Part shown: piece after piece, positions 1-64,000 of the stretch | How positions within the stretch are numbered: the stretch's first letter is position 1 | Layout of the letters: each line of letters opens with the position of its first letter | DNA from: Psammoneis japonica | Taxonomy: Eukaryota | NCBI GenBank assembly: GCA_008632985.1 | Contig: QPGO01000039.1 | Span: forward strand, 434,001-498,000 | Length of the DNA: 64,000 nt | Reading direction: 5' to 3' | Notes under the pieces: generated by a model | What the model was told of the DNA's origin: nothing | What the model saw: the letters and a program-made list of their open reading frames with translations, nothing else | Databases searched by the model: none | Translations under genes and position numbers: made by a program

Positions 1-647
1 ACATCAACATCGTTAGTATTCCAGTTTTCAGGATTTGATACGATGGGCTGAATCAACGGAGAGTGCGCTTTCACCGCCACTTCTTTTTGACCCGGTTCCT
101 CGCTTTCCATTCCTGAAGTTTCTGATTCTGATCGTGAAGAGCTGACAGTGTCAGCCGAGAAGACTGGCATTGGCATGTTTTGATTTCCCATAGCGACGCG
201 TTCTTCATCTGAACCACATTTGCCCATAGACGTGATACTCAAAGGATTCCTTTCCAAGTTCGATTGTCCACTTCGAGAGCCATCCCGTAGAGATTGCTTA
301 ATTTTTCCCAGAGCACTGCTGCTGTCCATTTCTTGCCAGACATTGGCACAATCGCCATCATCATTCTCAACAAACCCGTTCTCCTTTGCTTCTTTCTCCG
401 TTAACATCTGCAGAAACCTTCCCGGTGGATCTAATGCACGTATAGAATCGATAATTTTGTATGAGACAACATTCTTGGTCTCTCGACTGGTCGTTGAGCA
501 ATACTCTTTTCTGAAGAACTGGCAAATATCACGAAACTGCTTCGAGCCACTGTGATCTCGACATGGGATACCGCGACCGAAAAGCACATCATTCTTATTC
601 GGCTCTCGAATGAACCTGGGTTGCGTCCCTTCGCCTTCTTCGGACAT
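1..647 (-). CDS. DUF6824-domain protein (diatom-expanded family), 5' part; runs off window start
   Basis: Manual translation from ATG at 647: MSEEGEGTQPRFIREPNKNDVLFGRGIPCRDHSGSKQFR...PPGRFLQ...WQEMDSSSALGKIKQSLRDG, matching the DVLxGRG / PPGRFL / W.E...K..Q.LRD pattern. Not in the ORF track, presumably because it lacks a stop inside the window. Confidence 0.8.
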   Translation of the reverse strand, partial: MSEEGEGTQPRFIREPNKNDVLFGRGIPCRDHSGSKQFRDICQFFRKEYCSTTSRETKNVVSYKIIDSIRALDPPGRFLQMLTEKEAKENGFVENDDGDCANVWQEMDSSSALGKIKQSLRDGSRSGQSNLERNPLSITSMGKCGSDEERVAMGNQNMPMPVFSADTVSSSRSESETSGMESEEPGQKEVAVKAHSPLIQPIVSNPENWNTNDVD

Positions 648-2132
648 CACGCTTTTAGGTACTAGTATGGCTTTGGAGGGGAATGTGGAGCGTCTGCGTC
701 GTATCTCGCATCTTCTGAGCAAGGTACAGATCTTCGTGCAAACGCGTCGCGTCGTTTTTAGAAAAAGGAAGTGCTGGTTGCTGGTGCGTGGTGCTGAACG
801 TTTCGCTATTTTCCGACTTTACTTTTTTGTTCGTTCGTGAAAAAAGTTTATACTCTACGTACTAAAAGATCGCTTCTCTACTGGACTTTATCATACAGTA
901 CGTACAGTACAGTGGGGCCCTATCTAGATTAGAGAGGACAAAATTTCACGCTGAATCGAATGGGCCACTCTGATCTTCTGAAAATTGAGTCTTGGGAGTA
1001 TGTATCCTTTTGAGCAGGTCAATTATTTTCCCGCCAAAATACTTAATTAATTTAATTCAGCCGTTAAGTCTTGTAACAGCAGGTGCGTCGACCGACGAAA
1101 CCTCCAGACAACAATGTTGCAGGTGCAAACTGGTGGATGGCGTCACCTTCTTTGCTGCACCGCAGCTGGGAAGCTGTCGCGAAACGGACAGCAGCTGGCT
1201 CTCCACCTGGCTGCTCAAGAGAGCAGCTGGTCTGGAGCAGAGAGTGGACAAGCTCTGCAGTGGATGACCTGCAGCACTTCGCGTTGTGCAGCCATCCCAA
1301 GCGGGCTGTCACCGAGGGATTGGTGCAGGAAACACTGGGTTTTCCTGACGCATTGTCTTCAAACGTCGTTGCAACAATGTTGAAGGGCACCAGACAATGG
1401 TGCTGGTGGAGTCACATTTTTTGAGGTTTTTTAGCTGAGTCTGACCCACTTGCACGGATTGACAGCAAGCACACATGTCAAAGTGTCGCAAGGCAATGTG
1501 GTCAGAGTGCCCAGGTCGATGCCGACTGGCGCTGTCACTTGACACTTCAGGGGTGCACACAAGATGCCCACCAAGCTCCAGAGCAGATGGGTTGAGGCAA
1601 GCTGTTTTGTGCTCATGACAAAACAGGCCTGCACAGCCAACAAAGATTTGAGGCTTCTTGATGCCCAAGAAGTTGGGCAGCGCGCTGAGCACAAAACATC
1701 TGTGACACCAACAATCCAGGTGTCGCACTAGCCGTCAAGATTTCTTGAAATAAAACCCAACATTTTCTCCCTTTAATCCAAGATCGTGCTGATTTGACAA
1801 GTCAGCTTTTCTGAAACATTCAACAACAAACATCTGTGTTCCTCAGCTCAACTGTTTGCCCCCCCATCCGACAAGCCTTGTGTGTGTGTTTGGTTCTATT
1901 TTAATTTCTGGATTGTGCATTAATTGGCTTTCTGGATCAAAATCGTCGCCTGCATCCATCAATCTAGATTCTAATTGTTTTCTCAATTTTCTCTCCCTGC
2001 CCATTCCATCCTTCCTTCCCGTCCATCCGCACGTTGCATCTCTGTGTTTCTGCCCTCACTGTGTCCCCAAGTGATTGTTGCTGCACCCACTGTTTCCTTT
2101 TGATTCTCTTCTCAACTCCTTCGTCTGTGTAC

Positions 2133-5100
2133 ATGGCCATGTCGTCTGATGGTCTTGTTTGTCCATGGTGCAAACGAACCGGTTTCTTTTCCGAACGTGG
2201 CCTCAGCAGGCACATCGTAACTGACTGCCTCCGTTCCGCCGTTTCCACCAAGTCTTTCAGTTGTCCTCGTTGCAGACAACGTGGATTTGACTCTGAAAAC
2301 AATGTGCAGTGTCACCCATCTCGGCACTGCACCGCAGCATCTGGTCTCCCTCCCCCATTGACACAGTTGTGCCATGCAACCCAACAGTCTTCTTCATCCG
2401 GCGGAACATCTCTTTCCTCTCATCCTCTGGATTCTGCCTCCGTCGGCTCCCTTGGATCCAACACCAACAAACCCAAATGTCCCCATTGCCGTGTTCCCTT
2501 TTCAAACATTGCCCTTCATCCACAGAAGTGCTTGCCCTGCTGTGAAAAGGAGGAAATGTCCCTTTGCCTGCATGCCGCACCTTCCACTGCCACCCACGCA
2601 CTTCCCCCTCCAGACGACGACCATGATGAATCACTGGACGACCATGATGATCCTGCTGGGTTTGGTTTCTCCGACAACGAACCCCCCAACCCCTCCCCGA
2701 AGTCCTTTGGAATCCAGCTCCATCTCCTCCCACACCAACGGACAATTCTTCTCCAGCTTGTCCTCCCTCTGCCGGAAGTGGACTACGCCCACCCTCCGTC
2801 AGATGCTCTGGTCGATTGCGTTCAGCCGCCAATGCTGCTGCCGCTGGTGCAGCCTCCCAAAATGTCCGCCGATTTGTTTTGTTTGCAGATGATGGTGTGT
2901 CTGCCCTTGGAGAGGACAGTCCTGTGGATGTTCCTGAGTTCATTGGAGCCGACCGTCGCGATGGCAGTTGTGGCCCCCCCTCAATTTCCCATCCGACAGA
3001 AGATCCTGTTTCCTCCCTTGATCAACACAACCCTCTTGGCCCGCTGCGTGACATCGCACCCAATGAGGATTTTGATGTGCCTCCAGTCCACTCACCCAGC
3101 ATTGCACCCATGGTGCGTTTGCTGCATTTGTGTCGTTGGTCAGGTGTTGCAATTGACTTTGTCGACAAAGCAATGAGAATTTTGCATGAAGAGCATGCAG
3201 AAAAAAGACTGGATTTGTCAAAGCCACCCATCACTGCCGCCGTGGCGATGAAGCAACTCCTGGGGTTATTTCCCAATGTTCCTCTCCCCCACACTGCTGC
3301 TGTGATGCTAGAATGTAACAATCCAACACAGCAACAGAAGGATGGACCCAAATGTCGTCGCTCCCCACCTTTCCCGGTTTGCAGTTTCACCGAGACCTTG
3401 CAGGATCTCTTCACCGAGCCAGTGTTCCGTGATCTTTCCAAGTTGCAGGTTAATCCAAATGATGTCTGGTCACCTTGTGTGCCACCCCCCACCGACGGCG
3501 ATTTGGAACCCAGTGCCAGCCCGGCTGACGGTTTTGAGATGTCGTTCCCGGGTTGTCCTGGTGACTGGCGATTGTCCACTCAAAGTCAAGACATGGGTGA
3601 TGGCGAGTGGCAACAACGTCACACCAATGCCAAGGAAACGGCATCAGATTTTCACGCTCACCTTGTCAATTGCTCGGACAAGACCAGAGTCAATGCGGTC
3701 AATCCTCATGGGATGGAGCCTGTGATGTGCTCACTTGCCATGATTCAAGAGGATGCACGCCGTGACTGCCGTTGTTGGCGTCCACTCGGATTCACACCCA
3801 ATTTGGACAGGAAAGACAAGAAAGACAAGCTTGGGCACCTTGTTGTTGCCAACTGTCACCGCATTCTCAAGGAGGTCCTCCGTGGTCTGCTTCATTGCCA
3901 GGTGAATCCACCCATTGTTCATGCAACAATGGGCACTCAATGCCGCTGTGTCAGAGCTGTGACACATTGCAACTCCCTGTTGGGGGACATCCTCAATCAA
4001 GAATGCATTTGTGGAAGAGTCATGGGCCAAAGCAAGACCAAGAGGTTGTCTCACAACTGCCATGTGCCCTCCCACCGTTCTGAAGACCCCCTTCATGTCT
4101 GCCAATTTTTTAACCAAGCTTTCATAGAGTTGCTCACTGCAGCTGCATTGGGTCCGGATCCAGAGGATGACAACAGCCATTGGCACCAGCATGTTGAAAG
4201 CGTTTCCCGGAAACATCGTACAATGACATCAAAAAAAGAGGCTGAGACTGAGCTGGCTTCATCCCTCATTCGCCGAATGACTGCATGCTCCAAAATTTTG
4301 AGAAAAGTGTTTGGACAGCACGCAGTGGACAATGCTTGCTTTCCACTTAACATGGGCAACAACCCACGTGGTGCATTTGGCATGACCGTTGCTGACACAA
4401 TGCATGTGTTGGAGGCGGGCATTGTCCCTCAAATGATGGAGGCAATCATCGGAGAGATGTCTGCCAAACAGAAAGAGGAATGCGACCGCATTGCATCTGA
4501 GTCATTCTGCACATCCCATTGTCGTCCAGGTCACAGACATGACTGCCCGTGAGTTAGAGTTAACAGGGGACTTTCCACGATAGATCGTCTGGACAGGCAG
4601 GAACAAACAATGCTTCATGCCTCCATTTGTGCGCACAAACACAAAACATCACGTCCAGTGAAATGACAACAGTGCCTTCAGGACACTCGTTGGACAGCAT
4701 CTCCTCGAGTTGGTTCTGTGTCGCGTTGTTGTCAAAAAGCATTCACCCATTGCAGTTGTTGAAGAAAATCTTTAAGTTGTTCAGATGGCACAACTGATGC
4801 ACAGCATCGTCTTCAGAGAGGAAGTCCTGATTGATCAGGGTCGGAAAGCGACTGGCATTGTTGTGCCACATGGCATTGCACCACTGTGAGCCAAGATCAT
4901 GACGGGGACGGTGGAACTCGATGCTGCAGGCATTGCAGGCAGGAACAAGCAGACGACAGGCAATCGCAAAACCGCCAACACCACCACCAAAGTCGAGGAA
5001 ATTAAAATGGCTTCAAATTTGTGCCGCAAAGAGAGCGGGGTTACAAACAACCTCGGTGGAGAAGGCAAAGCTTGCCGCACCACCGTGTGATTCCACACCA

Positions 5101-5590
5101 CCACCAGCAAAACGACCAATTTGATCATCAATTGGCGGCATGTGATTGTGGCAGAGGGAACACGCGTTCCCATGACGGGAACGACTCACAACAACCATGT
5201 CTCATTGACAACAACACACTTCAGTGGACATTAAAGTGGATTGGAAAATTTGGGCAACAGAGAGAGCAATTGGACAAATGTGGCATCGGGGAAGCAGAGG
5301 GATGACCTGTTAAGACAGGCATGACAAATGGGAGGTTTGACACAACTCAACACACCAAATGAAGCAGATGTTGCATCAACAAGGAAGCGCAATGCATGCA
5401 TTGACACAAGGAGACACAACACATTGTTTGGCATTGATCCAAATGACATGGCAATCTTCATTGGTGCACTGGATTGGCCAACAAAGGTGCACAATTCAAA
5501 ACAGTGAAACGTTGATAGAAATGCAAACATGGGGTTGGGAATGAGCACTCAAAAATGATGCAAAGACCTGTTTGAATCGAGAGAGGACAC
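2133..5590 (+). mobile_element. Decayed Plavaka/CACTA-like transposase gene with N-terminal zinc fingers
   Basis: CPWC..GLSRH, CPRC, CPHC finger-like motifs. Core HLVNCSDKT...GMEPVMCSL...RCWRPLGFTPNL and TVADTMHVLEAGI resemble Plavaka-type YxDKT / EP / WRPLGYIP / DxMH motifs with Tyr->Cys/His. Frameshifts and stops are present; 3' end approximate. Confidence 0.65.
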
Positions 5591-5789
5591 GCGAGCAACG
5601 ACAAAACTGAGAAAATCACATGCAAAAGTGCGTTCTTTTTGCAACTTGCCTTTCACAAAGTGACAGGAAAGGATGGAAGTTCCAAACAAGAGGAAGCCAT
5701 GGGGAAGGCAAAAAAAAAATGGAGGATGCGGTTCTCACAGGAGTGACGGAGGGAAGAAGTGTAACTTCCAGCGGCAAGTGAGATTGAGA

Positions 5790-6970
5790 AAGGACATGAC
5801 AAAGAATTGCTGATGAACTAACACAATTGTTGGATTGATCTGTGTGGTGTCACATGAAGTCACCATGAGTCCTGCGGTGGTGGCCTTGTTGCATGCACAA
5901 AGAAACGAACATGGGGAATTGAACAGATTCCAGCATGCAGGTGGCGATTCAAGTTCGGTGGTGACTCCCACAGAGGGATGTCTTGTGTTGGATCGTGCAC
6001 CGGCGGTGGGCAAGAAATTGACAGCATCGATGTTGACCAAGGTTGTCAATGAGAGTGTTTGGCCATGTCGCAAGTTCACAATCTTCGATCATGAACTCAC
6101 CATGGGAGGAGATTGCATGAAATTGGTTCTGCAGGAGTCAAGGAGCATGGCGTCTTCACCGGAGAAGTTCTGGGAAGAATGCAAAGAGGAGTTCAGGACC
6201 AAACTCAACCGAAAGAGGAACAATGTGCAGGACAACATTGGGAGGAGAATGACAGGCAAGCAGATGTGTGCGTGCCGGTGATTGTGTTGGAGGCGATTGT
6301 CCAGCGGGATGAGTGTCTCTTCCTTTGCCATTGTCTGTGCAGTTGCTGCTTTAGAGGGATCGCCAGTGGCTTGCAAAGACTTGACAAAGGGAAGAAATGA
6401 CAAGGACACATGCGCGTGGTTCTTGGAAACTGTGGTGCCGACGGTGGTGGGACAAGCACAGTTTGGCAGAAGCACAACCGACATGCTTCAGGAATGGCTT
6501 TCGGTTTCGTCGGAGGCGTTTGCTCTGCTGGTGTGCTTGAACTGCTGCAACAAGGTGAAGGACATGGCAGAGAAATTGGAAAAGGAAGAAAATGTTGCAA
6601 GGAGAAGAAAGCCAACTGTGAAAGATGCTCTGCTCCTGCAAAGTGCACAGCGCAGGCAGCGGGGGAATCGGCAAAGAGGAGCCAAGGATGGAGCAAGGAG
6701 GGGATCAACAAGTGCAATGATCCATGTCAGTGGGTGGTGAAAGACAGAGAGAACAACCAGGGATTCGGTGCATGGTTCAAGGAGAGAAGGCGAGAGAAGA
6801 CAAACTTGTCTCAGGAGGAAAACAAGAAACGCAAAAGAGAGGAAAAAAGAAAGGAGAGAGAGGAAGGATGGGTGGCGCCAATGGGAGAGGACCCACCATT
6901 GCAGGTGGTGGCTGCAGGCAATGGAGCAGCAGCAAATGCCACAATGGCCACCAACCAAACTGGTGTGTAA
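5790..6970 (+). pseudogene. Decayed accessory gene of the Plavaka/CACTA-like element
   Basis: Fragments FWEECKEEFRTKLNRKRNNV, SVSSEAFALLVCLN, GWSKEGINKCND resemble the EAF...N / GWS.EG...YN accessory ORFs of such elements; same strand as the transposase. Confidence 0.5.
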
Positions 6971-7599
6971 ACTTAATTTGAAACAAACAATAAAATCTGG
7001 ACAAGTGAAAATTAAAAAAAACATTCTGCGATGCGGTTTGGATGCAACAACGTGTGGCAATTGGGAATTTGGATTTGAAAACGGCATGGCAAAGAGACAA
7101 AATGTAGGACGAGTTGGCAGAAAAGGAGGGTGGATTACAAGCAGCAACATTTGTGTTAAAAGAACGAGAAACCCCAAATGTCAATTGGGGTGCAGGTCTG
7201 CATTGTGTGAAAGGAATGACCACACTTAAAAGTGAGAAGCGATTTGGGCTTTAGAAGCTTATAAACTCACACAGTTCTCATGTTGTGTTTGAGGAGAGAA
7301 TTGGCTTGTAAGTCGACAACAATCTGGCATTAAAGTCAAGAAACACCCAGATTGTGGCAGACGGTCAGACCCAGATTATTGGCATCCCAGATGAAGGATC
7401 TCCACTCCCCAGACATTTGCAAGGCCACATCTGAAAATGCTGGTGGGCTTTTCTGAAAGCAGCTCCAGCTGAAGGGAGAGTTGTCTGTTGTGGCACACTG
7501 TGCCTGCAAAGAGCAAGAGTTGCCAAGGTGTGCACACCTGCCACAACCATCTGTCTTGGGCGTGTGATGTTGACTGTTGACAAGTGCAGCAAGACAGTG

Positions 7600-8600
7600 G
7601 AAGCTCAAGGCAGCTCTGGCTAAAGAGCACTGGGGTGTGACACAAAGAATGAGTGCATGCACAGACATTGCAGGAAAACAAGTTCAAGAAAAAGAAAAGA
7701 AAAGAGGAGTTGCTGGAGGCCGAGTCCTCGGCAGCACAGCAGAAATCATCCAATGGCAGCAGTGCTGATGATGGCAATGCTCCTGACAATGGCGCCACAC
7801 CTGCCAATGACTTGACTCTGCTGCTGTTGGCTCCTTCTGGGAAGACACAACAGTGCAGAACCTGCTCAATGCAGGTGATGGAGAAGGTGCAAAAAAAGCA
7901 ACCAAGAAACAAATGGATGTGAGTTGACTGCTGGATTTGCTTTTCATGGTGGATGGAAAAAGAAGTGATCAAAGGAGGCAATCCTGATGACCTTTGCATG
8001 TCCAACATTGCTCATGTGATTTGATTGTGATGCCAGCATTTTGCGATTGTGCTCAACTGTGCATTGAAGAGGCTGCCAAAAAGGAGTGCTGCATGGCTTC
8101 ACTGCTCTGTCAGCAGTGCACAATTGATGACCTCAGCAACACCTGTGGCAAGAAGCACATCCATGGATGAAGTGTAAACTTGTTGGGTTCATGACAGCAA
8201 ACCTTTCTTGTCTTTCAACCAAGGTTGCCACAGACCACTTTTGTGTTTTGTGATGCGCCTGTGCCAGAACTCTGTTGCGGAGGGAGAGTGACAACCATTG
8301 CAAGAGTGGGGAAGATGCCATTGAGTTGGAATGATGGCAGCTCTTGAATCAGTGTGTGGATTGCTGCTGACCAGCAATCAGGACCAACAGTGCATTCTTT
8401 CTTCCAATGCAGTTTCCAACTGGGCAAATCCATTTGGCTTCAGGTGTGGACCAAACAAAAAGATGTGTTGCACTGACAATCATGAATGTCCTGACAATGT
8501 GAGCTGTTGGAATGTGATGGTCCATCAACACTTGATGAAACAAGAATGAATCCTGTGTTGGGTGCAACTTCCAAAAGCAAATGCCATGGCTGGACCTGGT
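7600..8600 (+). mobile_element. Relic of a DDE transposase (IS630/Tc1-like 'YxDGHE..DV' type), N-terminal part
   Basis: NWANPFGFRCGPNKKMCCTDNHECPDNVSCW reads as W...GF.Y...KK.YY.D.HE..D.V.YR after reverting TA/CG changes. Confidence 0.45.
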
Positions 8601-8879
8601 TGAAGCTGAAGCTCTCCCAGCACTTTTGTGCCTTGGCTTCATGGCTGCAACCTCTGCATGTTTTTCTGTGCAAGCTCTGGTGCAGATGTGACCTTTTTCC
8701 AACAGTGTGAAGATGGTTCCTGCTGCCTGCCTGTTCTGAACATTTTTTCCATCCTCATGCCTTTGTTTCATTGTCATGAGCAAGCTCACGTGGTGGAAGC
8801 AAAACAACTGGCATCGAGCCCTTTTGGCTTGTTTGCTTGTCATTCTTCTTGGTGTCTTTTCTTCTCACGCGCAAAGTTT

Positions 8880-9345
8880 CTGCACAAATTTCAGCACAAA
8901 TTTTGTGTGTTCTGCAAGTCATTTCAGATGGATGACTTGCCAAACTGTCAATGGCTCTCTGTCCATGCCTCTCAAGTGTCAACAACCCCCCTTCTGCCTG
9001 TTGTCAATTTGAGTTCCCCCTGCTTTACATGGCAAACAAGCTTCCATTGTTGCTGCTCTCAGAAGTTTGACTTTGACACCTGACTGCTCAGTGCACTTTG
9101 GCCTTTCTTCCATCTGCTGACAATTCCACACAAGTTTCAGCACATTTTCCACATGTCTCAAAGGTCATTTTGGATGATTGACTTGCCAAATGGTCAACTG
9201 CTCTCTGCACATGCCTCTCAGGCATCAATGGCTCCCTTTCTGCTCTTTGTCTGCTCAACTTCTCTGCTTCATGTGGCAAACGATCCCCCATCATTGCTGC
9301 TCCCTGAAGTCTGAATTTGAGACCAGCTCAGTGTGAGTTGGTGTT
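8880..9345 (-). repeat. Two diverged ~245-bp tandem units, possibly decayed HMG-box-like coding repeats
   Basis: gtcattt..gatg..tgacttgccaaa..gtcaa..gctctctg..catgcctctca occurs near 8918 and 9164. The minus-strand translation REPLMPER...KMTFETCGK...ELSADGRK is weakly HMG-like. Confidence 0.4.
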
Positions 9346-12300
9346 TGCCTCATTTCCTCCCTTTTCTCCAGCCAAAACTTTTCCAGACTGCCTGTTTCAC
9401 CTTTGCAGCCAGATCTGATTCCAAGAAGAAAGCTCAATTGCAGCATCAAGTGCTTTGGTTGCAATGTCTCATTTTGCTGGTCCTGTTTTTGCCACTGCCA
9501 GCTGTTTCCGGTGGGCACCACAGACTTGTGGTGTCAAGCTTGTCCATCTGTTGTGCATCCCTGCTGCACCATGTGATGTGCTGGGGGTGTGGGTTGGCTT
9601 GTTGTGCTGGAGTTGCAGGGTGGAAGTGTGGCAGCACTTTAAAATGAATTTTGGGTTTGGTTTGTTTTTGTTTTTGAAGCTCTCCCAGCAAAAACAGGGC
9701 ATGAACACCATGTCAATGGAGAAGACTTTGTTCAGCATTGTGCCAATGCTGTCATTGACTGAACATCCAAGCCTTGCACACAAGCTGTCTACTGCCTGCT
9801 GTGACAGAGTGGGTTGAGCTTTGCAGAAATGCCACCCATTCTGTGTTTGCCCAAACTTGCTGCTCAAAACATGACATGTTTGAGTGATTGCTCACATTTG
9901 CCCAAGTTTTGGCAGATTTCATTGGACCATGACACAACTGTCAAATGCAAAAAGGGATGCACTGCTTGGACTGTTGGTGTTGGGTGTTGTGTTCTCACAT
10001 GCTTTGCCGCTGGCAACATGCAGCAACAAGATGCATTGCATCCAAGCTCTTTTTTTTAATGTTGGTTTTGATTGTGCCAGCAGAAAAAAGGAGGGGACTT
10101 GAAAGTGACTGTGCAACAGCTGGCCTGATGGTCCAGGAGGTGGCTGCTGCAGGAGCAAAGGGTGGGAACACATTGCAGCTGCAGGAGGGTGACAATGTGA
10201 CGCCGAGTGAGTGAAGCCAAGCTGAGCACTGCAGCTGGGCTTTGAGCCCAAAACCCTGCCAGAGAGAGACCAGCCAGAGCTCTGCCAGCTCCAGGTGCTC
10301 CTCCTCCCAGTCTGGTTTGGCTGCTCAAGCTGTGATGTGCTGACCCAAAGGCTGTGTTTGGGCTGTGTGGTGGGTGGGAGAGAAGAGAAGCTTGTCAGCT
10401 GGACTGCTTGCCTCAGACCCTGCACCATGAGTGAGCTCTGGAGAAAAGAATGAGAGACATTGCAGTGCTGCTGAGATGTTGAGTCACCTCCTCAGGGTGC
10501 ACAACAACTCTTGGGTGCTCCAATGTTGCTCATGGCTTCTTTGCTCTTCAACTGCACAAATGCACAAATGATGCCATGTGTTGAAAGCAGAAAGCCAATG
10601 TGCTGAAGTTGCAACCACCAACTCAGAAAATTGATGCAGAGCAAGCTCATTTGTGCATTTGTTTTCTGCACCAAAGCAATGGTGCCAAAGGCAAAGCAGT
10701 GGCAAATCCTTGTTTGCTGTTGACATTTCTTCATTGCTCAGAATTTAAAATCTGGATGACCACCAAACATTTGGCTGTGTCTTTGTGTCAAAGTGGAGGC
10801 AGTGCTTGACAATTTGCACCGTCATTCAGCCAGCTTCTTGCTCTGACTTGAAGTTGAACAGGCACTTGATGATTTGCACTGTTCACATGGCATGTTCTGG
10901 CTCTGTGTCATTCAATGAGATGGGTGATGGGCTTGTCATCAACCAGCCACCAGAGCATGAAATTTTTGCCAATTGGAGGGTTTCTAATGTAAAAACTGGA
11001 CAAACAAATGATGAACAACAAACATTTTCAGTCAAGTCACTCACAAAAAGTGATTGTCTTTGAGTGTCTGTCACACGGCAGATTGTCAAACAGTGTGGGA
11101 CACCACACACAATGACAGTGCTGATGTGGGCAGTCATCCTTCAAGTGATTGTGCCATGTGTGTGGGGCATGAATTGCGCCACGCGCCACAAGGTCATGCC
11201 ACACATGGCACATTTGTTGCACACACAAAGGGGCAATTTCCAGAGTCATCACACACATGCCCAGCTTTAGACTGCTGTGATGCAGCAGCATGTGCCATGT
11301 CCAGAGACAACAGATCTTGCCAGCAACAAGGGCAGTGAACACAGAAATTGTAAAGGTGCTCCAAGCAAAAAGAAGTGGCACCATCAGCTGTTGCTTGTTT
11401 CCCATCTCTCTGTTGTCTTTTCTTCTTTTTTGCAGTGCAGTGGCTGTGACCCCTCCCCACCTCTTGTTCAGAAGTTTGCCTTTTGTCACAAGCCCATTTC
11501 ATCCACTTCCTTTCTGCTGCCATGTCAGGCACAATGGTCAAAGCATTTTGCTTTTCAACTTTTGCACAAAGTGCCTTGAGTTGGCAATGCAAGAGAAGCT
11601 GCCCCCAAGCTCTGGCAGCTGGGTTTGGCTCAGCTGTTGCTTGGTGCCTCACCTGGCCAAGGTTGTGCAGAGTTGATTTGCTTTTCTTTGCATGGCTTCT
11701 TGACTCCATTCATGTCACCCTGACAAAAACAAGCTTGCATTTTCTCACATTGCTTCTGCTGCTGCCCACCTTGTGCTGGCACATGCCGGGGGGCATTTCT
11801 GGCCACATCGTCAGATGCAGAGCCCAAAACTTGCTCTCTGTTCACCTTTTCATTTTGCCATTGCTCCATCTGCTTGCTGCTCCAGTGCACAGAGTCGCTT
11901 TCTGCTGCTGCTGCTGCTGCTCTTGCCACTCTTGGTGTTTCTGCAAGGCATTGTGCTGGGAGCTCTGCACCAAAATTGCACAAAGAAAATTTTCTAGCTC
12001 CACAGCAAGGTTGTGGAGCATGCTTGCCCTCATCATTTGTGACAGAAGCAGCACAGGGCATTGGAGAGACATCTTTGGCAAGTTCCAGTGCTCTTCCATG
12101 CTTCTTGGAAATTGCAGCAAGTGTGTTGAGAGACAGTTTTTTGAGAGGCACCAGCTCTCAACAACAAAATTGGATGACACCCCAAAGCAGTGTTCAAAGC
12201 GCTTTGTGTGGGGTGCTGCTTGGGGCCATGGACAACCTTCTCAGCAGCTGGCCAGCTGGGATGGTGGTGAGCTCCTGCTGGGCTGCACTGCAATGCATCT

Positions 12301-13989
12301 CAACTGGCTGCTTGCTTTTGCCCCCCACAGCAATTTCACAATTTTCATTTTTGGCACTTTGTTCATCCCTTCCACCTCCTGTTTTTTCAAGTTACAGCAC
12401 ACAGGGCTCTCTGCGAGGAGAGCTCCAGTGCTCAGCACCACCCTGGCTTTTTGCTCTGCCACCTGCAGCCATCAGCTCTGTGGCTGCTGGACATCTGCCT
12501 GCTTCTGCACAAACTCCTTGTCATCTGTGCATCATGCTTTGCTTCACACAAAATTGTTCCTTGTCCTTGAGTGCAGGCTTTGGCAACAGGTGCTTGTGAA
12601 ATGATCAGCTCACACACCACATTAAAATCTCAGTTGCTTTTGCATGCTGACTTTTGCTTTGCTTCAGCTGAAGCCAGCCAAAACCTGCTGGCCACACCCA
12701 GCCAAAAAATGCCTGTTGCACCCCTTGTTTTGCACCCAAAAGGCCAACAAACAACAAACATGCCCTGTTTGTGCAGAGCCAGTGCATTGACAAACACTGC
12801 ATTAGAGGCAGGCACCATGTCAAGCACTGAAGCTGCACACAACATCCCATGGGGAGCAAAATGAGAATTTTGGGGCACAAGTTGCCATGGCAGTGTGTGG
12901 TGTGTGGCAGTTTTTGACAACTTCTCTTGACTTCATGAGTCTTAACCCCAGAGAATGAGGGTGCCACTCCATTGTTGACCAACTGTGAAATTCACCAAAA
13001 CAAGCTGTGGTGACTCCAGAGAGGTGACTCAACTTCGACCAAGCTTCCATTGGAGTGACTTGGGCAAGTGTGTTGCACCAAGCAGCTGGACAAAACAAAA
13101 GCCAACAAAAGCATTGCTTTTCACACTGCACAAGACAATCACAGACAAGGTGGAAAAGAAAACCTTTTCAGCAGCAGCAAAAAAACATGGAAGAACAGAT
13201 TTCAGCCACTTGACACACACACCATTTCTGACTGGATTTCATGGACAAATTCCAGAGTTGCAACTTTGTCCCAATCCCAAAACAGCACCAACAAAAAAAG
13301 TGCAACCCTCTCCAGCTTTAAAAGCTGGCATCATTTCAATGTTTTGAACATGGTTGGAGTGAACAATTTGCAAGAAAGCAACTCAGCACTTTGACCCTGA
13401 TCTTTTTTTCTTTTGAAAGGTGCAACAGCATCAAGGCTGCAACTGACACTGGCACTGACTTCTTCTCCTGCTTGGAACTCCAGTGTCAGAAAGAAGAAGT
13501 GTGTGTCCATCACATTCTTTTTTGCAGTTTGGAAGCTGTGCCTTGTTCTGTCTCACAAGCACTTTGTGACCAAATCAAATTGAGTGGGAATGTTCTGTTC
13601 ATGCTGAAACCACAGCCCAAACTTGACAGAGCTGGAGCAGCAGTGTTTTGAGCAGTGAAAACAAAAAAAACCTTTTGAACTGCAGATCTCTCAACAAATT
13701 TGTTGCCATTGTGCAACATGTCACATTGGCGGCCACAAGCTGTGAGTGACCACCATGTGGCACTGGCAAGGTTCTTTGCATTGAGAGTGTGCACACCCAA
13801 CTTGTGACTCTGCATGCACTTGCTGTGGCTGGCAATTGGCAATGGGGTTGGGGGGCAACAGCAGCAACAAGTTCTTGCCAACAGAGGCAGAAGCCCGCTC
13901 TGCACACTGTTGGCAAGATCAAGTGGGTTGACCTCTCACTCATTTTTTGATTTGCTGTGTTGGCAATGGCATCAAAAGTGCTGGTGATG

Positions 13990-15330
13990 AGCACCCCATG
14001 ATGGGTGCAAAAAAGTCCATGCTGTGTGTTGGTGGCAAGGGCCTGAGGCACAAACTTGTCTGTGCCCCCCTCCCCCAGCATGGGTGCATTGGAGCCAAAA
14101 AACAAAGGCAATGAGTGTCCAGCAGAAGATCAAGGGAACACCTGCATCATGTTGGGCATGTCTTGGGACATGGGTCTGTGCTCCATTTTGGCATCTCAGC
14201 AACTGGCGGCATGCCCAGCAGTGGCAAAAGGATCACAGTGCATTGTGCTGACAAGAGGTCCCAAAGTCAGCAACAGCCTCAAAAACCAATGACAAACAAT
14301 GTCCAACTCTTGCAAATGGTGACCACAAAATGCTCAAATGGGGGTGTGCAACATTTGCTCAATGTGCCGCAATTGACACAAGCCAGCAACAACAGAAGAA
14401 GGCACAAAAAATGAAAAGCAACAGAGAGACACAAACTTTTGGTGGTGACAAACTCCCAACAAGCCAGTTTGCCAATGTGTCTTGTGCATGTTAAAGTGGC
14501 TCACACTGCATGGACTGGCACAGAGAAGAGCCTGTTTGATGCACGCCGCCACACCTTTGCAAAAACATCTCCCAGCCCATCTCTTTCTGCTCTTCTCTCC
14601 ACAGCACACCTTCCCGAATTTCCAGTTTAAGAAAATCCAACAAGTTGTTTTTGTGGTGGACATTTTTGTGAGAGAGCATTTTCTGCTGCACCAAGTCAGG
14701 AGCACACATGCACAACAACAGCAACAGCATGAAAAAAGCACAGTTGACACAAGTGCCCAATGATGGAAGCCAAGGTCCACAGTGCTGTGTTGGCAAGGGC
14801 CTGAGGCACAAACTTGTGTGTCTGGCCCTGGCACAGCATGGGTGTGCTGGCACAATGACACAAAAAAAGCCAAGGATGAGTGTCCAGAAGAAGCTCAAAC
14901 AAACAAAAATGTCTGCATCATGTTGCTGGGGGTGTCTTGAGGAACAAAAATCTGCTCACTTTTGGCAGGCACAGCAATGAGCACCCCCAGCAGCAGCAAA
15001 GGTCCACAGCACACTGCGCAAGGCCCTGATGGGATGAACTTGCGCACAGAGGTTTGGCACCGTGACATCAGCTGGTCAGCAGCAACACACTTTTAAAATT
15101 CAAAATGGCAACAAATGTCCCAGCTCTTGCAAAAAACAAGGTTTGCAAATTTGCTCAATGTGCTGCGCCACATTCTTTGATGAGGAACCAGCAAAAAGGT
15201 GCGTCAAAAAGCAACAACAGGTGCAAACTTCTGGTGGCGCGGCAAAGAAGAAATTGTGCACGTGCCAAAGAGTGGCTCATGGCGAGGGGGTGACATCTCT
15301 GCTCCTCCACACACCTTCCCGAATTCCCAG
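13990..15330 (+). repeat. Two diverged copies of a decayed unit (starts ~760 bp apart)
   Basis: tggcaagggcctgaggcacaaacttgt at ~14033 and ~14791; atgagtgtccag at ~14111 and ~14876; cacaccttcccgaatt at ~14605 and ~15310. Confidence 0.7.
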
Positions 15331-15563
15331 GATGCTTGACGTTTGCTTGAGTCGTCGTGTGTGTGGCGCCTTGGAAACTCGCAGCGCGGGCAGACAGACG
15401 TAAACGCACAGCCAAACAGACACGCCAACAAAGCCGATGCACGACAGCCACCAGCCGCACGTTTCAACAATACCTCTGCAACAACAACAAACCCGTCTGT
15501 TGCTACGGTGTTGCTTGAAACAAACAGTTGAGTTTGTAACTTCACTATACTACTACAACAAAC

Positions 15564-18001
15564 ATGACGGAACAAGAAGAAGGTCTTTCCAAGAATGAGC
15601 AAAAGAAGCGTGCGAAAAAGGCAGCAAAAGCAGCCGCCAAGGCTGACAAAAAACAAGCAAATGCCGAGTCGGCTCCGGCTGCTGCTAGCAAAACCACCAC
15701 TACCCAACAAGCACCTCCTATGTGATGTACAATGTATCCAACGATTGTGACGCGTCTCTCAAAGCCGTTTGGTCTTGTCTGGTGTTTGGAGATGTTTCCA
15801 AACTCAAAACAGCCTCTTCCAAGAGTAAGGAGGAGGATGTAGTACACGGTCCACGTTTGACACTGGGCGATGCCATGGTGATGGGTGGCAATGGTATGGC
15901 CAAGGCGTTTCTTCCTCCAGAAAATTAGAAGTAGACGAATGGTGTGAATGGGAACGAACCCAATTACGAAAATCGTCTCCCCCAAAAAGGCACTTGAGCA
16001 TTTATCGCATACCTTGCAATCCAACACTACTTGGTAGGACACGCTCTGACGGTGGCGGATATTTGTGTCTTGGTAACGTTGCATTCCATGGATGATTCAG
16101 TACTACCACAAGCCGTTCAAGACTACATCAAGACGCACAGCAAGGGATATGAATTGGCAAAGGAACATGTTGAAAAACTTGTGGAGCAGCAGCAATCCAG
16201 TAGTACTATTTGATATCAACAATCCCAACGTGACCGTGGTTGTCACGCAGTCTTTCAAAATGTTTTGGAGAACTTTTGGACAAGATTTGTTGAAATGCAT
16301 TCAAAATACGAATTTTGTCGTTCGTGCCACAAGTCCCAAATTTGGTGATTTTCAATGCAGTGCCGCCATGGCACTCTTTGCTGCTCTCAAGAAGAGTGGT
16401 TCTGTGGAATACAAGTCACCCCACGATGTGGCCCATATCATTGTCACGGCCTTGTCTAGCGGCGATACTACGAGCATTCTTCAAGACTTGTCGGTACAAG
16501 GTCCCGGCTTTGTCATGTGCCGTGTTTCCTCCCAATTTCTAGAGTCTCACGTGAATACTCTCTTGAAAACGGGTACCCTCCCCAAACCCCACGTGGAATC
16601 CGAAATTTGTTTGGTGGACTTTTCCTCTCCCAACATTGCCAAGGAAATGCATGTGGGTCATTTACGTTCGACCATTATCGGTGAAGCCGTGTGTCGTATA
16701 TTGGAATTTGTCGGTCATGACGTGAAACGTGTCAATCATGTCGGTGATTGGGGTACACAATTTGGCATGTTGATTGAATTCCTCAAACAAGAATATCCGA
16801 TTTTCATACGACCCAACCAACATTACGATTTGACTCAGTTTTACAAATCGGCCAAGGAACGGTTTGATGAAAATGCGGATTTTAAAAAGGCATCCCAAAT
16901 CAATGTCGTCAAGCTCCAATCGGGCGATGCGGAATGTATGGAATTGTGGCAATTGCTTTGCAACGTATCACGACTTGAATTTGAAAAGGTATACAAACGT
17001 CTGGATATTACCGTGGAGGAATGTGGTGAATCCTTTTACAATGATTTGATCCCACCCGTGATTGAAGAGTTTGAAAAGGCTGGTTTGGTTTCCGTGGAAG
17101 AGGGTGGTGCCAAGTGTGTGTTTGTGGATGGATTCAAGATTCCACTCATGCTTCAAAAGAGTGATGGTGGATATGGATATGATTCGACCGACATGGCGGC
17201 CTTGTCACATCGATTGCGGACACTCCAAGCCAAACGCATTATTTGCATTACCGACTTTTCGCAAGGCGATCATTTCAAAATGTGTTTTGCGGCAGCCGAA
17301 CAAATTGGATGGAAAACGCCACAGCATGAATTACAGCATATTGGTTTTGGTACCGTCCAAGGACAAGATGGGAAACGTTTCAAGACACGATCGGGTGATA
17401 CCGTTCGTCTTGTTGATTTGTTGGATGAGGCGGTCGATCGGATGGAAACGAGTTTGAAGGAACGCATTGCCGAGGGACGGGCCAATATTTCCTGGACGAA
17501 GTTCATGACGTTGCCGAAGCGATTGGGTACGGTGCCGTCAAGTACTTTGATTTGCGTCGTAACCCCACCACCAATTACAAGTTTTCGTACGATCAAATGC
17601 TTGACACCAAGGGTAATACGGCTGTCTATCTCTTGTATGCTCATGCCCGATTGCAATCCATCATGGCCAAGGCAGAAACGGATTATGGAATTAAAATGGA
17701 AGAATTGTTAGCGTCGGATGATGAATCGAGGATTGTGTTGGGACACGCGTCGGAACGGAATTTAGCGTTTCATTTGCAACTCTTTGCCGACACCATGCAA
17801 ACAACCCTGGAGGACTTGTATCCCTATCATGTATGTGAGTATCTCTACAATACAGCCATTGCAGCATCGGAATTTGTGACGCAATGCAAAGTGTTGGGTA
17901 GTCCCGAAATGAAGAGTCGATTGTTGCTTTGTCATGCCACCACGTTGGCCATGCGTGAATGCTTTCAACTCTTGGGTATTCGTCCCGTCATGCGAATTTA
18001 G
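15564..18001 (+). CDS. RARS: Cytosolic arginyl-tRNA synthetase with N-terminal Lys-rich and GST-C-like extension (several apparent frameshifts)
   Basis: VDFSSPNIAKEMHVGHLRSTIIG (HIGH motif), NHVGDWGTQFGMLI, KSDGGYGYDSTD, FKTRSG, anticodon domain GNTAVYLLYAHARL, C-terminus LLGIRPVMRI. Spread over several frames. Confidence 0.95.
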
Positions 18002-18051
18002 AGGAGTAGTAGTAGGAGGAGAGTTGTGTGTGTGAGTATTATTAGTATATA

Positions 18052-18418
18052 TTTTAGATGTGAGTTTTATCAACGACCTTGTTATTGTGTACTCTAGAAT
18101 AAAGAGATGGTGCGCCTTATCAATTTTGATTGTGGTACGTGCCACTATCAATCACTCGCATCCAGTTGCTGCACTCTCGGATTGTGCCTTTCCAGACGTT
18201 CCACCAAGTACGATTTGCGATGTTGTCGACCGGTTTTAGATGTGAATTTTATCAACGACCTTGTTATTGTGTACTCTAGAAAAAAGAGACAACAAGACTT
18301 TTGAATTTTGATTGTGGTGTGTGGAATTATCAATCACTCGCCTCCAGTTGCTGCACTATCGGATTTGTGCCTTTTCTAGACGTTCCACCAAGTACGATTT
18401 GCGACATTGTCGACCAGA
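18052..18418. repeat. Tandem duplication, 2 x ~182 bp, intergenic
   Basis: ttttagatgtga.ttttatcaacgaccttgttattgtgtactctagaa starts at 18052 and 18234; agacgttccaccaagtacgatttgcga occurs in both copies. Confidence 0.9.
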
Positions 18419-18420
18419 CT

Positions 18421-20244
18421 TTAACTTGAATCTTTGGTTGATACTTTATACCAATCCCAATATGGTACCGTCAAAAGACAAAAGTCTCCTAGCCTTGTTA
18501 GCTGGCGATGCTTCAGTCTAGTTGACGGAGTCGGTGAACCATCCCTATGAAAGTGAAATATTCCATCGACCTCGATAGCTACAAGTGTCCCTTTATATGT
18601 GACAAGTGCATCGACGCAGTAGCCAAGACGGGTAATGGCATCTTCCTCTAGTTGCAGTCCCAGCTCTAGTAGTGTTTCTACCACATCCTTTTGGAGCTTC
18701 GATGGATTCCTTTTATACAAAAACGCTTGTTTGCAGCGCTGACTCAAGTTCGAATCGAAATGCACAGGAATATCGTGTTCTTGAAACCACAACTGAACTT
18801 GATGGAGCTGGATGAGGTCTTGCGAAGAAAATAAGGATGCTTTTGCATTACAGATTTCGACAAAGGAGTTGTCAAAAAGGTTGCCAGGCCAGTGGTCAAA
18901 AACGGCAAAAACACGTGCGGTATTGGCAAGGCCCTGCGGTGTAAACCTATCCATGAGCCGAATCGATGCATTGGCAATGGCATCCAAAAGCAGCGGCGAA
19001 TAGTATCCGACAGTAGAAAATGCCCATGCTAAATTGGAAACTTCTTGGGGTTTGAATCTATCCAACATCGGTATGGACGCATTCGCAATGGCCTCAAAAA
19101 GCAAAGGCGACGTGTTTCCTGCAGTAGCAAAGGCCCATGCTGTATTTGAAATTTCTTGGGGTTTGAACTTGTCTAGTTTCTGTAATGATACGCTTGCAAT
19201 GGCGTCAAAAAGTGACGGTGAAGAATGCCCGATAGCTGCAAAAGCCCAACCTGTATTGGCAAGGTCCATTGGGGCAAACTTGTTCAATTTTTTAATGGAT
19301 TCTTCAGCCATGGCGTCAAAAAGTCGATTAGATGAGTGTCCAATGGTCGCAAACGCCCAGGCTGTATTTGCAAGGGCCTGAGGTGTGAACGTATCCAACT
19401 TTTGAATTGCGGCGGCGGCAATGGCATCGAAAAGCAACGGCGACGGGTAACCGACCGTTGCATACGCCCACGCCATGTTGGCAATGTCCTGTGCATTAAA
19501 TTCACTCATCATTGGAACTGATGTTGAGGCAAGTTCAATGAAAAGCTCTTTCGGTGGGCGCCCCACCTTGGCAAAGGCCCAAACTGTCATGGAAATATCC
19601 TTTGGGGAGAGACTGGCCTTCATTCTAATCGCGCTTTGTTCCAAACCGTCCCAAATTTCGGGGCCAAAGTCTAAGTTGCTCATGCCGGAAATTTTCGCAA
19701 GGTTGTTTGAAATTGAACCAATCAAGTCCGGAGGGTACTCATGTAAAACTTGTGACAGACCTTGTCGAAGGCGTTGAATACCCTCATTGTTGTCTTTCAA
19801 GCTTATTCGCTCCGTCCTCGTTTCGGACATGATTGTAGCTATCCGATTCCAACAAAGTGAAATATCCTCTGGGCTCATCTTTTCGCCACTGTTTTCGTAT
19901 ATATCAATTACGTCCTTGATTCTGTCGACTTTTCGAAGACTAGGCAGCCTCCAACGTTGGTTCTTGTTGCCGCTTTGTTGTGCACCTCTTGGTTCAAGAA
20001 CTTGATGTTTGCGTCGCCTGCTACCATCGTTCCCCGTACCACGTGCGTTTGTACATACTCTTATAAACGCCAACTGCCCAAGATGGCTTTGATAAAGGCC
20101 ACGACGGCCCGAATAATGACGACAGCTCGGTATGAACACAAAAATAGCGATGCGTACCGACGCAAAAGGCAGCGGCACTTTCATCCACGTATCCGAACGT
20201 TGCACACGCTGCAAGTGGTTCCTCAAGCAGGGGAGTCGGAGCAT
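18421..20244 (-). CDS. RAP-domain helical-repeat (37-aa, HPR/OPR/FASTK-like) organellar RNA-binding protein, paralog 1
   Basis: 607-aa ORF; repeats FxPQxLANTAWAFATxG; C-terminal RAP motif YCVDA...IEVDGIFHF...KHRQL...VPYWDW; basic N-terminal presequence. Confidence 0.9.
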   Translation of the reverse strand: MLRLPCLRNHLQRVQRSDTWMKVPLPFASVRIAIFVFIPSCRHYSGRRGLYQSHLGQLAFIRVCTNARGTGNDGSRRRKHQVLEPRGAQQSGNKNQRWRLPSLRKVDRIKDVIDIYENSGEKMSPEDISLCWNRIATIMSETRTERISLKDNNEGIQRLRQGLSQVLHEYPPDLIGSISNNLAKISGMSNLDFGPEIWDGLEQSAIRMKASLSPKDISMTVWAFAKVGRPPKELFIELASTSVPMMSEFNAQDIANMAWAYATVGYPSPLLFDAIAAAAIQKLDTFTPQALANTAWAFATIGHSSNRLFDAMAEESIKKLNKFAPMDLANTGWAFAAIGHSSPSLFDAIASVSLQKLDKFKPQEISNTAWAFATAGNTSPLLFEAIANASIPMLDRFKPQEVSNLAWAFSTVGYYSPLLLDAIANASIRLMDRFTPQGLANTARVFAVFDHWPGNLFDNSFVEICNAKASLFSSQDLIQLHQVQLWFQEHDIPVHFDSNLSQRCKQAFLYKRNPSKLQKDVVETLLELGLQLEEDAITRLGYCVDALVTYKGTLVAIEVDGIFHFHRDGSPTPSTRLKHRQLTRLGDFCLLTVPYWDWYKVSTKDSS

Positions 20245-20430
20245 TGTAATCCAGAGTTACTGCTCTTATGAAAGAGGCTTGCATCGAGTGTCTTTGGAGT
20301 CGTTGCCTCTGGGGATCTTCATCATGGGCATGCTGTTCGGTGTGTGTTGTGTGTTGTGTGTTTGGTGATATCGGAGTCCCGCTCGTGAATGAAATGCGAG
20401 CGTTGACCGATGCCGCGTCCGTCCATCAAA

Positions 20431-22313
20431 CTACCGGCGGACTCAACCGGTCCCGCTGCCTCAACCGGTCCCGCCGGCTGACTGACGGACGCTCGCTAGA
20501 ATTAGTACGTAACGTAGCCCTACGCACAAGCCGCCGCGATGGATGAGTTTGAGAGTGCCGCCACAACGCAATGATAACGCAAAGCGACTTCTTTCCGAAG
20601 GACATGCGATACAATCCTACCCTTGAAGAAAGCTAGAATACTAGAAGCTATACAATCATATCTCTAAAGAACAACAAAATGCTATAAGTCTATAAGTCAT
20701 TTCAATGGATTGCTTATCGTCGTCAACGGACAACGCCGAAGATGCCGCGACGAGTCGAAAATCACAAAAAAATTGATCTCTTACCTTTTGCGCCAAGTTC
20801 TACTCTAGAGTGGCACTGTAGCACTCTAGAGAGTAGTAGCCCTAAATAGAGAGGCCATCCGCACGCACACCCACACTAACTAACTCTACCAGCGAGAAGA
20901 AACAGCACGTTCGCCCCAACTCCATCTGTGCCCTGGTCCAAATTTCATCCATTGCACTTGTACCTCTCTACACCCGACTAGGAACTGAGTGCTCCAGGAT
21001 CTGATTTCCCCATATGAGCAAAGAGTATCAAAAGATATCTGTCATGTAGAACATGGGCCTGGAAATGCCACTGCAAGCTTTAACGGTCAACGACAGTCAC
21101 ACTGGAAAATGACAGGCAAAATGAAAATATGAGTGGAACAACGTACACAATAATAATCCATTGGGGTTACATGTCACAGTATACTCACTAGGGCACCTTT
21201 TAAATGTAGAGCTGAGTCGCCTTACTAATTTTTATGCCCCCAAGTAACATCAGCGGTTCGTGGCATCCGCGCATTCAAGAGGAGGCGATGAACCCGCCAA
21301 CACAAGCCTCAACCTTCCCATTTTACCCATTGCAAAGCCTAGAGTCGTAGTTACACCACAAAGATCTCCCAAAATAACGTGGACAATATTGTGTCTTAGA
21401 TAATGATGATAATGCGGTTGAAGGGTAGGTGGAAAGGGTCAAAAAGGACCAGACACCTGTGCGCATGATCGAGACGCACCAAAAAAGGCTCGTGAGGTAT
21501 GCAAGTTTCGTCAAAACGAGTCCAAAACTCAATCAATCACAACATGCTCACAGGGTTACCTTCTTTGGACTATGGAAAGGCTGTCTGACAAATGCCAATG
21601 TCGTGAGTATCCCCGAGACTCCATCGCATCGTTTTGTTCCCACGGCATGCACTTTCAAGAAATTGTTATCGCCGAAAAACGACATGCTGTGATTACGAGC
21701 CGACCAAGACCTTCAAAAACATATCAAGCTTGTCACAAGTCCAAATAAATAGTAAAAATAGATGTACCAAAAGATGTGGAGTGGGATGAAGCACAAGGCT
21801 CCCAAACGGATGCGCTTTTGTGATGACGACGACGTGAAAAAGATGCCAATATTGCAGATGCAATAATCGACCGTACGAGACGATATATCCTCCTATGAAG
21901 CTGTAACAAAGCACAAACAACATCTTTAGTGAGTAGATAAACGGTATAAAATGAGAAAACACAGAAAGAACTTACCACGGCAACGTTGTCGACCATTCAG
22001 ATGTCACCCGTACCGTGCAGCAATCGAGTCACGAGTCGAGGCACGCAACCGTTTGTACCGTGTGTCGCCACCAAAGCCCCCCAGGAAACCAAACCAATGC
22101 ATCAACCTCTTTATAACAACGATAGAAAAAGATCCCACATGAAAGATACATCGACCCAACGATGTATGCCATGGCGAGATGCATCAAAGTACAACATGCC
22201 GTTTTCAATGCAAAATCGGGACCGGTTGAGTCCAATCGAATTATTCGACTCTCGTGCTTCACCGTGGTGAAATTTCAGTCACGGACGCCGGGACCGGTTG
22301 AGTCCTCCGGTAG
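20431..22313. mobile_element. Non-autonomous TIR DNA element (~1.88 kb)
   Basis: Left end ctaccggcggactcaaccggtcccg and right end cgggaccggttgagtcctccggtag form a 24/25 inverted match. Extra subterminal copies lie at ~20460 and ~22217. CAAA occurs on both flanks (a TA duplication one base inward is an alternative). No convincing ORF. Confidence 0.8.
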
Positions 22314-22736
22314 CAAACAAATGAATGGACTCCATTATTTGTCAAAACATAGATGTTACAGGTCTGGAAAGCGGTCTAAAAACGAGGATCGAGTGGCGTA
22401 TAGAAGCCTGTGTGGATGCATCCCTCCTGTTGAAACTGTATTGGGGTTCTCTAATGTACTAAACACCTTTAGCACTAAAAAGACTCTATTTCGTCTTTTG
22501 CCTTAACCTGCAAAGCTGCTTCAGGACCCACAGGTCCAATCAGCGAAAAAAGTCAAAATCGAGAACTCGCATGGAGTGGGCGCGTAAGTGGCTGATGCAT
22601 CCGTTGGTCCACAATAAACCCCACAAGCGACGTAATTTAAGATCGTCATGCCCTTCAGTCATACAGCAATGCGGCTGCACAATCACTTGGTCAAACTGAA
22701 ATTGTCGCTGTAATGAGAAAAACGTGGAACAGCCTG

Positions 22737-25396
22737 TCAATCATTTGATACACTGGACAGAGACTCCAGCAAGTACTTTTCGCGATATTTTCGACCGGCT
22801 TTCATGGACGAATCCTTTGCCGACACTTGGTCCCATTCCCAAAACGGCACTGACAAGAGGATGTAATCCCCTAGTAGCTTTGAAAGTTGGCGGCGTTTCA
22901 ATGTGGTGGACCCGGTTGGTGAACGATCGTGAAGAAAATGACTCGGTCCATCCACTTCGATGCCAACCTTCTTCCCTTTGTAAGCTACAACGGCGTCGAG
23001 GCTGTAACCAAGGCTGGTAACGACTTCTTCCTCTACTTGGAATTCCAGCTCCGACAGTGTATCTACAACATCTTTTTGCAGTTTCGAAGGTTTGCCTTGT
23101 TGAGCCTCAAAGGCTTCATGACATTTATTGCGCAAGGCCGAATGGAATTGAATGGGAATGCTGTGTTCTTGGAACCATAGCTGAACTTGATGGAGTTGGA
23201 ACAGATGCTCCGTTGAAAATAACAAAGCCTTTTCATTACAGAGTTCAATGAACTCATCGTCATGAAGCAACATCTCGCATCGATGGTCACAAACCGCAAA
23301 TGCCCACGCGGTATTGACAAGGTTCTGCATCGGGAACGTATCCAATTTGCGACTCGATACGTTGGCAATCGCATCAAAAGAAGCGGGGAGGAATATCCGG
23401 CAGTGGCGAATGCCCATGCTGCATTGGAAAGTTCTTGGGGGTTGAATCTATCCAATCTCGGTATGGATGCATTAACAATCGCTTCAAAAAGTAACGGCGA
23501 AGAATGTCCGATAGTTGCAAAAGCCCAAGCTGTATTAGAAATTTCTTGGGGTTTGAACTTGTCTAGGATCTGTATTGACGCGTCAGCAATGGCGTCAAAA
23601 AGTGACGGTGACGAGTGTCCAATCGCTGCATATGCCCAAGCTGTATTTGCAAGTGTTTGAGGGTCAAACTTAGCCAGCTTCTGAATGGATGCATCGGCAA
23701 TCGCATCAAACAGCAATGGCGATGAGTGCTTGACAGTAGCATACGCCCAAGCTGTGTTCGCAAGGGCTTGGGGGTAGAATTCGTCCAATTGCCGTCTTGC
23801 TGCGTTGGCCATGGCATCAAAAAGTAGCGGTGAAGAATGTCCGATCGTTGCAAAAGCCCAAGCTGTATTTGAAATTTCTTGGGGTTTGAACTTGTCAAGT
23901 TTCTGTATTGACGCGTCAGCAATGGCGTCAAAAAGTGACGGTGACGAGTGTCCAATCGCTGCATATGCCCAAGCTGTATTTGCAAGTGCTTGAGGGTCAA
24001 AATTAGCCATTTTCTGAATGGATGCATCGGCAATCGCATCAAAAAGCAATGGCGATGAATGCTTGACAGTAGCATACGCCCAAGCTGTATTCGCAATGGC
24101 TTGGGGATCGAATTCGTCCAATTTCCGTCTTGTTGCGTTGGCCATGGCATCAAAAAGTAGCGGTGAAGAATGTCCGATCGCTGCAAAAGCCCAAGCTGTA
24201 TTTGAAATTTCTTGGGGTTTGAACTTGTCAAGTTTCTGTATCGATGCATCCGCAATGGCATCATAAAGTGACGGTGAAGAATGCCCGATAGTTGCATATG
24301 CCCAAGCTGTATTTGCAAGGGCTTGAGGGTTAAACTTAGCCATTTTCTGAATGGATGCATCGGCAATCGCATCAAAAAGCAATGGCGATGAGTGCTTGAC
24401 AGTAGCATACGCCCAAGCTGTGTTCGCAAGGGCTTGGGGGTAGAATTCGTCCAATTTCCGTCTTGTTGCATTGGCCATGGCATCAAAAAGTAGCGGTGAA
24501 GAATGTCCGATTGCTGCAAAAGCCCAAGCTGTATTCGCCATGGCCTGAGGTGTGAACGTATCCAATTTCTGAATGGATGCGTATGCAATCGCATCAAAAA
24601 GCAACCGAGATGATTGTTTTGTGTTGGCAAAAGCCCAAGCTGTATTGGCAAGGCTTTGGGGACCAAACTCGTTTATTATTGGAATAGAAACCGAGGCCAA
24701 GTGCTTGAATAGGCCTAGGTTGTTGGAAGGACGCCCAACTTTTGCAAAAGCCCACAAAGTCCTGGATATATCTGCCGGAGCGAGATTGTGTTTTGTAGCA
24801 AGCACTCGCATCTCCAAACCGTTCCAAAGTTCCGGCCCAAAGTCATAGTTGCTAATGCTGGATATTTTTGCAAGGCTATTTGCGGTTGAGCCCAGTGATT
24901 CCGGCGGATATACATTTAAAACTTGCAACAGACCTTGGCAAAGACGTTTAATTCCCTCATTGTTGTCATGCAATTTCATTTTCTCCATCCTATTTTTTGA
25001 TGTGATTGTAGCTATCCGATTCCAACAAAGAGAAATATCTTTTGGGCTCATTCTGTTGTTGTTGTTTTTATGGATATCAAGTACGTCCTGGACTCTGTCG
25101 ATTGTTCGAAGATCAGGCAGTCTCCAGCGTTGGTAGTTGTTGTTGTTGCTTTTCTGACGTTGGTTTGATGATGGTGAGGCTGCCGTGTCTAGTAGACCTG
25201 GTCGTCTGCTTTTCACGCCTACAACATTGTCGCCCTTATTTTCACGTGTGTGCGTATTATAATAATATGCTCTTACTAAACCCGACGAGTTGGATGCAAC
25301 GGTGCACGCCGACAAAAAAGGCATCATCGTCCCTACTTTTTCCGGGCTTTGTAGCATGCGCTGCGGCACGGACTTTTTCAAGAAGAGTCGGAGCAT
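22737..25396 (-). CDS. RAP-domain 37-aa-repeat protein, paralog 2 (one frameshift near 23375)
   Basis: ORF 23063-25435 carries the repeats; ORF 22737-23417 carries the RAP motif YSLDA...IEVDGPSHF...KRRQL..VPFWEW. Start MLRL at 25396 is homologous to paralog 1. Confidence 0.9.
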
Positions 25397-25968
25397 TGTA
25401 ATCCAACTTTTTGACTGGGATTCAATTGAATGCATGTCCTACTTTGCCCGTTGCTCCCTCGGTCGCTTCACTGTGCTCGCAAAACTCGCAATCGCAAAAT
25501 TGCCCTCTCGCAAAGGTCAAAGCGCGCGGCGGCACAACGCGCGACGCTGAGGCTTTTGCACCGTTGAAGTCTGAAATTGAACCCAAGTTGCGTATGGAAG
25601 GGAGGTCTGACTCTTGGGCCTCTAGTCACCAGCAAGCTCTTTGAGTGCCTGCCTTGTCGCAGCCTTTTTATAAAGGTACCATAGCGTGAATTTGTCATTT
25701 GGTTTCGTTTGTGGGAAAGGAGAGGGACAACAACAATTGATGAGCACATACCAAGTAAGATCAGACCCAGCGCTAGCTAGAGTAGGGGCTACTTCTTTGC
25801 AAAACGTGGAGGTAGGCCTATACTCTACCGTAGTTGCTCTAGGGTTCGAAGTAATGATAAGGACAGACTAGACTACATTTACACGTCAAGCTAAACGAGA
25901 CCTTGCGCGCACCCAATTTACAGCAACCCTCTCACAAAAGAGAGAGTCACACTTCTTGACAAGGAAGC

Positions 25969-27117
25969 TTAGGTCATGGTGGCATAACGGTCTTCACCAC
26001 CATCTTGAGCGGAAAGGTCCACCGAAGAACGTTCCAGTTTCTTGTGAAGCATCCAGGCATAGTATCCAAGACCACACGCGGCAAGAAGAAACAAAACCAT
26101 GAAGAAAATCAACCATCCATTTCCACCCTGTCCCTTGGATGCCTTTTCAAGCAATGGAAGAGTATCGTGAATGTAATCGCACGCCTTTTCGTTGGGGTAA
26201 AAGTAGTACGAGTTGACATCCTTGAGGTTCGATTCGCACTTTCCGGAAAGTTCGTAGCAACGCTCACAGAGCTCGGAGACTTCCTTTTCCTGGTAGGCAT
26301 TGTTGTAGCCATTGTTGTAACCGTTATTGTTCTGGTTCTGATCCACTTGGAGACACGAGATGCACTCGTCACCGACAATAGATTCCTTGGAGTACGGGAG
26401 GGAGTTTCCGTAATTCATGTTGGAGTAAATCTCGTTATCGACCGGAGTCGAGCATGTTTCATCCGAGAAGACTCCGAGATGAATCGATTTGGAGTCACTG
26501 GAGCAGTAGGGTCCAACAAAGTACTGGACATTGTTGTTTCCGTTTTGGTTCTCAATCTCGCGGCACTCAATGTATTCTTGAAGATTGAATTCTTCGCCAT
26601 TCTGGTTCTGAACACAGTAATTCAAACCGGCATCGCGATAACACTGGTTCTCGCACGCCTCGTCGTCATTGTAGTTATTGTTGCAATAACAATTCTCACG
26701 CACCATCTCGCACATGTACTCTTGCTCATCCATCTTGGCTTCCGTGTAGGCATCGACAAACTCGCGCATATCCACAATGTACTCACCGGCGTCCTTGCAT
26801 TTCGACGATGACGAGCACTCGCCGTGAGGGCAGAGATAGAACGACACGAGACGTTGCGTGTAGAGTGGATTGCCCTCTTCGGCATTCTGGGCACCCTCTT
26901 CGGCATACTGCGTCGTTTCGTGACAACCGGCAAAACGAATGTCATAGTCGGCAACCCAAATACCAACTTCGTTCGCGTCGCCACCTTCGAGCTGACGTGC
27001 TTTCTTCATGAGATTCTTGCCCAATGGAGAATCGGCAGATAACTTGCTAATGGCCGTGTCGGCGGCACTAGCCGAAGCAATGAGGGACGCAACAAGAACG
27101 CAAGAGCGAAACAACAT
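25969..27117 (-). CDS. Sin1: Silicanin-1-like silica-deposition-vesicle membrane protein
   Basis: Signal peptide, RxL processing motif (ARQLE), Cys-rich acidic N/Q-rich luminal region, single C-terminal TM helix and short cytosolic tail. Confidence 0.8.
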   Translation of the reverse strand: MLFRSCVLVASLIASASAADTAISKLSADSPLGKNLMKKARQLEGGDANEVGIWVADYDIRFAGCHETTQYAEEGAQNAEEGNPLYTQRLVSFYLCPHGECSSSSKCKDAGEYIVDMREFVDAYTEAKMDEQEYMCEMVRENCYCNNNYNDDEACENQCYRDAGLNYCVQNQNGEEFNLQEYIECREIENQNGNNNVQYFVGPYCSSDSKSIHLGVFSDETCSTPVDNEIYSNMNYGNSLPYSKESIVGDECISCLQVDQNQNNNGYNNGYNNAYQEKEVSELCERCYELSGKCESNLKDVNSYYFYPNEKACDYIHDTLPLLEKASKGQGGNGWLIFFMVLFLLAACGLGYYAWMLHKKLERSSVDLSAQDGGEDRYATMT

Positions 27118-27699
27118 GGTTGCAATATCAATTCAATCAAGAGAGAAAGTGTGAGATTTTTGTCGTCCACGGGAAAAATGATGGGATTTTTTGTGTCACG
27201 GTGAAAGCGTGCGTGGATCGCCAATGCGTTGCACAAATTTTCAATCGCCAAAAAATATTTGGAACCATAAATAAGCATTTAAAATTTGGCTATTAAAGAA
27301 GGATAAGTAGCTGAATATGATAAAAATTCAAAACGCAGATCGTCATGAATAGATTGGCGATATCAGAGATCCGTTGATGTAAAGGTATGAAGAAAGGACC
27401 ATAAAAGTATAGCATTCAAATGATATCCGGTAAATAATATTATATACAAATTTCGCTGGATCGCTTCCGTTCGGCGGCCTCGACGGTTAAATCCGGCGAA
27501 ACGATTCAAAAGCACATTCAATTTCTTCGAAACGAAAGATGGCATTGGATTCAAAAAAAGGCGAGACGTGAAAAGAGTATGGAATGTGTGTGTATGTAGA
27601 ATTATACGTGTAAATTGTACTGTGCTTTTGAAAAGATCTTGCTTGTGCGTGCGTCTGTCTATCAGCGGATCTTGCGTCTTTCCTTCTATCCGCGTGTCG

Positions 27700-29100
27700 C
27701 ATCGCTCGTCGATGCGACGCGCATCATCACAGATTCAGTTTGGACGTTGTTTTGACGACGTTGTGACGATCCATGTCGTGTGTTACAGCTCAAGGGCCAA
27801 ACAAGTCTTTTTTTTTTTAACAATGGCCACCTGTCAACAACAATGCCACACTGGCCACAAAACAGCTGGAAAGCACTTTTTTTGAGATGAGCTGGCCCTG
27901 GCGGCAAGCGGCAGATGAGACAGCAGAGATGGCAGCCAGCTTGGCTCACTTCGCTGTGTGTCATTGTGCATTGCTCACCTGCAGATTCATTTCAATCAAT
28001 GAAACACGAGCAAGACATGTTGTTCTTGTTTGAGGCTCTGGCCAACCAAAGCCCCCTCCTTCTTCCACATGCTATGGCTGCACCACACACTGTGCCCCTG
28101 CCTGCCCCCCTGGCTGGCTGGCCAAGACAGAAAACTTCTGCACTCAAGACCCGTAAGAGGTGGGTGCTCTCTGACTTGGAAAAGTGTGCCAAGGACATCA
28201 AAGGTGCCTCAGAATTAAGACAGCAGCACTCCCAGCTTGCTCATGATCTGGAACAAGAGAGCCGTGTTTTCTCCCCCACCCCGCCCATCATTCACCAGAG
28301 AGCTGCTTCCTCATGCTTCATGCTGTGCTGCACGCCTTTTTTGCTCATGACAGAAGATTCCATGCCACCATCCTCTGGTCTGATGATGATCTCCACAACA
28401 AGTTCATTGCCTCCAATGATGTGAGACACCTGCTTCTCCCTCTGGGCGCTGCTGTTGCTGATGCCACAATGCAAAACAAGGCATTGCTTGCATGAAGCAT
28501 CATTGAGCAACATGAAGAGCTGATGACCAGCAGTGTCTCTCCAAGCCAACAAATGCTCCATCGCCAACAGAGGAGTTGCCACACCCACTGGTCTTTCAGC
28601 CTGGCTGCTTCCCAATTCTGCAAGCAACTCATGATCAGGGCAGCTTGAAACTGAGCACAGCACACCATCCTCAAGAGGAGCAGAGGAGAGAGGTTTTGAT
28701 GTCTTCCAGAGTGTGGTGCTCAAGCAAGGTGTTTTAGCATGGCAGCAATCCAAACTGGAAAGTTCTTGTGGAAGATTGTGGTGACCTCCCAAACAACTTT
28801 TTAGAAATGACTTTAGCAGCTGTCTCATTGATTGCTCTCATCCTCCAATCTCACTGGGAAACAATGAGACAATGAAACAGCACATCTGCTTCAGCCATCT
28901 GCCAGCACTTGTGCAAGTGAAAGAAGTCAGGTGAAAGTGTGGACAATTGCTTCTGACAATGTGATGAAAAGGCACAAATGCAAAACCTGGTGCAAAGCAA
29001 TGGAAAGGCTCAACAAATGACAGACTCCTCATGTGCAGCAGCAACTGTCATCTTCTTTGGTGACAACACACCCTTGCATGTTTGTGGGCTTCTTGCCTTT
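27700..29100. pseudogene. Hypermutated block 2: small island with an unidentified decayed coding relic
   Basis: TpA/CpG-poor, TG/CA-rich sequence between two normal genes; interrupted + strand reading frames. Confidence 0.7.
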
Positions 29101-29368
29101 AGCGACGCCATGAATTGACAAATCATGACATTTCGTTCTGGGCAAATTACAAAAGGAATGCGTTGACCATAAAACAAGTTGTCGTAGTTACAGAGTGTTG
29201 GGCGAGTTCTAGGCAAATTACGAAAGAACACGTTGGGCTTGACAAATTAGCACAGTTTCAGGGTATTGGGCAAGCATTCATTGCGTCAAGCTGGACTGAC
29301 AAACACATTGGTTACCACACAGACTCGGCCCGGGCTACAATCCACAAATGAGAACTGTGGAAAAGCTG

Positions 29369-31845
29369 TCAATCATTCAATGCACTGTCCAGAGCCTCCA
29401 GCAAGTACTTTTTCCGCGCTTTCAGACCGGACTTCATGGACGAATCCTTAAATAACACTTCATTCCATTCCCAGCACGGCACAGACACAAGAGGGTAATC
29501 CTCTGCTCGTGCTTTCAAAAGCTGGCGATGTTTCAACATGGTGGACCCGGTTGGTGAACGGTCATTGCCAAAGCGACTCGGTCTATCTATCGCAATGCCA
29601 ACCTTTTTCCCTTGATAAGTCACAACGGCTTCGAGGCTGTAACCGATGCTCGTAATGACTTGTTCAGCGACATCGAGATCGAGCTCAGATACCAGTACAT
29701 TTACCACATCCTTTTGCAGTTCCGAAGGTTTGCCTTGTTGAGCCACAAACGCTTCACGACATTTTTGGAAAAAGTCTGAATCGAACTGCAAAGGAACACT
29801 GTGTTCTTGAAACCACAACTGAACTTGATAAAGTAGTCCAAGCTCTTCCGCTAAGAATAAGGAGGCTCTTGAATTACAAATTTCAACAAATTTGTTGTCA
29901 AGCAACTTGTCGCAACCATAATCAAAAACAGCAAACGCCCAAGCCGTGTTGGCGAGTTCCTTTGTCGAGAAGGTATCCCACTTATGAATCGATGCATCCG
30001 CAATAGCATCGAAAAGTAAAGGCGAAGAATACCCGATAGTAGCAAAAGCCCATGCTGTATTGGAAACGTCTTGTGAGTCAAACCTATCCAATTTTGGTAT
30101 TGCAGTGTTGGCTATGGCATCCAAAAGAAATGGTGCCGAATGTCCCATAGATGCAATCGCCCACGCAATATCAGCAAGGGCCCGCGGAGTGAACTGCTCC
30201 AACTTTTTTATTGACTTGCGCGCAATTGCGTCAAAAAGTACGGGCGACGAGTGGTCAGCCGTTGCAAATGCCCAAGCTGTATTGACTAGACCTTGTGAGT
30301 TGAATTCATCCAATATCCCAATGGATGCGTCCGCAATAGCATCAAAAAGTACCGGCGAAGAATGTCCGATAGTCGCAAAAGCCCAAACTGTATTGGCAAG
30401 GCTTTGGGCGGAAAAGCTGTCCACATTCCGAATGGATTTATCCGCAATCGCATCAAAAAGTGACAGCGAAGCGTGTCCCATACTTGCAAACGCCCAAGCC
30501 GTAGTTGAAATTCCCTGGGAACTAAACGTATCCAATTTTGCAATGGACTCGTTCGCGAGGGCGTCAAAGAGCTCGGGTGCAGCAGCGTGTCCAGCAGTAG
30601 CAAATGCCCATGCTGTATTGGCTAGTCCTTGTGAGTTGAACCGATCCATTGTCAAAACAGATGCGTTGGAAATAGCGTCAAACAGCACCGGCGACGAATG
30701 CCCAATCGTTGCAAAAGCCCAAACAGTATTGGCAAGCTCTTGTTGGTTGAAGTCTTTCAATTTCGGCATTGACACGTCAGCAATAGCGTCAAAGAGCAAC
30801 GGTGACGGATGCCCAATTGTTGCAAAAGACCAGACTGTATTGGCCAGGTTTTGAGTGTTGAATTCATCCAGCTTTTGTATGGATGCATCCGCAATAGTGT
30901 CAAACAGCAATGGAGACGAAAATCCAAGAGTTGCAAAAGCCCAGACTAAATTGGCAAGTTCCTGGGGTTTGAATGCATCAACTTTCTGAATGGATGCGTC
31001 TGCGATTGCGTCAAACAGCAGCCAACATGACGATGATTGTCCCGTTGTGGTGGCAAATGCCCAAGCCGTATTGGCCAGGCTTTGGGGGGTAAAGTCGTTT
31101 ATGGTTGCAATGGAAGCTGCAGCCAAGTGCTCGAAAAGCTTAGTAGAGGGATGCCTTACTTTTGCAAAAGCCCACGCGGTCCTTGCTATATCGGCTTGAG
31201 CGAGATTGCATGCTAGCAGTCGTTTTCCAATTGTTTCCAAATTTCGGAACCAAAATCAAAGGTACTGGATAGCTTTGCAAGGCCATTTGCAATAGAGCCA
31301 AGCGATTCCGGGGAAAACACGTCTACATCCTGCATGGTGCGTTGAAGCAATCGTTGTATCGCTTTTTCGTTGCTTTGAAAGTTTATTCGCTCCGTCCTGT
31401 TTCTTGATACGATTGCTGCGATGCGATTCCAACAAAGTGACACATCCTTTGGGCTCATCTTGTCGCCGTTGTCATCGCACAGGTCAAGCACGTCCTTGAC
31501 TCTGTTGATGGTTCGAAGATTCGGAAGTCTCCAACGTTGGTTCTTGTTGTTACTGCTGCGACGTTGCGTAGGTGGTAAGGGTGTCTCCAGTGTCACAAGA
31601 TTGCGTTTCGTGACGACATCATCTCGCGCAAAGGGGGCGTTCGTATGTGCTCTTCTAAACACCAACTGCACGTTAAAACTTTGACAAACATCATGGTGGT
31701 CGTTTCCAAAATAACATCGACAGCCAATCGGTGCGAATCCAACAACAAGCTCCGACCGCAACGTCCGTCGTGCCCTCGCAGTCCCCATTTCTTGCGGTCC
31801 GCGGTGCTGCACGACCTTTTTCAAAAAGTTTTGGATCATGAACAT
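29369..31845 (-). CDS. RAP-domain 37-aa-repeat protein, paralog 3 (frameshift near 31235; altered RAP motif)
   Basis: N-terminal NQRWRLPNLR...MSPKDVSLCWNRIA shared with the paralogs; 623-aa repeat ORF; RAP region reads YSLEA...IAIDRPSRF. Start codon uncertain. Confidence 0.88.
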
Positions 31846-32593
31846 GTCTTTTTTGCTTCCGGTGCTGTGGCACTTACTCGTAATAGGAGAGAGAAATCTG
31901 ATCGCATGCCAAAGGTCAAGGTCCCCCCCATCCCATTTTGTGATCTTGAAAGTGTGAGAACGTCGTCGAGAGAATGTCCGCTTGTCCGATAAAATATGAG
32001 GGGCGGCATGCGGACCACGACCAGACACGCAGATTAGCTTTGTTAGTTGTGGCGGGAAAATGAAATATGATAATCGTAATATATATGATTTGATTAACGT
32101 GCGTGACGTTACATACTTTCATAAGTAGCTTGATAAGATCAATATCGATTCACGCTTACAATCTGCATCGTCACGATTGGCTGTGACACTCAAGGTCAAA
32201 TGAACATATACAATATTTTAGTCGAAACATTATGTTGTCTCCTTAAGTACGCAGAAACACAGTACGTTTCAATTGCGCTTTTCGGCATTGGCCTTTCCAA
32301 AATTCGGGGGTGTCAGAATCTCCCGTAGCGTTCTACGTAACGGTTCGGTTTTTACTCCGATGCATCACCAAACATGCCGAAACATTCATCGGGCGGAGGC
32401 GGGAAAAGCTCTTTGTTGTGTCAACGACGCGCACACTTTGTATTGCACCGTGTGGACGACGAGCATAAAACGCAACGAGACGGTGGTCATTGTTTTATAG
32501 ACACAAGAGTCTCCTTGATTTGCTTCTAAAGAGTCAAATCACTCGCTGTGTTTTCGTCAATCGCAATTTTGTTCGTTTATAGGGGTTCGCATC

Positions 32594-32971
32594 ATGGATT
32601 ACAAAGGCGCCGCTCAATTTCTCAAGGAGTTTCATCTCGATTTGCATCGCTCCAAGAGCTTTCGATTGGATGTCATTGACGAGGCACTCGATGCCACGTT
32701 TGAAGGCTCCGCCAACAAGCCCCGTCGTTCTGCTCTACGAAAAGAACGAGCCTCGACGTGTCTTTCTTCGCTCGTTGTTTCCGAAGAGCAACCGGATGAG
32801 GAATCATCGACCAATGCAGCCGATCGGATGATTCACACAAACGAAGAGTGGGGACACTTTATCGTGTACAAGGACACGGTGTCACCTTCGAATCAACGAA
32901 AACGATCTCGGACGATTGTTTGGAAGCAACCCAAGAGGTCTCGATCTGCGATGACGCAAGCTACTCCCTAA
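32594..32971 (+). CDS. Hypothetical 125-aa protein
   Basis: ATG-initiated ORF with normal composition; EEWGHFI motif; no family recognised. Confidence 0.55.
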   Translation: MDYKGAAQFLKEFHLDLHRSKSFRLDVIDEALDATFEGSANKPRRSALRKERASTCLSSLVVSEEQPDEESSTNAADRMIHTNEEWGHFIVYKDTVSPSNQRKRSRTIVWKQPKRSRSAMTQATP

Positions 32972-33179
32972 AAGAAGCTCTCTACAAAACCACACACGCC
33001 GTATTCGCCATAGCTATGCTATATACCAATGCCAAGCAAACGAGGCTATACTCCTTGTCCATAAATCTCTTCCGCGCTGCAATATCAAATCATATCGCTG
33101 CTGATATTCTACTATACTGTACATATAAAGTAGAACCTTTTTGTTCATAAGTCTCTAGCTCTTCATCGTTTTGTGCTAC

Positions 33180-34374
33180 CTATTCTTCCTTTTGTTTCGG
33201 TCTTGAACACACCCTGCGTACAAGAAACATTGCCATGATTATCAAGGCTAAAAGCAGTACAGCAGCGATACCGATAATGTGGCCCAAGTACCCCCACAAG
33301 AGTTGTGGAGGAGGAGCCTGATGAAGAATCGAATCGTCTCCCGAGCACAGCGATTCAAGGACAAAATCCAACAACTCGGATTCATTCCGTACAACGTGCG
33401 GGACTTGTACCCAATTGGAGTCATTCAATGGCATTTCGTAGGAATGTTCCAATATAGTCATGGCCGAATCGTTGCAGTCAGACAGAGTCGTCGTAGTAAC
33501 ATTGCACAAGTCAACGCGGTGATAGTTCCATTCCTCAAAGAACAAACGAGGTTCCAGTACGGCAAGGAGTGCCACAACATCCCATGGAATAAAGCCATTT
33601 CGTAGTAGATTGGGGCTTGGCTTGACTGTCGTGGATTTTGCAAATTTTCGCGAGACGGCTCGATTGACCAGTCGCGGCATGCATTTTAGTTGTAGTTTCA
33701 TTTTGGGCAAGAGTGCGCAGGCGTCTGATTGGGGACAGCACCTTGTTTCAAATTTATTCAACCACTCGTTTGTGACAATGACTTGTCCACACGTTTGGAT
33801 TGGAACCATAATGGTTGGAACATTGGCTTGCAACACAATGCGAGCGGCTCGACGATCCAACAAGAAATTCAAATCCAAGGTCGATTGCGTCATTTCTCCA
33901 CCCATCACAATGACTTGTTTCAAATATTGTGGCAACCACGGTGCCAATTCAAAGGCTCGAGCCAAGTTACTACAAGGTCCCAACATGAGTATGGATAACG
34001 ATTTGGTGGGAGCGATTGGGCAGCATCAATCATGGCGAGCGCCGCGTCGTCGGAATCGGCCATGTCGGGTGAAAGGAAATTGAATAGTCTCAAGACTTTC
34101 GATTTCAATGGCATCATGGATCTCCATCCTCGACCAAGATGAACTTTGGGTAGCTCTGTGTGTTTCTGTAACAAATTAATGTTGTCTCTAGTGTGTTTTA
34201 GAGGTGCGTTTCCTCCACAATACTCATGCCCACAAGCTGGCGTGGCGAGAGTAGTAGTTTGAGAGCGAGAAGGATTGCCAAGTCATCGTCACAGTCCAGA
34301 CCTGTCCACGTCAGTCCACTCGGATCCGCATCAATCCACAAGAGTAGATCCTTGTTGTTTGACGATGCCATCAT
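33180..34374 (-). CDS. Inosine/uridine-preferring nucleoside hydrolase family protein with C-terminal TM helix (frameshifted)
   Basis: WIDADPSG...DCDDDLAILLAL Asp motif, LGPCSNLARA, VIVMGG, DLNF..D..AA..VL, IPWDVVAL; hydrophobic C-terminus. Split over three ORFs. Confidence 0.85.
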
Positions 34375-34893
34375 GGCGAGACAAGGATGCGCAGAAACTT
34401 TTTGCACCCCGAGTCTCAACTTCGCTCACAACCACGAATTAAAGATAAATGGGGCTTCATACAAGACACAGTGTCTCGAAACGTGTAATAGATGAGAAGC
34501 GTTGACACTGTCAGGCGGGTTGTTATGATGACAGAAAACTGTCATGGCGGGAGGGAGCTTTGAGCTCATCATCATTCAATCATCAGTCGTTTTCGAAAAT
34601 TCAGTGACGTCACATGCGCGATCAGACGGCAGTCGGAATCCCGCCGCCGCGACGATGATGGATGAGAGCTGCCGTTCGACGGTCCCTTCACCCCATTAGT
34701 GGCAACGTTCTTTCTTGATTTGCATACTGTAGTCCCAGCGAAGTGCAATCGGATAGTAACTGGTTGCTCTTATTTTTGTCTCTGAGCTTCGATCTCCGCG
34801 CTCCCAAAAATACAGTAGTAATGTGATGGGCGACGTCAAAAACTTCCCTCCGACAAAATACAGTAACACCCCAATCTTCTCATTGCAATTTAA

Positions 34894-35319
34894 ATGCACT
34901 ACGCATTATTTGTAACTTTATTTGCTTCTCTAATAAGCATGCCTTTATCCGTCTGGAAAGTGAGACAGGTGTCAACCGGTCTTTTCTCTAGGGGAGGTGT
35001 GGATGCTACGTTTGACGACAAGGGCCGAGAGTTTACGCGACGCGTTGGTGCAAAGGGACACATGTTTCATTGGATGTATGGCTTTTCGGCTGACTCAGAT
35101 GGAATACGACGATTTCACTTGCGACAAGGACGAGAGCACAAACACATTGAGGCTGTGGAACTCGACGCCACCAATGGCAAGGAATTGCAGTGTGTCAAGT
35201 TTGAAGATATGTTTACCAAGAACCAGTTACTCAATAAGGATGAGAGAAGTCTCGAGGTCTATCACCAGCTGAGGTTGCCCGCGAGAAAAGAAAGAAATAT
35301 TGAGTACTGTACGCGCTAG
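34894..35319 (+). CDS. Hypothetical protein
   Basis: 141-aa ORF with protein-like composition; no recognised motif; start uncertain. Confidence 0.35.
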   Translation: MHYALFVTLFASLISMPLSVWKVRQVSTGLFSRGGVDATFDDKGREFTRRVGAKGHMFHWMYGFSADSDGIRRFHLRQGREHKHIEAVELDATNGKELQCVKFEDMFTKNQLLNKDERSLEVYHQLRLPARKERNIEYCTR

Positions 35320-35565
35320 GTACGGCTGATATCACGCTGCTACAACTTCATCGGACGCTGTACGTGTAGAATGCTGTACATTACTCGAGCCCGACGCACT
35401 TTCGCTCAATCTGAATCTTTGATCAGCTTTTCACTATACTTACTGCACAACCTAAGGATTCAATAGATCAATCATTCCTCTTACTAAATACTCTATTCGA
35501 TGTTAACTCGCAAAAACACGTCCGACAGAGAGCAAAACTGGACTGTAGTGCCTTCAGCGAGTTCA

Positions 35566-36405
35566 TCAATCTTCAAAGGGAATGTAATCCATCATGTTGT
35601 TTGCTCCACCCGGAATCTTGAAAACGAGACCATCCAATTCGGGAGTAAGAACAATTTGACAGCCCAATCGAGACGTTCGAGTTGGTTCATATGCCAAATC
35701 AATCATGTCTTGTTCGGCATCGGACGGCTTGCCCACCTTGTCGAACCACTCTGGATCAATCACGACATGACACGTCGAACACGCCATGATTCCACTGCAG
35801 GCACATTCAATAAATTCACTCATTAATTCATTGTTGTGATTTTTGTGTTTTTTCTCATCGGCAACTCCACCAAAACGAGCCACATCCGTCAATGTCATGC
35901 CCTCAAACGCTTGCACGCGGTACTTTTGATCCGACGTGGGTGGAACGCAATAAAATGACACTTTTTGTTTTCCTTCCGTTCTTGCCAGCTCTTGTCCGAC
36001 GGAATGTATCAAATCTTCCAATCCACCGTCTTCACCTACTTCGACCCGTCCCGACAAGGTTTTCAGAGTGGAGAGTAGAGCCGTTCCCGACAAGCCACTC
36101 GCTGTCAGCGCATCCACCACGCCCTTGGCAATTCGTTCCGAGTGTCCCAAGGATTGAATAAATTCCATTGCAATATTTTTTGGATCTTCCAATGATGAGG
36201 ATGATTCTAATGTTGTAGAAAGAGAATCATCACTATTACCTGCGCTGCTGTTGCTGCTATTGTATCGTTTCACTAGAACGATACGGTCGGATGCCACTTT
36301 GTTCTGGAACGAAATCATTGTTGAAGCTTTTACTACGACTCTTTGTCTTGCTCTTGATAAAGCTAATCTCCCCAATAAGAATCTACTTGATTGGAACAGC
36401 GACAT
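35566..36405 (-). CDS. Mitochondrial adrenodoxin-type [2Fe-2S] ferredoxin with N-terminal extension
   Basis: CACSGIMACSTCHV...EQDMIDLA...SRLGCQ; Arg/Ser-rich presequence from MSLFQSSR. Confidence 0.92.
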   Translation of the reverse strand: MSLFQSSRFLLGRLALSRARQRVVVKASTMISFQNKVASDRIVLVKRYNSSNSSAGNSDDSLSTTLESSSSLEDPKNIAMEFIQSLGHSERIAKGVVDALTASGLSGTALLSTLKTLSGRVEVGEDGGLEDLIHSVGQELARTEGKQKVSFYCVPPTSDQKYRVQAFEGMTLTDVARFGGVADEKKHKNHNNELMSEFIECACSGIMACSTCHVVIDPEWFDKVGKPSDAEQDMIDLAYEPTRTSRLGCQIVLTPELDGLVFKIPGGANNMMDYIPFED

Positions 36406-36686
36406 GCTTATCTCTCTCGCCAGAAGCAGTGTTGGTAGGTAAATAACAGGGAGACAACGTGCAACGCGCAAAGTTCAACACAGAAAGTGGTTCGATTATT
36501 ATTTGCGCGCACGCTGCTGCGCACCGTCAATGATGATTCACTCAATGATTGCCTCATCGCATACATGCGGACGTCAGCTCCTGTTTAGTGGACGATTTTA
36601 TTCAAACGACGCTGTGGAATAAGCTTGAGTGAGCAACCAGTGTATAGGATTGAAGATATATTCGTATACTCCTATTGTTGATTGTC

Positions 36687-37214
36687 ATGAAGGCAATTTT
36701 AATTCTTTTGTTTGTTCTGTCGCGTTTGATGCTTGGTGATGCTTTGACATCACCGACGACAAAGACTACAACAACTACTGGAATCATCACTACTCAACAA
36801 CGGACAATGGTATCGAGGCGACCAGTTCTGCTTTCATCTATTCCATTCATCAGTTTTGGTGCCTTATTGTTTCCAAATACTCATAGTTTAGCTTTGGATA
36901 TGGATGCCTTTGCCAATCGCGAATTACAAAAAGACAAAACACCCACAAATGATAAACAATTATCGGACGACGAATCACTCTGTCGATTCGGACAACCAAG
37001 TAAAGAACGAGGAGATGCCTGTGTACGAGCAGGCATGTCAACTCAATTGAAAAAGGGAGGAGTGGATGCCTATGGTCGTGTCGATCGTGGAGATTTTGTA
37101 CGATGTAAGGTCTTTTATGGAGATCGAAACGGGAAATATGTTAGAATGCGACAGTGTGATGATGGAGGACCGCCGGTGGAACTTGAATATAGTTTTTTGT
37201 TTTTTGGATCATGA
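36687..37214 (+). CDS. Probable plastid (thylakoid-lumen) protein with Cys-containing domain
   Basis: Signal peptide, Thr-rich transit region, SRR + hydrophobic stretch + SLA cleavage-like site, mature ALDMDAF...; four Cys. Confidence 0.7.
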   Translation: MKAILILLFVLSRLMLGDALTSPTTKTTTTTGIITTQQRTMVSRRPVLLSSIPFISFGALLFPNTHSLALDMDAFANRELQKDKTPTNDKQLSDDESLCRFGQPSKERGDACVRAGMSTQLKKGGVDAYGRVDRGDFVRCKVFYGDRNGKYVRMRQCDDGGPPVELEYSFLFFGS

Positions 37215-37860
37215 TGAGGTGTGCTTTTCTTCTCTATAGATTTTTGTTGGATTTCAAGAATGAATCGTTGTCGATTTTGGGACCAGCGGCTTGTGAAAAG
37301 CTGTGGTTGGTTCAATTTTATTGTACGTTACTCCTGAAATCGTGTCAGGAACTCTGGGTAAAGCTCTATAAATCTCCTCATGCAGAATCTCCGTCTAAAA
37401 CTCATAATATGTTATGATTGCTTGCTTGAATCGAAAAAACATAACTTGAAATGTTAGGAACCGGGCGCCACAAAAGGCTCAAATTTTCCTAAAGATCGTC
37501 CACTTGACGGTGCTGTGCTACTGTATAAAGGAGAAGGCAAAGTCAGAACAAACTCACACGTTCACTGTTCACAACAAAATGACAAGAAAAAGTAGACGAA
37601 TCACAGCCAGGATTTGGAAAAAAACGGAATGTTGTAGGGGCCTTGTAGAGAGAGCGCCGCGGCAGTCCTCACCCGCGCAAATGTGGGACGATAGCGCCGC
37701 TACATCGATTTGGATCGATATCACCGCATGTGCGCAACTTTACGTTCTAGATTCTAGTAGGTAGCTCGCTTTCGAGTCGACAGTGGTCTCGTCAGAAAAT
37801 GTCCAACTATAGCAAAGATTGTAATAGCGACTTTTAAATCTTGGGCTCACACTGTCTTTT

Positions 37861-39273
37861 TTAAGACGACAATTCCCAAGCCAAATGCTTGATGGACGCA
37901 GCACTCATGGCTCCCATATCTCGTGGAACACACATTCGTTGATCGAGAAATGATGCCAAGGCATCGACGCCTGCAGTATCCTTGGCCTCATCATCATCAT
38001 CAGTTGGATGCATCAGAACAAAAGCCATGGCTCGCATGGCCGCGTCAATTTGATCCTCGGACGACAACTTGTCATCTCTTGCATTCTTAATCACATCCGC
38101 TAATATGTATTCTCTATTCTTCATGATTGTCAGTGCGGCTTGCGCGCTTGGAGTCTCGGCCAGAAAGGGGCGGGTCGATGCGTACTCTTTCCAAACCTCA
38201 TTGTCAATCGTTGACAATGCGGTTTCAAACTCGAGTTGCTCCAACTGATCCATGTTGCTACCAATTTGAGGAGGAATTCCAGCATTTCCAAAACCAGCCA
38301 TGGACAGTACCTTTCGCCAAGAGGAAGCATCGCCCTTGACTCGACACGCATAGGCGGGTACTTGATCCATTGCCTTGTACAGGAAGCTAAATTTGGATAC
38401 AAGGATTCGTCGTTGGGATTCAATCCTTCGTGGAGACATGGAAGTTGATATCGATAGCGCTCTAAAAAGGGTGCCCATGCCACGTCTGCGGCTGTGATGC
38501 TGGATCCACAAAAGAACGGTCCTTCTGACTGGACTCACAAGCTCATCCGTACCTCGCAAGGTTTCTTCAAAGGTACTCTTCCACAGTGGCTCTCCGTTCC
38601 ATTGAAACAAGAAGGCTGCTCTTGAAGAAGGACGAGCCTTTGGAAAAATCGAGCTGAATTTGGATACGCAGTCTCGAACCTCTTGTGAGTCGCTCTGCAA
38701 GTTGTTGGAGGTGGAAAATGTCTCATCGAGTTTGTACACGAGATCCATGCTTTCTCCCTGCGTCTTGCCATTGGGCCATTTCATCTGAGGTGTTTGTCCA
38801 CCAAAATAGCTTGGCCTCGGTCCACCGGTATTATCGATCCGTACTGTATCATAATCGATATTCCCAAGTTCGAGCGTAAGCCATACTCGTTCCGAGTACG
38901 GGCACCAACCGTGTCGTTCTCGAAACAGAGTCGGGCGGTCTTTTGAAAAGGTCGGTGTCTTTGAATCCAGGACAGAATCAATCGATACTGGTACTGGAGC
39001 TTCATATGCGTACTTCACCATGCCCTCCAAGTCATCCCACGATGGTACTTGTGCTTTTAATTGTAATGGCGAGCGGGCTTCCGCTCTGCCGCATAGTAGA
39101 TCGCGATGAGATTGGCTGAAGACAACGAAACCGACACTGGTTCTGAAAGTCAACCATAGACACAAAAGAAGCATATCAAAACTACAGAGGACCATGCTGA
39201 TGTTATGTCGACGTCTTTTCCTGGAGTACTGCATCAACGATCGACGAATACAAGCGCTTTGCACTATCGCCAT
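37861..39273 (-). CDS. Glutathione S-transferase-family protein (CPYS active site), probably plastid-targeted; two compensating frameshifts ~38390-38530
   Basis: [20 protein letters not shown], alternate-frame [15 protein letters not shown]-terminal RMCVPRDMG. Start uncertain. Confidence 0.85.
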
Positions 39274-40239
39274 TCCACATCATGGCAATCTATCAAAAGC
39301 AAGAAAAATTCAACCTCGTTCGGTCCGTCATCCGTCCGTATAAACTACTAAACAGCACACGCGCTCATCACCGCAACGATAAAATTGTTGAAAAACCCGG
39401 AGATTGGCCATCCCGTCGTCCGCCCTCCGCCCGGTCATGGTTCTGGACTCCTTTTTATCATTGACACTCGACCATGGTGCCGCTCCGCTGTAAACGGCTC
39501 GCTTTTCATGCTCTTGCTTGATTGTTCACTTTCGGCAATGTAGACTGGTTGCTGGTCATGGGAAAGCGTTTCTTCAGCGCCATGGCAAGCCGCTGCCGGG
39601 AGCCGACGATTGATGAACGACGAATGCCAACATGCTCTGGATTCGCCACAGCATGCTGTCCCGCCCCTTGCACCCTCTGTTGGAGCATAAGTACTTCGAG
39701 TCCCATTGAAAATAGAAAGGACGACGCTCTAAGACACATTCGATCACATTCTACGGATGGGCAGCAGGCTATTTATCCTGTCGGACCACAACGATAAGGA
39801 GACAGATCGACAAACGGACAAGCAATCATAATTTGCGAACTCCAACAAATCCGCGATTGCACATCAGTATCATTTCTACGGTCAATGCATATATTTGAAA
39901 TCATGTCCAGTGATGCTCAAGACTCCCATTCAGGCTGCAAGGGTTTTTGATCCAGTAGGCTTGTATGATCATTCTACTACTCAATCTGTTAAATGTTAGA
40001 GGGTAGACGTCGAAATTGCGAAGCCTGGTTGCCGTGTAGAAACTACTTCTATGTTGATCGCAGTATTGTGAAACAGTCAAGCACAAAACAACAAACCTCT
40101 TCTTGTGTAAGTAGTAACAAATAACGCTGAACTGCAATCGACTTAGATACATGCATTCATCTCCATTGCTTTATCTCTATGAATTTCTGTTTTCCAGGTA
40201 AAAGCGCAAAGCGATCAAGTCAACAAAGAAAACTGAATA

Positions 40240-41629
40240 ATGAAGACCATCATCTTTGCTGTGGCCGTGGCTAGTCTTATCTCTTGCCATGGCGTACATG
40301 CATACTATCCCGAGGGATTTGAGACAGTCACTTGCGAGTACGAAGAGTCTCTCGAGAAGTTAATTGAGGCCGCCGAGGACATCCCAAATTATGTTGATCC
40401 ATGGAACGTCCAAATGTCCTGGAACATGATTTACAATGCGAGAGACGCAAAAACGGAGATCGAGGCTGGAGACGCACTTGCGTCACTTGAGGAGCTCCAA
40501 GCAGTGACCTCATGGGCCCGAAGGATTATCGAAAGAGAGAATTGTCAGACGCGTTACTGTTTGAAAAACCTACATGACATTAGTCAACAGGCTAGTGACG
40601 CGGCCATTGAATTGCTTGAAAGGATGCTCGTGGATATGGCCTATATTATAGGCCCAACCTCTCGTGTCTTCGGCCTGGATGAAGAAGCTCGAAGCCACCG
40701 AGACGGGAGGAGATGGTTTGAATCTGTGTGGACTGTTCAGCGAGGCGTCAGCCTCATACTTCAGCTTATCGGGGAAACTGAATTACCTGTTTGCGATGAT
40801 TATGATGGGATCCCTACGAGCGCTCACTATCCTAACGGCTTCTGCTATGGCACCCCCTTTACTCTGAATGGCAACACGGCAGATTATCCTCGCTACCTGG
40901 GTTTTCAGGATCAGTGCGCCATGCGCTTGACTCCCGACGAACGGGGATATCGTGCTTCATCAGCCTTCATGCGGATGAGAATGAAAGAGGGATTTTCCTT
41001 CTCTGCGCAGTTGGGGTATCGCATTTTTGGTGATCGTCATGGCCAAGGCGATGGAATGACATTCACAATGCACCAGGATCCTCGCGGCGTAAAAGCGCTT
41101 GGGTTGACAGGCGGTGCGCTGGGTGTGTATTCCGAATCATCGCAGTCGTCTCACATTCCCCCGATTTCGCCGTCGCTTGTCGTCGAGATGGACACACGTG
41201 AGTACAGTGTTGATTCGGTCGTTTCCCTTTAAATTGAAAATGAACGTCCAATCCGAACGATACTGACTCATTTCGAATTGCTTTTTGATCCAGAAAATAA
41301 TCCTGGGTATGGCGACAGGGGCGAATACCAAATTCATGTCCTACTCGTCCACACAGGAGGTCATCGCGAGCATCTTGCCCAGGAAAGGCTTACTTCCATA
41401 CAGGACAGGAATCACAGGATCTCTTCTAGTCTTGTATGATGGAGAAAGTTCGACCCTCAGGGTGCGTCACACATCAGATGACTATTTTCTCAGACGTCCA
41501 GTCATCACGACCCATGTAAACTTAGCCAGCTTCTTCACGGGTCGCCAAGTTTTCGTCGGTGTCACTGCAGGCTCGTGGAACTTTGCTGTTGACAATCAAG
41601 ACCTCACGTCTTTTACCTTCTCCCAGTAA
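40240..41629 (+). CDS. Secreted protein with N-terminal helical region and L-type (legume-like) lectin domain; intron ~41198-41293
   Basis: Signal peptide; GDGMTFTMHQDPRG..ALG..GGALG, LVVEMDT, VFVGVTAGS; GTGAGT...CAG intron; apparent frameshift near 41395. Confidence 0.8.
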
Positions 41630-41710
41630 ATGGGTTCACACCATTCATGTCCCCGTGTTCTAATTTCCCAGCCACGGGGATTCATGACACGTTACGTCGT
41701 GATGCGACCA

Positions 41711-42225
41711 TCTACATCCAAGAGATCTATACATCCCTGGAAACGGGGATTCATGAGACTTCGTTTACATTCTTGTACCTTGGAATCTTTCTGTCAGTTT
41801 AAGGATTCATCAAGGTTTACATATTCGGCTCCTTCGCTTCTACATCCAAGAAATCTATATCTCTCTGGAAACGGGGATTCATGAGACTTCGTTTACATTC
41901 TTGTACCTTGGAATCTTTCTGTCAGTTTAAGGATTCATCAAGGTTTACATATTCGGCTCCTTCGCTTCTACATCCAAGAAATCTATATCTCTCTGGAAAC
42001 GGGGATTCATGAGACTTCATTTACATTCTTGTACCTTGGAATCTTTCTGTCAGTTTAAGGATTCATCAAGGTTTACATATTCGGCTCCTTCGCTTCTACA
42101 TCCAAGAAATCTATATCTCTCTGGAAACGGGGATTCATGAGACTTCATTTGCATTCTTGTACCTTGGAATCTTTCTGTCAGTTTAAGGATTCATCAAGGT
42201 TTACACATTCGGCTCTTTCGCTTCT
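41711..42225. repeat. Tandem array, 4 x 128 bp
   Basis: ggaaacggggattcatgag recurs at 41739, 41867, 41995 and 42123. Confidence 0.95.
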
Positions 42226-42349
42226 CCTCTTAGGAACAAATAAATATGATGTTGCGTCTTCGCTTCTGTCTGTTCCAGGTCCTTGGTTTGGACGATATGT
42301 TTGACAGTAGGTTAAAGACGCAAATCAAGTTACACAATGCTTTTCACAA

Positions 42350-42460
42350 CTACCTGCTACTCTCTAGCAGCTACTTACGCTAACTCCTCTACTCTAGAGT
42401 AGAGTAGCTACTGCTAGAGTAGAGCAGCTACTGCTACCACTCTACTCTAGAGTAGTAGTA
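42350..42460. repeat. CTA/TAG-rich low-complexity quasi-palindromic tract
   Basis: ctctactctagagtagag and tactctagagta palindromes, agtagtagtag. Confidence 0.8.
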
Positions 42461-43463
42461 GGGCCACAGCACAGTACGTTGAGAGCGGAGTGCAGCAACA
42501 CAACTGCTCTATCACTCTTTCTCCACTACCAAGAGAGAGAGAGTGCTAACAGCGCTTTTTCGCGAGCGAAAACACCAATGACAGGGGCACTCCACTAGAA
42601 GCCCGCAATGGGCCGGCAGACAAAGCGACAATTCAGCCATCTCAAAACTGAAAAATGGCACTAAACGAACAGAGAATCGGCAGCAAATTTTAAATGCAGC
42701 GTGCATTTGATCTGTTTCTCCCTCTGTCCTTTGTCCAGTGCAGAGGGAGTCAACATTTGACAACCATGATGCTGGTTGCCTGGCAGCAGTTGTTTGCTTG
42801 TCTTTTGTGTTTTCAGCAAGAGAGCAGTTGATTTGCTTGCAACATCACTTGTTCCATGACCCACACTCTCTGCCAGACTGGACAAGCTGCAGTCTCTCTG
42901 GTGGGAACCTGCTCTCTCCATTTTCTGGAGTTGGACATGGCAACTTGCCGGAACAGAAACTCCAGCACTCCGGAGATGGCTCTCTTGCTGTGCCAGGCAG
43001 CCGGGTTGCCCGCCTGTGCCCAGGTGCACACACACACGCACCCTCCCGTGCAAGCCTGCCTGCAATTGCCAGCAATCAGTGCCTGCTCTCCTTGTCATTT
43101 TTTGTTCCTTGCATGTCAAGATGACATGATGATTGAGCATCTCTCCCAGAGATCAAGGTCCAGAGTTGTTGCTGGTGACAGATGGGCAGCCCACACCACA
43201 CAGGCACACCATCAACAAATTCTTGGTTTGCAACACAGCACATGGAAAACTGGAAAATGTTTGAAAACACAGGAGAAGAACTGGAAAGCCCCACAACCAG
43301 GCTTTGATTGCAGCTGCTGCATGATTTGTGCATCTCATGGCTGGCTGGAGGAGACACGGTGTGCCACCCATCACTTGCTTTTGACAGCACCAGGAGATCC
43401 TGGCAGGTGCCCAGTGCAAGACATCCAATGCAAGAAAATGTGTGCCATCTTCAAAAGGTGTGG

Positions 43464-44640
43464 TGCAACACACAGCTGCCAACAAGAGTTGGTGCATCAC
43501 GGCGACGTGTTGCAGCCTTTAAATGTCACAAAGGGCGTGACAAAAACAACCTTTTGTCTGCATGCATGCTGCGCTGTGAATTCAAAGCGGAGTGGTTCAT
43601 CTCGCAACCATCAGGCAGGAGGCCAGGGGTTCGAAACCCTGAGTGGGAGTTGTCTGCAGCAACGTTGATCACTGTCGAACGCGCAAAACTCTGTGCAGTT
43701 CTGTGTGTTCCTTCGCACGCACCCACACTGTTCCGCCAAAACCGTGCAGCGTCAGTGCACGTCAGCAAAGAGCCGCATGGACGCGTGACACATGGGGAGG
43801 AGTGCAACACACAGCCACTGACAAGAGTTGGTGTGTCACGGCGACGTGTTGCAGCCTTTAAATGTCACAAAGGGTGTGACAAAAATGACCTTTTGTCTGC
43901 ATGCACACTGCGTTGTGAATTCACAGCGGAGTGGTTCATCTCGCAACCATCAGGCAGGAGGCCAGGGGTTCGAAACCCTGAGTGGGAGTTGTCTGCAGCA
44001 ACGTTGATCACTGTCGAACGCGCAAAACTCTGTGCAGNNNNNNNNNNNNNNNNNNNNNNNNNNNNNNNNNNNNNNNNNATCCTTGCCAACACTGAAGAAG
44101 TTGCAGCAGCTGAGCCAAGCATCTTGCTCTGCACCCAGCAACCTGAAGAAGCCTCTGCCTCCCAGGGAGCAGGGACCAAACAAGAAGGCATCTCTTTTTG
44201 TGCTGCAAATGCAACCCCACTGCAGTGTGCATGCAGACAAAAGGTCATTTTTGTCACGCCCTTTGTGACATTTAAAGGCTGCAACACGTCGCCGTGATGC
44301 ATTGACTCTCATTGGTGGCTGTGTGTTGCACTCCTCCCCATGCATCACGCGTCCATGCGGCTCTTTGCTGACGTGTGCTGACAGCGCAACACACAGCTGC
44401 TGATGAGAGTTGGCGCATCACGGCGACGTGTTGCAGCCTTTAAATGTCACAAAGGGCGTGACAAAAATGACCTTTTGTCTGCATGCACACTGCAGTGGGG
44501 TTGCATTTGCAGCACAAAAAGAGATGCCTTCTTGTTTGGTCCCTGCTCCCTGGGAGGCAGAGGCTTCTTCAGGTTGCTGGGTGCAGAGCAAGATGCTTGG
44601 CTCAGCTGCTGCAACTTCTTCAGTGTTGGCAAGGATTGGG
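43464..44640. repeat. Direct (~339-bp period) and inverted repeats surrounding assembly gap 44038-44078
   Basis: tcacggcgacgtgttgcagcctttaaatgtcacaaaggg at ~43497, ~43836 and ~44418, and inverted at ~44260-44297; 44079-44330 is the reverse complement of ~44390-44635. Confidence 0.85.
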
Positions 44641-46250
44641 CTGGTGACACAATCTCTTGGTTGTTGCAGTCACTTCTTTAGCTCAACTGCAGGCAGGCAC
44701 TGGCACCAGTTTCTCAAAGAACACCAGTGCTCTCCACAGCCTTGTTCTGAGTCTTGTTGGCTTGCTTCTCTCTGTGACATTCTGTGCTGCATTGGTGCCA
44801 TGTTGAAACTTGACTCCTGTCTCCTCAACCACACAGAGCAGAGGTCTGTGACACATGCTGCCTTTTTGCATGGGAAGTGTGGCCAGCACTGGTGTGTTGT
44901 TGCTGGTTTGCAACAACAAGTCCTCAGTTGATGCAGTGCATCACATTGACCCCCTTCTGCTGGCTGGAGAGCCTCCACCCTCAAAGCAGGACAGAGAATC
45001 AGACTTTTTGTCAGCGCCACTTCACTTGACAAATGCTCTGTCATCACCAGACTGGGATCTCATTGATGAAATTTGTGGTGCGCTGAAAGATGTCAAGCTT
45101 CACAAAATTGCAGTGGCCTCCAACTTGTGCGTGCTGCTTGAGTGGATGAAGGGTCACCCCAGGAGATTGTCAAACCCCATTTCAAGCCCCTCCACTGAAA
45201 GCACATGTCAGTGTTGGAGCAGACAAGATTGCTGGCAATCCTCAAGGCATGCACTCCTTTCACCCAATCAAGCTCACACTTTCCAAAACTTTCTCATTGC
45301 TCTTGGCATTCTCACCGCAGCCAAGCACATCTGATGTGTGGCCATGGCTCCTCCTTTTGGTGGCGGGCATGAGAGAAAAGCACTCTCACAAGCAGGCTGC
45401 ACTTGTGGCCAAATCAACCTGAGCCAAGGCATGGCACACTGCTCTCATAAACTTGCACATCCAGAAAAACAAGTGTCAACTGTGAAGCTCATGATCCACA
45501 ACCTTCTTCTTGCCAACAATGCAACCAACAGAAGGTTCCAACACACCAGCCAGTTGAGGAAGGAAGTGCAGCTTCCCAGCCCATGACAGGAGAAGATGCC
45601 ACAGCCAGGTTCAAGCCATGCAACTTTGCATGACCGTGAAGCTGGCAAAAAACTTCTTCATGGACAACAGCTCAGTTCTTTCAGTGTCTCTGTGTTGTGC
45701 ATGAGTGGTGTTTGCAACACACTGAGCAGAACAGTTTTGCTGCCAATGCTTGAGTGCAGCCACCTGCGGAGGAGCAACATTTCCTGGTGCTGGTTGCTGC
45801 AGGTGCTGTCTCATTGTGCAAGCAAAGAAGAAAACATGTTGGGTGAGACTCACAGTGGATGTGCTTGGTCCAAGCAACTTTGAGTTCGCAGCTTCCCAAC
45901 ACAGTGAATGTGTTTTCTGCAGAGAAAAGTGGGGTGTCCTCATCCTGGTGTGGCTGTTCAATCTTTGATGAGTTTTTTGAGAGTGTTGACAAGGTTGTGA
46001 GGTCAAGGTGAGCCAAGTTCTTCAACCAGCAAAGGGTGGGACAAGCACTTGAAACATGGCTTCACTGCTGCTGCAGCGGTGTGTGCATGTTTGACAAGAA
46101 GAGTTTGATCACCTTCCTCCATGCTGTTGTTTGACACAGCATTGTGGGATGGTGTGGGCACCCCACCAGTTGAGTCACTTTTGATGACTCCAGAGGGGGG
46201 ATCCACTCCACTTTGGTCTTGAGGAAGAAAAGCTTGCTGAAGAAAGCCAT
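44640..46250 (+). mobile_element. Relic 3' part of an RNase H-containing non-LTR retrotransposon
   Basis: Ordered RNase H-like motifs: CSESCWLASL (RxE), VCNNKSSVD (CDN with CG->CA), PDWDLIDEI, WMKGH, AHVSVGADKIAG; then VKLMIHNLL. Confidence 0.6.
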
Positions 46251-47210
46251 CAACTCACATCAGTTGAGTCACTTTTGATGACTCCAGAGGGGATCTACTC
46301 AGCTCTGGTGGGTGACTGAGCTCTGAGAAGTGGAGCAGCACATGACAGAGAAACACACCAAATGACACTCACAAAGTCTGCAGCACAATTTTTCTCATTT
46401 CCACAAAATGTTGCAAGGTCAGATTGCTTGATGGAAACAAAAGATGGACTTTCTTCCACCCAAGAACCTGTTTAGAGTGCAGCTGCTGGTCTAAACTGCC
46501 TGGAACGACAAGGGGGCAAGAGCCCACCCTGTTGCAAGCACAAACTGTGAGCAGGGAAAGGCCACACCAGCTAAAACCAAATTGGCTGTGTGTGCACCAG
46601 TGGAGAGATGTGCTTGCTGCACTGAAGCCTTCAGCTCAACAACATGAGTCACTGTTTTTGTTTTTTCTCTTTGCTTTGCTGCCATGGACATCTTCTGCTT
46701 GGTGCTGGCCCATCAAATCATGACACACCATGTGCCATTTGCTTGCAGACAGCTCTCCAGCTCAGTGACTTTCATGCCTTGCGTTGCATGACCCAATTGT
46801 TCTCTGAGTCTCAAACATTTGAGACTGGGACAGAGGACCAACTCATCAATTCTGATGGTGACTTTGGTGTGGTTGCATCATTTTGCCTGCAGCAGTCAGC
46901 TGGCATTTGCTCTCCACAACAGCACACATGGGCCAGGCGCAGCTCTGATGGTGGCAGTGCTGCTGCAGCTCCTTCTCCAATGGCAACTTGAGCATGCTCC
47001 CCACATGAGCTGCAGCCACGCCACTCATCAAAGTGCAAGTCTTTTGCTCACATGCACTTTTGAGCCATTGTTGTTGGGGATCAAGAAAAAACACTTTTTT
47101 CTTGCAAAAATGGTGCATGTGCCACCAACCAGCATCATGTCTGAGAGCAGAGCAATGCAGTGTGGCAGGGCACTCCACCACTCCACCCCAACACTTGAAA
47201 CTGAAGATCT

Positions 47211-47582
47211 TGCACCATGCTTGAAGAACAAGCATGAATGAAAGCAAAACGAATCACGAAAAGTGAAAATTGTGAGATTAGATTTTGTTCTAAGATTTGG
47301 GTTTTTCCAAAGGAGGTCTTGATGGCCTGAAGCAAGCTTTTGTGCTGCTTCCACTGACCAGGGGCCTCATGGAGAATTAGATTGTGACAAGAGATTGTCC
47401 AGATGCAAGCAACATTGATGTGTCATCATCATCATCCAACTGCACTTGCAATGTTGACATCCTGTCACATCTGTGTGATTGATCTGTCCTTTGCACGCAT
47501 CCACGATTGTGGCATGATGGACATGTGCAATGACACAATTGCAAATGTGTGTGTTTCCTGCTGATTGACAATGCATGCTGCA
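47211..47582 (-). repeat. 3' LTR
   Basis: tgcaccatgcttgaagaacaag...atgcatgctgca; matches 51187-51565. Confidence 0.9.
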
Positions 47583-50500
47583 CTCACCTCCCTGGTTGCA
47601 CATTGGAGTCATTTGCCAAATGGTGTGATTTGACAGATGTTGACAGTGTCAACAACGTCTCCGCGTTTGATCTGCACCTTGCCACCAGTGTGTGCCATTG
47701 ACATTTTGCAGGGTCCAGCACAGGACTGTTCTAATTTTTGAGAGTCATTCTTGAGCAATGTCTTTTCTCCTGCCCTGTGGGGGCAAGGAGTGTGTTGAGC
47801 ATTTTCTTGGGCATCATTTCTGTTTGTGATGCTTTGTTTTCATTTCTGAACAAATTTCCAGTCAGCAACGTGTGTTGGACATTGAACATCATGACTTGAT
47901 CAAAGACTGGTTGTTCTGGTGCAGCTTGCACAGCAGTGTGACAAGTGGGAGCATTTTGCAGTCAAATGTGCACAGCATGTTGCCCAGCACTTGATGTGTG
48001 CTCTCAATGATTGCAGCGGCTTGTGGATTTCATGCAGTTGTGGGCGCTTGCACTCAATGCCATGGTCATCTTGGACCACATTTTTAAATTGATGTCCAAT
48101 GAACTTGCTTCCACAATCACAAGCAATTGACAATGGCCAAGGACATCTGCTTGACCACGTTCATTCCAAGAGTCCAGCAACAGTTGTGGATTCCTCATTT
48201 GGAATTCCCCCACAACTTCAAACAAACACTGGTTGCTGGATCTGTTGTTGTCAAAAGGGTTTCTTTTTCCCTTTGCAATGCATCTTGTGTGCAGTCCAAT
48301 GAGATCCACGTGCAGTCTTTCCCATGGCACTGCTTCTGTGCACTTGGGGGGCAAATGTCGACATTTTTTTTCTTTTTGAATTTCTGGCACGTCTCACATT
48401 TCAACATGCATTTTTGCATGTCTTCTCATGTGGGGCAGACCACCACAAGTGTTGCAAGATTGTCTCTTCTGTTTGATTTCCATGCCAGGGTGCAGAAGGT
48501 GTGCATGACACCAGTCCATCACCACATTTTGCAATGTCTTTGGCACAACAATTTTTTCCTTGTGACACATGAGCAATCAATCTTCTTCACCTCCACAAAA
48601 AGTCTTCATGTGATGTGTTGCATCAAACAATTTCAAGAGAATGTCTTTGTGCCATTTTTGTTCAGTGTCAAGAACTTTGCATGTTGACTGAAAGACATTG
48701 TTGCAGGATTCAGGAGCTGCCTTTGCTGTCAATTTTCAGAGCTGAGGTTTTCACAGGGTTCTGTTTGTTTCACAGCAAGTTGGCTGATTGCATCTGTGAT
48801 GATGTTGGCCTTGCCCTTGAGGCAAATCATTTCAGGACTGCATTTTTCTGTTGTCAGATGCCAGTGCATGACTCTGTCCACAAATTTCCACAGGGAGTCT
48901 GCAGTGCTCACATTTGCCCTGTGGCATCACCATCATGTGCAACCAACGTGCATGTGGTGTTGGCTTGATGTGATGATGTCCCACACTCAAATCAAGTGAC
49001 GTTGCACACATGAAGCCCTTGAGCTTCTGTGGCATGTCTTGAATGTTGGGTGGGGGGGGCATGGAGTGCACATTGACCTCTGACTCAGCTCACAAAAGTG
49101 GGACAGAAATCAAACTCTGCCATTTTTCTTGGATTGAACAAAAGTTGGAGCTGCCCACTCTGAGTGCTCCATTTTCCTTGAGACTCCTGGCATGCAGAGT
49201 CTTTTGACTTCCTTTCAAGCGGTTGCCTCCAAGGCTTGTGGAACCAGAAATGGCTTTGCATGACATGGTGCTGCCCCCATTTCAACACAAGATTGACCAG
49301 TTTTCCAGTCCACATGCCTGAGGAACCATCAAAAAGATTTTCAAATCTTTTTTGGAGAATGTCTGTTGCTTCTGTTCCTCTGGAGTGAGGTGAGTTGCTG
49401 CTGCAGTCACATTGTTGAGGTTGGCAGCATGATGGTCAGCATCAAGGATCCTGTTGACCCTGGCATTGAGATTTTTCATGGCATGAGATTCCTCAATGTG
49501 ATTGGCAATCAGCTTGAAGACCTCTGCATCAATGAACGCACCCCCACATCCTTCATTGGTGCAGTTGCATCTTCCAATTTAATTTCTGTGTGTTTGTGAA
49601 ATTGAGTGTGATCCCAAGACTGCTCATCAAGTTGCTTCTTGTGATCACATCATGTCGGCTTGAAGAAGAAGGAGTGCTGTCCACACACACAGTCTTCTCA
49701 ATCATTTTGTGCGCATCCAATTCAGGCATTGAGAACTGTGTTTTGCATTTGCTGTCAGCTGCAAAGAGCCCTCCCTTGGTTTGCCAAGTGTTGGTGGCGG
49801 ATTCTTTAGTTCTCAATTCCCTCATGAATTTGTTCAAAAGTCAACCATGTCTGATGATGTTCCATTGTCAAGAAGAACATGCAGAGGCTCATTTTTCTCC
49901 TTCCCCAAGGAAGCATTCATGTGAGCGATGGCTGACGGACTGGCATGAGTTGTTTTTGCCTTTTTCCAGGCTTTCTGGTGTCTAGTGGTGCATGTGACTT
50001 GTCAACAGACCCCAGTCATTTCTTGGATTCACTGCGTGTCATCCAGTCAAATTGGTGGTTTTCTTCACTGAGGGTGTCAGCATCAGATTCTTCACCATTG
50101 CGGTTTTTGTCACCCTTCAATGAACTTGCTTTGAGAGTTTTGTTGGCTGCTTGAGCAACTGTCACATTCAATCATTCCTTGTGAGAGACATTTCCATTGT
50201 TGCAATGCAACCACGTGCAATTGCCATTCTGATCTTGCTGTTTTGGGTTCTGCTCAGAATTCTCATGGTGTTCCTCAGCCACTCTTTTAATGACTCAGCA
50301 TTTGTCTGCATTGTGGGTGGTCTTTTTGCAGCAGTTGCACCACTTGTCAGACTCAGGATGTTTGGTGCCAGATGGGCGACCATTTTTGGGACCACTTTGA
50401 GATCTGCCTTTGGTTCTGGAATCAGGCTTGCTGTTGGCATTGCCCTTGACATGAACAGCATCAAAGATGTCCCCTCTGCAACCTCCAGACATTCCAAAAA

Positions 50501-51186
50501 ACTCAACCAACTTGTCAAAGGCATGGTCAAAATTTCAAAACCTTGTGTGGTTGACTGACAATGCCATTTGCAAGGTCCAAGGTTGCAGTCAATGTCCTTG
50601 CTTGAGCTCATGATCTTCCTCAAGCTGTTGGTCGTTTTTGAAGGGAGGACAGAACTTGAAGTCCTCTTTGACCTCCTGAGTCCATGCAGCAATTTCTTGA
50701 ACCTTTGTCAACTCTGGTTTCTTGAGATCACAACACAGACACTGTTTCTGGTTCTGAAGTGCATTCTTTGGGAAGACATGAGTTGAGAGATGATGCAGGC
50801 ACTTTTTGAAGGCTTTTTTGGCTTCTTTGTTCAAAGAGCATCTCCATGCAACAACACATGCATGAGTCAAAATTCATTGGCTTGCTTCCAAATGTTCTGC
50901 CCCACCAGGACTTGGCCACACGTCTTGAGGAATTTGGTGCACTTGGGGACTCCTTGTTTGTTGCAGCACTTGACATTGACTGTGTGTGGGCATGACTCTT
51001 TTTGTCCTCTGGGCAAAAACACTGTTCCATCTTGAGAAGCTGACTCAGTTTGAGCATCTTTGGCTTGGAGATCAACTTCAATGGCATTGAAGCAATTTTC
51101 TCCTGCTTGATGGAAGACTTGCCAGCTGCAACATGAGGTGAAAGTTTCAATTTCATGTTTTTACCTTCTGTGGTGTGCATGCACAA

Positions 51187-51565
51187 TGCACCATGCTTGA
51201 AGAACAAGTGCAAATGAAAGCAGAATGAATCACAAAAGTGAAAATTGTGAGATTAGATTTTGTTCTAAGATTTGGGTTTCTACAAAGAAGCTCTCTCAAT
51301 GGCCCAAAGCTTTCACACTGCTTCCACAGACCAAATGCCTTGCAGAGAATTAGATCATGATGACAGATTGTCTGGATGCAATCAACATTGACATCTTGTG
51401 TGTCATCATCATTGTCCAATCACACTTGCAACATTTGACATCCAATCACATCTGTGTGATTGATCTGCCCTTCATGCGCATCCACAATTGTGGTGTGATT
51501 GACACACACAACAATGTGCAATTGTGAATGTGCTCATTTCCTGCAGCTTGTCAATGCATGCTGCA
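51187..51565 (-). repeat. 5' LTR
   Basis: Same termini and internal gtgaaaattgtgagattagattttgttctaagatttggg as the other LTR. Confidence 0.9.
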
Positions 51566-52664
51566 ATCTGGATGATTGGAAAGTCGTGCTGGGATCAATC
51601 AGCAATGGTGGCCTCTCCTTGGTCCTGTTGCACTTTGAAGCCATGCTCTCTGTGAGAAAATGGCACCCCCACCTGGCCCCACACACTTTGCACCACCAGC
51701 AGCACTTGCCCATTTCCTGAAACACAAACCTGCTCAGAGGCTCAATCACAGGTGGATGGCAGGAGAGTGTTGCGTGGGTCAAGTTTTAGAGTCATTCTTG
51801 TCCCAATGGGCATGGAGCTGCAAGTTGATGTGTTGTGAAACTCATCATGTGGCACATGTGAGTTTTGCAGTTGTTTTCCAAACCAGGCCTGTGGGAAGCA
51901 TTGGCCACTTGTCTTTCTTTGTGGGTGAGCCACCGTTGCATGCTGCATTGCCTGTGTGTGCGTGTGCCCCCCTGCCACCAAGGCTGGCATTGCAGTGGCA
52001 GGGTGGTGGGGGCACAACACTGGTGACATGGATGACCATTGTGTTTGATGGCTCGTGCCATTTTTGGGGCTGCAGGGAGGTGCACAGACACTCTTTTTTG
52101 TCCAATTTGCCACCAAAATGGCACATTGCACACACTCACTTGTCACTTGACATGTTTTTTCCAATGCAACTGTTTTGTGTGCAACTCATGACAAATTCTC
52201 TTTGTGCAAAGCCCAGTGCATTTTTCAACATGCCATGCCACCAATCCCAATTTCACAGCACTTTCAAGCTCTTCTAAAAAACTTCTCCATGCACCCATCA
52301 CAGGGAATTTGGTCAATTTTTTGGCAAGTCTCCACAACGTCCAATGTCCTCAATGATCATTCTCTGAATCTGAGCAATTTGTTTGCACCAAACAACATGT
52401 GCTGTTCCAAAATCCAAGGGACACACTTTCAAATGGCAGCTGAGGACACCCCAACCAGCTGCCCGACTGCATGACCAACTGCATGACCCCCACCCCAAAG
52501 GATGTGAAAAAGTCTGCAATCACCAACCACTGAGTGGTCAATTGAGAATCAGTGTTTTTCATTGCAGTGCCCTGATGACAGCAAGATGGAACCCAACACT
52601 TGGTGTGTGCGTGAACGCACTGCAGGCATCAACACAAAATTCTGCACACAACAATGACTCTCTG

Positions 52665-55475
52665 AGCTTGATCATGGTCAGTGCTGCTGCTCAGCTCTCA
52701 ATGACAGCTTGCTTCTCATGCTCTTGCTTGGTGGCTCACTTTTGGCACTGTGGGCTGATTGTTGCTGGACAGGAAAGTGCTCAGGCAGTGCAGTGCCAAC
52801 CCCCACCAGGCTCCAACCACTGGTGAACAATGAATGCCAAGATGCTCATGATGTGACTTGACATGCCGCAGCATGCTGTTCCCTTGCAGATCCCCTTGCC
52901 ACCCTCTGTTGGAGCACAAGCACCACAACTCCTGTTGAAAACAGAAACAACAACACATCAAAATGCACTCCATCATGTCCTGTGGACTGAAAACCAAGCA
53001 ACTTCTCAACTTCTCCTGAAGCTGACAATTGATGACAGATTGACAAACTGACAAGCATTGTTGTGTAATTTGCAAACTCCTGCAAATGGTGCATGTGATT
53101 GCACATCAGAATCATGTCTGCAGTCAGTGCATTTTTGAAATCATGCTTGGTGACACTCAAGATTCTCATTCAGGGTGCAAGGGTTTTTGATCCAGTGGAC
53201 TTGTGTGATCATTCCACTGCTCAATCTGTCAAATGTCAGAGGGCAGATGTCAACATTGCAAAGCATTGTTGCCATTGTAGAAAGTGTGTTGACAGCAGCA
53301 TTGTGAAAGAGTCTCACAAAAAGCAGTCAAGCACAAAACAACAAGGCTCTTCTTGCACAAGCAGCAGCAATCATCGCTGAACTGCAGTTGACTTAGAAAC
53401 ATGCATTCATCACTTTGTCTCTGTGCATTTCTGTTTTCAAGGCAAAAGCACAAGCAATTGAGTCAACAAAGAAAACTGAATGATGATTGCCACCATCTTT
53501 GCTGTGGTTGTGGCAAGTCTTCTGTCTTGCCATGGTGTGCTGGCTTTCTTCCCCAATGGATTTGAGATGGTCACTTGTGAGTGCATTGATTCTCTTGAGA
53601 AGCTAATTGATGCTGAACTGCAATTAACTTAGACACATGCATTCATCTCCATTGCTTTGTCTCTGTGCATTTTGTCATCCAGGTAAAAGCACAAAGCAAT
53701 TGAGTCAACAAAGAAAACCAAATGACAAAGAGCATCACCTTTGCTGTGGTTGTGGCCAGCATTTTCTCTTGCCATGGCACACAGGCACACTTTCCCAAGG
53801 GATTTGAGTTTGTCACTTGCAAACACAAAGAGTCTCTCAAGAAGTCAATTGAGGCCGCCAATGGTTTCCCAAACTGCAATGATCCGTGGAACGTCCAAAA
53901 CTCCTGGCACATGATTTGCAATGCAAGAGATGCAAAAATGGAGATCAAGGCTGGAGATGCACTTGCATCACTTGAGAAGCTCAAAGAAGTGATCTTGTGG
54001 GCCAGAAGGATTGTCAACAGAGAAAATTGTCCAACAGATGACTGTGCAAGAGCCCAGCATGCTGTTGACATCAGCCAACAGGCCAGCGACATGGCCTTTG
54101 AATTGTTTGCATCATTTGACTTGTTCAAATCATTTTGCTTGCATTTGGACAAAGACATGCACTGGCTTGTAGACCAGAAGCTTCAACATGTGTTGCACAA
54201 CCAAAGGTCAGGAAATGGTGTGAACCTGTGCAGGCACTCCTGGACGTTGTCAGCATCTTGCTTGAATCCATGGGAGAAAGCACTGTCCCCCCTTGCATTG
54301 AAGTCACTGATGTGGACCATCCTAATGGATTCTGTGATGGCAATCCATTTGCTCTGAATGGCAACAACTTGGCAGATTGTCCTTGCCAACTGGGTTGTCA
54401 AGATCAATGTGGCACATGCTTGACTCCCAACATTCCCAGCATTTGTGCTTCATCAGCCTTCATGTTGATGAAAATGAACAAGAAGTGTTCCTTTCACACA
54501 GAGGCAGGGCATTGCACACATGGTCAAAATCAAGAAGGCAATGGCAATGGAATGACATTCACAATGCACCAGGATCCTTGTGGCACAAACACACTTGTGT
54601 TTTCTGGCAGTGCTCTGGGTGTGCATTCCTCAGCATGCTGCACCAACCACAAGATGTGTCAGCTGTTGCAACAGTGCTTTTTGTCAAAATGGACGGGTGT
54701 GAGTGAAGCACAAACTTGGTTGTTTCCTTTTTTGTTGAACACAGGAAATGCATTCCAGCCAAAACTGATGCATTTTGAATTGCTTTTGCTGCAGATTGCA
54801 ATCCAGAGTGTGGTGACAGTGGCGGATGCTGAATTCATGTGCAACTTGTGGATGAAGATGGTTGTCACCAAGAACTGGCCCAGGAATGGGCTCCCATTGG
54901 TACAGGGGAGCATTGCATGGGACATGTTTGGGTCATCTGTGATGGAGAAAGTTGGGCTCTCAAGGTGCATCATGTGACAGATTCACACGTTGCTCCCACA
55001 CATCCAGTTGTCAGCATGACCTGCACAGACTTGGCCAGCTTCTTTGTGGGCAACCAGGTTTTTGTTGGTGCCACTGAAAGCATGTGGACCCATGCTGACT
55101 GTCAAGACCTCAAGATGTCTCTTGCTTTCTCCCAGCAAATGGGATCACCTGTGGTGCATTCATGCCCCGGTCTTCTCTTTCCCAGCCATGGGGATTCATG
55201 ACATGTTTCATCATTCTGCAACCACCATCCACATTCAAGAATCTAAATCTCCCTGGAAGCGGGGATTCATGATGTGCAGTGTGTCATCTGCATTTGGGTG
55301 CCTTGGAATTCTTTCTTCAAAGTCAAGGATTCATCAAGGTCTGCATGTTTGGATCCTTCACTTCTCTTCCTAAGAACAAACAAATGTGACGTTGCATCTT
55401 CACTTCTGTCCATTTTAGTTCCATGATTTGGACAACATGCATGTGACGGTCAAAGTTGCACAATGCACTTCACAT
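52665..55475 (+). pseudogene. Hypermutated copy of the lectin locus (39465-42350) including upstream, intron and downstream DNA; 5' part duplicated (~53378-53614)
   Basis: Colinear homology, e.g. MTKSITFAVVVASIFSCHG vs MKTIIFAVAVASLISCHG and GNGMTFTMHQDPCG vs GDGMTFTMHQDPRG; frameshifted; stop TAA->CAA. Confidence 0.93.
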
Positions 55476-55499
55476 TGTTGGCACCTGCTCTGGAGGTGG

Positions 55500-58400
55500 C
55501 CACTCTAGCTGGGTGCTCTCTTGGTGTTAGAAATCACAAGTGTGTGGCTGTTTTGCTTGGCAGATGACTCAATGAAGGGGCACTCAATGGGCACAGCCAA
55601 AGTGACAATTGTGCCATCTCTGCAAAGAAAAATGGGCACAAAACAAACATGGAAATGGCAGTGTTTCTCCATTCTTGTTGTTTGTTCTGGTGCACCAGAG
55701 GGGGGCTTCAACATTGACAATCAATGACAATGATGATTCCTGATTCATGTGGTGCTCTTCATCCTCGTCCCAGACTCACTTCCCTGGCAACAATGCCGCT
55801 GATGGGTTGCTTGCTGCAGCAGGAGGACAGAGAGCATGCAGGCAGACATTTCCATCTGCAGTTGGGTGGGATGAATCAACAACTGAATGCCCACATCAGA
55901 CGTGCTTGAGTTGAGCAGCAAATGAGGGCAGCAGCCATGTTTGGAGTTGATCTGCACAAGACACTGCTTCTTGTGTGCCTTCAACAACTCTGGTTTGTTG
56001 CTGCTGCAACCTTCTGATCTCTCTTTTGCTGACCCACTTCTGGAGCCAACATGATTGGCATCATGTGTTGCTTGCTCTTCTGACTTGGCCTGATCAGTGA
56101 TGTGCTTTGACATCAACTGCAAGCAGCCCACATCCCTCAGAAAGCCTCAATGCCATTGCAAAAGAGGCTCCCCATGCTGCCTTCCTGTCACCACCTTGTG
56201 CAGCACACACATCATGAACAAGGCTGTTTTTGTAATTTTGCTGAAGAAGCTCCCCTCTGCCTGTGGACACTCTTCTGTGCCACTGCTGATGAACACTCCA
56301 GCAATGATGTGTTGTTGGCTGGAGTCAATGACCATGCACCCCGCTGTTCTCAGACCAGCTTGATGTCTGATTTTGTTCTGCCACTGCTTGTCAGTCAATT
56401 GTGCCTGGCAAAGGCAGCACAAGACTGCCAAGGGATGATGGTCAGAGACATCTTAGATGCTGCATCTCTGCATGTCTCCATCTGAGATCTGCTCATGTTG
56501 TTCTTGCTGTCCCTGGCTTGCAGAGTGCAGTTCTGGGTTGATTGTTGGCAGGGGCTGTTGCTGCCATGTGTGACAGGTTTTGGCCTCACTCCAGACCTCT
56601 CACACATGTTGTTGAGAGCAGGTCTTGCTGACACCCTCTGACAACATGCCATTGATTGCCACACTGACTCATCATTGTTTTGTGGTGAGCTGCACAAGCC
56701 CACATTTTTGTTTTGATCAGCAGACTTTTTTTGTTGAGTCTTGACTTTTTTTGGGATGCACAGATCAGCAGCACTGGCACCTTCTGCAAGTTGCAAGAGC
56801 AAAAGTTGAGTGCGCCTCTGCCATGACAGGGCACAAGCCTTTTGCAGTTGTTTCTAACACCCTCAGAGAGACTTTGAAAATGTTTGTCAGAACAACTCCC
56901 ATGTGCCTGAAGCCACAACATCCCTGAGCGACACCTGCAGTGACTTGGTTTGTGGACTGGTTGGAGCAATCTTCAAGAGAGCACTTTTCTCAAAAGGCAC
57001 AAGCACTCCAATGGATGGCAGCTCATCTTAACTTTCAAGACAGATGCATGGTCACAAGATCAAGGTGGACCTCAAGCCTTGCCAAACAAAAGCACTCATT
57101 TCCAATTGGTGCATCATGCATCCACTTTGCTCCTGGCATGACACACACACCAACTTGGCCAAGATCTCCAGCAACCCTCAGCATTCTCATCCAGGGTGCA
57201 AGCCTTGTGTGATCATTCCACTGTTTTGTCAACTTGCACTGGCAATGTGGAGCAGTGTGCAAAGCCGTTGATGGAAAAACAAGTGCATGTTGTCTCTCAT
57301 GCCAAAAAGCCAGTGGCACTGGTCTGGGTTGTGTGGCTGCAGCCACATTGCCTGTCATGAGGTGCTTTCCAGAAGGACAAGAGAGCACATCTTCTGGAGC
57401 TGAGGAGTGTGTGCTCTCTTTTTTGAACAGCATGCAAAGCCTTGTCAAGCTCACCACAAGAGAAAACCAAGGAAGGTTGCTGAGGAGAGAGCAACGATGT
57501 GTCTCATGAGAAACCTGGAGACTGGCTGTGTTCCGCATCTGTGCTGCATTTTTTAGATCACTTGTTTGTCATTGTTTTCATTGGGGAGCCTCCATCTGAT
57601 GCTGAAACATTGCAATCTGCCAGTTGTTGCTGCCATGAACCGCAAAGTGCTGCTGGCAAAAGATGCCACAGCCATGGCAACAATGCACTGGGCATGCAAC
57701 AGAGACCCTTGGGCCTTCTGGCTTCACATCAACCATCACACTGGGGTGGGTGATGTTGAGTCTTAAGAAGCCTGGAAGGCTTTGGATGAGAGGAAGCTTG
57801 CAATGCCAAAAAAGAAACAGCTTCTCCAAATGGTGCTTGAAAATCAAGCAGCAACCACACCGGATCTCCACACTGACTTTGGGTTGACAGCTTTTGAAGC
57901 TAGCCTGCAAGCTGCTCAATTCAAAGAAAGTGCAAAAAGGGAGTGGCCAACCTCTCTGTGAGTGGAGGAAAACCTCAGCAGACAAACATGCAGTGAGGGC
58001 AGACACAAAGAACTGTTTGTTGGAAGCAAAACAGGTGGGCCTTTCAGCAGACTTTTTGAAAGTTTCATTGTTGCTTGTTGCAAAATTCCTCCAAGATGAC
58101 ATTGGCAGGATGACGCATGCATTTGCCCATGTCCTGAAACCACCAGCTCTGTGAAATGAATCATTTGGCTTTGACTGCAGAAAATGGAAAAGTGTGAGGC
58201 AAGTGAAGCTCATTGTTGGCATCTTGATGAAGCACCAAACCCAAAATTTTGGCACTGGCTCTGTTGCATCTGGCACAAGAAATTTGCTGCTTGCTGTGGC
58301 ACTTTCCTTCAGTCTCTTCACTCCCATCTTGTTCAAGTTGCCTGGAGCTCTGGTGGCATCAGCATGAGCTCATTGTGATGCTGCTCTGTTTCACACTGAT

Positions 58401-58990
58401 GTTTGATCACAAGTGCTCATCTGAACAGCAAATTTGTTTCACGGTGCTCAGCACTGGTGTGGCCACTGTTTTGCACCAGGAGAGTTGCCCTCTCTGACAA
58501 AGCACAGGAGATAAGGAGGGCACTCCTGCTCAGTTGCTTGTGAAGAGGCTGGTTGTGCCATGCTTCAGTGGGTGTAAACCTCTTGTGCTTCCAAAGCACA
58601 AAAACAACAGGGAGTGTGCCACTGGAGAAAAACAACTGAATGTGGAAAAAAGGAGCATGGAAGGAAACTGCAAGAAGGATGACAGGCCTGCTGGCACACT
58701 CTCAACAGCATGGGGTCAGAAATTGCAGCTGTGGCAGTGATCAGCTGAAGCTGCCATTGGAACAAAAGACCTTCCCAAGTGTTTTGGATTGCCTGAAATC
58801 TTTGTTTCCAGCAAGAAATTGTTGCAAATGAATCATTCTCAAGTTCAAGTGCAGAGCCCTCAGCATTCTCACAGCTCCCAGTTGAACCATGTTGATGTGC
58901 AGCTTTTGCCACACAGGGGACACATTCTCAATTTTCTGCACTTTGCCACTCACCACTCTGTGCTCCATCTGACTGCTAATGGCTGGCAAT
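55500..58990. mobile_element. Unclassified decayed element; possible tyrosine-recombinase fragment near 56100-56180 on the minus strand
   Basis: Minus frame reads ASFAMALRLSEGCGLLAVDVK, resembling YR box I (LRxxE...L...DV); nothing else recognised. Confidence 0.3.
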
Positions 58991-59281
58991 GTGTATTTTG
59001 CCGCAGTGAATCTCGCGGCGCCTCGGATTGAAATGCGTCAATTTCGGAGGTCTCCTAAAATCGATGGACAAGTCAGTGATCTGAAAAATGCAGCGATCAA
59101 AAACATAACCTTCAATCCCGTTTCAGTCATGACAAGAGAGCTCGTTTTGTGACAACATACAGTAGTCGTAGATACGGTACGTAGAAGTGTTAAACTCTCC
59201 ATTCAAGGCAAAAGCAACACCAATCGAGGAGAAACCAACGGTGGAGATACAAGCACTCGTTAATAAAGGAGGAAGTCATTA

Positions 59282-62200
59282 CTATGGACAAGCAAAAGAG
59301 GGTGAAAAAAGACCATCCATCTGCAGCTCTCCCTTCAGTATTTTCGCCATGTTTTGAAGGAATGACTTTATTTCCTGTTTCGGCTGTTTACCTTCTCTCA
59401 AGACTCCAAACAGCATCTTTACGAAGCTCTCACATGCTTCAGGTGAAGTTTGACCAGATGTTGTGTTATCAACGATTGCATCATACAGCCACTTCTGCGC
59501 AATACAATGCGACTGAGGCGGTGGCCTAACGTATAGTAGCATCACGAGAAGGCATTCTGATAGGGCAGGAAAAAGACTTTGAGAGCCTCCAGCCAGACCA
59601 TTTACACAGGCTTTGGTAACTGACTCTCCGTGCGTCGCGTACTGCTTGTCAATGTGGTTCGATCCCGACTCGAGAGCTCGAGTGGAGCCCTGTGATAAGC
59701 GCAATTCGCGCCAGCCGAACAACTGAGACAAAAAGACCAGTATGGGGCGGCTGGGTGATACCTTGAGACCCTCCACTACGAGTGTCATAGCCTCAGCAAA
59801 GCGTCGGCTGCAGATTAACGCTTCTGGACAGTAGAGGACGAAATGATCACACATTTCGGCATAGGCCCCAATCAACTAGAGAGGATAGAAAGCGGGAAAC
59901 TGTTCCAGTAAGACTGTACCATGCTGCAAAAGAATACGACACAAACGGAGCGTACCTCGGAGTTATCTTCGAGCCTCACGTTTTGGAAGAAAGCGCAAAT
60001 GATGCTAGCTACGTGTTCGAAAAGATGTCGAAAGGACTCAATCAACTCCTGATTCTGAATGGGAGATAAAATCTCAAGAGCTCTAGAAATGTATGTCAGA
60101 GATTGAGTGTGTTGCGTTTGCTCAAACACGTGCACAACCATAGTGACGACCTTTCCAAAGTGAGGCTCAATCGTCTTTGGTACGGTTTGAAGCAGCTTGA
60201 CATGCAGATCCAACACCACACCAATCAAGTCACTACTGGCCGTGTTGTTTGCGGCATCTGTAACGCTCTCCAGAAAAGGAATGAGCGATGGTACCAATGC
60301 CGAAAGGGGATGTGTTTCTGTAGATACTTCACAAAACTTGACAATGTGCAGCAAGGAAAAGAGATTCTTGGTGAGCTCCCGACTGGCCAATTCGACCGCT
60401 ACGTGGTCAGTGCTAGCGGACATCATTGTAGTCAAGGCTTCGTGTGACTTTTGCATTATTGGTGAGACAAATTGTTCGAGCATTTGACGTTGTGTCTCTG
60501 AATTGTCAATCATGACGATAAACCGCGTAATACCTTCCGCCAGTTCCGCGAGACTCGCATTGTCTTCGGTGGGAGGTATGGTGACGAGAGATCCCATGCA
60601 ACGCCCAAGTGCATCTTGCAGACCGTTCCCATTCTGCTGTAGCTTGTTTCTACAAATGACAAGAATAGATTTTGAAGCAGTAGCGGCGGATCCAACAAGC
60701 TCGGGGTTGGCAATGGCACCTTGAGTACAATCCAATATTTGCAGCACTAGATCTGGAGTGCCGTAGGATTCCCAGACAATTGCAAAAGAACCAAGAATTT
60801 AAGCGTGGCCGTCCTAACAGCGGATGTTGCTGTTGAGCAGTTTCGTTCGCGGATAGCAAGTGCTGCACTAGTTCCAGCAACTGATGAATGGTGTTCTCCC
60901 GGTCTTTCTTCGTGGGAGCAAGGGTGGACTTGACTCGCTGGCAAACGTCTTGTGAGACTGAATTCAAGCACGTGAGAGCGGACTCACAGATAGTCCAATT
61001 TGGGTCTTGGAAGAAAGGCGTCATCAACTGCAAAAAGCTACCACGCAACAAGAAATAGCATGAAATGTACACATCCTTGACCCACATTCGAACTTGAGAA
61101 AAGTCCGACTCTTCCACTTCGACTTCGTCTTTCCAATTGGTAAATCCACCCGCGGATAAGCACACGAGGAATCAAGGTTTGAGCCACCTTCACGAATAGC
61201 GTTTGTTTCCAATCGTCGTGCCTTTCTGCAGTAGACACGTCTTGAATCGCAAGCCAAGCGTCCAACACAACAAGCAACACGGACGAGGACGGGTGGCTTT
61301 GTAAACCAAACAAGACATCCAAAACTTGCGGCGGAGCCGGCTGACTGCATATGCAATCCGCGTCTTGGGCGAAAAGTGTCGAAATCAGGCTCGCCATGGC
61401 ATGAATGCATTCGTCATTTTGCATCAATGCCGACATGGGTGTCACGAGGAAACCCTGTTGGGAAATGGCGTGAAGCATTCCCGTGACAATTTCGTTGCGA
61501 GAGGAAGTAAAGGAATCCGACAAGGTTTCTGCCGCTTCTGTCAGAGTTCTAGAGGCGCTCGCAACGACTGCTTCTTCCTTGTGAAAGGATAGAAGATCGA
61601 CCAAGAGCGCTAGAATTGTCTTTGTATTGCCGTTTTGTTGCTGGTTGGAAGTATTCAATTCCGTCAGAGAAACATGACAAGTCTCGGTCCATTTACTGTG
61701 TGAACAAAGATTAACTCAACATGAGAAAGACACATATATAGTAGCACCAAGAAGATAAACGACTAGTTTCTTTCTCACCACAAGGCAACGAGCGCTTCTG
61801 TAGTGTCTTCTGTGTTGTTGCTGAGCAAAGCACCGTGAATAATGTGCAAAACACGAGGGAGATGAGTTCTTAGTTCCTGAGTCACTTGCGCAGCGTCGGT
61901 AAAACTTGTACAAGCTTCTAGCTCAGCCGGTATGCACGATAATAGCGTCAAAAACGAACTTCCCGAAGGTACAAGTAGCAGATGTTGTAAGTCGTTGCCT
62001 CGCACCGCAACTGCCGCCAGACACGAACACAGCGGTCTGAGAAGGGAAACGTGGAGTTGGGGTTGTTGAAAAAGATTCCATAATTCATCTCGAATCGACG
62101 AAATGGGTGGAGTTGCGGTTGATGATCCAAACGGTACTTGCGTTCGGATTTTGCTCAACAGCATGGTGAGACAAAGCAGCTGTGTCCCATCGACGTTGGA

Positions 62201-62356
62201 AGCAGAAACAATCGACCTGAGCCAGTATCCAAAAGTCGTCCATGCTTCTGGTGCTGCAGTCCATTGTTCCAGAAAACCAGAAGCTTCCGATCGTTGTGCT
62301 CGAGTGCTAGAGGGATGTACCAAGGCGAGCGCAGCTTGGGCAACTCGATTGTCCAT
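59282..62356 (-). CDS. Importin-beta family karyopherin (transportin-3/importin-13-like), with introns and frameshifts
   Basis: N-terminal RSEASGFLEQWTAAPEAW, helical HEAT-like segments, EVEESDFSQVR..VKDV, W.ICESAL; GT-AG introns near 61696-61779 and 59876-59955. Confidence 0.75.
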
Positions 62357-62568
62357 GGTGAAAGGTGAAAGGCGTTTGTTATGTGGTTCGTACCGGGGAA
62401 AAAAAAATGAGTTGCATGATGGCATGTTCGTGTGTCGTGCGTGCGCAAGGGTTCGATCGGGATCAACCATGATGGTGCGGTTGTTGCTGCGGGTTGGAAA
62501 GTAAACTGAAAACAGAGAAGACCCACACGAGGAGTCATCCAGAGTCGATGTGCTCATTGACATCTTGG

Positions 62569-64000
62569 TCAGTCGGTGGCGAGGATAATCTGAAGGACAC
62601 CTTTCTTAAAACTCCAGTGGGGCAGAACCATCGAACAGGCAACAGTTGCAGTCATTTGAACACTGCACTGCTCTGCATGAAACGGGGCGTTTGCATGTGC
62701 TGCCCGTCCATCAGGTTGACAAATCCCAAATTCGGTGGCACAGCATCCTGCACCTGCAAGCTCGTTGGGATAAACGTCGAACCTCCACTCGTGAATGTCG
62801 TTGATCCTCATTTTCCCGCCCACCACACACTCATGTCCTTCATCATTGTGCCCGTCTCGCCAAACTTCAAAATTCACACCAACTCGGGCTCCTGTCCACT
62901 TTCCGATAGAGTGTCTGATGTGAATCCACCATCACAGCCTTTGAATGATTCAATCTCAAGTCCCTGGCCTGTCAATGGTGCCCGTTTCAGAGCCAATTTG
63001 GGAGGGCAGAAAAAGTCTTCACATCTGTGCCTGGTGATCTGTGAATCCGCAAAGGCGCACCCAATGGCCTGATGGCTTTCATTTCCAGGAAAGGACAGTC
63101 CACTGGGCATGCATCGCCTGCTCCATTGCCATCAGTGTCAGCCTGATCAGCATTGCGAATAAACGAGCAGTTGTCAATGTAATCGGGAACACCATCACCA
63201 TCAGTGTCACCATTGGAGTCTGCCTGCAAATCCAACATCAACCAACTCATCGAATTGAAACACCCATGCTCTCTAAAAAGCAGCTTTCCATCAAAGAATG
63301 GGTGTTGAGTCGCGAGTCCATCTTCGTTCACTGTGTTGCCGACACTCGCATCCTTCGTCGCCATTCCAGTGGCACCTTTCACCGGATCGTGCACCCACAC
63401 ACTGGATTGGAATCCGGCAGCACCAGCAAACCCAACAAAATGGTTGAAGATCAACTTTCCATCAGAGGCAGACAGACAGCAAATTCGTGAATGCTTGCCA
63501 TTGTTGCCGACATTCTTAATCATCTCAAGAGTGTCTTTGATGGGATCGCACACGAAAAGTGATCTTCCGCATGTTTTGTCTTGAGCGATGAAATGCAGCT
63601 TGCCATTCAACAGTGCAAGCCCTTCTGACCATGGCGGCACAGGGAATGGTTTGTAGCTGGCCAATGCCCGAGTTGAGCCGCTAGTTGGATCGTGCATCCA
63701 GAGGTCACGGAATCGCGAGTGGGTGCTGTTGCTGGATTTGAAGTGCAGCTTTCCATCGAGTGAAGTCATTGACCTCACAAATGCCAAATTTTGCTTCACC
63801 AACGTTGTTCTGGTTTTGTCCAAGTTGTGCGCAAAGACCTCTTCAGATCCACAAGCACCATCTTTGAAATGCAAGGTTCTGTCTGCTGGTGTTAAACTTT
63901 CAAAGCCAGTCTCCGTCTTTTTTGACCGAAACACCTTTTTGATTCTGACGGGTTCCAGCCCCAGGTGGGACTCCGTGTGACATTGGGCCCGTAGAATTCT
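62569..64000 (-). pseudogene. TpA-mutated gene with ELWxxDG-like propeller repeats and thrombospondin type-3 repeats (block 4; 5' end likely outside window)
   Basis: GKLHF...DLWMHDP, GKLHF..SLFVCDP, VWVHDP (Tyr->His/Cys of LYF/WxYDP); DTDGDGVPDYIDNC...NADQADTDGNGAGDAC; frameshift; TA rare, CG retained. Confidence 0.75.

Follow-up and report, generated by a model that had tools for sequence, protein, structure and literature searches.

Region-restricted conversion of TpA to TpG/CpA in mobile-element and pseudogene DNA of the diatom Psammoneis japonica

The TA-poor blocks in the 64,000-base stretch of Psammoneis japonica DNA analysed here (the window) carry a real, polarised and region-restricted change of TA to TG/CA, which lies over a change of CG to TG/CA. 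Nearly all TpA and CpG in these blocks have been converted to TpG and CpA in place, on DNA, on both strands and after integration or duplication. The blocks are mobile-element and pseudogene DNA of the diatom itself, presumably in a silenced state. A polarised, regional change of TA had been claimed in an earlier note on this DNA and is borne out by a pair of paralogs, a pair of LTRs and the replacement of Tyr by Cys and His. Our full reading, TpA conversion after integration, likely by an adenine deaminase acting on DNA, together with CpG decay, is in our judgement probable, though well short of certain.

Base composition of the blocks

Dinucleotide counts on a 200-bp grid assign 33,400 of the 64,000 bases (~52%) to four TA-poor blocks, listed here with observed/expected (o/e) ratios:

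1075..15470 (1201-15400 on the grid), no strand: block 1, TA o/e 0.07, CG 0.30, TG 1.79, CA 1.70
27820..29100 (27801-29000 on the grid), no strand: block 2, an isolated 1.3-kb island, TA o/e 0.09, CG 0.14
42700..58980 (42601-59000 on the grid), no strand: block 3, TA o/e 0.05, CG 0.15, TG 1.84, CA 1.92
from about 61990 (62401-64000 on the grid), no strand: block 4, TA o/e 0.13, CG 0.67

The earlier note had described four sharp blocks covering more than half of the window. The coverage is correct, and the TA edges at about 1075, 15400-15470, 27820, 29100, 42700 and 58980 are sharp on a scale of tens of bases, but block 4 fades in gradually. It retains most of its CpG, is cut by the end of the window and ranges in 250-bp steps from 0.06 to 0.28 for TA o/e and from 0.38 to 1.11 for CG o/e; 6 of its 20 residual TAs are in YTAR context, and it is either a partial or early stage, or doubtful. 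Block 1 varies internally (TA o/e 0.04-0.11, CG o/e 0.11-0.50), and block 3 has 54 TA left in 16.4 kb and contains a single 41-N gap. The block 2 island, sharp at both edges, sits between two FAST/RAP genes; neither terminal repeats nor a Pfam domain were detected within it. The normal parts of the window have TA o/e of 0.52-0.58 and CG o/e of 0.96-1.07, in line with the earlier description of the flanking genes as normal.

In total, the 33,400 bp of blocks hold 140 TA, 467 CG and 7,478 TG+CA, and the 30,600 bp of normal DNA hold 1,252, 1,662 and 4,589, respectively. Per kilobase, this corresponds to 4.2 versus 40.9 TA and 14.0 versus 54.3 CG. The deficit of TA+CG in the blocks (-77.0/kb) is balanced by the excess of TG+CA (+73.9/kb), and G+C is almost equal (0.47-0.50 in the blocks, 0.46 in normal parts).

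Direction and timing of the change

The polarity of the change can be read from a host gene segment and its copy in block 3:

39475..41852, plus strand: unmutated paralog, a lectin-like gene (ORF 40237-41232) that serves as reference for the ancestral state
52682..55376, plus strand: hypermutated pseudogene copy of host segment 39475-41852

The paralog has normal TA and CG content, Pfam lectin domains and an open frame with 4.8% Tyr, and the two are 68.4% identical over 2,664 aligned bases. At 68 of 109 TA sites the pseudogene now has TG or CA, with 7 kept, and the same fate has befallen 106 of 150 CG sites, with 6 kept. A→G occurred at 35/109 TA sites versus 69/551 elsewhere and T→C at 36/108 versus 72/583, an enrichment specific to TpA on which the earlier proposal hinged. 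C→T (56/146 at CG, 67/488 elsewhere) and G→A (57/148 and 63/445) are raised at CG, and no AT→GC bias was found outside TA and CG in this pair; there is thus no general AT→GC drive. Sorted by 5' base, A→G was found at 21/173 AA, 31/194 CA, 17/184 GA and 35/109 TA. None of the 16 Tyr codons was kept in the pseudogene, 5 now encoding His and 3 Cys. Both strands are equally affected, and strand clustering of the fates is scarcely seen (runs tests, p 0.28, 0.10, 0.03 and 0.26, where 0.03 belongs to TA and CG sites taken together, whose TG-versus-CA fates are weakly clustered); this near-absence neither fits nor excludes a single-strand deaminase.

The comparison with fungal RIP drawn in the earlier note does not survive as far as duplication sensing is concerned, as the normal paralog has escaped the change at a distance of 13 kb from its saturated copy. 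RIP in Neurospora and other fungi is likewise a defence by dinucleotide-context transitions in mobile elements that leaves sharply bounded blocks of odd composition. However, it senses duplications and mutates both copies, and it proceeds by C→T, mostly CpA→TpA, thereby creating TA, the opposite polarity.

The timing follows from a retroelement in the same block:

47211..51565, minus strand: LTR retrotransposon relic with two LTRs, TG..CA ends and a 4-bp target duplication
48484..48513, minus strand: peptide WCHAHLLHPG, an integrase-like motif

Both LTRs (47211-47582 and 51187-51565) have TG..CA ends, the target duplication is ATCT and a purine-rich tract adjoins the 3' LTR. Aligned over 367 bases, the LTRs show 69 differences, of which 46 fall within 23 TG↔CA double swaps, versus 2.2 swaps expected (5,000 permutations, maximum 9), each swap being compatible with TA as well as CG ancestry. 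So many swaps between LTRs with TG..CA ends and a target duplication place the change on DNA, in place and after integration. Ordinary transitions between the LTRs number only 11 in 367 bases, from which we estimate that TA loss was ~80-fold faster, an order-of-magnitude lower bound. The element retains 14 TA in 4,355 bp (3.2/kb versus 40.9/kb in normal DNA), and its frame is broken by 35 stops in 1,000 codons. Indels and transversions are also present in the paralog and LTR pairs, as in old relics. The earlier note had taken WCHAHLLHPG, likened to what we presume to be the gypsy-integrase consensus, as an example of Tyr turned into Cys/His; an integrase was not recognised here by Pfam in read-through frames or among solved structures, and the substitution is instead documented by the transposase described below.

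TA loss, CpG loss and local sequence

Block 1 is a nested composite, with a young high-copy element within older, fully decayed single-copy relic DNA:

1634..8197, plus strand: high-copy copy of a Plavaka/CACTA-like DNA transposon, identified by word depth and a contig joint
2651..4549, plus strand: transposase-like open frame of 633 codons (Pfam Plavaka, E 1.5e-6)
1080..1530, no strand: left margin, 1 TA versus 12.8 expected (P 4e-5), CG o/e 0.58
15166..15400, no strand: right margin, 0 TA versus 6.7 expected (P 0.001), CG o/e 0.85

The limits of the transposon are those of the joint (one contig of sequencing run X1 links 1633 to 8198) rather than proven termini, and no clear terminal inverted repeat was detected in it. 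Its word depth is 1,500-4,500, versus about 60 over flanking genes. The transposase has 527 relatives (top match 41% identity, E 2e-107) and no Tyr in its 633 residues. In an alignment with 28 relatives, all five columns with Tyr in at least half of them are changed, four to Cys and one to His, whereas Trp (4/4) and His (5/5) are kept. Many copies of the element share the TA-poor state, 657 of 2,621 contig pieces matching it being at least 99% alike; full-length Tyr-free transposase copies also occur in several other contigs. Together, these observations indicate that TA-poor copies were still being copied.

TA loss and CpG loss are separate processes. In this youngest element TA loss is about twice as far along as CpG loss (TA o/e 0.11, CG o/e 0.48), and the CG o/e of 0.11 in neighbouring 8198-15400 shows that CpG loss is uneven across block 1. 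TA loss also extends 200-450 bp past the CpG-poor zone: TA is gone from both margins, with about half of the CpG left on the left and CpG near normal on the right. Decay of CpG in methylated repeats would account for the CG→TG/CA component, but has no means of removing TA.

In addition, TA loss follows its own sequence rule. Judged from surviving TAs, the A of 5'-T-A-N goes most readily before T, then before C, then before G, and hardly ever before A (T > C > G >> A), which leaves TTAA intact. YTAR makes up 83 of 124 residual TAs versus 180 of 1,192 in normal DNA, and ATAT, GTAT and ATAC together 0 of 124 versus 286 of 1,192. A strand-additive model of the 3' base fits these counts (LR 233, p 2e-50; residual deviance 16.0, 12 df, p 0.19), on the assumption that TA contexts in the blocks were originally those of normal DNA, and with the proviso that some residual TAs may be new. 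Applied to the paralog pair, the rule predicts the observed direction without reaching significance (YTAY, 16 TG and 9 CA; RTAR, 6 TG and 11 CA; Fisher p 0.115).

Candidate mechanisms and known systems

The CpG component would result from 5-methylcytosine being deaminated in the ordinary way in methylated repeats. The TpA component would most likely come from an adenine deaminase acting on DNA, whose product from A, inosine, is read as G; such an enzyme would be directed at a chromatin domain or element rather than at paired duplicates, and the erasure of Tyr and other TA-containing codons would permanently disable the elements. The tRNA adenosine deaminases TadA/ADAT2, like the adenine base editors engineered from these enzymes, deaminate A after U or T (A34 follows U33; the tRNA-Arg site is U-A-C-G), and the 5' T and 3' pyrimidine preference in the diatom is compatible with this. 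No deaminase gene lies in the window (no such domain in the 27, 149 and 129 ORFs scanned), consistent with the earlier statement that no mutator enzyme is recognisable there.

A signature of this kind has been described before. A preprint on the alga Bigelowiella natans reports de novo hypermutation only at TpA, to TpG/CpA: two viral regions yielded 231 de novo mutations, of which 230 were A→G/T→C, all at TpA, and genomic clusters poor in TpA and rich in CpA+TpG are enriched in reverse transcriptase and DDE domains (Mettrop et al. 2026, bioRxiv 10.64898/2026.01.13.699255). Its authors propose an ADAT2-like candidate as the enzyme and cite DNA activity of ADAT2 from amphioxus and trypanosomes. 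In both organisms the change is restricted to particular stretches of foreign or mobile DNA next to an otherwise normal genome, and the diatom blocks may be the long-term end state of what was measured there. However, B. natans is a rhizarian and the diatom a stramenopile, of a different supergroup; the former shows events in mutation-accumulation lines and the latter fixed substitutions; depletion is mild in the former (Rho TpA 0.45, giant-virus region) and near-total in the latter (o/e 0.05); and the targets in the former are a virophage and a giant-virus insert present in single copy, in the latter transposons, a retroelement and a gene copy. The CpG component, the wider context and the post-integration test belong to the diatom, the available text of the preprint reporting none of them. 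Given that no CpG component is reported there, the two may not share a mechanism. The earlier note knew of no description of this in diatoms: the available preprint text has nothing on them and the literature searched yielded no report, but outside diatoms a description does exist. New here are the occurrence in a diatom lineage, an end state in which the sites are saturated, the accompanying decay of CpG, the dependence on the 3' base and the Tyr-free transposases in other genomes. As the same TA-directed mutation has been observed in progress in an unrelated alga, disabling invading DNA in this way may be widespread though little known.

An A→G change appears as T→C when the opposite strand is read, so sequence cannot tell adenine from thymine as the target. 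As an unlikely alternative, an enzyme of the TET/JBP type could modify the thymine of TpA in silenced DNA (for example to an oxidised thymine such as 5-hydroxymethyluracil or base J), and the modified base could then pair wrongly with G or be replaced by C through faulty repair. In favour of this, the outcome at a palindromic site is strand-symmetric, the context rule can equally be stated with R-T-A as sensitive and Y-T-A as refractory, and dinoflagellate 5-hydroxymethyluracil is said to favour TpA. Oxidised thymines, however, mostly pair with A, we know of no such modification in diatoms, and the sole experimental precedent, as far as the B. natans text goes, proposes adenine deamination, itself unproven.

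Repair offers another route, in which T:G mismatches from 5-methylcytosine deamination in methylated repeats recruit mismatch repair and an error-prone, Pol eta-like polymerase that makes A→G errors at WA, with loss of TA near methylated CpG as the outcome. Both losses do occupy the same domains, the overhang of TA loss past the CpG-poor zone is roughly of repair-tract length, and the weak clustering at p 0.03 would fit. Nevertheless we regard this as improbable: the Pol eta error motif is WA, but A→G in the paralog pair is raised only at TA and not at AA relative to CA and GA; the order is wrong, with TA ahead of CpG loss in the young element and in block 4; and the available account of B. 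natans has all hypermutations at TpA with no C→T component.

It is very improbable that the blocks always avoided TA and CG, as viral or horizontally acquired DNA, or that their elements were selected against TA. The many near-identical TA-poor copies of the transposon and its Tyr-free transposases elsewhere would suit this view, but the host gene copy and the LTRs contradict it by showing change that arose in place, conserved Tyr was destroyed, frames were broken and non-coding margins are affected. Editing before integration, by ADAR-like A-to-I change on element RNA or on cDNA and fixed by reverse transcription, is more remote still. ADARs belong to metazoans and favour a 3' G, contrary to the 3'-base order in the diatom; when they hyper-edit double-stranded RNA from animal repeats, they too produce A→G, but at the RNA level and not on DNA. 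In favour of such editing, ADARs typically prefer a 5' U (10.64898/2026.01.13.699255), and one affected element is an LTR retrotransposon. Yet the two LTRs started out identical at integration and had their sites resolved independently of each other, which contradicts such editing for most sites; the DNA transposon and the segmental copy of a host gene are affected to the same degree, as are both strands, and margins outside any element are affected too.

Artefact, through wrong consensus calls at modified bases or misassembled contaminant DNA, scarcely merits consideration: despite the 41-N gap in block 3 and an origin of all runs containing the window in one sample and study with no platform on record, block 3 holds a diverged copy of the window's own gene, indels and transversions have accumulated, and independently built X1 contigs reproduce the block bases at single-copy depth. 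One such contig of 3,370 bp over 11178-14547 has 2 differences and a depth of 71, versus 55-67 on flanking genes, and others span both edges of block 1 (939-1733, 0 differences; 14969-15668, 2 differences), although X1 may be the sample from which the window was assembled. Among the 40 listed of 194 differences between X1 and the window, 14 lie within blocks, and 12 of these are interchanges of TA/CG and TG/CA, marking the process as recent or ongoing.

Composition of the blocks and support for their bases

A 1-kb profile combined with 200-bp segmentation of the window delimited four TA-poor stretches that together take up 33,400 of its 64,000 bases, confirming an earlier note, made from the sequence alone, that over half of the window lies in blocks poor in TA and rich in TG and CA.

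TA-poor stretches of the window, with observed/expected (o/e) dinucleotide ratios
1201-15400: stretch 1, TA o/e 0.07, CG o/e 0.30
27801-29000: stretch 2, TA o/e 0.09, CG o/e 0.14
42601-59000: stretch 3, TA o/e 0.05, CG o/e 0.15
62401-64000: stretch 4, TA o/e 0.13, CG o/e 0.67

TG and CA reach o/e values of 1.5-1.9 in these blocks, and the DNA outside them has a TA o/e of 0.52-0.58 and a CG o/e of about 1.0. Per kilobase, the blocks hold 4.2 TA, 14.0 CG and 223.9 TG+CA versus 40.9, 54.3 and 150.0 in normal DNA, giving a balance of -77.0 for TA+CG and +73.9 for TG+CA. The loss of TA alone amounts to 36.7 per kb, a ten-fold depletion, and for TA the block edges are sharp to tens of bases. Block 4 is weaker, mostly retains its CpG and is cut by the end of the window. 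The blocks contain a transposon, an LTR element and a pseudogene, with normally evolving genome alongside.

The bases of the blocks are real. Independently assembled contigs of X1, a public sequencing run, covered 30/30 bins of positions 1-20000. One contig of 3,370 bp lying within a block (11178-14547) differed from the window at 2 positions and had a depth of 71, with flanking genes at 55-67, and both edges of block 1 were bridged, the left by a contig with 0 differences (939-1733) and the right by one with 2 (14969-15668). This support, consisting of near-zero differences at gene-like depth, comes from a single sample, as all runs carrying DNA of the window belong to one sample and study, possibly the source of the assembly itself; no RNA run is listed among them. 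The only assembly gap, a run of N at 44038-44078, falls inside a set of direct and inverted unit copies in block 3 (43463-44493; about 110-340 bp, 90-94% alike), and the assembly may be unreliable there. A 128-bp unit is repeated in tandem at 41711-42225 (copies 94-98% alike), some 500 bp short of the edge of block 3, and the TA content of this array is normal.

Direction, context and targets of the change

Self-comparison of the window returned a pair of paralogous segments, of which the normal one serves as ancestral reference.

39475-41852: normal segment, carrying a lectin-like gene
52682-55376: diverged pseudogene copy in block 3

Fates in the pseudogene copy of dinucleotide sites of the normal copy
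TA sites (n=109): 32 to TG, 36 to CA, 7 kept
CG sites (n=150): 53 to TG, 53 to CA, 6 kept

The two segments align over 2,664 bases at 68.4% identity, and TG or CA has replaced TA at 68/109 sites and CG at 106/150. A->G changes were found at 35/109 TA sites versus 69/551 positions elsewhere, and T->C at 36/108 versus 72/583, which bears out the enrichment at TpA over other contexts that the proposed change implies. Transitions outside CG were G->A at 63/445 and C->T at 67/488, and 124/196 CA and 125/174 TG were retained. GC-biased gene conversion is rejected, since AT->GC changes are not in excess outside TA and a general drive in that direction is absent.

Fungal RIP, to which the earlier note had likened the process, does not fit. 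RIP makes C->T changes that turn CpA into TpA and enrich TA, whereas the blocks are depleted in TA and enriched in CA and TG. It is also triggered by duplication and mutates both copies, whereas here one member of the pair, the pseudogene, is saturated and the other still has an open frame and a normal composition. The rule that both duplicates are mutated therefore does not apply. Single-copy relic DNA (12007-15341, depth 72-81) has been depleted to the same degree as the repeats; what is targeted thus looks like a domain or element rather than a present-day repeat.

Decay of 5-methylcytosine at CpG has left its signature in the CG fates of the pseudogene, where a methylated state is presumed. 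As the whole cause it is excluded, since it leaves the loss of 36.7 TA per kb unexplained and TA-poor margins keep much of their CG. On either side of block 1, TA depletion reaches farther out than CpG depletion, the left margin (1080-1530) having 1 TA versus 12.8 expected at a CG o/e of 0.58, and the right margin (15166-15400) 0 versus 6.7 at a CG o/e of 0.85. The high-copy element at 1634-8197 (word depth 1,500-4,500) has TA and CG o/e of 0.11 and 0.48, and the older surrounding DNA (8198-15400) 0.04 and 0.11. These observations are evidence that the loss of TA is a process separate from the loss of CpG.

In blocks 1-3, 124 TAs remain, and their context is distinct. TTAA makes up 37 of them, its share being 8.3 times as large as in normal DNA, followed by TTAG (23) and CTAA (16), and ATAT, GTAT and ATAC together account for 0/124 versus 286/1,192 in normal DNA. 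A model in which the base 3' of the target A sets the loss per strand, with additive strands and the contexts of normal DNA as starting state, gave exponents of 0 for A, 0.84 for G, 2.07 for C and 2.92 for T. It improved strongly on a model with no context (LR 233, 3 df), and its residual deviance of 16.0 on 12 df indicates no significant misfit. Applied to the fates in the paralog pair, the rule went in the predicted direction, not significantly (p 0.115). A search for strand-coordinated runs of TG or CA fates gave nothing beyond p 0.03, and the variance of the TG-versus-CA skew was 1.55 in the blocks and 1.77 in normal DNA, the blocks being no more dispersed.

Mobile elements and the time of action

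2651-4549: frame of 633 codons with zero tyrosine, transposase-like
47211-47582 and 51187-51565: LTRs of a retrotransposon, with TG start, CA end, a flanking 4-bp ATCT and a purine-rich tract by the 3' copy

By its matches, the frame at 2651-4549 is assigned to a real Plavaka/CACTA-like transposase family. It matched Pfam PF18759 (Plavaka) with an E of 1.5e-6 and 28.1 bits versus a cut-off of 26.3, and had 527 relatives, the best at 41% identity (E 2e-107) and 18 at E <= 1e-30; the atlas look-alikes of one relative are Plavaka clusters. At the five columns with Tyr in at least half of 28 relatives, the window frame has Cys in four and His in one, and control columns are intact (Trp 4/4, His 5/5). 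The normal lectin-like gene has 0/16 of its Tyr codons kept in the pseudogene, where 5 read His, 3 Cys, 1 CAA, 1 TGA, 5 others and 1 falls in a gap. The replacement of Tyr by Cys or His noticed earlier is supported in both the pseudogene and the transposase. A word-index search with the transposase frame returned zero matches, and terminal inverted repeats were found neither for the 6.5-kb element nor for the 1.3-kb island that forms block 2. At single-copy depth (61), an X1 contig runs from 1633 straight into 8198 and lacks 6,564 bp of sequence matching the high-copy element, the interval itself being marked 'not known'; this joint may come from an unoccupied site or from a second haplotype that lacks the insertion.

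The TG..CA ends, the ATCT duplication and the purine-rich tract identify an LTR retrotransposon, whose LTRs were identical on arrival. The motif WCHAHLLHPG, read in the earlier note as part of a gypsy-type integrase, is present at 48484-48513, but Pfam and solved structures did not tie it to an integrase: three read-through frames of 47000-50601 matched no Pfam family at E <= 0.01, and a comparison of the region of the motif with solved structures gave no integrase at E <= 1. The LTR structure and target duplication support a retroelement, not its superfamily. In a 1,000-codon frame of this region (47400-50399, minus strand), 33/35 stops are TGA, and open frames of at least 90 codons are very common in the blocks (164 in or touching them). 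TAA and TAG are lost along with TA, which leaves TGA-dominated stops and abundant open frames and invites false gene calls.

The two LTRs differ at 69/367 aligned bases, and 46 of the 69 lie within 23 TG<->CA double swaps, versus 2.2 swaps expected and a permutation maximum of 9 (n=5,000). Each LTR has thus resolved ancestral TA or CG sites separately, toward the product of either strand, and the change occurred in place, after integration. Given this independent resolution, edited RNA or cDNA is excluded as the main source of the change; ADAR-type editing before integration is likewise dismissed, as the change is also seen in a DNA transposon and in a gene copy. The swaps, which are not separable into TA and CG ancestry, imply sites at 46/367 bases versus about 35 expected at normal TA+CG density, so that CG alone would be insufficient. 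The element has 14 TA left in 4,355 bp and its LTRs show only 11 ordinary transitions; we estimate that TA would have been lost roughly 80 times faster than background, a lower bound that assumes a normal starting TA density.

There are also signs that the process is recent. X1 and the window differ at 194 positions, and among the 40 listed, 14 lie in blocks: 7 are CG<->TG/CA, 3 are TA<->TG, 2 make up a single TG<->CA swap and the remaining 2 are changes of another type, so that 12/14 carry the same signature.

Nearly Tyr-free transposases are found among the relatives of the window frame, in 4 of the 150 listed, with 0/382, 1/1,127, 1/1,290 and 1/1,200 tyrosine residues (family median 2.9%). 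Cys or His occupies 20/26 of their conserved-Tyr columns versus 1/31 in four left-out controls. Near-identical copies of the relatives differ mainly by Cys<->His, Tyr->His, Ile<->Thr and Met<->Thr, and P0210 and P0273 by two residues, both Cys<->His. Their source is JGI, ENA and NCBI contigs, and the window's own proteins are absent from the searched database, which would place these relatives in other organisms. From this protein-level comparison, the TpA-type signature appears to extend beyond the P. japonica genome. No relative was confirmed when metagenomes were scanned twice, once with the window frame and once with P0195, and a word-index search with the Tyr-free P0255 returned the query itself only; the DNA of the relatives was not found, so the TA and CG content of other genomes is judged through proteins. 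The relatives P0163, P0195, P0210 and P0255 are full-length frames, reaching 1,290 residues with no more than one tyrosine each, in several near-identical copies, and gene callers report them as proteins. Evidently, TA-poor transposase copies were still multiplying or are common to several samples.

Known systems and the diatom host

Laboratory adenine base editors were evolved from a tRNA enzyme, and to our knowledge almost no natural adenine editors of DNA have been described. The first report of a defence that edits A:T to G:C at TpA dates from 2026 and concerns one alga (Mettrop et al., bioRxiv 10.64898/2026.01.13.699255). According to that preprint, two integrated viral regions of Bigelowiella natans mutate about 1000-fold faster, A->G/T->C accounts for 230/231 changes, each of these at TpA, 124 clusters are TpA-poor and CpA+TpG-rich, and an ADAT2-like enzyme is the candidate; CpG, wider context and diatoms go unmentioned in its accessible part (10.64898/2026.01.13.699255). 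The changes in the window are likewise A->G/T->C at TpA, show no general AT->GC bias and are confined to mobile or foreign-type DNA beside a normal genome. The B. natans rate is a direct de novo measurement, whereas the diatom value is an indirect lower bound from fixed differences.

The mutational reading of the earlier note, a region-restricted change of TA to TG/CA, was right, as the paralog pair, the LTR pair and the Tyr losses show, and its view that the process was undescribed is superseded by the preprint (10.64898/2026.01.13.699255). Our literature search found no report of TpA hypermutation in a diatom. In the window, a kind of process first described in 2026 is seen anew, in a diatom and in a saturated state, and the case adds to the B. 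natans work the action after integration, the separation of TA loss from CpG loss and a testable sequence rule.

The agent is most likely a DNA-acting adenine deaminase, and its main rivals as causes of the TA loss are thymine modification and error-prone repair. A broader extension of the deaminase reading, which we regard as doubtful, is that one conserved, chromatin-guided DNA adenine deaminase runs a TA-directed editing defence (5'-T-A-N, N = T > C > G, hardly A) common to Rhizaria, stramenopiles and the owners of Tyr-free transposases, and outpaces the decay of methylated CpG in erasing mobile DNA. If so, diatoms would represent the saturated end state of this defence, which could be mapped across the tree of life at low cost by looking for Tyr-free open frames. 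Whether one and the same process operates in the diatom and in Bigelowiella can be tested sharply with the rule on the 3' base, which also guides the design of substrates for an enzyme search. The saturated footprint suggests that the process is old or recurrent and shapes the repeat landscapes of major phytoplankton. Annotation is affected as well, as the blocks hide transposons from domain searches, open frames are lengthened as TAA and TAG vanish, and predicted proteins come out without tyrosine.

The flanking genes are normal, as had been stated, forming an ordinary set (ArgRS, three FAST/RAP proteins, nucleoside hydrolase, GST-like, lectin-like) in DNA of ordinary TA content. Scans of 27, 149 and 129 frames of the window found no deaminase or DNA-modification domain, in line with the earlier remark that no mutator enzyme is recognisable there.

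15998-16210, plus strand: weak GST C-terminal-like match
16077-17711: ArgRS gene
18421-20256, 23063-25438 and 29369-31255, all minus strand: cluster of three paralogous FAST kinase-like/RAP-domain genes
33180-34025, minus strand: inosine-uridine-preferring nucleoside hydrolase gene, in a normal region

The named best matches of the ArgRS are diatoms only, at <=70% identity, which makes the host a diatom without a close relative in the searched database. The GST-like match upstream (E 0.001, below cut-off) fits an N-terminal extension of some diatom ArgRS relatives (PF14497 in ArgRS matches) and suggests that the 5' part of the gene may have an intron or frame change. The nucleoside hydrolase has nucleosides as substrate, and nothing ties the gene to the DNA changes. 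The middle FAST/RAP gene has internal repeats, with self-matches of 23296-24669 at offsets of about 110, 220, 330 and 665 bp, and the 1.3-kb hypermutated island sits between the second and third genes of the cluster.

What the first reader, a model, noticed from the sequence alone, without database searches (positions are those of the whole stretch)
1080..7000. TpA loss is decoupled from, and apparently precedes, CpG loss
Seen: the Plavaka-like element (1.1-7 kb) and the block at 62.6-64 kb lack most TA yet keep many CG (gccgaccgtcgcgatgg; gacactcgcatccttcgtcg). In contrast, 7.3-15 kb and 45-59 kb lack both. Inference: there are two processes with different kinetics, the TpA one being faster; TA/CG state could order the ages of insertions.
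Basis: partly seen in the sequence, partly recalled or inferred. Interest (0 to 1): 0.75.

Follow-up and report, generated by a model that had tools for sequence, protein, structure and literature searches.

The report
TpA erasure outruns CpG decay
In silent stretches of this diatom genome nearly every TA step has been mutated to TG or CA well before the slower, familiar decay of CG steps, so the two marks together give a rough order of ages for dead transposons and dead gene copies.

Summary
The Plavaka-like element (1101-7400) and the block at 62401-64000 have TA at 0.18-0.20 and CG at 0.60-0.76 of the window's background density. Blocks 7401-15200 and 44451-58950 have lost both (0.06-0.10). 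Of 127 500-bp windows, 16 are TA-low with CG kept and 0 are the reverse. An intact/eroded paralogue pair fixes the direction as TA to CA/TG and CG to TG/CA.

A repeat cluster at 43463-44493 serves as a clock. Since its copies split, every inferred TA site was converted independently, but only 1 of 24 CG copy-sites and 2 of 108 other sites changed.

I read this as two real mutation processes on the same silent domains. One is a fast TpA eraser, of the kind measured so far only in Bigelowiella natans (bioRxiv 10.64898/2026.01.13.699255). The other is slower CpG decay. One refinement: TA in TTAA and CTAA/TTAG resists and decays no faster than CG.

Using TA/CG state to order ages is plausible but only qualitatively supported here. 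Missing CG methylation, rather than youth, cannot be excluded.

Earlier notes of this scan made the same claim on at least seven other pieces of this genome.

The parts
1101..7400 (+). Dead copy of a many-copy Plavaka-like DNA transposon. TA is nearly erased (0.18 of background density) and CG is about 60% kept.
   Evidence: Searches give the composition; summed contig depth is 1767-4872 here against about 52-96 in single-copy bins.
2651..4552 (+). Transposase-like ORF of 633 codons without a single Tyr codon.
   Evidence: Pfam PF18759 Plavaka, E 1.5e-6, 28.1 bits against a cut-off of 26.3; 527 homologues at E<=1e-3; 0 Tyr against 1.3-3.7% in 11 homologues; 4 of 4 conserved Tyr columns are Cys; His 29, Cys 29, Arg CGN 32.
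7401..15200 (.). Old block that has lost both TA (0.06) and CG (0.09). It holds a fragment of a FAST-kinase-like gene copy at 13224-13640.
   Evidence: none of the ORFs scanned here reaches a Pfam gathering score (one weak Tmp39 match, 19.5 bits against a cut-off of 28).
15201..15400 (.). Margin with TA erased but CG intact.
   Evidence: TA 0 against 8 expected (P 2.7e-4); CG 14 against 11 expected.
27701..29050 (.). Small island with TA at 0.14 and CG at 0.29 of background, an intermediate CG state.
42701..43500 (.). Fully eroded flank: TA 0 of 33 expected, CG 0.16 of background.
43463..44645 (.). Cluster of repeat copies that serves as an internal clock. A 110-bp unit is present four times, there is a 236-bp pair, a 41-N gap lies at 44038-44078, and there is a palindrome with about 230-bp identical arms. 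TA is erased and CG is kept (0.86).
44451..58950 (.). Old block that has lost both TA (0.08) and CG (0.10).
   Evidence: the repeat pair 47211/51187 has 23 swapped CA/TG sites against 63 shared.
52682..55439 (+). Eroded duplicate of the lectin-like locus. It is the 'after' state.
39475..42299 (+). Intact copy of the lectin-like locus with normal composition. It is the 'before' state used to fix the direction of change.
62401..64000 (-). Gene-like ORF (62990-64000, runs off the window) with a thrombospondin type 3 repeat. TA is at 0.20 and CG at 0.76 of background.
   Evidence: PF02412, E 1.3e-6; 2 Tyr in 337 residues, and repeated DGKLHF/DGKLIF/DGKLLF motifs.

Best explanation
Two separate, real mutation processes act on the same sharply bounded silent domains of this diatom genome.

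Process 1 is a fast hypermutation of TpA to TpG or CpA (A:T to G:C transitions). It spares TA in TTAA and CTAA/TTAG. It has the same signature as the TpA-restricted hypermutation measured in Bigelowiella natans. Its enzyme is unknown; adenine deamination in a 5'-TA context is the leading guess and is inferred, not shown.

Process 2 is the slower decay of CpG to TpG/CpA. This is what deamination of 5-methylcytosine would give, since diatom transposons are CG-methylated; that link is also inferred.

Because process 1 saturates first, young silenced DNA is TA-free but CG-rich. This describes the Plavaka-like copy, the repeat cluster at 43.5-44.5 kb, the gene-like block at 62.4-64 kb and the 200-bp margin at 15.2-15.4 kb. 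Old silenced DNA has lost both.
For: Direction of change. In four alignments of normal against eroded paralogues, 62 of 95 TA sites are CA or TG (7 kept) and 109 of 137 CG sites are TG or CA (5 kept). The total of pyrimidine-purine steps stays at 228-260 per kb in all segments of 450 bp or more, as interconversion by transitions predicts.

The loss is mutational, not ancestral composition. The transposase ORF has 0 Tyr in 633 codons against 1.3-3.7% in 11 homologues. All 4 conserved Tyr columns are Cys, and His and Cys are raised.

Different kinetics in the same DNA. The 236-bp pair 43463-43698 / 43802-44037 differs at 13 positions.
- 10 of these are 5 CA/TG swaps.
- 1 is CG against TG, and 2 are other changes.
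- 11 CG sites are shared, and 1 TA (in TTTAAA) is kept.
- Five swaps imply about 10 ancestral TA sites, and the background density predicts 9.7.
- In the 4-copy unit there are 7 swapped sites showing all three 2:2 partitions, 3 CG sites kept in all copies, 2 CG sites partly converted, and 1 of 44 other sites variable.

One-sided pattern of states. Of 127 500-bp windows, 16 are TA-low with CG mid or high, and 0 are CG-low with TA mid or high.

Series of segments by CG kept: 0.86, 0.76, 0.60, 0.29, 0.16, 0.10, 0.09. Fast-context TA is at or below 0.15 in all of them. Slow-context TA falls along with CG (rho 0.75, P 0.05).

Rate ratios, as -ln survival, are 6.9 and 4.5 in the two large partial segments. 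The steady-state counts in the old blocks (CA+TG 5225, CG 118, fast TA 22) give about 5.4.

Age proxies agree.
- The Plavaka family has about 30-80 copy-equivalents at 85% likeness or more.
- The young cluster shows about 2% other divergence.
- The old paralogues show 15.6%, and none of the ORFs scanned in the fully eroded blocks reaches a Pfam gathering score.

Not an artefact. Fates of TA sites show no runs by strand (30 runs against 32 expected). Depth is not halved in the eroded single-copy part (72-96 against 52-72), and contigs of X1 match it.

Precedent for a TpA-only process. In B. natans, 210 of 211 and 20 of 20 new mutations in two regions were A to G or T to C, all at TpA, with u(AT>GC) 6.85e-7 against u(GC>AT) 3.9e-9 (Results read).

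CG methylation of diatom transposons is DNMT5a-dependent in P. tricornutum (passages read).
Against: - The evidence comes from one window, and only three or four partial segments are effectively independent.
- The ancestral composition of the Plavaka-like copy and of the block at 62.4-64 kb is unknown. Their CG 'loss' (0.60, 0.76) is inferred from the CA+TG budget, from 3 of 16 conserved Arg columns reading His or Gln, and from one site where 10 contigs of other copies have CG and the window has CA.
- CG survival by flanking context in partial against full segments correlates only weakly (rho 0.52, P 0.13).
- A tandem duplication inside the old block gave no ordering (TA same 3, different 3; CG same 5, different 3).
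- The clock copies lie beside an assembly gap and a perfect palindrome, so their arrangement is uncertain.
- The runs laid are contigs, probably from the assembly's own sample, so they are not independent.
- In P. tricornutum only 14.9% of annotated transposons lie in DNMT5-dependent regions. Unmethylated but TA-targeted DNA could therefore keep its CG whatever its age.
- The estimated TA:CG ratios range from 4.5 to over 30. This fits an episodic TA process but prevents a calibrated clock.
Confidence: 0.72

Rival explanations
1. The difference is in targeting, not in kinetics. The TpA eraser marks all silent or foreign DNA, while CpG decay occurs only where CG methylation is laid down. On this view, TA-free, CG-rich segments are unmethylated rather than young.
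For: In P. tricornutum only 14.9% of annotated transposons lie in DNMT5-dependent methylated regions. The 200-bp margin at 15201-15400 has TA erased and CG intact next to a fully eroded block. The TA:CG ratios are not constant between segments.
Against: Partial segments do show CG deficits (0.60, P 2e-15; 0.76, P 0.013), and their CA+TG excess is larger than TA loss alone explains. The three age proxies point the same way. Even in the CG-rich cluster, CG is lost faster than other sites: 1 of 24 copy-sites against 2 of 216.
Confidence: 0.17
2. A single dual-specificity editor, for example an ADAT2-like deaminase acting on both A and C in DNA, produces both losses. It simply prefers TpA.
For: The TA-poor and CG-poor domains share boundaries to within 50-200 bp. 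The preprint cites an amphioxus ADAT2 that edits both A and C in DNA (as cited there; that paper was not read).
Against: B. natans hypermutable regions show virtually no C to T changes. The ratios vary from 4.5 to over 30. The fate of a TA site is not associated with the fate of the nearest CG site (15/12/15/13, Fisher P 1.0). CG decay needs no new enzyme if the DNA is methylated.
Confidence: 0.07
3. The pattern is not mutation in place. Either it is ancestral composition of the elements, or it is a sequencing or assembly artefact of modified bases (for example modified T at TpA and 5mC at CpG being misread).
For: The assembly has a gap and a perfect palindrome in one block. The only runs found are probably the assembly's own sample.
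Against: - Conserved Tyr codons read Cys, and the ORF has 0 Tyr of 633.
- An intact paralogue in the same window has normal composition.
- Swapped CA/TG sites make up 23 of 86 CA/TG sites between eroded copies, against 2 of 145 between copies in normal DNA.
- The fates of TA sites are interleaved rather than in strand-wise runs.
- Contig depth is not halved, and a 3370-bp contig agrees with the window except at 2 letters.
Confidence: 0.03

Closest known systems
TpA-restricted hypermutation of integrated giant-virus and virophage DNA in Bigelowiella natans (Mettrop et al., bioRxiv 10.64898/2026.01.13.699255; abstract, Results and Discussion read)
   Same: A:T to G:C transitions occur only at TpA and give TpG/CpA. 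They are confined to bounded regions of silent or foreign DNA. The long-term footprint is TpA depletion with CpA+TpG enrichment, seen also in transposon-type coding sequences.
   Different: - The host here is a diatom, a stramenopile rather than a rhizarian.
- The targets are a DNA transposon, repeat blocks and dead copies of host genes, not viral inserts.
- Erosion is near saturation (TA o/e 0.04-0.13, against Rho 0.45 in the viral region there).
- It is accompanied by later CpG decay.
- It shows a flank rule that spares TTAA and CTAA/TTAG.
- The preprint's text contains no 'CpG', 'diatom', 'flanking' or 'trinucleotide'. Its supplementary tables could not be opened.
- No rate was measured here.
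Methylation-driven CpG decay of CG-methylated repeats. Diatom transposons are CG-methylated through DNMT5a (Hoguin et al. 2023, PMC9998398; passages read).
   Same: CG to TG/CA transitions in silent repeats. The steady-state count suggests a rate roughly 44 times that of an ordinary transition (rough inference).
   Different: Methylation of these particular blocks was not tested. CpG decay explains none of the TA loss.
Repeat-induced point mutation (RIP) of ascomycete fungi and the TCG-type hypermutation of some basidiomycetes (Horns et al. 2012, PMC3318451; seen in a search listing only)
   Same: Dense transition mutations confined to repeats and silent DNA, which inactivate transposons.
   Different: RIP turns CpA into TpA and so creates TA and lowers GC. 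Here TA is destroyed and GC is unchanged. RIP mutates both copies of a duplication, whereas here the copy at 39.5-42.3 kb is untouched while its duplicate 13 kb away is eroded.

Membership tests
TpA-restricted hypermutation (B. natans type) | Changes are A:T to G:C transitions at TpA, giving TpG or CpA. | tested here: met
   62 of 95 TA sites of the normal copies read CA or TG in the eroded copies. 4 of 4 conserved Tyr columns read Cys.
TpA-restricted hypermutation (B. natans type) | Confined to bounded regions, while the rest of the genome keeps normal TA. | tested here: met
   Five TA-poor blocks with boundaries at 50-bp resolution. TA in sensitive contexts is present within 35-75 bp of the left edge of the Plavaka-like copy.
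TpA-restricted hypermutation (B. natans type) | No accompanying excess of C to T changes. | tested here: inconclusive
   Old blocks have also lost CG. In the young cluster, however, TA is erased while 23 of 24 CG copy-sites remain, so the TA process can run without CG loss.
TpA-restricted hypermutation (B. natans type) | Directly measured de novo rate about 1000-fold above background, present in only some lines. | not testable with these tools
   Needs mutation-accumulation lines. Only a long-term ratio of about 238 ordinary transitions per fast-TA loss could be inferred.
Fungal RIP | C to T changes at CpA (or TCG) that create TpA and lower GC. | tested here: not met
   TA is destroyed, CA+TG rises to o/e 1.8-1.9, and GC is 0.47-0.51 inside against 0.45-0.48 outside.
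Fungal RIP | Both copies of a duplication are mutated. | tested here: not met
   The copy at 39475-42299 has normal composition while the copy at 52682-55439 is eroded.
Methylation-driven CpG decay | CG to TG/CA transitions. | tested here: met
   109 of 137 CG sites.
Methylation-driven CpG decay | The affected DNA is CG-methylated. | not testable with these tools
   No methylome is available. This is known only for transposons of another diatom.
Plavaka / KDZ-type DNA transposon | Transposase domain PF18759 above Pfam's gathering score. | tested here: met
   28.1 bits against a cut-off of 26.3, E 1.5e-6. The match is weak, and the six best homologues give no Pfam family at E<=1e-5.
Plavaka / KDZ-type DNA transposon | Terminal inverted repeats and a target-site duplication. 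| tested here: inconclusive
   No convincing terminal pair was found. The best near the ends is 21 nt at 76% (1435-1455 / 7354-7374). Erosion may have erased them.

The most novel reading that the evidence does not exclude
Diatoms and chlorarachniophytes share a dedicated, domain-targeted DNA editor. It would be an adenine deaminase or a thymine-modifying enzyme acting at TpA, with a footprint that spares YTAA sites, and it would disable newly silenced transposons and gene copies within a short time. Its output, together with CpG decay and the slow TTAA/CTAA class, would form a three-speed molecular clock. That clock could date when each piece of DNA was silenced, across a whole genome.
Probability: 0.3. 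Interest if true: 0.85.

Novelty: new member of a known kind. Interest (0 to 1): 0.62.

Why it matters
A TA-specific DNA hypermutation has so far been measured in one alga, in a 2026 preprint. Finding its saturated footprint in a diatom, on transposons and on dead host-gene copies, suggests a widespread genome defence in marine protists, if the two lineages share one mechanism.

Showing that it runs ahead of CpG decay has two consequences:
- Mechanistic: the two losses have different causes.
- Practical: TA-erased elements keep long open reading frames, because TAA and TAG stops cannot arise. They therefore look intact to annotation pipelines. The combined state of fast TA, CG and slow TA could order silencing events in time.

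The flank rule (TTAA and CTAA/TTAG spared) is a testable fingerprint for candidate enzymes.

Tried and rejected
- No whole genome is held for this window.
- The word-index homology search with the transposase ORF found nothing. The exhaustive search did.
- ARAGORN and Rfam found no RNA gene in the window, although the repeat at 43.58-43.65 kb looks like a tRNA-type box A/box B; that motif is recalled from memory.
- No Pfam family reached its gathering score in the ORFs of the fully eroded blocks. I scanned 148 of the 156 ORFs of 90 codons or more. The 8 dropped were 2651-4549+ (already scanned), four ORFs spanning or beside the N gap (43308-44294+, 43529-43864-, 43868-44308-, 43953-44417-), and 54128-54397-, 54562-54834- and 54662-54982- to stay under the limit.
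- A tandem duplication inside the old block, with the intact copy as outgroup, gave no ordering of TA against CG conversion.
- Tests for strand-wise clustering of conversions and for linkage between TA and CG fates were null, so they do not discriminate between an adenine and a thymine mechanism.
- CG survival by flank in partial against full segments was not significant.
- Run X3 laid nothing, and X2 covered only 9 of 30 bins. Read laying printed only 40 of 534 differing places, so copy-by-copy states of the Plavaka family could not be read.
- No terminal inverted repeats were found for the element.
Full report
**What is there**

At 1-kb scale the window alternates between two kinds of DNA.
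- Normal DNA has TA o/e 0.5-0.7, CG o/e 0.9-1.2 and CA/TG about 1.2.
- The other blocks have TA nearly absent and CA/TG at 1.6-2.0.

A two-state segmentation puts the TA-poor blocks at 1101-6950, 7401-15400, 27701-29050, 42701-58950 and 62401-64000. The CG-poor blocks are at 6551-15200, 27801-29100, 42701-43500 and 44451-59000.

Relative to the window's own background density (41.1 TA and 54.1 CG per kb), the segments are as follows.

| Segment | Description | TA | CG |
|---|---|---|---|
| 1101-7400 | Plavaka-like element | 0.18 | 0.60 |
| 62401-64000 | gene-like block | 0.20 | 0.76 |
| 7401-15200 | old block | 0.06 | 0.09 |
| 44451-58950 | old block | 0.08 | 0.10 |
| 27701-29050 | small island | 0.14 | 0.29 |

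**The organism**

The arginyl-tRNA synthetase ORF at 16077-17711 has its best named matches only in diatoms: Pseudo-nitzschia, Fragilaria, Nitzschia, Seminavis, Thalassiosira, Cyclotella and others. None is above 70% identity. No whole genome is held for the window.

**Direction of change**

The window holds an intact lectin-like locus (39475-42299) and an eroded duplicate (52682-55439). It also holds an eroded fragment (13224-13640) of a FAST-kinase-like gene (22787-23204). Over the four alignments:
- 62 of 95 TA sites of the normal copy read CA or TG in the eroded copy, and 7 are kept.
- 109 of 137 CG sites read TG or CA, and 5 are kept.
- Divergence at all other sites is 15.6%.

The total of pyrimidine-purine steps (TA+CG+CA+TG) is 228-260 per kb in every segment of 450 bp or more. 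The two short segments give 193 per kb (400 bp) and 250 per kb (200 bp). This is what interconversion by transitions predicts. Both losses are therefore transitions converging on CA/TG.

**The Plavaka-like element**

The ORF 2651-4552 matches Pfam Plavaka just above the gathering score, at 28.1 against 26.3 bits. It has 527 homologues at E<=1e-3, the best at 41% identity. The six best homologues themselves give no Pfam family at E<=1e-5, so 'Plavaka-like' is a distant assignment.

Its composition is distorted.
- It has no Tyr in 633 codons, against 1.3-3.7% in 11 homologues.
- All 4 conserved Tyr columns read Cys.
- His and Cys are raised to 29 each.
- 32 of its 42 Arg codons are still CGN.

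The TA loss is therefore mutational damage to a dead copy, not native composition, and CG is largely retained.

Contigs of run X1 pile up on 1335-7337 at summed depth 1767-4872, against 52-96 on single-copy bins. This is a family of roughly 30-80 copy-equivalents at 85% likeness or more. Of the 512 places that differ, 419 are transitions.

The stretch 6951-7400 belongs to the same high-copy element. 6 of its 14 TAs are in TTAA or TTAG.

**Is CG really being lost in the partial segments?**

The evidence is indirect.
- CA+TG in 1101-6550 is 200.9 per kb against about 150 in normal DNA. This excess of about 50 exceeds the TA deficit (about 36) by roughly the CG deficit (about 19).
- 3 of 16 conserved Arg columns read His or Gln.
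- At 6102 ten contigs of other copies have CG where the window has CA.

The ancestral CG content of the family remains unknown.

**An internal clock**

At 43463-44493 a 110-bp unit occurs four times, and a 236-bp stretch occurs twice.

The 236-bp pair differs at 13 positions.
- 10 form 5 adjacent CA/TG swaps, 1 is CG against TG, and 2 are other changes.
- 11 CG sites are shared.
- One TA, in TTTAAA, survives in both copies.

If an ancestral TA resolves to CA or TG at random in each copy, 5 swaps imply about 10 ancestral TA sites. The background density predicts 9.7.

Reading the swaps as former CG sites would need two classes of CG. About ten sites would be converted in both copies and eleven in neither, with only one in between, which a single rate cannot give. 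This is my own arithmetic.

In the four copies there are:
- 7 swapped sites showing all three possible 2:2 partitions, so the conversions were independent;
- 3 CG sites kept in all copies;
- 2 CG sites partly converted;
- 1 variable site among 44 others.

So, since the copies split, about 20 of 20 TA copy-sites, 1 of 24 CG copy-sites and 2 of 216 other copy-sites changed. That puts TA at least about 9 times faster than CG on conservative bounds, and over 70 times as a point estimate. Both figures are my arithmetic.

One caveat applies. The copies lie beside a 41-N gap (44038-44078) and a palindrome with about 230-bp identical arms, so their arrangement, though not their sequence differences, may be an assembly product.

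**Swapped CA/TG sites as a hallmark**

Swaps are a mark of conversion in place.
- Between eroded copies they make up 23 of 86 CA/TG sites (47211/51187), 7 of 41 and 9 of 36.
- Between copies in normal DNA they make up 2 of 145 and 0 of 40, even at 19% background divergence.

**The window-wide pattern is one-sided**

Of 127 non-overlapping 500-bp windows, 16 are TA-low (<0.2) with CG mid or high, and 0 are CG-low (<0.25) with TA mid or high. The 200-bp margin at 15201-15400 has 0 TA against 8 expected (P 2.7e-4) and 14 CG against 11 expected.

**A refinement: flanks matter**

Survival of TA in the fully eroded blocks depends on its flanks.
- It is 0 for ATAC/GTAT (0 against 198 in background) and for ATAT.
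- It is 0.01-0.10 for the other contexts that have a pyrimidine after TA on one strand.
- It is 0.42 for TTAA and 0.46 for CTAA/TTAG.

In the paralogue alignments, 3 of 10 slow-context TAs are kept against 4 of 85 fast-context TAs (P 0.024).

Ordering the seven eroded segments by CG kept gives the following.

| Segment | CG | Fast TA | Slow TA |
|---|---|---|---|
| 43501-44450 | 0.86 | 0 | 0.94 |
| 62401-64000 | 0.76 | 0.15 | 0.56 |
| 1101-7400 | 0.60 | 0.10 | 0.78 |
| 27701-29050 | 0.29 | 0.06 | 0.82 |
| 42701-43500 | 0.16 | 0 | 0 |
| 44451-58950 | 0.10 | 0.03 | 0.48 |
| 7401-15200 | 0.09 | 0.02 | 0.37 |

Slow TA falls with CG (rho 0.75, P 0.05). There are thus three speeds: fast TA first, then CG, then slow TA.

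Ratios of -ln survival are 6.9 and 4.5 in the two large partial segments. The steady-state counts in the old blocks (5225 CA+TG, 118 CG, 22 fast TA) give about 5.4. The larger ratio in the young cluster suggests that the TA process comes in bursts, as in B. natans; this is an inference.

**Artefact?**

If modified bases were being misread, reads from the two strands would give long strand-wise runs of CA or of TG, and depth would be halved. Neither is seen.
- The fates are interleaved: 30 runs against 32 expected for TA, and 52 against 55 for CG.
- Depth in the eroded single-copy part is 72-96 against 52-72 next door.
- A 3370-bp contig of X1 agrees with the window except at 2 letters.

The runs are probably the assembly's own sample, so this is a check on the consensus, not independent material.

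Among the 8 differences printed for 7.4-15.4 kb, 5 are CG against TG/CA, 1 is TA against TG, and 2 are other. This fits ongoing decay, but the table was truncated to 40 of 534 places.

**Mechanism**

The following points are shown:
- transitions at TA and at CG;
- conversion in place and independently per copy;
- sharp domain boundaries;
- different speeds;
- a flank rule;
- only one copy of a duplication is hit, so the process is not RIP-like homology sensing.

The following points are inferred:
- The TA process is enzymatic. The preprint proposes an ADAT2-like adenine deaminase. A thymine-modifying enzyme is my alternative.
- The CG process is deamination of 5-methylcytosine in CG-methylated silent DNA, as DNMT5a-dependent methylation of transposons in P. 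tricornutum suggests.

The strand tests gave no handle on which base is attacked.

**Comparison with what is known**

The only report of a TpA-restricted DNA hypermutation that my searches found is the B. natans preprint. I read its abstract, Results and Discussion.

Earlier notes of this scan reported the following on other pieces of this genome:
- the same TpA-first pattern on at least seven pieces;
- the TTAA survivors on two;
- the lectin pair in this window.

I re-derived each of these here. They are not independent evidence.

**Verdict**

Two qualifications remain. TpA loss has a slow sub-class, and the use of TA/CG state as an age order still needs a genome-wide test and a methylome.

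Noticed in passing
window 18421-20256 (-), 23063-25438 (-), 29369-31255 (-): Three paralogous intron-poor genes with FAST_1 and RAP domains lie in a row, with internal repeats of about 110 and 330 bp in the middle one. This is a local expansion of organellar RNA-binding-type proteins.
   Followed up: no
window 43580-43650 and 43920-43990: The repeat carries a stretch resembling tRNA-type box A and box B promoter elements (motifs recalled from memory), but ARAGORN and Rfam find no RNA gene. It may be a tRNA-derived SINE or an eroded tRNA gene.
   Followed up: partly
window 44079-44645: A palindrome with about 230-bp arms that are 100% identical lies directly after a 41-N gap, and its centre has diverged by CA/TG swaps. 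It is either a very recent inverted duplication or an assembly product.
   Followed up: partly
window 41711-42225: A tandem array of a 128-bp unit (94-98% identical copies) lies in normal DNA just downstream of the lectin-like gene. Its eroded counterpart is at 55228-55439.
   Followed up: no
window 62990-64000 (-): A gene-like ORF with a thrombospondin type 3 repeat and four repeats of a DGKL[HIL]F motif. His may stand where a Tyr once stood. It has only 2 Tyr in 337 residues. TA erosion therefore also hits non-transposon coding DNA.
   Followed up: partly
window 7338-12006: The left part of the fully eroded block is itself a mid-copy repeat (summed contig depth 214-984 against about 52-96 in single-copy bins). 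12007-15341 is single-copy.
   Followed up: no
fully eroded blocks 7401-15200, 27701-29050, 42701-43500, 44451-58950: CG survival also depends on flanks. It is lowest in TCGA (0.03) and CCGA/TCGG (0.04), and highest in GCGC (0.33) and CCGC/GCGG (0.23). This is reminiscent of the TCG preference reported for some basidiomycete repeats; that paper was seen in a listing only.
   Followed up: partly

Follow-up and report, generated by a model that had tools for sequence, protein, structure and literature searches.

Likely flank-dependent TpA hypermutation with slower CpG transition in diatom repeats and pseudogenes

In the TadA/ADAT family, the natural target adenine follows U in the anticodon loops of tRNAs, and the natural site of TadA is U-A-C-G. 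The AID/APOBEC enzymes, which hypermutate retroelements, deaminate cytosine in single-stranded nucleic acid and leave strand-biased G>A changes. In RIP of ascomycete fungi, C is described as changing to T mainly at CpA, which raises TpA, and a duplicated sequence is hit in each of its two copies (PMC2621366). Hypermutation at TpA only has already been described, in one 2026 preprint on the chlorarachniophyte Bigelowiella natans, in which integrated viral DNA underwent A:T to G:C changes restricted to this dinucleotide (Mettrop et al., bioRxiv 10.64898/2026.01.13.699255, 2026). According to that preprint, TpA>TpG/CpA hypermutation arises de novo in mutation-accumulation lines, certain of which show very high rates, and the TpA-depleted genes are enriched in DDE and reverse-transcriptase domains (10.64898/2026.01.13.699255). 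An ADAT2-like adenine deaminase is put forward there as the agent, as a proposal only, and activity of TadA/ADAT-type enzymes on DNA is stated to have been reported for few cases only (10.64898/2026.01.13.699255). The words CpG, context, flanking, trinucleotide and diatom do not occur in the main text of the preprint (10.64898/2026.01.13.699255).

Here we describe TpA depletion in the diatom Psammoneis japonica; all counts come from one 64-kb stretch of its DNA (the window). The window contains four discrete depleted blocks, the edges of which are sharp within a few hundred nt. In block 1 (positions 1075–15400, or 1041–15548 by segmentation), which contains the interval 1380–15100 of a preliminary description of this DNA, TA is nearly absent. 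Between 2001 and 15000 the observed/expected ratios per kb were 0.01–0.17 for TA, 0.03–0.65 for CG and 1.4–2.2 for TG/CA, compared with 0.42–0.86 for TA in ordinary window sequence. CpG was half gone at about 1400–7300 and almost wholly gone at 8000–15000. At the left edge of the block a TA at 1074 is followed by the next at 1432, and at the right edge a TA at 15094 is followed by the next at 15401. Block 2 (27688–29100) is short and depleted of both TA and CG, with 7 TA, 5 of them YTAR, at 27800–29100. Block 3 (42700–59055), which includes a 41-N gap at 44038–44078, is likewise depleted of both, and 34 of the 47 TA at 45001–59000 are YTAR. Block 4 (61990–64000) is truncated where the window stops; it has little TA (observed/expected 0.13–0.20) and retains most of its CpG (0.62–0.84), with 10.0 TA and 42.8 CG per kb at 62200–64000. 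A frame in this block matches a TSP_3 repeat (Pfam) and holds 2 Tyr in 337 residues. In block 4, and in block edges of about 300 nt, TA is lost and CpG retained. Over all blocks TG and CA are present in similar numbers (3743 and 3630).

A multi-copy repeat family occupies 1335–7337 of block 1, where the summed contig word depth is 1860–5031 compared with about 50–100 in flanking single-copy sequence. Within it, a frame on the plus strand (2651–4549) is a remnant of a Plavaka-type DNA transposase (Pfam PF18759, E = 1.5e-06; 28.1 bits, cut-off 26.3) with 527 homologues (HMMER). Its 633 open codons include 29 Cys, 29 His and no Tyr, and at the six columns in which at least 40% of 53 homologues carry Tyr it has C, C, C, H, Q and Q. 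In block 3, an LTR-like direct repeat has two plus-strand arms (47211–47585 and 51187–51568) with 77.5% identity. Among the 40 rows listed (1334 more exist), differences from other copies or alleles lay mostly at CpG sites, and in the low-copy part of the block, again among the rows listed, 5 of 8 differences were at CpG and 1 of 8 at TA. There is therefore no sign here of a TA process that is active now.

Two mutated copies of host genes could be aligned with intact relatives in the same window. An intact lectin-like gene with its flanks (39475–42299, plus strand; ORF 40237–41229, with L-type lectin matches in Pfam that are weak and below cut-off) has normal TA and CG content and served as the ancestral proxy for a hypermutated duplicate at 52682–55439 (plus strand). 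Of 67 reliably aligned TA of the intact copy, 24 had become TG and 24 CA, 5 were kept and 14 showed another change; 82 CG gave 35 CA and 32 TG, and 4 were kept. A hypermutated fragment of the RAP/FAST gene family (13224–13640) was aligned with its intact relative at 22787–23204 (BLAST identity 67%). None of the 8 aligned TA was kept (4 to CA, 3 to TG), nor was any of 17 CG (9 to CA, 6 to TG).

The TA that remain in the blocks are skewed to YTAR, as had been noticed by eye and as the counts now bear out. YTAR accounts for 89 of the 143 TA in the four blocks together (32,924 nt; RTAR 32, YTAY 15, RTAY 7), compared with 179 of 1168 in the ordinary, non-block sequence of the window (28,503 nt; RTAY 384; Fisher p = 1e-31). 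The interval 1380–15100 contributes 66 TA (YTAR 39, RTAR 15, YTAY 10, RTAY 2; p = 7e-15) and the skew recurs in the other three blocks (YTAR 50/77, p = 8e-21). TTAA by itself makes up 40 of the 143. TAY, which had been called scarce among survivors, is indeed so: TAY half-sites number 61 of 286 in the blocks compared with 1373 of 2336 outside. The examples quoted in the preliminary description were located (ttttagc, TA at 1432; cactagc, 1729; tctagattctaa, 1965 and 1972; gttagagttaac, 4555 and 4561). GATTAG and TTCTAAG are present in both arms of the LTR-like repeat (47276/51251 and 47288/51263, respectively), as had been claimed, although these arms belong to another block, outside the interval to which they had been assigned.

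The flank bias persisted when NTAN counts were normalised. The flank composition of the blocks themselves leads to an expectation of 44.6 YTAR, compared with the 89 observed, and of 27.9 RTAY (chi2 72.7, p = 1e-15). Relative to non-coding, non-block TA, of which 71 of 395 are YTAR, the odds ratio was 7.5 (p = 6e-22), and with repeated 14-mers taken out YTAR still accounted for 84 of 138. Window genes are an imperfect proxy for the ancestral context of most block sequence and contain TTAA at only 0.33 of expectation; absolute survival values (about 0.8 for TTAA) are therefore rough.

When the ten symmetric NTAN classes were fitted by a multiplicative model with one independent rate per strand, the model described the survivors (chi2 5.7, 6 df, p = 0.46) and a model of uniform survival was rejected (chi2 374). 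The fitted per-strand rates were 2.65 for TAT, 1.91 for TAC, 0.89 for TAG and 0.09 for TAA, and A at +2, two bases 3' of the target A, was protective too. The YTAR excess among survivors thus stands, but the underlying rule is a gradient in which the +2 base also counts and not a clean Y/R split.

The direction of change bears on the same preference. In the alignments of intact and mutated gene copies, TAY gave 20 TG and 9 CA, and TAR gave 4 TG and 15 CA (Fisher p = 0.003). Among the unequal-flank classes of the two gene pairs, 25 of 32 sites had changed in the predicted direction (p = 0.001), and the fitted rates predicted whether the outcome was TG or CA (permutation p = 0.001). Further, A>G changes outside TA were more frequent before a pyrimidine (17/195) than otherwise (8/258; p = 0.012). 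The three lines of evidence, from the survivor model, the direction of change and non-TA A>G, are mutually independent. The TAY-preferring mutator suggested in the preliminary description is accordingly supported in a graded form, in which TAA almost escapes, TAG takes a middle position and A at +2 protects. Some observations count against the model. Direct survival in the lectin pair was no more than suggestive (TAR kept at 4/25, TAY at 1/42, p = 0.06), and the 5' base alone had no marginal effect there (12 CA and 11 TG after R, 12 CA and 13 TG after Y). The YTAR class of the lectin pair changed to CA eight times and to TG once, although near balance is expected, and the TGT share of TG flanks was 0.257 both in the blocks and outside, showing no enrichment. 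The TGC share was enriched (0.305 in the blocks, 0.243 outside).

We consider it probable that a flank-dependent TpA mutator, together with a slower CpG transition, shaped the four blocks. The blocks would consist of diatom repeats and pseudogenes changed nearly to saturation, at the DNA level and on both strands equally, by rapid A:T to G:C transitions at TpA, which yield TG or CA, and by C:G to T:A transitions at CpG, which would proceed more slowly and yield TG or CA as well. The per-strand rate at TpA would be set by what follows the target A on its 3' side (T > C > G >> A) and would be lowered further by A at +2. Under this order a TA would survive only if it reads as TAR on both strands, that is, as YTAR, and the best survivors would be above all TTAA, TTAG/CTAA and TYTARA. 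Spared flanks such as TTAA and TTAG would thus offer a sequence fingerprint of a putative DNA-editing defence. TA specificity, strand symmetry, the graded flank effect, the prediction of direction and regional confinement were all observed here. The agent may be a polynucleotide adenine deaminase, converting A to inosine that is read as G, guided to silenced chromatin, and the CpG loss would stem from the usual decay of methylcytosine in that silenced DNA. In 160 of the 163 block ORFs and 31 of the 53 non-block ORFs of the window, comparison with Pfam revealed no domain of a deaminase, a Y-family polymerase or an adenine methylase.

The same regional TpA mutator might instead attack thymine, which would, for instance, be oxidised or otherwise modified at R-T-A and mispair with G, under the rule 5' A > G > C >> T. 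T>C on one strand is A>G on the other, so all counts fit this reading equally well, and in dinoflagellate DNA modified thymine is known to be concentrated at TpA. Nevertheless, we regard it as unlikely: no thymine-modifying enzyme was indicated by Pfam among the window ORFs scanned, and the sole published case is discussed as adenine deamination, itself a proposal only (10.64898/2026.01.13.699255).

Much less probable is that TA loss was blind to its flanks and that the survivors are new TA, derived from CA/TG or from doubly hit CpG, or reflect an odd ancestral composition, in which case YTAR would be uninformative. Some block TA are indeed new, because one TA of the mutated lectin copy stands opposite CG (TCGA to TTAA) and one in the RAP/FAST pair opposite TG, and for most block DNA the original composition can be approached through an imperfect proxy only. 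However, the other five of the six TA that the mutated lectin copy contains have a TA opposite them in its intact relative, and surviving TA are mostly retained ancestral TA. Y..R flanks surround 23% of block TG and of block CA, the potential sources of new TA, compared with 62% of block TA. The YTAR share climbs with falling TA density, from 0.33 at 10.0 TA per kb through 0.55 at 7.1 to 0.68–0.72 at 2.7–5.4, and reaches 5/5 at the lowest density (2.4 per kb). Finally, flanks predict the direction of loss where the ancestor is visible.

Pol eta is prone to A>G errors at WA, TA being the hottest site, and this signature led the preliminary description to name it as a candidate next to TadA-type deaminases. 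We find error-prone repair synthesis of this kind in silenced DNA scarcely credible. At adenines with both neighbours unchanged, A>G had occurred in 40 of 58 cases after T, 12 of 169 after A, 11 of 134 after G and 2 of 150 after C. AA was thus on par with GA and at about a tenth of TA, with no AA to AG excess (AA compared with CA plus GA, p = 0.29).

ADAR-like A to I hyper-editing of element RNA, fixed through reverse transcription and reinsertion, would bring the 5' U-preferring A>G changes typical of RNA adenosine deaminases (10.64898/2026.01.13.699255). Its probability is nonetheless negligible: the products are strand-symmetric, both in the lectin pair and over the blocks, the changes extend to what is left of a DNA transposon and to a segmental duplicate of 2.8 kb, its non-coding flanks included, and 3' G is not favoured, TAG being less mutable than TAC and TAT. 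A sequencing or assembly artefact, such as miscalling of modified bases in heavily methylated DNA, would suit two self-complementary dinucleotides typical of DNA-modification sites, but it can practically be set aside, as public-run contigs match the blocks almost letter for letter (1 letter differs over 1192 nt and 2 over 3370 nt; the window itself may derive from the sample behind this run) and indels and about 20–33% of letters set the mutated copies apart from their intact relatives.

A wider reading of the favoured TpA mutator is doubtful. It would be part of a chromatin-guided DNA-editing defence of diatoms that turns both self-complementary pyrimidine-purine dinucleotides into TG/CA, acting on the adenine of TpA (3' T > C > G >> A) and on the cytosine of CpG (with the greatest loss after a 5' T), by one deaminase system with two activities or by two coupled systems, and that is shared with Rhizaria and therefore old within SAR.

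Compared with known systems, decay of methyl-CpG resembles the change of CG to TG/CA in the same blocks (67/82 in the lectin pair and 15/17 in the RAP/FAST pair), where methylation itself is presumed. It accounts for the CpG half only, and it proceeds more slowly and over a narrower range than the loss of TA. The likeness to AID/APOBEC is that of a deaminase defence with a flank preference read from mutated and spared contexts; in contrast, the diatom change occurs at adenine:thymine pairs and is strand-symmetric. TadA, ADAT2/ADAT3 and TadA base editors share with the diatom process a target A directly after U/T, and the U-A-C-G site may agree in part with the T-A-pyrimidine preference. However, TadA and the ADATs are tRNA enzymes, and in the diatom T at +1 (2.65) exceeds C (1.91), G (0.89) and A (0.09), with A at +1 or +2 strongly disfavoured.

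The process in B. natans is similar in that diatom A>G changes target the A of TpA rather than adenines elsewhere, giving TpG or CpA by strand, with both product types found (24 TG and 24 CA in the lectin pair, 3 TG and 4 CA in the RAP/FAST pair), and in that depletion is confined to discrete foreign or repeat regions. It differs in several respects. The diatom host belongs to a different supergroup branch, its TA observed/expected ratio is 0.01–0.17 compared with the Rho of 0.45 given for a giant-virus region of B. natans, CpG loss accompanies TpA loss, and the targets include duplicated fragments of host genes. Further, the diatom process is known from sequence comparison, and that of B. natans from mutation-accumulation lines (10.64898/2026.01.13.699255).

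RIP is likewise regional, near-saturating and specific for a dinucleotide, and inactivates repeats by transitions that leave a diagnostic skew. In contrast to RIP, the diatom blocks lose TpA and gain CpA/TpG, and the intact lectin copy (39475–42299) was spared, only the one at 52682–55439 being mutated. From the genetic code, RIP is expected to make stop codons. A change at TpA removes TAA and TAG, and only TAA to TGA keeps an in-frame stop; frames therefore stay open, as in the 633 Tyr-less codons at 2651–4549. If TpA/CpG editing does operate in this diatom, it would inactivate by missense only, with all tyrosine codons erased and frames left open, unlike RIP.

A per-kb dinucleotide count showed that TA was nearly gone from four blocks of the window, which a sliding count placed at 1041-15548 (block 1), 27612-29210 (block 2), 42511-59163 (block 3) and 61971-64000 (block 4). 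Within 2001-15000, the observed/expected ratio of TA was 0.01-0.17, compared with 0.42-0.86 in ordinary sequence, and CG was reduced to a ratio of 0.03-0.65 where TA was depleted. TG and CA stood at 1.4-2.2 times expectation where TA was depleted. All sequence counts refer to one 64-kb window.

A preliminary description had proposed that the TA sites surviving in 1380-15100 are biased to the flank class YTAR. This region contained 66 TA (39 YTAR, 15 RTAR, 10 YTAY and 2 RTAY), and the quoted sites were found at the positions reported; the two motifs described as kept in both repeat arms were present, but in the third block. The picture was unchanged in the three blocks beyond 1380-15100, in which YTAR accounted for 50/77. 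Across all blocks there were 143 TA, including 89 YTAR and 7 RTAY, with TTAA contributing 40, whereas the 28.5 kb of ordinary sequence contained 1168 TA, including 179 YTAR and 384 RTAY. The bias held after normalization, as the flank composition of the blocks themselves predicted 44.6 YTAR and 27.9 RTAY (chi2 72.7, p = 1e-15). Because coding sequence avoids TAA and TAG, the non-coding share of ordinary sequence was used as a second reference; here YTAR made up 71/395, and the excess in the blocks corresponded to an odds ratio of 7.5 (p = 6e-22). Further, YTAR still represented 84/138 when repeated 14-mers were removed. The TG and CA of the blocks, which are one transition from a new TA, had Y..R flanks in 23% of cases. 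The YTAR bias of surviving TA is real and strong.

Each TA was then scored as two half-sites, taking on each strand the base 3' of the A (+1). This base was A in 53%, G in 26%, C in 14% and T in 7% of survivors, compared with 20%, 21%, 29% and 30%, respectively, in ordinary sequence. A model that multiplies one survival term per half-site, the two terms being independent, fitted the ten classes of symmetric tetranucleotides (chi2 5.7, 6 df, p = 0.46; uniform survival, chi2 374), with fitted rates of 0.09 for TAA, 0.89 for TAG, 1.91 for TAC and 2.65 for TAT. Retention relative to ordinary sequence was approximately 0.8 for TTAA, 0.43 for CTAA/TTAG, 0.14 for CTAG and 0.009 for ATAC/GTAT, although these absolute values are rough because genes under-represent TTAA (0.33 of expectation); ATAT had 0 survivors versus 0.6 expected. 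The +2 base was A after TAG in 62% of surviving half-sites, compared with a general 25% after G in block sequence (p = 4e-11), and A after TAA in 47% versus 32% (p = 2e-4). Further, the YTAR share climbed with falling TA density across sub-blocks (0.33, 0.55, 0.68-0.72 and 5/5), which is exactly the rise predicted by differential survival. As judged from the survivors, the preference of the putative mutator is quantitative, in the order TAT > TAC > TAG >> TAA, and A at +2 is protective.

Self-comparison of the window revealed a 2.8-kb segmental duplicate, the lectin pair. One copy (39475-42299) comprises a lectin-like gene of ordinary composition and its flanking sequence, and the mutated copy (52682-55439) sits in block 3. 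In this duplication, hypermutation was confined to the copy within the block. Within the mutated copy, there is also a tandem duplication (53376-53613 / 53612-53855). On the 3' side of the lectin-like gene, a 128-nt unit is repeated four times in tandem (41583-42222), the last three units being 96-98% alike and the first 61%; the mutated duplicate has one degenerate copy of this unit (55228-55439).

Over 1682 reliably aligned columns of the lectin pair, the 67 TA of the intact copy corresponded to 24 TG, 24 CA, 5 TA and 14 other dinucleotides, and its 82 CG to 35 CA, 32 TG, 4 CG and 11 others. When both neighbors were unchanged, A>G was found at 40/58 sites after T, 12/169 after A, 11/134 after G and 2/150 after C, and G>A after C at 56/70. 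Therefore, two strand-symmetric transitions converge on TG/CA, and the adenine transition is TpA-specific. In a second pair, comprising a RAP/FAST gene fragment at 13224-13640 (within 1380-15100) and its intact counterpart at 22787-23204, 8 TA gave 4 CA and 3 TG, and 17 CG gave 9 CA and 6 TG, with none of either kept.

If the mutator prefers an A that is followed by a pyrimidine, YTAY is predicted to change to TG and RTAR to CA, with the symmetric classes mixed. TAY sites of the lectin pair changed to TG in 20 cases and to CA in 9, and TAR sites to TG in 4 and to CA in 15 (p = 0.003). The classes with unequal flanks changed in the predicted direction at 19/26 sites of the lectin pair and 6/6 of the second pair, together 25/32 (p = 0.001). 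Further, the rates fitted to the survivors predicted whether individual sites had become TG or CA (permutation p = 0.001), with TG at 1/7 sites with a model value <0.2 and at 9/11 with a value >0.8. Outside TA, A>G was also favored before a pyrimidine (17/195 versus 8/258, p = 0.012). Against a preference for TAY, the YTAR class of the lectin pair gave 8 CA and 1 TG. No marginal effect of the 5' base alone was found in the lectin pair, and retention in this pair was only suggestive (TAR 4/25 versus TAY 1/42, p = 0.06). Among block products, TGC but not TGT was enriched, so that the product evidence is weak and mixed.

Flank-dependent loss requires that retention be dominant among surviving TA, and retention did dominate over new origin: the mutated lectin copy contains 6 TA, of which 5 aligned to TA of the intact copy and 1 to CG (TCGA to TTAA), and one TA in the second pair was derived from TG. 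The central inference of the preliminary description, a mutator preferring TAY, is supported and refined.

These results show A:T to G:C change at TpA that occurs at the DNA level, is strand-symmetric and regionally confined, and proceeds at a rate that depends on the one or two bases that follow the A on its own strand. The adenine may be deaminated by a TadA/ADAT-like enzyme, which would be guided by silencing marks; enzymes of the TadA/ADAT family naturally encounter their target A with a U on its 5' side. Alternatively, but less probably, the base attacked would be the thymine paired to the A, with which the sequence alone is compatible. Pol eta, one of two candidate agents offered by the preliminary description, is disfavored as the TpA mutator, because A>G changes showed no excess at AA (12/169, versus 11/134 at GA). 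RNA editing followed by retrotransposition is likewise disfavored, given that the changes are strand-symmetric and that the kinds of target do not suit it. RIP fails both on the dinucleotide affected and on the spared intact copy.

The loss of TA and that of CpG differed in extent. At their edges, blocks 1 and 2 were free of TA for approximately 100-350 nt past the CpG-poor zone; for example, 1075-1431 had no TA, and 14 CG were present in 1086-1367. Further TA-free edges beyond the CpG-poor zone were seen at 15095-15400 and 27688-27777. TA and CG densities were 10.0 and 42.8 per kb in block 4 (61990-64000) and 2.4 and 25.2 per kb in 42900-45000. These edges and sub-blocks were TA-free or TA-poor at a CpG density near normal. 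Therefore, TA loss was faster or wider than CpG loss, which suggests two processes of unlike speed or reach. CpG loss would represent ordinary methylated-CpG decay in the same silenced DNA. Surviving CG was also flank-biased, with 5' T in 14% versus 32% outside (p = 3e-8; 8001-15000, 27900-29050 and 45001-58950), in agreement with the lectin pair, in which, per strand, TCG was lost most (33/54) and CCG least (6/27).

When the window was compared with contigs of a public run, 1335-7337 proved to be a multi-copy family (contigs over 1-20000), and low-copy block sequence was matched almost exactly; the run may be the source sample of the window. Among the differences listed (40 of 1374 differing places), those in low-copy block 1 (7338-15341) were CpG versus TpG/CpA in 5/8 cases and at TA in 1/8. 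CpG decay may be the process that still generates variation there.

Pfam was searched with 160 of the 163 block ORFs that reach 90 aa, the other three spanning an N gap. The only matches were to TSP_3 (a repeat), to Tmp39 (below threshold) and to Plavaka, the last being the remnant of a transposase at 2651-4549. The Plavaka remnant retains an open frame of 633 codons that contains 0 Tyr. At six Tyr columns (53 homologues, at least 40% Tyr), a test of one element, it has C, C, C, H, Q and Q, and, in keeping with the model, each of the three Cys codons is preceded by a pyrimidine. A TA change creates an in-frame stop solely through TAA to TGA, and both TAA and TAG are removed; therefore, an open frame in TA-mutated DNA does not indicate function. 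As TAA/TAG stops and tyrosine codons are erased, dead elements retain long open frames and enter protein databases as tyrosine-free "proteins".

Four of the 150 Plavaka homologues listed from public data (P0162, P0194, P0209 and P0254) contained 0-0.09% Tyr, with C or H at conserved Tyr columns. Such compositions suggest that the signature of TA loss is also present in other, environmental sequences. A word-indexed protein search yielded no match for the Plavaka frame and matched P0254 to itself alone, and a metagenome scan found no relative of P0194. Two metagenome matches of P0162 (L001 and L002) were rejected as a second hypermutated locus, as their TA was only mildly low (observed/expected ratio 0.23-0.60) and their TA contexts were ordinary.

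A thrombospondin type 3 repeat frame at 62990-64000 (minus strand) contains, among 337 residues, only 2 Tyr, and its GKLHF motif recurs. The frame resembles a gene that was TA-mutated recently and in which CpG is still largely intact. Nested direct and inverted repeats at 43463-44636 adjoin a 41-N assembly gap (44038-44078), and the inverted arms (44079-44332 and 44383-44636) are 96% complementary.

Outside the blocks, a Pfam scan of 31/53 ORFs of at least 110 aa, with shorter overlapping frames left out, detected housekeeping families only. The arginyl-tRNA synthetase of the window was 66-71% identical to the diatom proteins of Fragilariopsis, Pseudo-nitzschia, Fragilaria and Cyclotella. Three FAST_1, DUF1601 and RAP paralogues on the minus strand (18421-20256, 22737-25438 and 29369-31255) are made of 111-nt (37-residue) tandem repeats, and a frame change near 23063-23447 appears to split one of these genes.

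Literature searches, including a term search in PMC2806351, yielded no account of diatom TpA hypermutation and none of a flank preference of the process. TpA-specific hypermutation of silenced DNA has one prior report, a 2026 chlorarachniophyte preprint. According to its main text, two integrated viral regions of Bigelowiella natans mutate approximately 1000 times faster than the remaining genome, with nearly all changes being A>G or T>C at TpA; clusters depleted in TpA and enriched in CpA and TpG contain transposon-like genes, and an ADAT2-like DNA deaminase was proposed (10.64898/2026.01.13.699255). The terms context, flanking, trinucleotide, CpG and diatom are absent from that main text, and the supplementary site list could hold context (10.64898/2026.01.13.699255). 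Both the flank fingerprint and the association of TpA hypermutation with CpG loss appear new. The order TAT > TAC > TAG >> TAA provides a yardstick for in vitro tests of a candidate deaminase or thymine-modifying enzyme, and can also be applied to the published mutation-accumulation sites, which comprise 231 de novo TpA mutations. The window shows in a diatom the TpA signature described for Bigelowiella natans, driven nearly to completion. Diatoms are ecologically dominant and genetically tractable.

Follow-up and report, generated by a model that had tools for sequence, protein, structure and literature searches.

The two LTRs of a dead retrotransposon in the diatom Psammoneis japonica differ largely by paired substitutions, in which one LTR carries CA where the other carries TG, and these doublets very probably arose after insertion, when CG and TA were converted to TG or CA on either strand, independently in each LTR. 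The window analyzed is a 64,000-nucleotide stretch of contig QPGO01000039.1 (assembly GCA_008632985.1, positions 434,001 to 498,000, forward strand), and all positions below are counted from its first letter.

A repeat search gave four collinear direct-repeat pieces at a spacing of 3975–3983, and alignment of the left and right repeats with MAFFT identifies them as the LTRs of one minus-strand element (table 1). They are bordered by an ATCT target-site duplication, a 4-bp match at fixed places that has a chance of 1/256. Judging from its sequence, the element is a dead Ty3/gypsy-type LTR retrotransposon. Its reverse-transcriptase (RT) fragment has 114 relatives at E≤0.001, and the long ones among the seven that were scanned carry protease, RVT_1, RT_RNaseH, Integrase_H2C2 and rve, in parts of that order; by eye, the integrase remnant adjoins the 3' LTR. 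Pfam gave no relevant match for the element's 16 minus-strand ORFs, and the sole match at E≤0.1 among its ORFs, a RepB C-terminal domain (E 0.092), was rejected as unrelated. When the integrase ORF served as query in a word-index search of proteins 70–226 aa long, five candidates came up, none of them at E≤0.001. Reading of the sequence beside the 5' LTR revealed no primer-binding site of the TGG type, self-BLAST found no second copy of the element within the window, and a degenerate LTR pattern had 0 matches among metagenome contigs.

Table 1. Positions of the retrotransposon's parts, the segmental duplicate and the surrounding tract in the window.
Feature	Position	Strand	Remarks
Left repeat, 3' LTR	47211..47582	-	plus strand starts TG, ends CA; CG 4, TA 3, TG 54, CA 38
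Right repeat, 5' LTR	51187..51565	-	TG..CA ends; CG 1, TA 4, TG 49, CA 49
Target-site duplication ATCT, left	47207..47210	.	equals 51566-51569
Target-site duplication ATCT, right	51566..51569	.	read from sequence
Polypurine-tract-like 11-mer	47583..47593	-	10/11 purines on minus strand; directly upstream of 3' LTR
Putative gag remnant, CX2CX4HX4C zinc knuckle	50295..50534	-	ORF; motif by eye; no Pfam match
Reverse-transcriptase fragment	48835..49089	-	relatives by protein search
Putative integrase-core remnant, three frames	47900..48393	-	by eye only; no Pfam match
Converted copy B of 3-kb segmental duplicate, including lectin-like gene	52682..55376	+	inside tract
Unconverted copy A of 3-kb duplicate	39475..41852	+	intact 331-aa lectin-like ORF; proxy for starting state
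CG/TA-poor tract holding the element	42600..59000	.	TG+CA doubled, CG and TA nearly absent; borders sharp to 100-200 bp

A first-pass annotation had described paired CA/TG differences between the LTRs and quoted three of them; all three were found (47233–47236/51209–51212, 47513/51494 and 47494/51475), and alignment and counting of the whole LTRs bear the description out. The LTRs mismatch at 69 of 367 aligned columns (57 transitions and 12 transversions; moving the left LTR limit to 47585 gives 370 columns and 70 mismatches), and 46 of these 69 positions are accounted for by 23 CA/TG doublets, which lie among 92 columns at which both LTRs have YpR. When equal numbers of transitions and transversions were scattered randomly on the left LTR, doublets averaged 2.19 and never exceeded 8 in 20,000 trials. 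Adjacent mismatch pairs are likewise in excess: 34 are observed, whereas 10,000 shuffles averaged 12.5 and never exceeded 24. The left LTR has CA and the right TG in 9 doublets, and the reverse holds in 14 (binomial p 0.40).

The direction of change can be read from a 3-kb segmental duplicate, one copy of which lies inside the same tract as the element. With copy A, which has normal composition, taken as ancestral in this two-copy comparison, 97 of its 130 CG sites are converted in copy B (50 to CA, 47 to TG) and 4 are kept, and 62 of its 93 TA sites are converted (34 to CA, 28 to TG) and 7 kept. Both outcomes are thus obtained from both dinucleotides, as had been proposed when the doublets were first attributed to a TA or CG ancestor that changed on one strand or the other. 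Conversions no more than 10 bp apart had the same outcome in 46 cases and different outcomes in 29, and strand-coordinated runs of conversion in the duplicate were not significant (70 runs where 80.2 were expected; z -1.62, P 0.06). Codons of the element's RT fragment tell of TA in particular, and all five of its consensus-Tyr columns now hold Cys or His codons (TGT, CAT, CAT, TGT and CAC).

Family copies of the element in other contigs give further, more scattered indications. At 80% likeness or more, 1268 contigs matched, with a summed depth of 340–3900 against about 63 in the flanks; the comparison covers 40 of 825 variable places, all with a share of at least 0.86 and including few of the 23 doublet sites, and contig strings were compared by eye. 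Among these 40 places the family has a near-unanimous G after C where the element has CA at 48403, 49246, 50045 and 51155. The doublet with TG at 47441 and CA at 51421 is CG in one family contig, two sites that are CA in each LTR are TA in a low-depth contig, and at position 51362 the family has A in 93% of depth, which is compatible with TA or with a mixture of TA and CA. At the first of the three quoted examples, one less-converted contig, again compared by eye, has CATG as the left LTR does, and so that site, for which the first-pass annotation had offered TACG as an example of an ancestor, may, on this sequence, have begun as CATG.

These observations suggest the following course of events. 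The two LTRs would have been identical when the retrotransposon inserted, and ordinary in composition (about 20 CG and 15 TA per 372 nt). Later, two dinucleotide-specific transition processes would have acted on double-stranded DNA in the tract at about 42.6–59 kb: CpG would have gone to TpG or CpA, most likely via deamination of 5-methylcytosine, and TpA to TpG or CpA via an A:T>G:C change, of a kind that has been measured directly in Bigelowiella natans (see below) and is here presumably the work of an enzyme acting on TpA. Since both targets are self-complementary, either strand could be struck, and each LTR would acquire TG or CA at random, independently of its partner; roughly half of the sites that had been CG or TA would therefore come to differ between the LTRs, one having CA and the other TG, which is to say as doublets. 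By a slower route, an ordinary transition would turn CA or TG into CG or TA, and quick resolution, half of it to the opposite form, would add a few doublets more.

This scheme predicts the doublet count closely. The starting composition that we infer for the LTRs was assumed from neighboring normal DNA, mostly genes, which gives an expectation of 20.3 CG and 15.1 TA per 372 nt, and the left and right LTRs retain 4 and 1 CG and 3 and 4 TA, respectively. Erasure of CG and TA independently in each LTR, together with the slow flip, predicts 21.7 doublets where 23 are observed (P of at least 23 = 0.42). A TA-only model predicts 11.6 (P = 0.0019) and a CG-only model 14.2 (P = 0.019), and both dinucleotides are required for the observed number. 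It is accordingly very unlikely that methyl-CpG decay alone, acting on sites that were all CG at insertion and leaving TA uninvolved, made the doublets; conversion of CG to TG or CA is real, as the duplicate and the family contig with CG at 47441/51421 attest, but decay of this kind would not account for the 3 and 4 TA that remain in the LTRs against about 15 expected, the TA conversions of the duplicate, the lost Tyr codons of the RT fragment, or a block at 2–7 kb that has lost its TA yet kept much CG (see below).

Flips between CA and TG do occur. Codons that never held CG or TA have changed in this way in the RT fragment, where CAG has replaced one conserved Trp codon (TGG) and CAC one conserved Cys codon (TGY); family CA has become TG in the element at 48106–7 and 48311–2; and 32 of 337 CA/TG sites in the duplicate have flipped. 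One might therefore suppose that the LTRs were already free of CG and TA at insertion and that every doublet is a two-step flip. The transition divergence of unaffected LTR columns is 4.3% per site, however, which would yield only about 4 flips (P of at least 23 given 4 = 6e-11), and CG and TA persist in the family contigs, so that we regard an origin by flips only as highly improbable. Of the 23 doublets, about 4 would have come from CA/TG sites that flipped through short-lived CG or TA rather than from ancestral CG or TA.

The erasure of both dinucleotides is also placed in time and on a substrate by what was changed. The LTRs differ from each other, both outcomes are found in both of them in the 9 to 14 proportion given above, and a non-transposon pseudogene and the flanks within the element's tract have been converted too. 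Editing of retroelement RNA or cDNA should favor one strand. Although transitions dominate among the mismatches (57 of 69), as APOBEC- or ADAR-like editing of the element's RNA or cDNA before integration would have it, these findings speak against such editing and we give it almost no credence. The first-pass annotation had placed the change in chromosomal double-stranded DNA after insertion, without strand bias, and had warned that LTR-divergence dating would be inflated, and our results agree with it on all three counts. When all columns are used, K2P between the LTRs comes to 0.227, which is 3.2 times the 0.072 obtained from the 161 columns that belong to no YpR step.

Both targets are palindromic, as would be expected of strand-dependent miscalls at symmetric modifications, and errors of assembly or base calling at modified CG and TA sites were therefore considered as well. 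Contigs of one public run show 0 differences from the assembly over 47485–47945, 50443–50812 and 51388–51800, and 2 differences over 47000–47304, both outside the LTR; at 47066–67 the assembly has CA and the public-run contig TG. These contigs were built independently and equal the assembly exactly over parts of the LTRs that include quoted doublets; however, the run is possibly from the assembly's own sample, and for that reason the agreement is not independent support. In runs X2 and X3, sampled words of the locus were next to absent. Against an artefact there stand also the 7–24% divergence of the same copies at other sites and the presence of the same Tyr to His or Cys pattern in metagenome proteins, and we consider this explanation extremely unlikely.

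Like the tracts at about 7.4–15.2 and 27.8–29.1 kb, the element's tract (about 42.6–59 kb) has borders sharp to 100–200 bp, and the TA observed/expected ratio in the tracts is 0.04–0.06. The 128-bp tandem repeats at 41.7–42.2 kb, at 94–98% identity, have kept their TA and are untouched. In the block at 2001–7000, which includes a Plavaka-transposase-like ORF at 2651–4549, there are 3–8 TA per kb but 27–45 CG per kb, and TA erasure can thus come before CG erasure. Neighboring bases matter to both dinucleotides. When 22 kb of tract were compared with 28 kb of normal DNA, RTAY counts were 2 and 368 (tract/normal ratio 0.005) and YTAR counts 50 and 169 (0.30), while YCGR counts were 11 and 375 (0.03) and RCGY counts 46 and 354 (0.13). 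These flank rules are opposite for TA and CG, which suggests two separate activities, one for each dinucleotide.

The LTR pair of this single element shows CG and TA erasure after insertion, on chromosomal DNA and on a random strand, and standard LTR dating here overstates age about threefold; CA/TG doublets are a simple diagnostic of such erasure. Taken with the B. natans preprint, the findings suggest that TpA-directed hypermutation of invading DNA is more than a one-species oddity. It is possible, if somewhat short of probable, that the doublets are the scar of an active DNA-editing defense in diatoms, one that targets tracts of chromatin and removes both of the pyrimidine-purine steps that are self-complementary, with a TpA arm that would be DNA adenine deaminase-like, would prefer TAY, and would be related or convergent to the activity inferred in Bigelowiella. 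Were this so, it would hint at an "inverse RIP" immunity extending across stramenopile-alveolate-rhizarian lineages, and LTR pairs could be used as built-in stopwatches of erasure kinetics. The flank rule, with RTAY fastest and YTAR spared, offers a fingerprint by which candidate enzymes may be judged.

Several known systems resemble parts of this picture. Fungal RIP, in Neurospora and others, is triggered by duplication, makes C:G>T:A changes at CpA, creates TpA and mutates both copies. It resembles the present case in that transposons are destroyed where they lie by a mass of transitions at particular dinucleotides, and in that the resulting blocks have sharp bounds and a skewed dinucleotide signature; here, in contrast, TpA is destroyed rather than created, and copy A at 39.5–41.9 kb and the 128-bp tandem repeats are spared. 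Methyl-CpG decay of silenced transposons is well known, and CpG sites are customarily left out of LTR dating. It too turns CG into TG or CA on either strand, so that copies can end as TG and CA and divergence is inflated, but it leaves TA untouched, whereas the loss of TA here is as complete as that of CG and came first in some blocks. APOBEC3 and ADAR edit one-strand cDNA or RNA before integration, and ADAR prefers G after the edited A. They share with the present case a host-driven transition hypermutation of retroelements, whereas the changes described here came after integration, on both strands and in non-transposon DNA as well, and a purine after the A is protective.

Our literature search for such a process in diatoms found none, and the one publication found was a 2026 preprint on a rhizarian, B. 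natans, whose main text describes hypermutation, restricted to TpA, of integrated DNA from giant viruses and virophages, with a de novo rate about 1000 times background and only some lines active (Mettrop et al., bioRxiv 10.64898/2026.01.13.699255). That rate was measured, by the preprint's account, in mutation-accumulation lines, whereas in our diatom the end state alone is seen. The depletion is deeper here, with TA observed/expected at about 0.05 against a B. natans NCLDV region that the preprint gives as still 3.3% TpA of dinucleotides, and CpG is erased too, while the words CpG, flank, trinucleotide and diatom do not occur in the preprint's main text. Common to both, as far as that text describes B. 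natans, are an A:T>G:C change at TpA (in B. natans only at TpA) that yields TpG or CpA according to strand (10.64898/2026.01.13.699255), restriction to delimited stretches of foreign or silent DNA, and long-term depletion of TpA with enrichment of CpA and TpG, which in B. natans is found in transposon-like coding sequences as well.

A repeat search of the window returned four collinear direct-repeat pieces at a spacing of 3975–3983 bases, and the limits of the two LTRs and of the other features discussed here are collected in the table. The LTR ends, the target-site duplication, the purine-rich 11-mer and the gag, RT and integrase remnants together mark this as a decayed minus-strand Ty3/gypsy-type LTR element of ~4.35 kb. 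Inspection of the element sequence showed no TGG-type primer-binding site, and Pfam gave nothing relevant for its own 16 ORFs. Pfam scans of seven relatives of the RT fragment showed that the longer of them have stretches of the series protease, RVT_1, RT_RNaseH, Integrase_H2C2 and rve, in this order; a protein of 1004 aa spans RVT_1 through rve.

Features of the element and of the surrounding DNA
Feature	Position	Strand	Basis or remark
Left LTR	47211–47582	minus-strand element	Limits from sequence and MAFFT alignment; plus strand starts TG, ends CA
Right (5') LTR	51187–51565	minus-strand element	Limits from sequence and MAFFT; plus strand TG...CA
Target-site duplication ATCT	47207–47210 and 51566–51569		Before left LTR and after right LTR
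11-mer, 10 purines	47583–47593	minus	Directly precedes left LTR; polypurine-tract-like
gag-like ORF	50295–50534	minus	CX2CX4HX4C knuckle, motif read by eye
RT fragment, 85-aa ORF	48835–49089	minus	114 relatives at E ≤ 0.001 among 1.84 billion representatives
Integrase-like remnant	Adjoins left LTR	minus	By eye
Converted tracts	~7.4–15.2 kb, 27.8–29.1 kb, 42.6–59 kb		Composition scan
Lectin-like duplicate, copy A	39475–41852		Normal composition; intact 331-aa lectin-like ORF
Lectin-like duplicate, copy B	52682–55376		Inside third tract
Plavaka-transposase-like ORF	2651–4549	plus	633 aa, zero Tyr
Tandem repeats	41711–42225		128-bp period, 94–98% identity; just outside tract
Inverted repeat	44079–44332 and 44383–44636		Adjoins 41-N run starting at 44038
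Three paralogous genes	18421–20256, 22737–25438, 29369–31255	minus	Many 38-aa repeats of ...LANTAWAFAT... type

Alignment of the LTRs (367 columns) gives 69 differences, 57 transitions and 12 transversions, and 46 of the 69 differing positions lie in 23 doublets, that is, adjacent two-base differences with CA in one LTR and TG in the other. Random scattering of 57 transitions and 12 transversions gave 2.19 doublets on average and never more than 8 in 20,000 trials. The first-pass annotation had proposed such a count and quoted three example CA/TG swaps, all of which are found in the alignment. Neither orientation prevails (left-CA/right-TG 9, left-TG/right-CA 14; p 0.40). Both LTRs have a pyrimidine-purine step in 92 columns, of which 63 agree as TG/TG or CA/CA, 23 are doublets, three are TA/TA, one is CG/CG, and two pair CG with TG or CA. 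Only 4 or 1 CG and 3 or 4 TA are left per LTR, where the window's normal composition leads one to expect ~20 and ~15 per 372 nt, and all three TAs common to both LTRs stand in a TTAGA context. A block of ~46 nt (47259–47304 and 51234–51279) is identical between the LTRs, which overall differ in 19% of columns; it includes two of these three TAs.

The window comes from a diatom: among 120 listed relatives of its arginyl-tRNA synthetase, all legible organism names in the top 119 belong to diatoms (best hit 70% identity), and the final entry is a plant protein at 41% identity. It is made up of two kinds of DNA. Its gene-bearing parts have CG at ~1.0 and TA at ~0.55 of expectation. CG and TA together make up 2–6% of pyrimidine-purine steps in the three converted tracts versus 33–48% elsewhere, with TG and CA near 1.9 times expectation and borders sharp to 100–200 bases. 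The third tract encloses the element, whose flanks are converted as well. The second tract (27800–29100) is a 1.3-kb island almost without CG or TA that has ordinary genes on either side; its borders are sharp to ~100 bp, and its longest ORF has no Pfam family. The three paralogous genes with ...LANTAWAFAT... repeats lie in normal-composition DNA between converted tracts. The arms of the inverted repeat are identical over 222 bases, and in their last 32 bases they are set apart by two CA/CG differences, one T/C and three TG/CA doublets. Either an assembly palindrome or a recent duplicate in the middle of the process may explain this pattern.

The direction of change was read in the first place from the two copies of the 3-kb lectin-like segment, with copy A taken as the starting state: the 130 CG sites of copy A correspond in copy B to CA at 50, TG at 47 and CG at 4, and its 93 TA sites to CA at 34, TG at 28 and TA at 7, while the remaining sites are 21–24% different. 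Similarly, all five columns of the RT fragment with consensus Tyr (25 relatives) now have Cys or His (codons TGT, CAT, CAT, TGT, CAC). Four RT relatives from ENA/JGI metagenomes (P0122, P0141, P0159 and P0168) also carry His or Cys at most of these columns, and therefore similar erasure may occur in the organisms from which they come.

Since each of CG and TA is its own complement, a transition there yields TG or CA, depending on the strand it hits, and if sites were resolved independently in each LTR, half of the ancestral CG and TA would become discordant. With pyrimidine-purine steps composed as in normal DNA of the window (22.1% CG, 16.4% TA), 17.7 doublets are predicted for the 92 columns. 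There is also a slower flip-flop route, in which a CA or TG first mutates by an ordinary transition to CG or TA; resolution of that step then yields the original form in half of the cases and the opposite one in the other half. The route is directly visible in the RT fragment (consensus Trp, 18/25 relatives, now CAG; consensus Cys, 22/25, now CAC), at 48106-7 and 48311-2, where other copies of the family have CA and the element TG, and in the lectin-like duplicate, where 32 of 337 CA/TG sites differ in form between copies. At the 4.3% transition divergence of unaffected LTR columns it should contribute ~4 doublets. Assuming LTRs of normal composition at insertion, flip-flop alone (4 expected; P of at least 23 = 6e-11) falls far short of the 23 observed; erasure of TA only plus flip-flop predicts 11.6 (P = 0.0019), CG only plus flip-flop 14.2 (P = 0.019), and CG and TA together plus flip-flop 21.7 (P = 0.42).

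Other copies of the family also bear on the direction of change. The family is multi-copy (1268 contigs at ≥80% likeness, summed depth 340–3900 versus ~63 in the flanks) in a single public run that contains the locus and is possibly the assembly's own sample. Among the best 40 of 825 differences, the family reads G after C where the element has CA at 48403, 49246, 50045 and 51155. By eye, one family contig has CG at the doublet 47441 TG/51421 CA, and one low-depth contig has TA at two sites with CA in both LTRs. At the doublet 47388 CA/51361 TG, the family has A at 51362 in 93% of depth, and no equally supported change at 51361 is among the best 40 of 825 differences, a pattern compatible with TA or with a mixture of TA and CA. 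In the converted flank, 47066–47067 is CA in the assembly and TG in the run's only covering contig (depth 63.9 of 63.9); the discrepancy may reflect allelic or strain variation, or an error.

LTR dating is inflated, as the first-pass annotation had anticipated: K2P is 0.227 over all columns and 0.072 (11 mismatches) over the 161 columns outside any pyrimidine-purine step in either LTR, a 3.2-fold difference.

TA and CG can be lost separately. In the 2–7 kb block, which includes the Plavaka-transposase-like ORF, there are 3–8 TA per kb yet 27–45 CG per kb, and TA erasure is therefore ahead of CG erasure there. Their flank rules are opposite, and the one for CG is modest: in tract DNA (22 kb) versus normal DNA (28 kb) we counted 2 versus 368 RTAY (ratio 0.005), 19 versus 596 mixed TA (0.03) and 50 versus 169 YTAR (0.30), and 11 versus 375 YCGR (0.03) and 46 versus 354 RCGY (0.13; Fisher's test, RTAY vs YTAR p 4e-21, RCGY vs YCGR p 2e-6). 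We infer two separate activities, of which the one on CG is likely 5-methylcytosine deamination and the one on TA likely an A:T>G:C activity with a preference for TA before a pyrimidine. Strand-coordinated runs of conversions were tested for and were not significant. Repetition alone does not trigger erasure: copy A and the 128-bp tandem repeats at 41.7–42.2 kb, which keep TA at 10–17 per 200 bp, are untouched, which points to place or chromatin state, and not homology, as the basis of targeting.

Our literature search found no paper on such CG/TA erasure in diatoms. According to the main text of a preprint on Bigelowiella natans mutation-accumulation lines, two integrated viral regions account for 231 of 302 nuclear mutations; these are nearly all A:T>G:C, with every A:T>G:C change at TpA, and its authors suggest an ADAT2-like DNA deaminase. 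The words CpG, flank, trinucleotide and diatom do not occur in that main text (Mettrop et al., bioRxiv 10.64898/2026.01.13.699255). Methyl-CpG decay accounts for only the CG half of the changes here. Fungal RIP follows a similar logic, but it creates TpA, the opposite direction to the erasure here, and it hits both copies of a duplication, whereas here copy A is untouched.

Follow-up and report, generated by a model that had tools for sequence, protein, structure and literature searches.

Loss of TA and CG dinucleotides to TG and CA in a lectin-like gene copy and in sharply bounded tracts of a diatom genome

The 64-kb window from Psammoneis japonica (the whole stretch of DNA that was analysed) contains two copies of a lectin-like gene, both on the forward strand. 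Copy A with its flanks (39466–42345) has a normal density of TA and CG. Its gene runs from an ATG at 40240 through exon 1 (to 41197), an intron (41198–41293) and exon 2 to a TAA stop at 41627–41629, and a tandem repeat of four 97 %-identical 128-bp units lies within its flank (41711–42225). Exon 1 matched the Pfam profiles Lectin_L-type_dom (PF18483; E 5.6e-8), with 33.3 bits where the curated cut-off is 78.3, and PF00139, with 19.4 bits where it is 26.3, over profile positions 8–103 of 215, and the exon 2 pieces gave no match to the Pfam lectin profile; as the scores lie under the Pfam cut-offs, the lectin-like identity is only a lead. No homologue of copy A exon 1 was found at E ≤0.001 in a near-length search, so the pair has no outgroup. 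Copy A had been called intact in the first-pass annotation but is not demonstrably so: its composition is normal and exon 1 is open over 319 codons, whereas exon 2 has two single bases fewer than copy B, leaving the C-terminal lectin strands out of frame; the absence of the two bases may reflect true decay of the gene or a fault in the assembly.

Copy B (52666–55480) is a hypermutated pseudogene with frame changes, an in-frame TGA and CAA in place of the TAA stop. Its promoter and first exon are tandemly duplicated (53350–53885; B1 at about 53350–53615, B2 at about 53590–53885). The limits of homology obtained by a purine/pyrimidine-coded self-comparison, 39493–42341 and 52703–55479, agreed with the coordinates first given for the two copies, and the four pairs of short sequences that had been quoted from them were all found in place.

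A transition-tolerant alignment of the copies (39466–42345 against 52666–55480) gave 60 blocks, of which the 33 with at least 20 columns (2219 columns in total) were analysed. These comprised 1656 identities, 366 transitions and 197 transversions, the transitions being divided among A>G (79), T>C (89), C>T (93) and G>A (105) in the direction from A to B. Only four of the 122 CG of copy A were kept in copy B, 96 having become CA (51) or TG (45), and seven of the 85 TA were kept, 60 having become CA (31) or TG (29); the near-complete conversion of TA and CG to TG and CA described in the first-pass annotation was thus borne out. Each of the other dinucleotides of copy A was retained at 46–78 % (CA and TG at 70–78 %), and TA was far more diverged than AA (100 of 142 kept), AT (88 of 167) and TT (114 of 183), the steps against which the annotation had proposed to weigh it. 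Per base, transition rates were 0.36–0.46 within CG or TA and 0.10–0.12 elsewhere (0.36–0.37 for bases of TA against 0.10–0.11 for the remaining A and T), while the transversion rate was flat at about 0.07–0.13 in all site classes. The additional ordinary divergence expected between paralogues was also present, at about 10 % transitions and 9 % transversions at non-target bases; it blurs the direct before-and-after view that the pair had been said to offer.

Both exons and the regions on either side of the gene, upstream and downstream, showed the excess of transitions at CG and TA, as did the intron for CG, its TA sites being too few for judgement. Like action in coding, intron and flanking DNA had been claimed, and with that qualification for the intron was confirmed; the dinucleotide fates and the per-region rates are those of context-specific mutation and not of protein-level selection or codon bias. 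None of the 15 Tyr codons of copy A exon 1 encoded Tyr in copy B (five H, three C, two D, one each of F, Q and I, two unaligned), and the 14 CGN Arg codons had become C (five), D (two), P (two), L (one) and Q (one), with one R left and two unaligned.

The effect is not a property of the lectin locus: copy B lies inside a 16-kb tract nearly free of TA and CG (42701–58976), and sharply bounded, almost TA-free tracts of this kind, most of them also almost CG-free, make up roughly half of the window. The borders of the main tract are sharp to about 20 bp, dense CG ending at 42700 and dense TA starting at 58977; within it are a TA-free stretch that keeps its CG (43481–44639) and a run of N (44038–44078). 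A second tract nearly without TA and CG (7378–15016) is followed by a border zone (15017–15500) with three TA and about 25 CG, the latter at normal density, which stops about 65 bp short of the ATG (15565) where an arginyl-tRNA synthetase (ArgRS) gene presumably starts; a homology search with ArgRS gave diatom matches at 56–70 % identity. A purged island of 1.3 kb (27819–29099) lies between normal genes and is immediately preceded by 11 consecutive T; its ends showed neither inverted nor direct terminal repeats. Two further tracts are chiefly depleted in TA: 1075–6960 (TA o/e 0.0–0.3, CG about half depleted), which carries a relic of a Plavaka/KDZ-like transposase, and 62400–64000, which retains CG, includes an open frame matching the TSP_3 repeat and continues past the end of the window.

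The 23,644 bp of purged tracts contained 71 TA, where the density in 28,853 bp of normal DNA in the same window predicts about 976, and 127 CG, where it predicts about 1282 (o/e in the tracts: TA 0.04, CG 0.10, CA 1.88, TG 1.87). The TA-only tracts (9,400 bp) had o/e values of 0.11 for TA and 0.56 for CG. At tract scale G+C was unchanged (0.475 against 0.463). Copy A, its 128-bp ×4 array, three FASTK-like paralogues and neighbouring putatively expressed genes, all in normal DNA, were spared, the process halting at the sharp borders. Among 126 open frames of at least 100 aa in the tracts, Pfam matches were restricted to Plavaka, a weak Tmp39 and TSP_3, and no viral family was matched.

Depletion of this kind might be thought to need no dedicated process, the universal shortage of TpA and ordinary loss of CpG having simply run their full course in old, methylated, neutrally evolving DNA. 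A CpG o/e down to 0.1 is ordinary in methylated repeats, and even the normal DNA of the window has a TA o/e of only 0.57. This explanation is nevertheless very improbable, given the TA o/e of 0.04 with a matching gain of TG and CA, a rate of change at TA sites about fourfold that at the remaining sites of the A/B alignment with transversions flat, borders only about 20 bp wide, and TA-free tracts that still hold about half their CG. Moreover, all 28 environmental relatives of the transposase had TA o/e values of 0.34–0.97, and the same spectrum has been measured as de novo mutation in Bigelowiella natans (bioRxiv 10.64898/2026.01.13.699255, in the text accessible to us).

The purged sequence is real. 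It was compared with a public run (X1) stored as short-read-like contigs, which by its listing derives from the same sample and so does not represent an independent isolate, and whose library type is absent from the record; two further runs (X2 and X3) covered almost nothing of the window. X1 contigs carried the purged sequence at a depth of 56–90 over 52.6–59 kb, against 62 over the normal DNA at 59–60 kb, and pieces of 0.8–3.5 kb differed from the window by 0–18 letters. The part at 46.7–52.6 kb is repeated in the genome (summed depth 200–3000 against 60), 811 of 1444 X1 pieces being 90–95 % alike, and an almost TA-free element at 44.1–44.6 kb reached a summed depth of about 46,000. X1 and the window differed at 110 positions. 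Among the 40 differences listed, eight rows formed four TG/CA doublets, the window had TA or CG where X1 had TG or CA at six sites, and the reverse was seen at nine; the six fall among only 105 residual TA and CG sites of the compared span. Residual targets are therefore still segregating between the assembly and the read set.

Differences of CG against TG or CA are typical of miscalled methyl-CpG in long-read assemblies, and their presence between the window and X1, together with the gap of N, might suggest that what reads as TG and CA is in truth TA and CG, through misreading of modified bases or misassembly of the tracts. Such an artefact is hardly credible, since X1 contigs at about 60-fold depth give the same purged sequence over kilobases and the differences go both ways and include TG/CA doublets. 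Misreading on both strands would produce TG/CA conflicts everywhere and preclude contigs of 1–3.5 kb. In addition, paralogous copies hold fixed, different outcomes, and frameshifts and indels also mark copy B as a pseudogene.

Repeats within the main tract bear on the direction of change. The copies at 47150–47650 and 51130–51630, both on the forward strand, differed over 406 columns by 67 transitions and 17 transversions and showed 25 doublets with TG in one copy and CA in the other, whereas the null for this pair had a mean of 2.65 and a maximum of eight (2000 permutations). Three further within-tract repeat pairs gave 13 doublets in 285 columns, eight in 267 and five in 255, and paralogues in normal DNA gave 19 in 1813 and nine in 1231. 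Doublets between tract repeats are as expected if ancestral TA or CG were resolved independently in each copy.

The transposase relic (2651–4549, forward strand) is a 633-codon open frame with 0.0 % Tyr. It matched Pfam Plavaka (PF18759; E 1.5e-6, 28.1 bits, above the cut-off of 26.3), and 527 homologues were found with E ≤0.001, of which the best shared 41 % identity (E 2e-107). At all four columns with Tyr in at least five of nine homologues the relic had Cys, and at eight of the 10 columns with Tyr in at least three of nine it had Cys or His. The lectin profile likewise scored higher on copy A (33.3 bits) than on copy B (12.5 bits). The repeat doublets, the Cys and His in place of Tyr in the relic, the TA o/e of its 28 environmental relatives and the higher profile score of copy A support this direction; the change is mutational and directional, from TA and CG to TG and CA, and each copy was mutated separately, after duplication.

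Selection or editing outside DNA would offer another route to the same composition: mobile or viral DNA could avoid TA and CG, or ADAR-like editing of RNA could be reverse-transcribed back into the genome. The element at 44.1–44.6 kb is very abundant despite being almost TA-free, the T11 run abutting the island at 27.8–29.1 kb could represent the poly(A) tail of the opposite strand, and ADAR and ADAT prefer U before the edited A (bioRxiv 10.64898/2026.01.13.699255, accessible text). This explanation is extremely improbable: copy B includes a promoter region and an intron and so is not a retrocopy, and as a pseudogene it cannot be under site-by-site selection on composition. The balance of TG and CA outcomes is unlike editing of one RNA strand, and the copies were mutated after they had been duplicated.

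The surviving dinucleotides reveal a flank preference, RTAY being hit far above YTAR and TCG above other NCG. Relative to normal DNA, survival of TA in the tracts was 0 for ATAT and ATAC, 0.013 for GTAC, 0.42 for TTAA and 0.49 for CTAA; survival of CG was 0.025 for TCGA and 0.26 for GCGC. In the A/B alignment the 5′ flanks ranked GTA (0.53), ATA (0.38), CTA (0.29) and TTA (0.21), from which the ranking TAC > TAT > TAG > TAA follows. TG and CA were balanced in every tract, the standard deviation of z in 500-bp windows being 1.15 against 1.29 in normal DNA. No long strand-coordinated runs of outcomes were found, and the effect at short range was weak: pairing of C>T with A>G on the same strand gave 67 runs where 78.8 were expected (P about 0.03), and 27 of 41 CG–TA pairs within 10 bp were co-oriented. 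These figures weakly suggest the same-strand coupling of C>T and A>G that a deaminase would predict.

The same counts bear on an oxidative origin, in which a single TET/JBP-type dioxygenase would oxidize the thymine of TpA and the 5-methylcytosine of CpG and so cause mispairing at both targets. Formyl-uracil and formyl-cytosine are mutagenic, both targets are palindromic and offer a 5-methylpyrimidine on each strand, and TG/CA, with only one, is immune. A Plavaka/KDZ-like transposase relic is present in the window, and fungal DNA transposons have been linked with TET/JBP genes (PMC12730594, in the part accessible). Under oxidation, CG>TG and TA>CA should occur together on one strand; the runs counted for this pairing numbered 82 against 78.9 expected, and beside those of the deaminase pairing these weak data point the other way. 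Of the sites with CG or TA in copy A, B1 and B2 agreed at eight and differed at five, and all five, CG and TA alike, had TG in B1 and CA in B2. As the TA-only tracts also show that the two arms are separable, oxidation by one enzyme seems quite unlikely.

We favour, with a probability of roughly 0.7, the reading that copy B is a dead paralogue in a silenced tract of the diatom nuclear genome that has been subject to tract-restricted transition hypermutation. Both self-complementary pyrimidine–purine steps would be destroyed, TpA and CpG each giving TpG or CpA; since one hit on either strand abolishes the target, the end state would be almost without TA and CG and have an excess of TG and CA of about 1.9-fold. 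In the TpA arm an enzyme, such as an ADAT2/TadA-like deaminase, would most likely deaminate adenines that follow a T, and the CpG arm would be deamination of methylated cytosine. A stretch of DNA is probably targeted because it lies within, or itself is, silent transposon-rich or foreign DNA, and not because duplicates pair. A foreign origin of the tracts is itself unproven, no viral gene having been recognized and copy B being a host-type paralogue, and the TA-only zone reaching to about 65 bp from the ArgRS ATG sits oddly with strict targeting of silent DNA.

The TpA arm is probably of the same type as the hypermutation, confined to TpA, that integrated viral DNA undergoes in the chlorarachniophyte B. 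natans. Among 231 mutations recorded in two viral regions of mutation-accumulation lines of that alga, 230 were A>G or T>C changes, each of them at a TpA (Mettrop et al., bioRxiv 10.64898/2026.01.13.699255, dated 2026-04-14). The accessible text of the preprint also reports TpA-depleted clusters, proposes an ADAT2-like deaminase, cites ADAT2 enzymes that also deaminate C in DNA and describes no C>T excess in the viral regions. As judged from that text, the two cases share the change of TpA to TpG or CpA on both strands in regions of tens of kb or less, a long-term footprint of clustered TpA depletion with enrichment of CpA and TpG, and an association with transposon or foreign sequences and unannotatable genes. 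When the cluster thresholds of the preprint were applied here, 31 of the 64 one-kb windows passed, in four or five sharp-bordered runs. The lineages differ, diatoms being stramenopiles and B. natans a rhizarian, and the depletion is far deeper here (TA o/e 0.04 against a Rho of 0.45 for that alga's NCLDV region). The near-total loss of CpG that is coupled to it here is a subject on which the accessible preprint text is silent, and neither a host-type gene paralogue as victim nor a preference for RTAY over YTAR appears there. The evidence also differs in type, consisting of de novo laboratory mutations in B. natans and of a footprint plus polymorphism here. Our literature search for TA loss in diatoms or elsewhere found only this preprint, in whose accessible text diatoms do not feature.

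RIP in Neurospora changes only C:G to T:A, favours CpA, creates TpA and leaves AT-rich DNA. The tracts resemble RIP and its basidiomycete RIP-like counterpart in being region-restricted, in the restriction to transitions, in the killing of genes and transposons, in sharp limits and in the independence of copies, and the TCG preference among CpG recalls basidiomycete RIP-like TpCpG hypermutation (PMC3318451, as far as accessible). They differ from RIP in the destruction of TpA, in the A:T>G:C changes that make up half of the events and in an unaltered G+C. A repeat-induced system, with recognition of homology between duplicates setting off both arms in place of chromatin state or foreign origin, is unlikely. 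That copy B is a duplicate, that the genome has further copies of the main tract's 46.7–52.6 kb part, that repeat copies were mutated independently after duplication, that borders are as sharp as element-sized targets would make them and that diatoms possess a RID-related DNMT4, its function unknown (PMC9998398, accessible part), would all suit it. RIP mutates both duplicates, whereas the partner of copy B is normal in TA and CG; the 97 %-identical 128-bp ×4 array and the three FASTK-like paralogues are untouched in normal DNA, 52.6–59 kb is at single-copy depth, and the B. natans target is single-copy according to the preprint text (bioRxiv 10.64898/2026.01.13.699255). Duplication as such is thus probably not the trigger, because copy A, the paralogues and the array are unmutated.

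The CpG arm resembles the decay of 5-methylcytosine, which likewise gives TpG and CpA on both strands in silent repeat-rich DNA. Its spectrum would fit the 96 of 122 CG that became TG or CA, whereas loss of TpA is outside the scope of such decay. Retention of CG beside the presumed ArgRS promoter is likewise what is seen for CpG near active promoters under methylation decay. Such an arm would act only in CpG-methylated tracts, which would explain tracts and borders without TA that keep CG. In diatoms, transposons are CpG-methylated by DNMT5 and lose that methylation with DNMT5a (PMC9998398, accessible part). The CpG arm may also be an unrelated ordinary process acting over the same tracts, by analogy with the B. 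natans regions, in which no C>T excess was described.

TadA, ADAT2-3 and ADAR change A to G with T or U 5′ of the edited base, as at TpA here. The target of TadA in the anticodon loop is UACG, and the flank ranking TAC > TAT > TAG > TAA resembles it. TadA, ADAT and ADAR, and AID/APOBEC, are known as editors of RNA or of one strand of viral cDNA, whereas the changes here are strand-symmetric and chromosomal. To our knowledge, no natural chromosomal, tract-wide and strand-symmetric deamination of adenine has been shown biochemically. The bolder version of the preferred reading, a single chromatin-guided base-editing system common to diatoms and chlorarachniophytes that deaminates the adenine of TpA and the (methyl)cytosine of CpG on the same strand in silent tracts, host genes included, is possible but doubtful; if true, programmed chromosomal deamination of adenine would be an ancient form of eukaryotic genome immunity and a natural editor of both A and C.

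As far as we know, textbooks long offered RIP alone as an example of a genome that mutates its own silent DNA, with cytosine as the only base affected. Mutation directed at TpA was not reported until 2026, from one alga in laboratory lines (bioRxiv 10.64898/2026.01.13.699255, accessible text). Such a process would have reached its end state in the window, which comes from a diatom, a member of a major, ecologically important group, with kilobase tracts stripped of TA and usually of CG, a gene duplicate as site-by-site record and a flank preference such as an enzyme would leave. If general, DNA-level A>G editing might be a widespread defence, or a by-product of silencing, in the SAR supergroup, and would account for unannotatable, Tyr-less and stop-poor algal open frames that can mislead gene callers. 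Rho_TpA together with Rho_CpG would then be a simple genomic marker of silent or foreign DNA, and the process would point to natural DNA adenine deaminases of biotechnological interest.

Two minor observations concern other features of the window. A search for tRNAs and other RNAs (ARAGORN, Rfam) returned nothing in the window, and a tRNA-like box seen at about 43.6 and 43.97 kb was matched by neither. Pfam searches identified FAST_1/RAP/DUF1601 proteins encoded in the window.

Copy A, a lectin-like gene with its flanks in DNA of normal composition, and copy B, its hypermutated pseudogene paralogue, were homologous over ~2.9 kb (39493–42341 versus 52703–55479) in a purine/pyrimidine-coded self-comparison. 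The two were aligned with a transition-tolerant score and blocks of at least 20 columns were kept (33 of 60), giving 2219 columns, of which 1656 were identical and the rest comprised 366 transitions and 197 transversions. Within these columns, the 122 CG dinucleotides of copy A corresponded to CA in 51 cases and TG in 45, with only four still CG, and the 85 TA dinucleotides to CA in 31 and TG in 29, with seven still TA. The near-complete conversion of TA and CG to TG or CA claimed in the first-pass annotation was thus confirmed (96 of 122 CG and 60 of 85 TA), and all the strings that it quoted were found at both loci. Other dinucleotides of copy A were retained at 46–78 % (AA 100/142, AT 88/167, TT 114/183). 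The per-base transition rate was 0.36–0.46 within CG or TA, compared with 0.10–0.12 elsewhere, and transversions occurred at ~0.07–0.13 per base in every class. As one hit removes a dinucleotide, a rate of ~0.4 per base equates to conversion of 70–80 % of dinucleotides. The excess was seen upstream, in both exons and downstream, and for CG also in the 96 nt intron, where TA sites were too few for judgement; this bears out the view that the effect has no coding cause. Of the 15 codons for Tyr in copy A exon 1, not one encoded Tyr in copy B (five His, three Cys, five others and two unaligned), and the lectin profile score was 33.3 bits for copy A and 12.5 bits for copy B.

Copy A had been described as intact, which holds for its composition but is doubtful for its reading frame. 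Two single bases present in copy B are missing from a 28 nt stretch of exon 2 (41380–41415; alignment columns 249 and 277), and because of this the frame stops at 41434, short of the C-terminal strands. The two missing bases reflect either an assembly error or decay of copy A as well. The putative lectin identity is drawn from sub-threshold Pfam matches, and no homologue of the gene was found in a homology search. Downstream of copy A lies a tandem array of four 128 bp units (41711–42225, 97 % matches), compared with only about one to two units in copy B. In the gap that separates the A/B homology from the purged tract, interlocking palindromic repeats of the CTAGAGTAG type form a TA-rich block (42350–42470).

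Dinucleotide counts along the window revealed three tracts almost devoid of TA and CG (7378–15016, 27819–29099 and 42701–58976), so that the mutational interpretation was not only supported but widened from one locus to whole tracts. These purged tracts (23 644 bp as delimited) contained 71 TA and 127 CG, compared with ~976 and ~1282 predicted from the density in normal DNA, and had observed/expected ratios of 0.04 for TA, 0.10 for CG, 1.88 for CA and 1.87 for TG. In a second class (1075–6960, 15017–15500, 43481–44639 and ~62400–64000; 9400 bp), TA was lost and about half of the CG was kept (ratios 0.11 and 0.56), whereas normal DNA (28 853 bp) had ratios of 0.57 and 1.01. No tract in the window had kept TA and lost CG. 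TA loss extended beyond CG loss in the 480 bp adjoining the presumed start of an arginyl-tRNA synthetase gene (ATG at 15565), which held three TA and a normal number of CG. The G+C content was stable (0.475 versus 0.463), in keeping with gains that offset losses. Tract borders were ~20 bp wide; for the main tract, dense CG ended at 42700 on one side and dense TA resumed at 58977 on the other. Copy B lies inside this largest tract; copy A is 360 bp away from its edge, in normal DNA. The 1.3 kb purged island begins right after a run of 11 T (27808–27820), on the other strand a would-be poly(A) tail such as follows a retroposed insert. In TA-depleted DNA, strand skew was strong: G–C and A–T skews were both +0.16 to +0.29 at 5000–7000 and both negative at 2000–3000; transitions cannot produce purine/pyrimidine skew, so the skew is older than the hypermutation.

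The possibility that the purged sequence is a sequencing artefact was assessed against X1, the sole public run containing window DNA, which is stored as contigs, has no recorded library type and is listed under the same sample. X1 had 0.81 of sampled 31-mers in common with the window, its depth was 56–90 over purged DNA at 52.6–59 kb and 62 over the adjoining normal DNA at 59–60 kb, and pieces of 0.8–3.5 kb differed from the window by 0–18 letters. Misreading of the two strands would create TG/CA conflict at every site and would not allow contigs of this kind to form. Purged-site outcomes were fixed, yet differed between paralogous copies. Together with the X1 contigs, although X1 is not an independent isolate, these fixed, differing outcomes led us to reject an artefact.

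Four lines of evidence agree that the change ran from TA and CG to TG and CA: the Tyr codons and profile scores of copies A and B (above), repeat copies within the tracts, the internal duplication of copy B, and a transposase relic (below). The repeat copies differed mostly by adjacent double transitions, TG versus CA, as expected when each copy resolves an ancestral TA or CG independently by one hit. The pair 47150–47650/51130–51630 had 25 such doublets in 406 columns, accounting for 50 of its 67 transitions (2000 permutations: mean 2.65, maximum 8), and three further in-tract pairs had 13, eight and five; paralogues in normal DNA had 19 in 1813 columns and nine in 1231. The number in the first pair is close to the ~19 expected if both copies started from normal TA/CG density, indicating that mutation followed duplication. 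Likewise B1 (~53350–53615) and B2 (~53590–53885), an internal tandem duplication of promoter and first exon within copy B, were discordant at five of 13 informative sites with copy A as outgroup. X1 and the window differed at 110 positions in total, and the following proportions come from 40 of these, which the rest may alter: eight rows formed four TG/CA doublets, the window had TA/CG and X1 TG/CA at six sites, and the opposite held at nine. Residual TA/CG showed six events among 105 sites in the covered span compared with 13 among 2384 TG/CA sites (same 40 of 110 differences), making residual targets ~10 times more polymorphic, which fits a process that went on after these haplotypes or lineages split.

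Survival depended on the flanking bases. Relative to normal DNA, TA survival in purged tracts was 0 for ATAT and ATAC, 0.009 for ATAG, 0.013 for GTAC, 0.015 for ATAA, 0.033 for CTAC, 0.083 for CTAG, 0.091 for GTAA, 0.42 for TTAA and 0.49 for CTAA, and CG survival rose from 0.025 for TCGA and 0.039 for CCGA to 0.26 for GCGC. Flank effects in the alignment of copies A and B agreed with this, with T changing at rates of 0.53 (GTA), 0.38 (ATA), 0.29 (CTA) and 0.21 (TTA), and C at 0.57 (TCG), 0.45 (ACG), 0.37 (GCG) and 0.15 (CCG). Expressed for the adenine strand, TA targets ranked TAC > TAT > TAG > TAA.

The mechanism we favour would act on silent tracts through two coupled arms. The first would be an A>G activity aimed at TpA, for which a deaminase is the likeliest candidate, requiring T 5′ of the A and preferring a pyrimidine 3′; the second would be deamination of methylated CpG. 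Confinement of the second arm to methylated tracts would explain the TA-only tracts and the CG-retaining border at the promoter. CG and TA outcomes were weakly co-oriented (67 runs versus 78.8 expected, P ~0.03), 27 of 41 mixed CG–TA pairs within 10 bp agreed in orientation, and at all five discordant B1/B2 sites TG was in B1; on this thin evidence, a single enzyme deaminating A and C on the same strand is possible. Methylpyrimidine oxidation predicts the opposite pairing of CG and TA outcomes, and that pairing showed no clustering (82 runs versus 78.9 expected).

No report of TA loss in diatoms was found in the literature searched. A preprint of April 2026 on Bigelowiella natans, a chlorarachniophyte, describes mutation-accumulation lines in which two integrated viral regions mutate at ~1000 times the rate of the remaining genome. 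In these regions 230 of 231 mutations are A>G or T>C, each of them at TpA. The preprint also lists 324 predicted genes almost without TpA and enriched in transposon domains, and its authors invoke a DNA adenine deaminase of the ADAT2 type; its main text mentions neither CpG, diatoms nor flanks (10.64898/2026.01.13.699255). With the cluster thresholds from that preprint, 31 of the 64 one-kb windows qualified, so the TA arm is a known kind of process, albeit since 2026 and from one organism. Classical RIP is a misfit, as it makes solely C:G>T:A changes, favours CpA and creates TpA, whereas TpA is destroyed here. Ordinary 5-methylcytosine deamination matches the CpG loss; diatom transposons are described as CpG-methylated via DNMT5a, and RID-related DNMT4 enzymes as present in diatoms (PMC9998398). 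The window is highly interesting: TpA hypermutation is extended to diatoms, both the end state and the flank rules become visible, and TA loss is tied to CpG loss.

Normal DNA carried the arginyl-tRNA synthetase gene, three FASTK/RAP-type genes, a GST-like gene and copy A. The best matches of the synthetase were diatoms (56–70 % identity; e.g. Asterionellopsis, Pseudo-nitzschia, Fragilaria, Nitzschia and Thalassiosira), and no near-identical protein was present in the collection searched. The FAST_1/RAP/DUF1601 paralogues (18354–20256, 22689–25438 and 29322–31589), with 111 nt (37 aa) tandem units in up to 11 copies, are unmutated, as are the fourfold 128 bp array and copy A, so duplication as such is not the trigger. 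Apart from one weak match, Pfam recognized no more than a transposase and a TSP_3 repeat among 126 tract open frames of at least 100 aa. The Plavaka/KDZ-type transposase relic (2651–4549), a 633-codon open frame recognized by profile match and 527 homologues (best 41 % identity), contained no Tyr. It had Cys at all four columns with Tyr in at least five of nine homologues, and Cys or His at eight of 10 columns with Tyr in at least three, as would be expected from TAY to TGY or CAY. None of 28 environmental relatives was TA-free at the DNA level (TA observed/expected 0.34–0.97). Purged DNA (e.g. 1968–4552 and 11450–12604) had long overlapping frames in several frames on both strands, in which Tyr was 0 % and both Cys and His were elevated; their length follows from TGA being the sole surviving stop, and gene callers would take them for genes. 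A 337-codon frame on the minus strand (62990–64000, cut at the window end), in TA-depleted but CG-retaining DNA, matched the thrombospondin type 3 repeat (E 1.3e-6) and had 0.6 % Tyr.

The main tract is partly repetitive in the genome, with a summed X1 depth of 200–3000 at 46.7–52.6 kb. A tRNA-like GGTTCGAAACC box was noticed at ~43600–43640 and again at ~43940–43980, where ARAGORN and Rfam made no call. Beside an N gap lies a near-perfect palindrome element (44079–44636, and 43455–44037) that is almost TA-free with CG kept, copies of which were hugely abundant in X1 (summed depth ~46 000 at 44.1–44.6 kb versus ~60).
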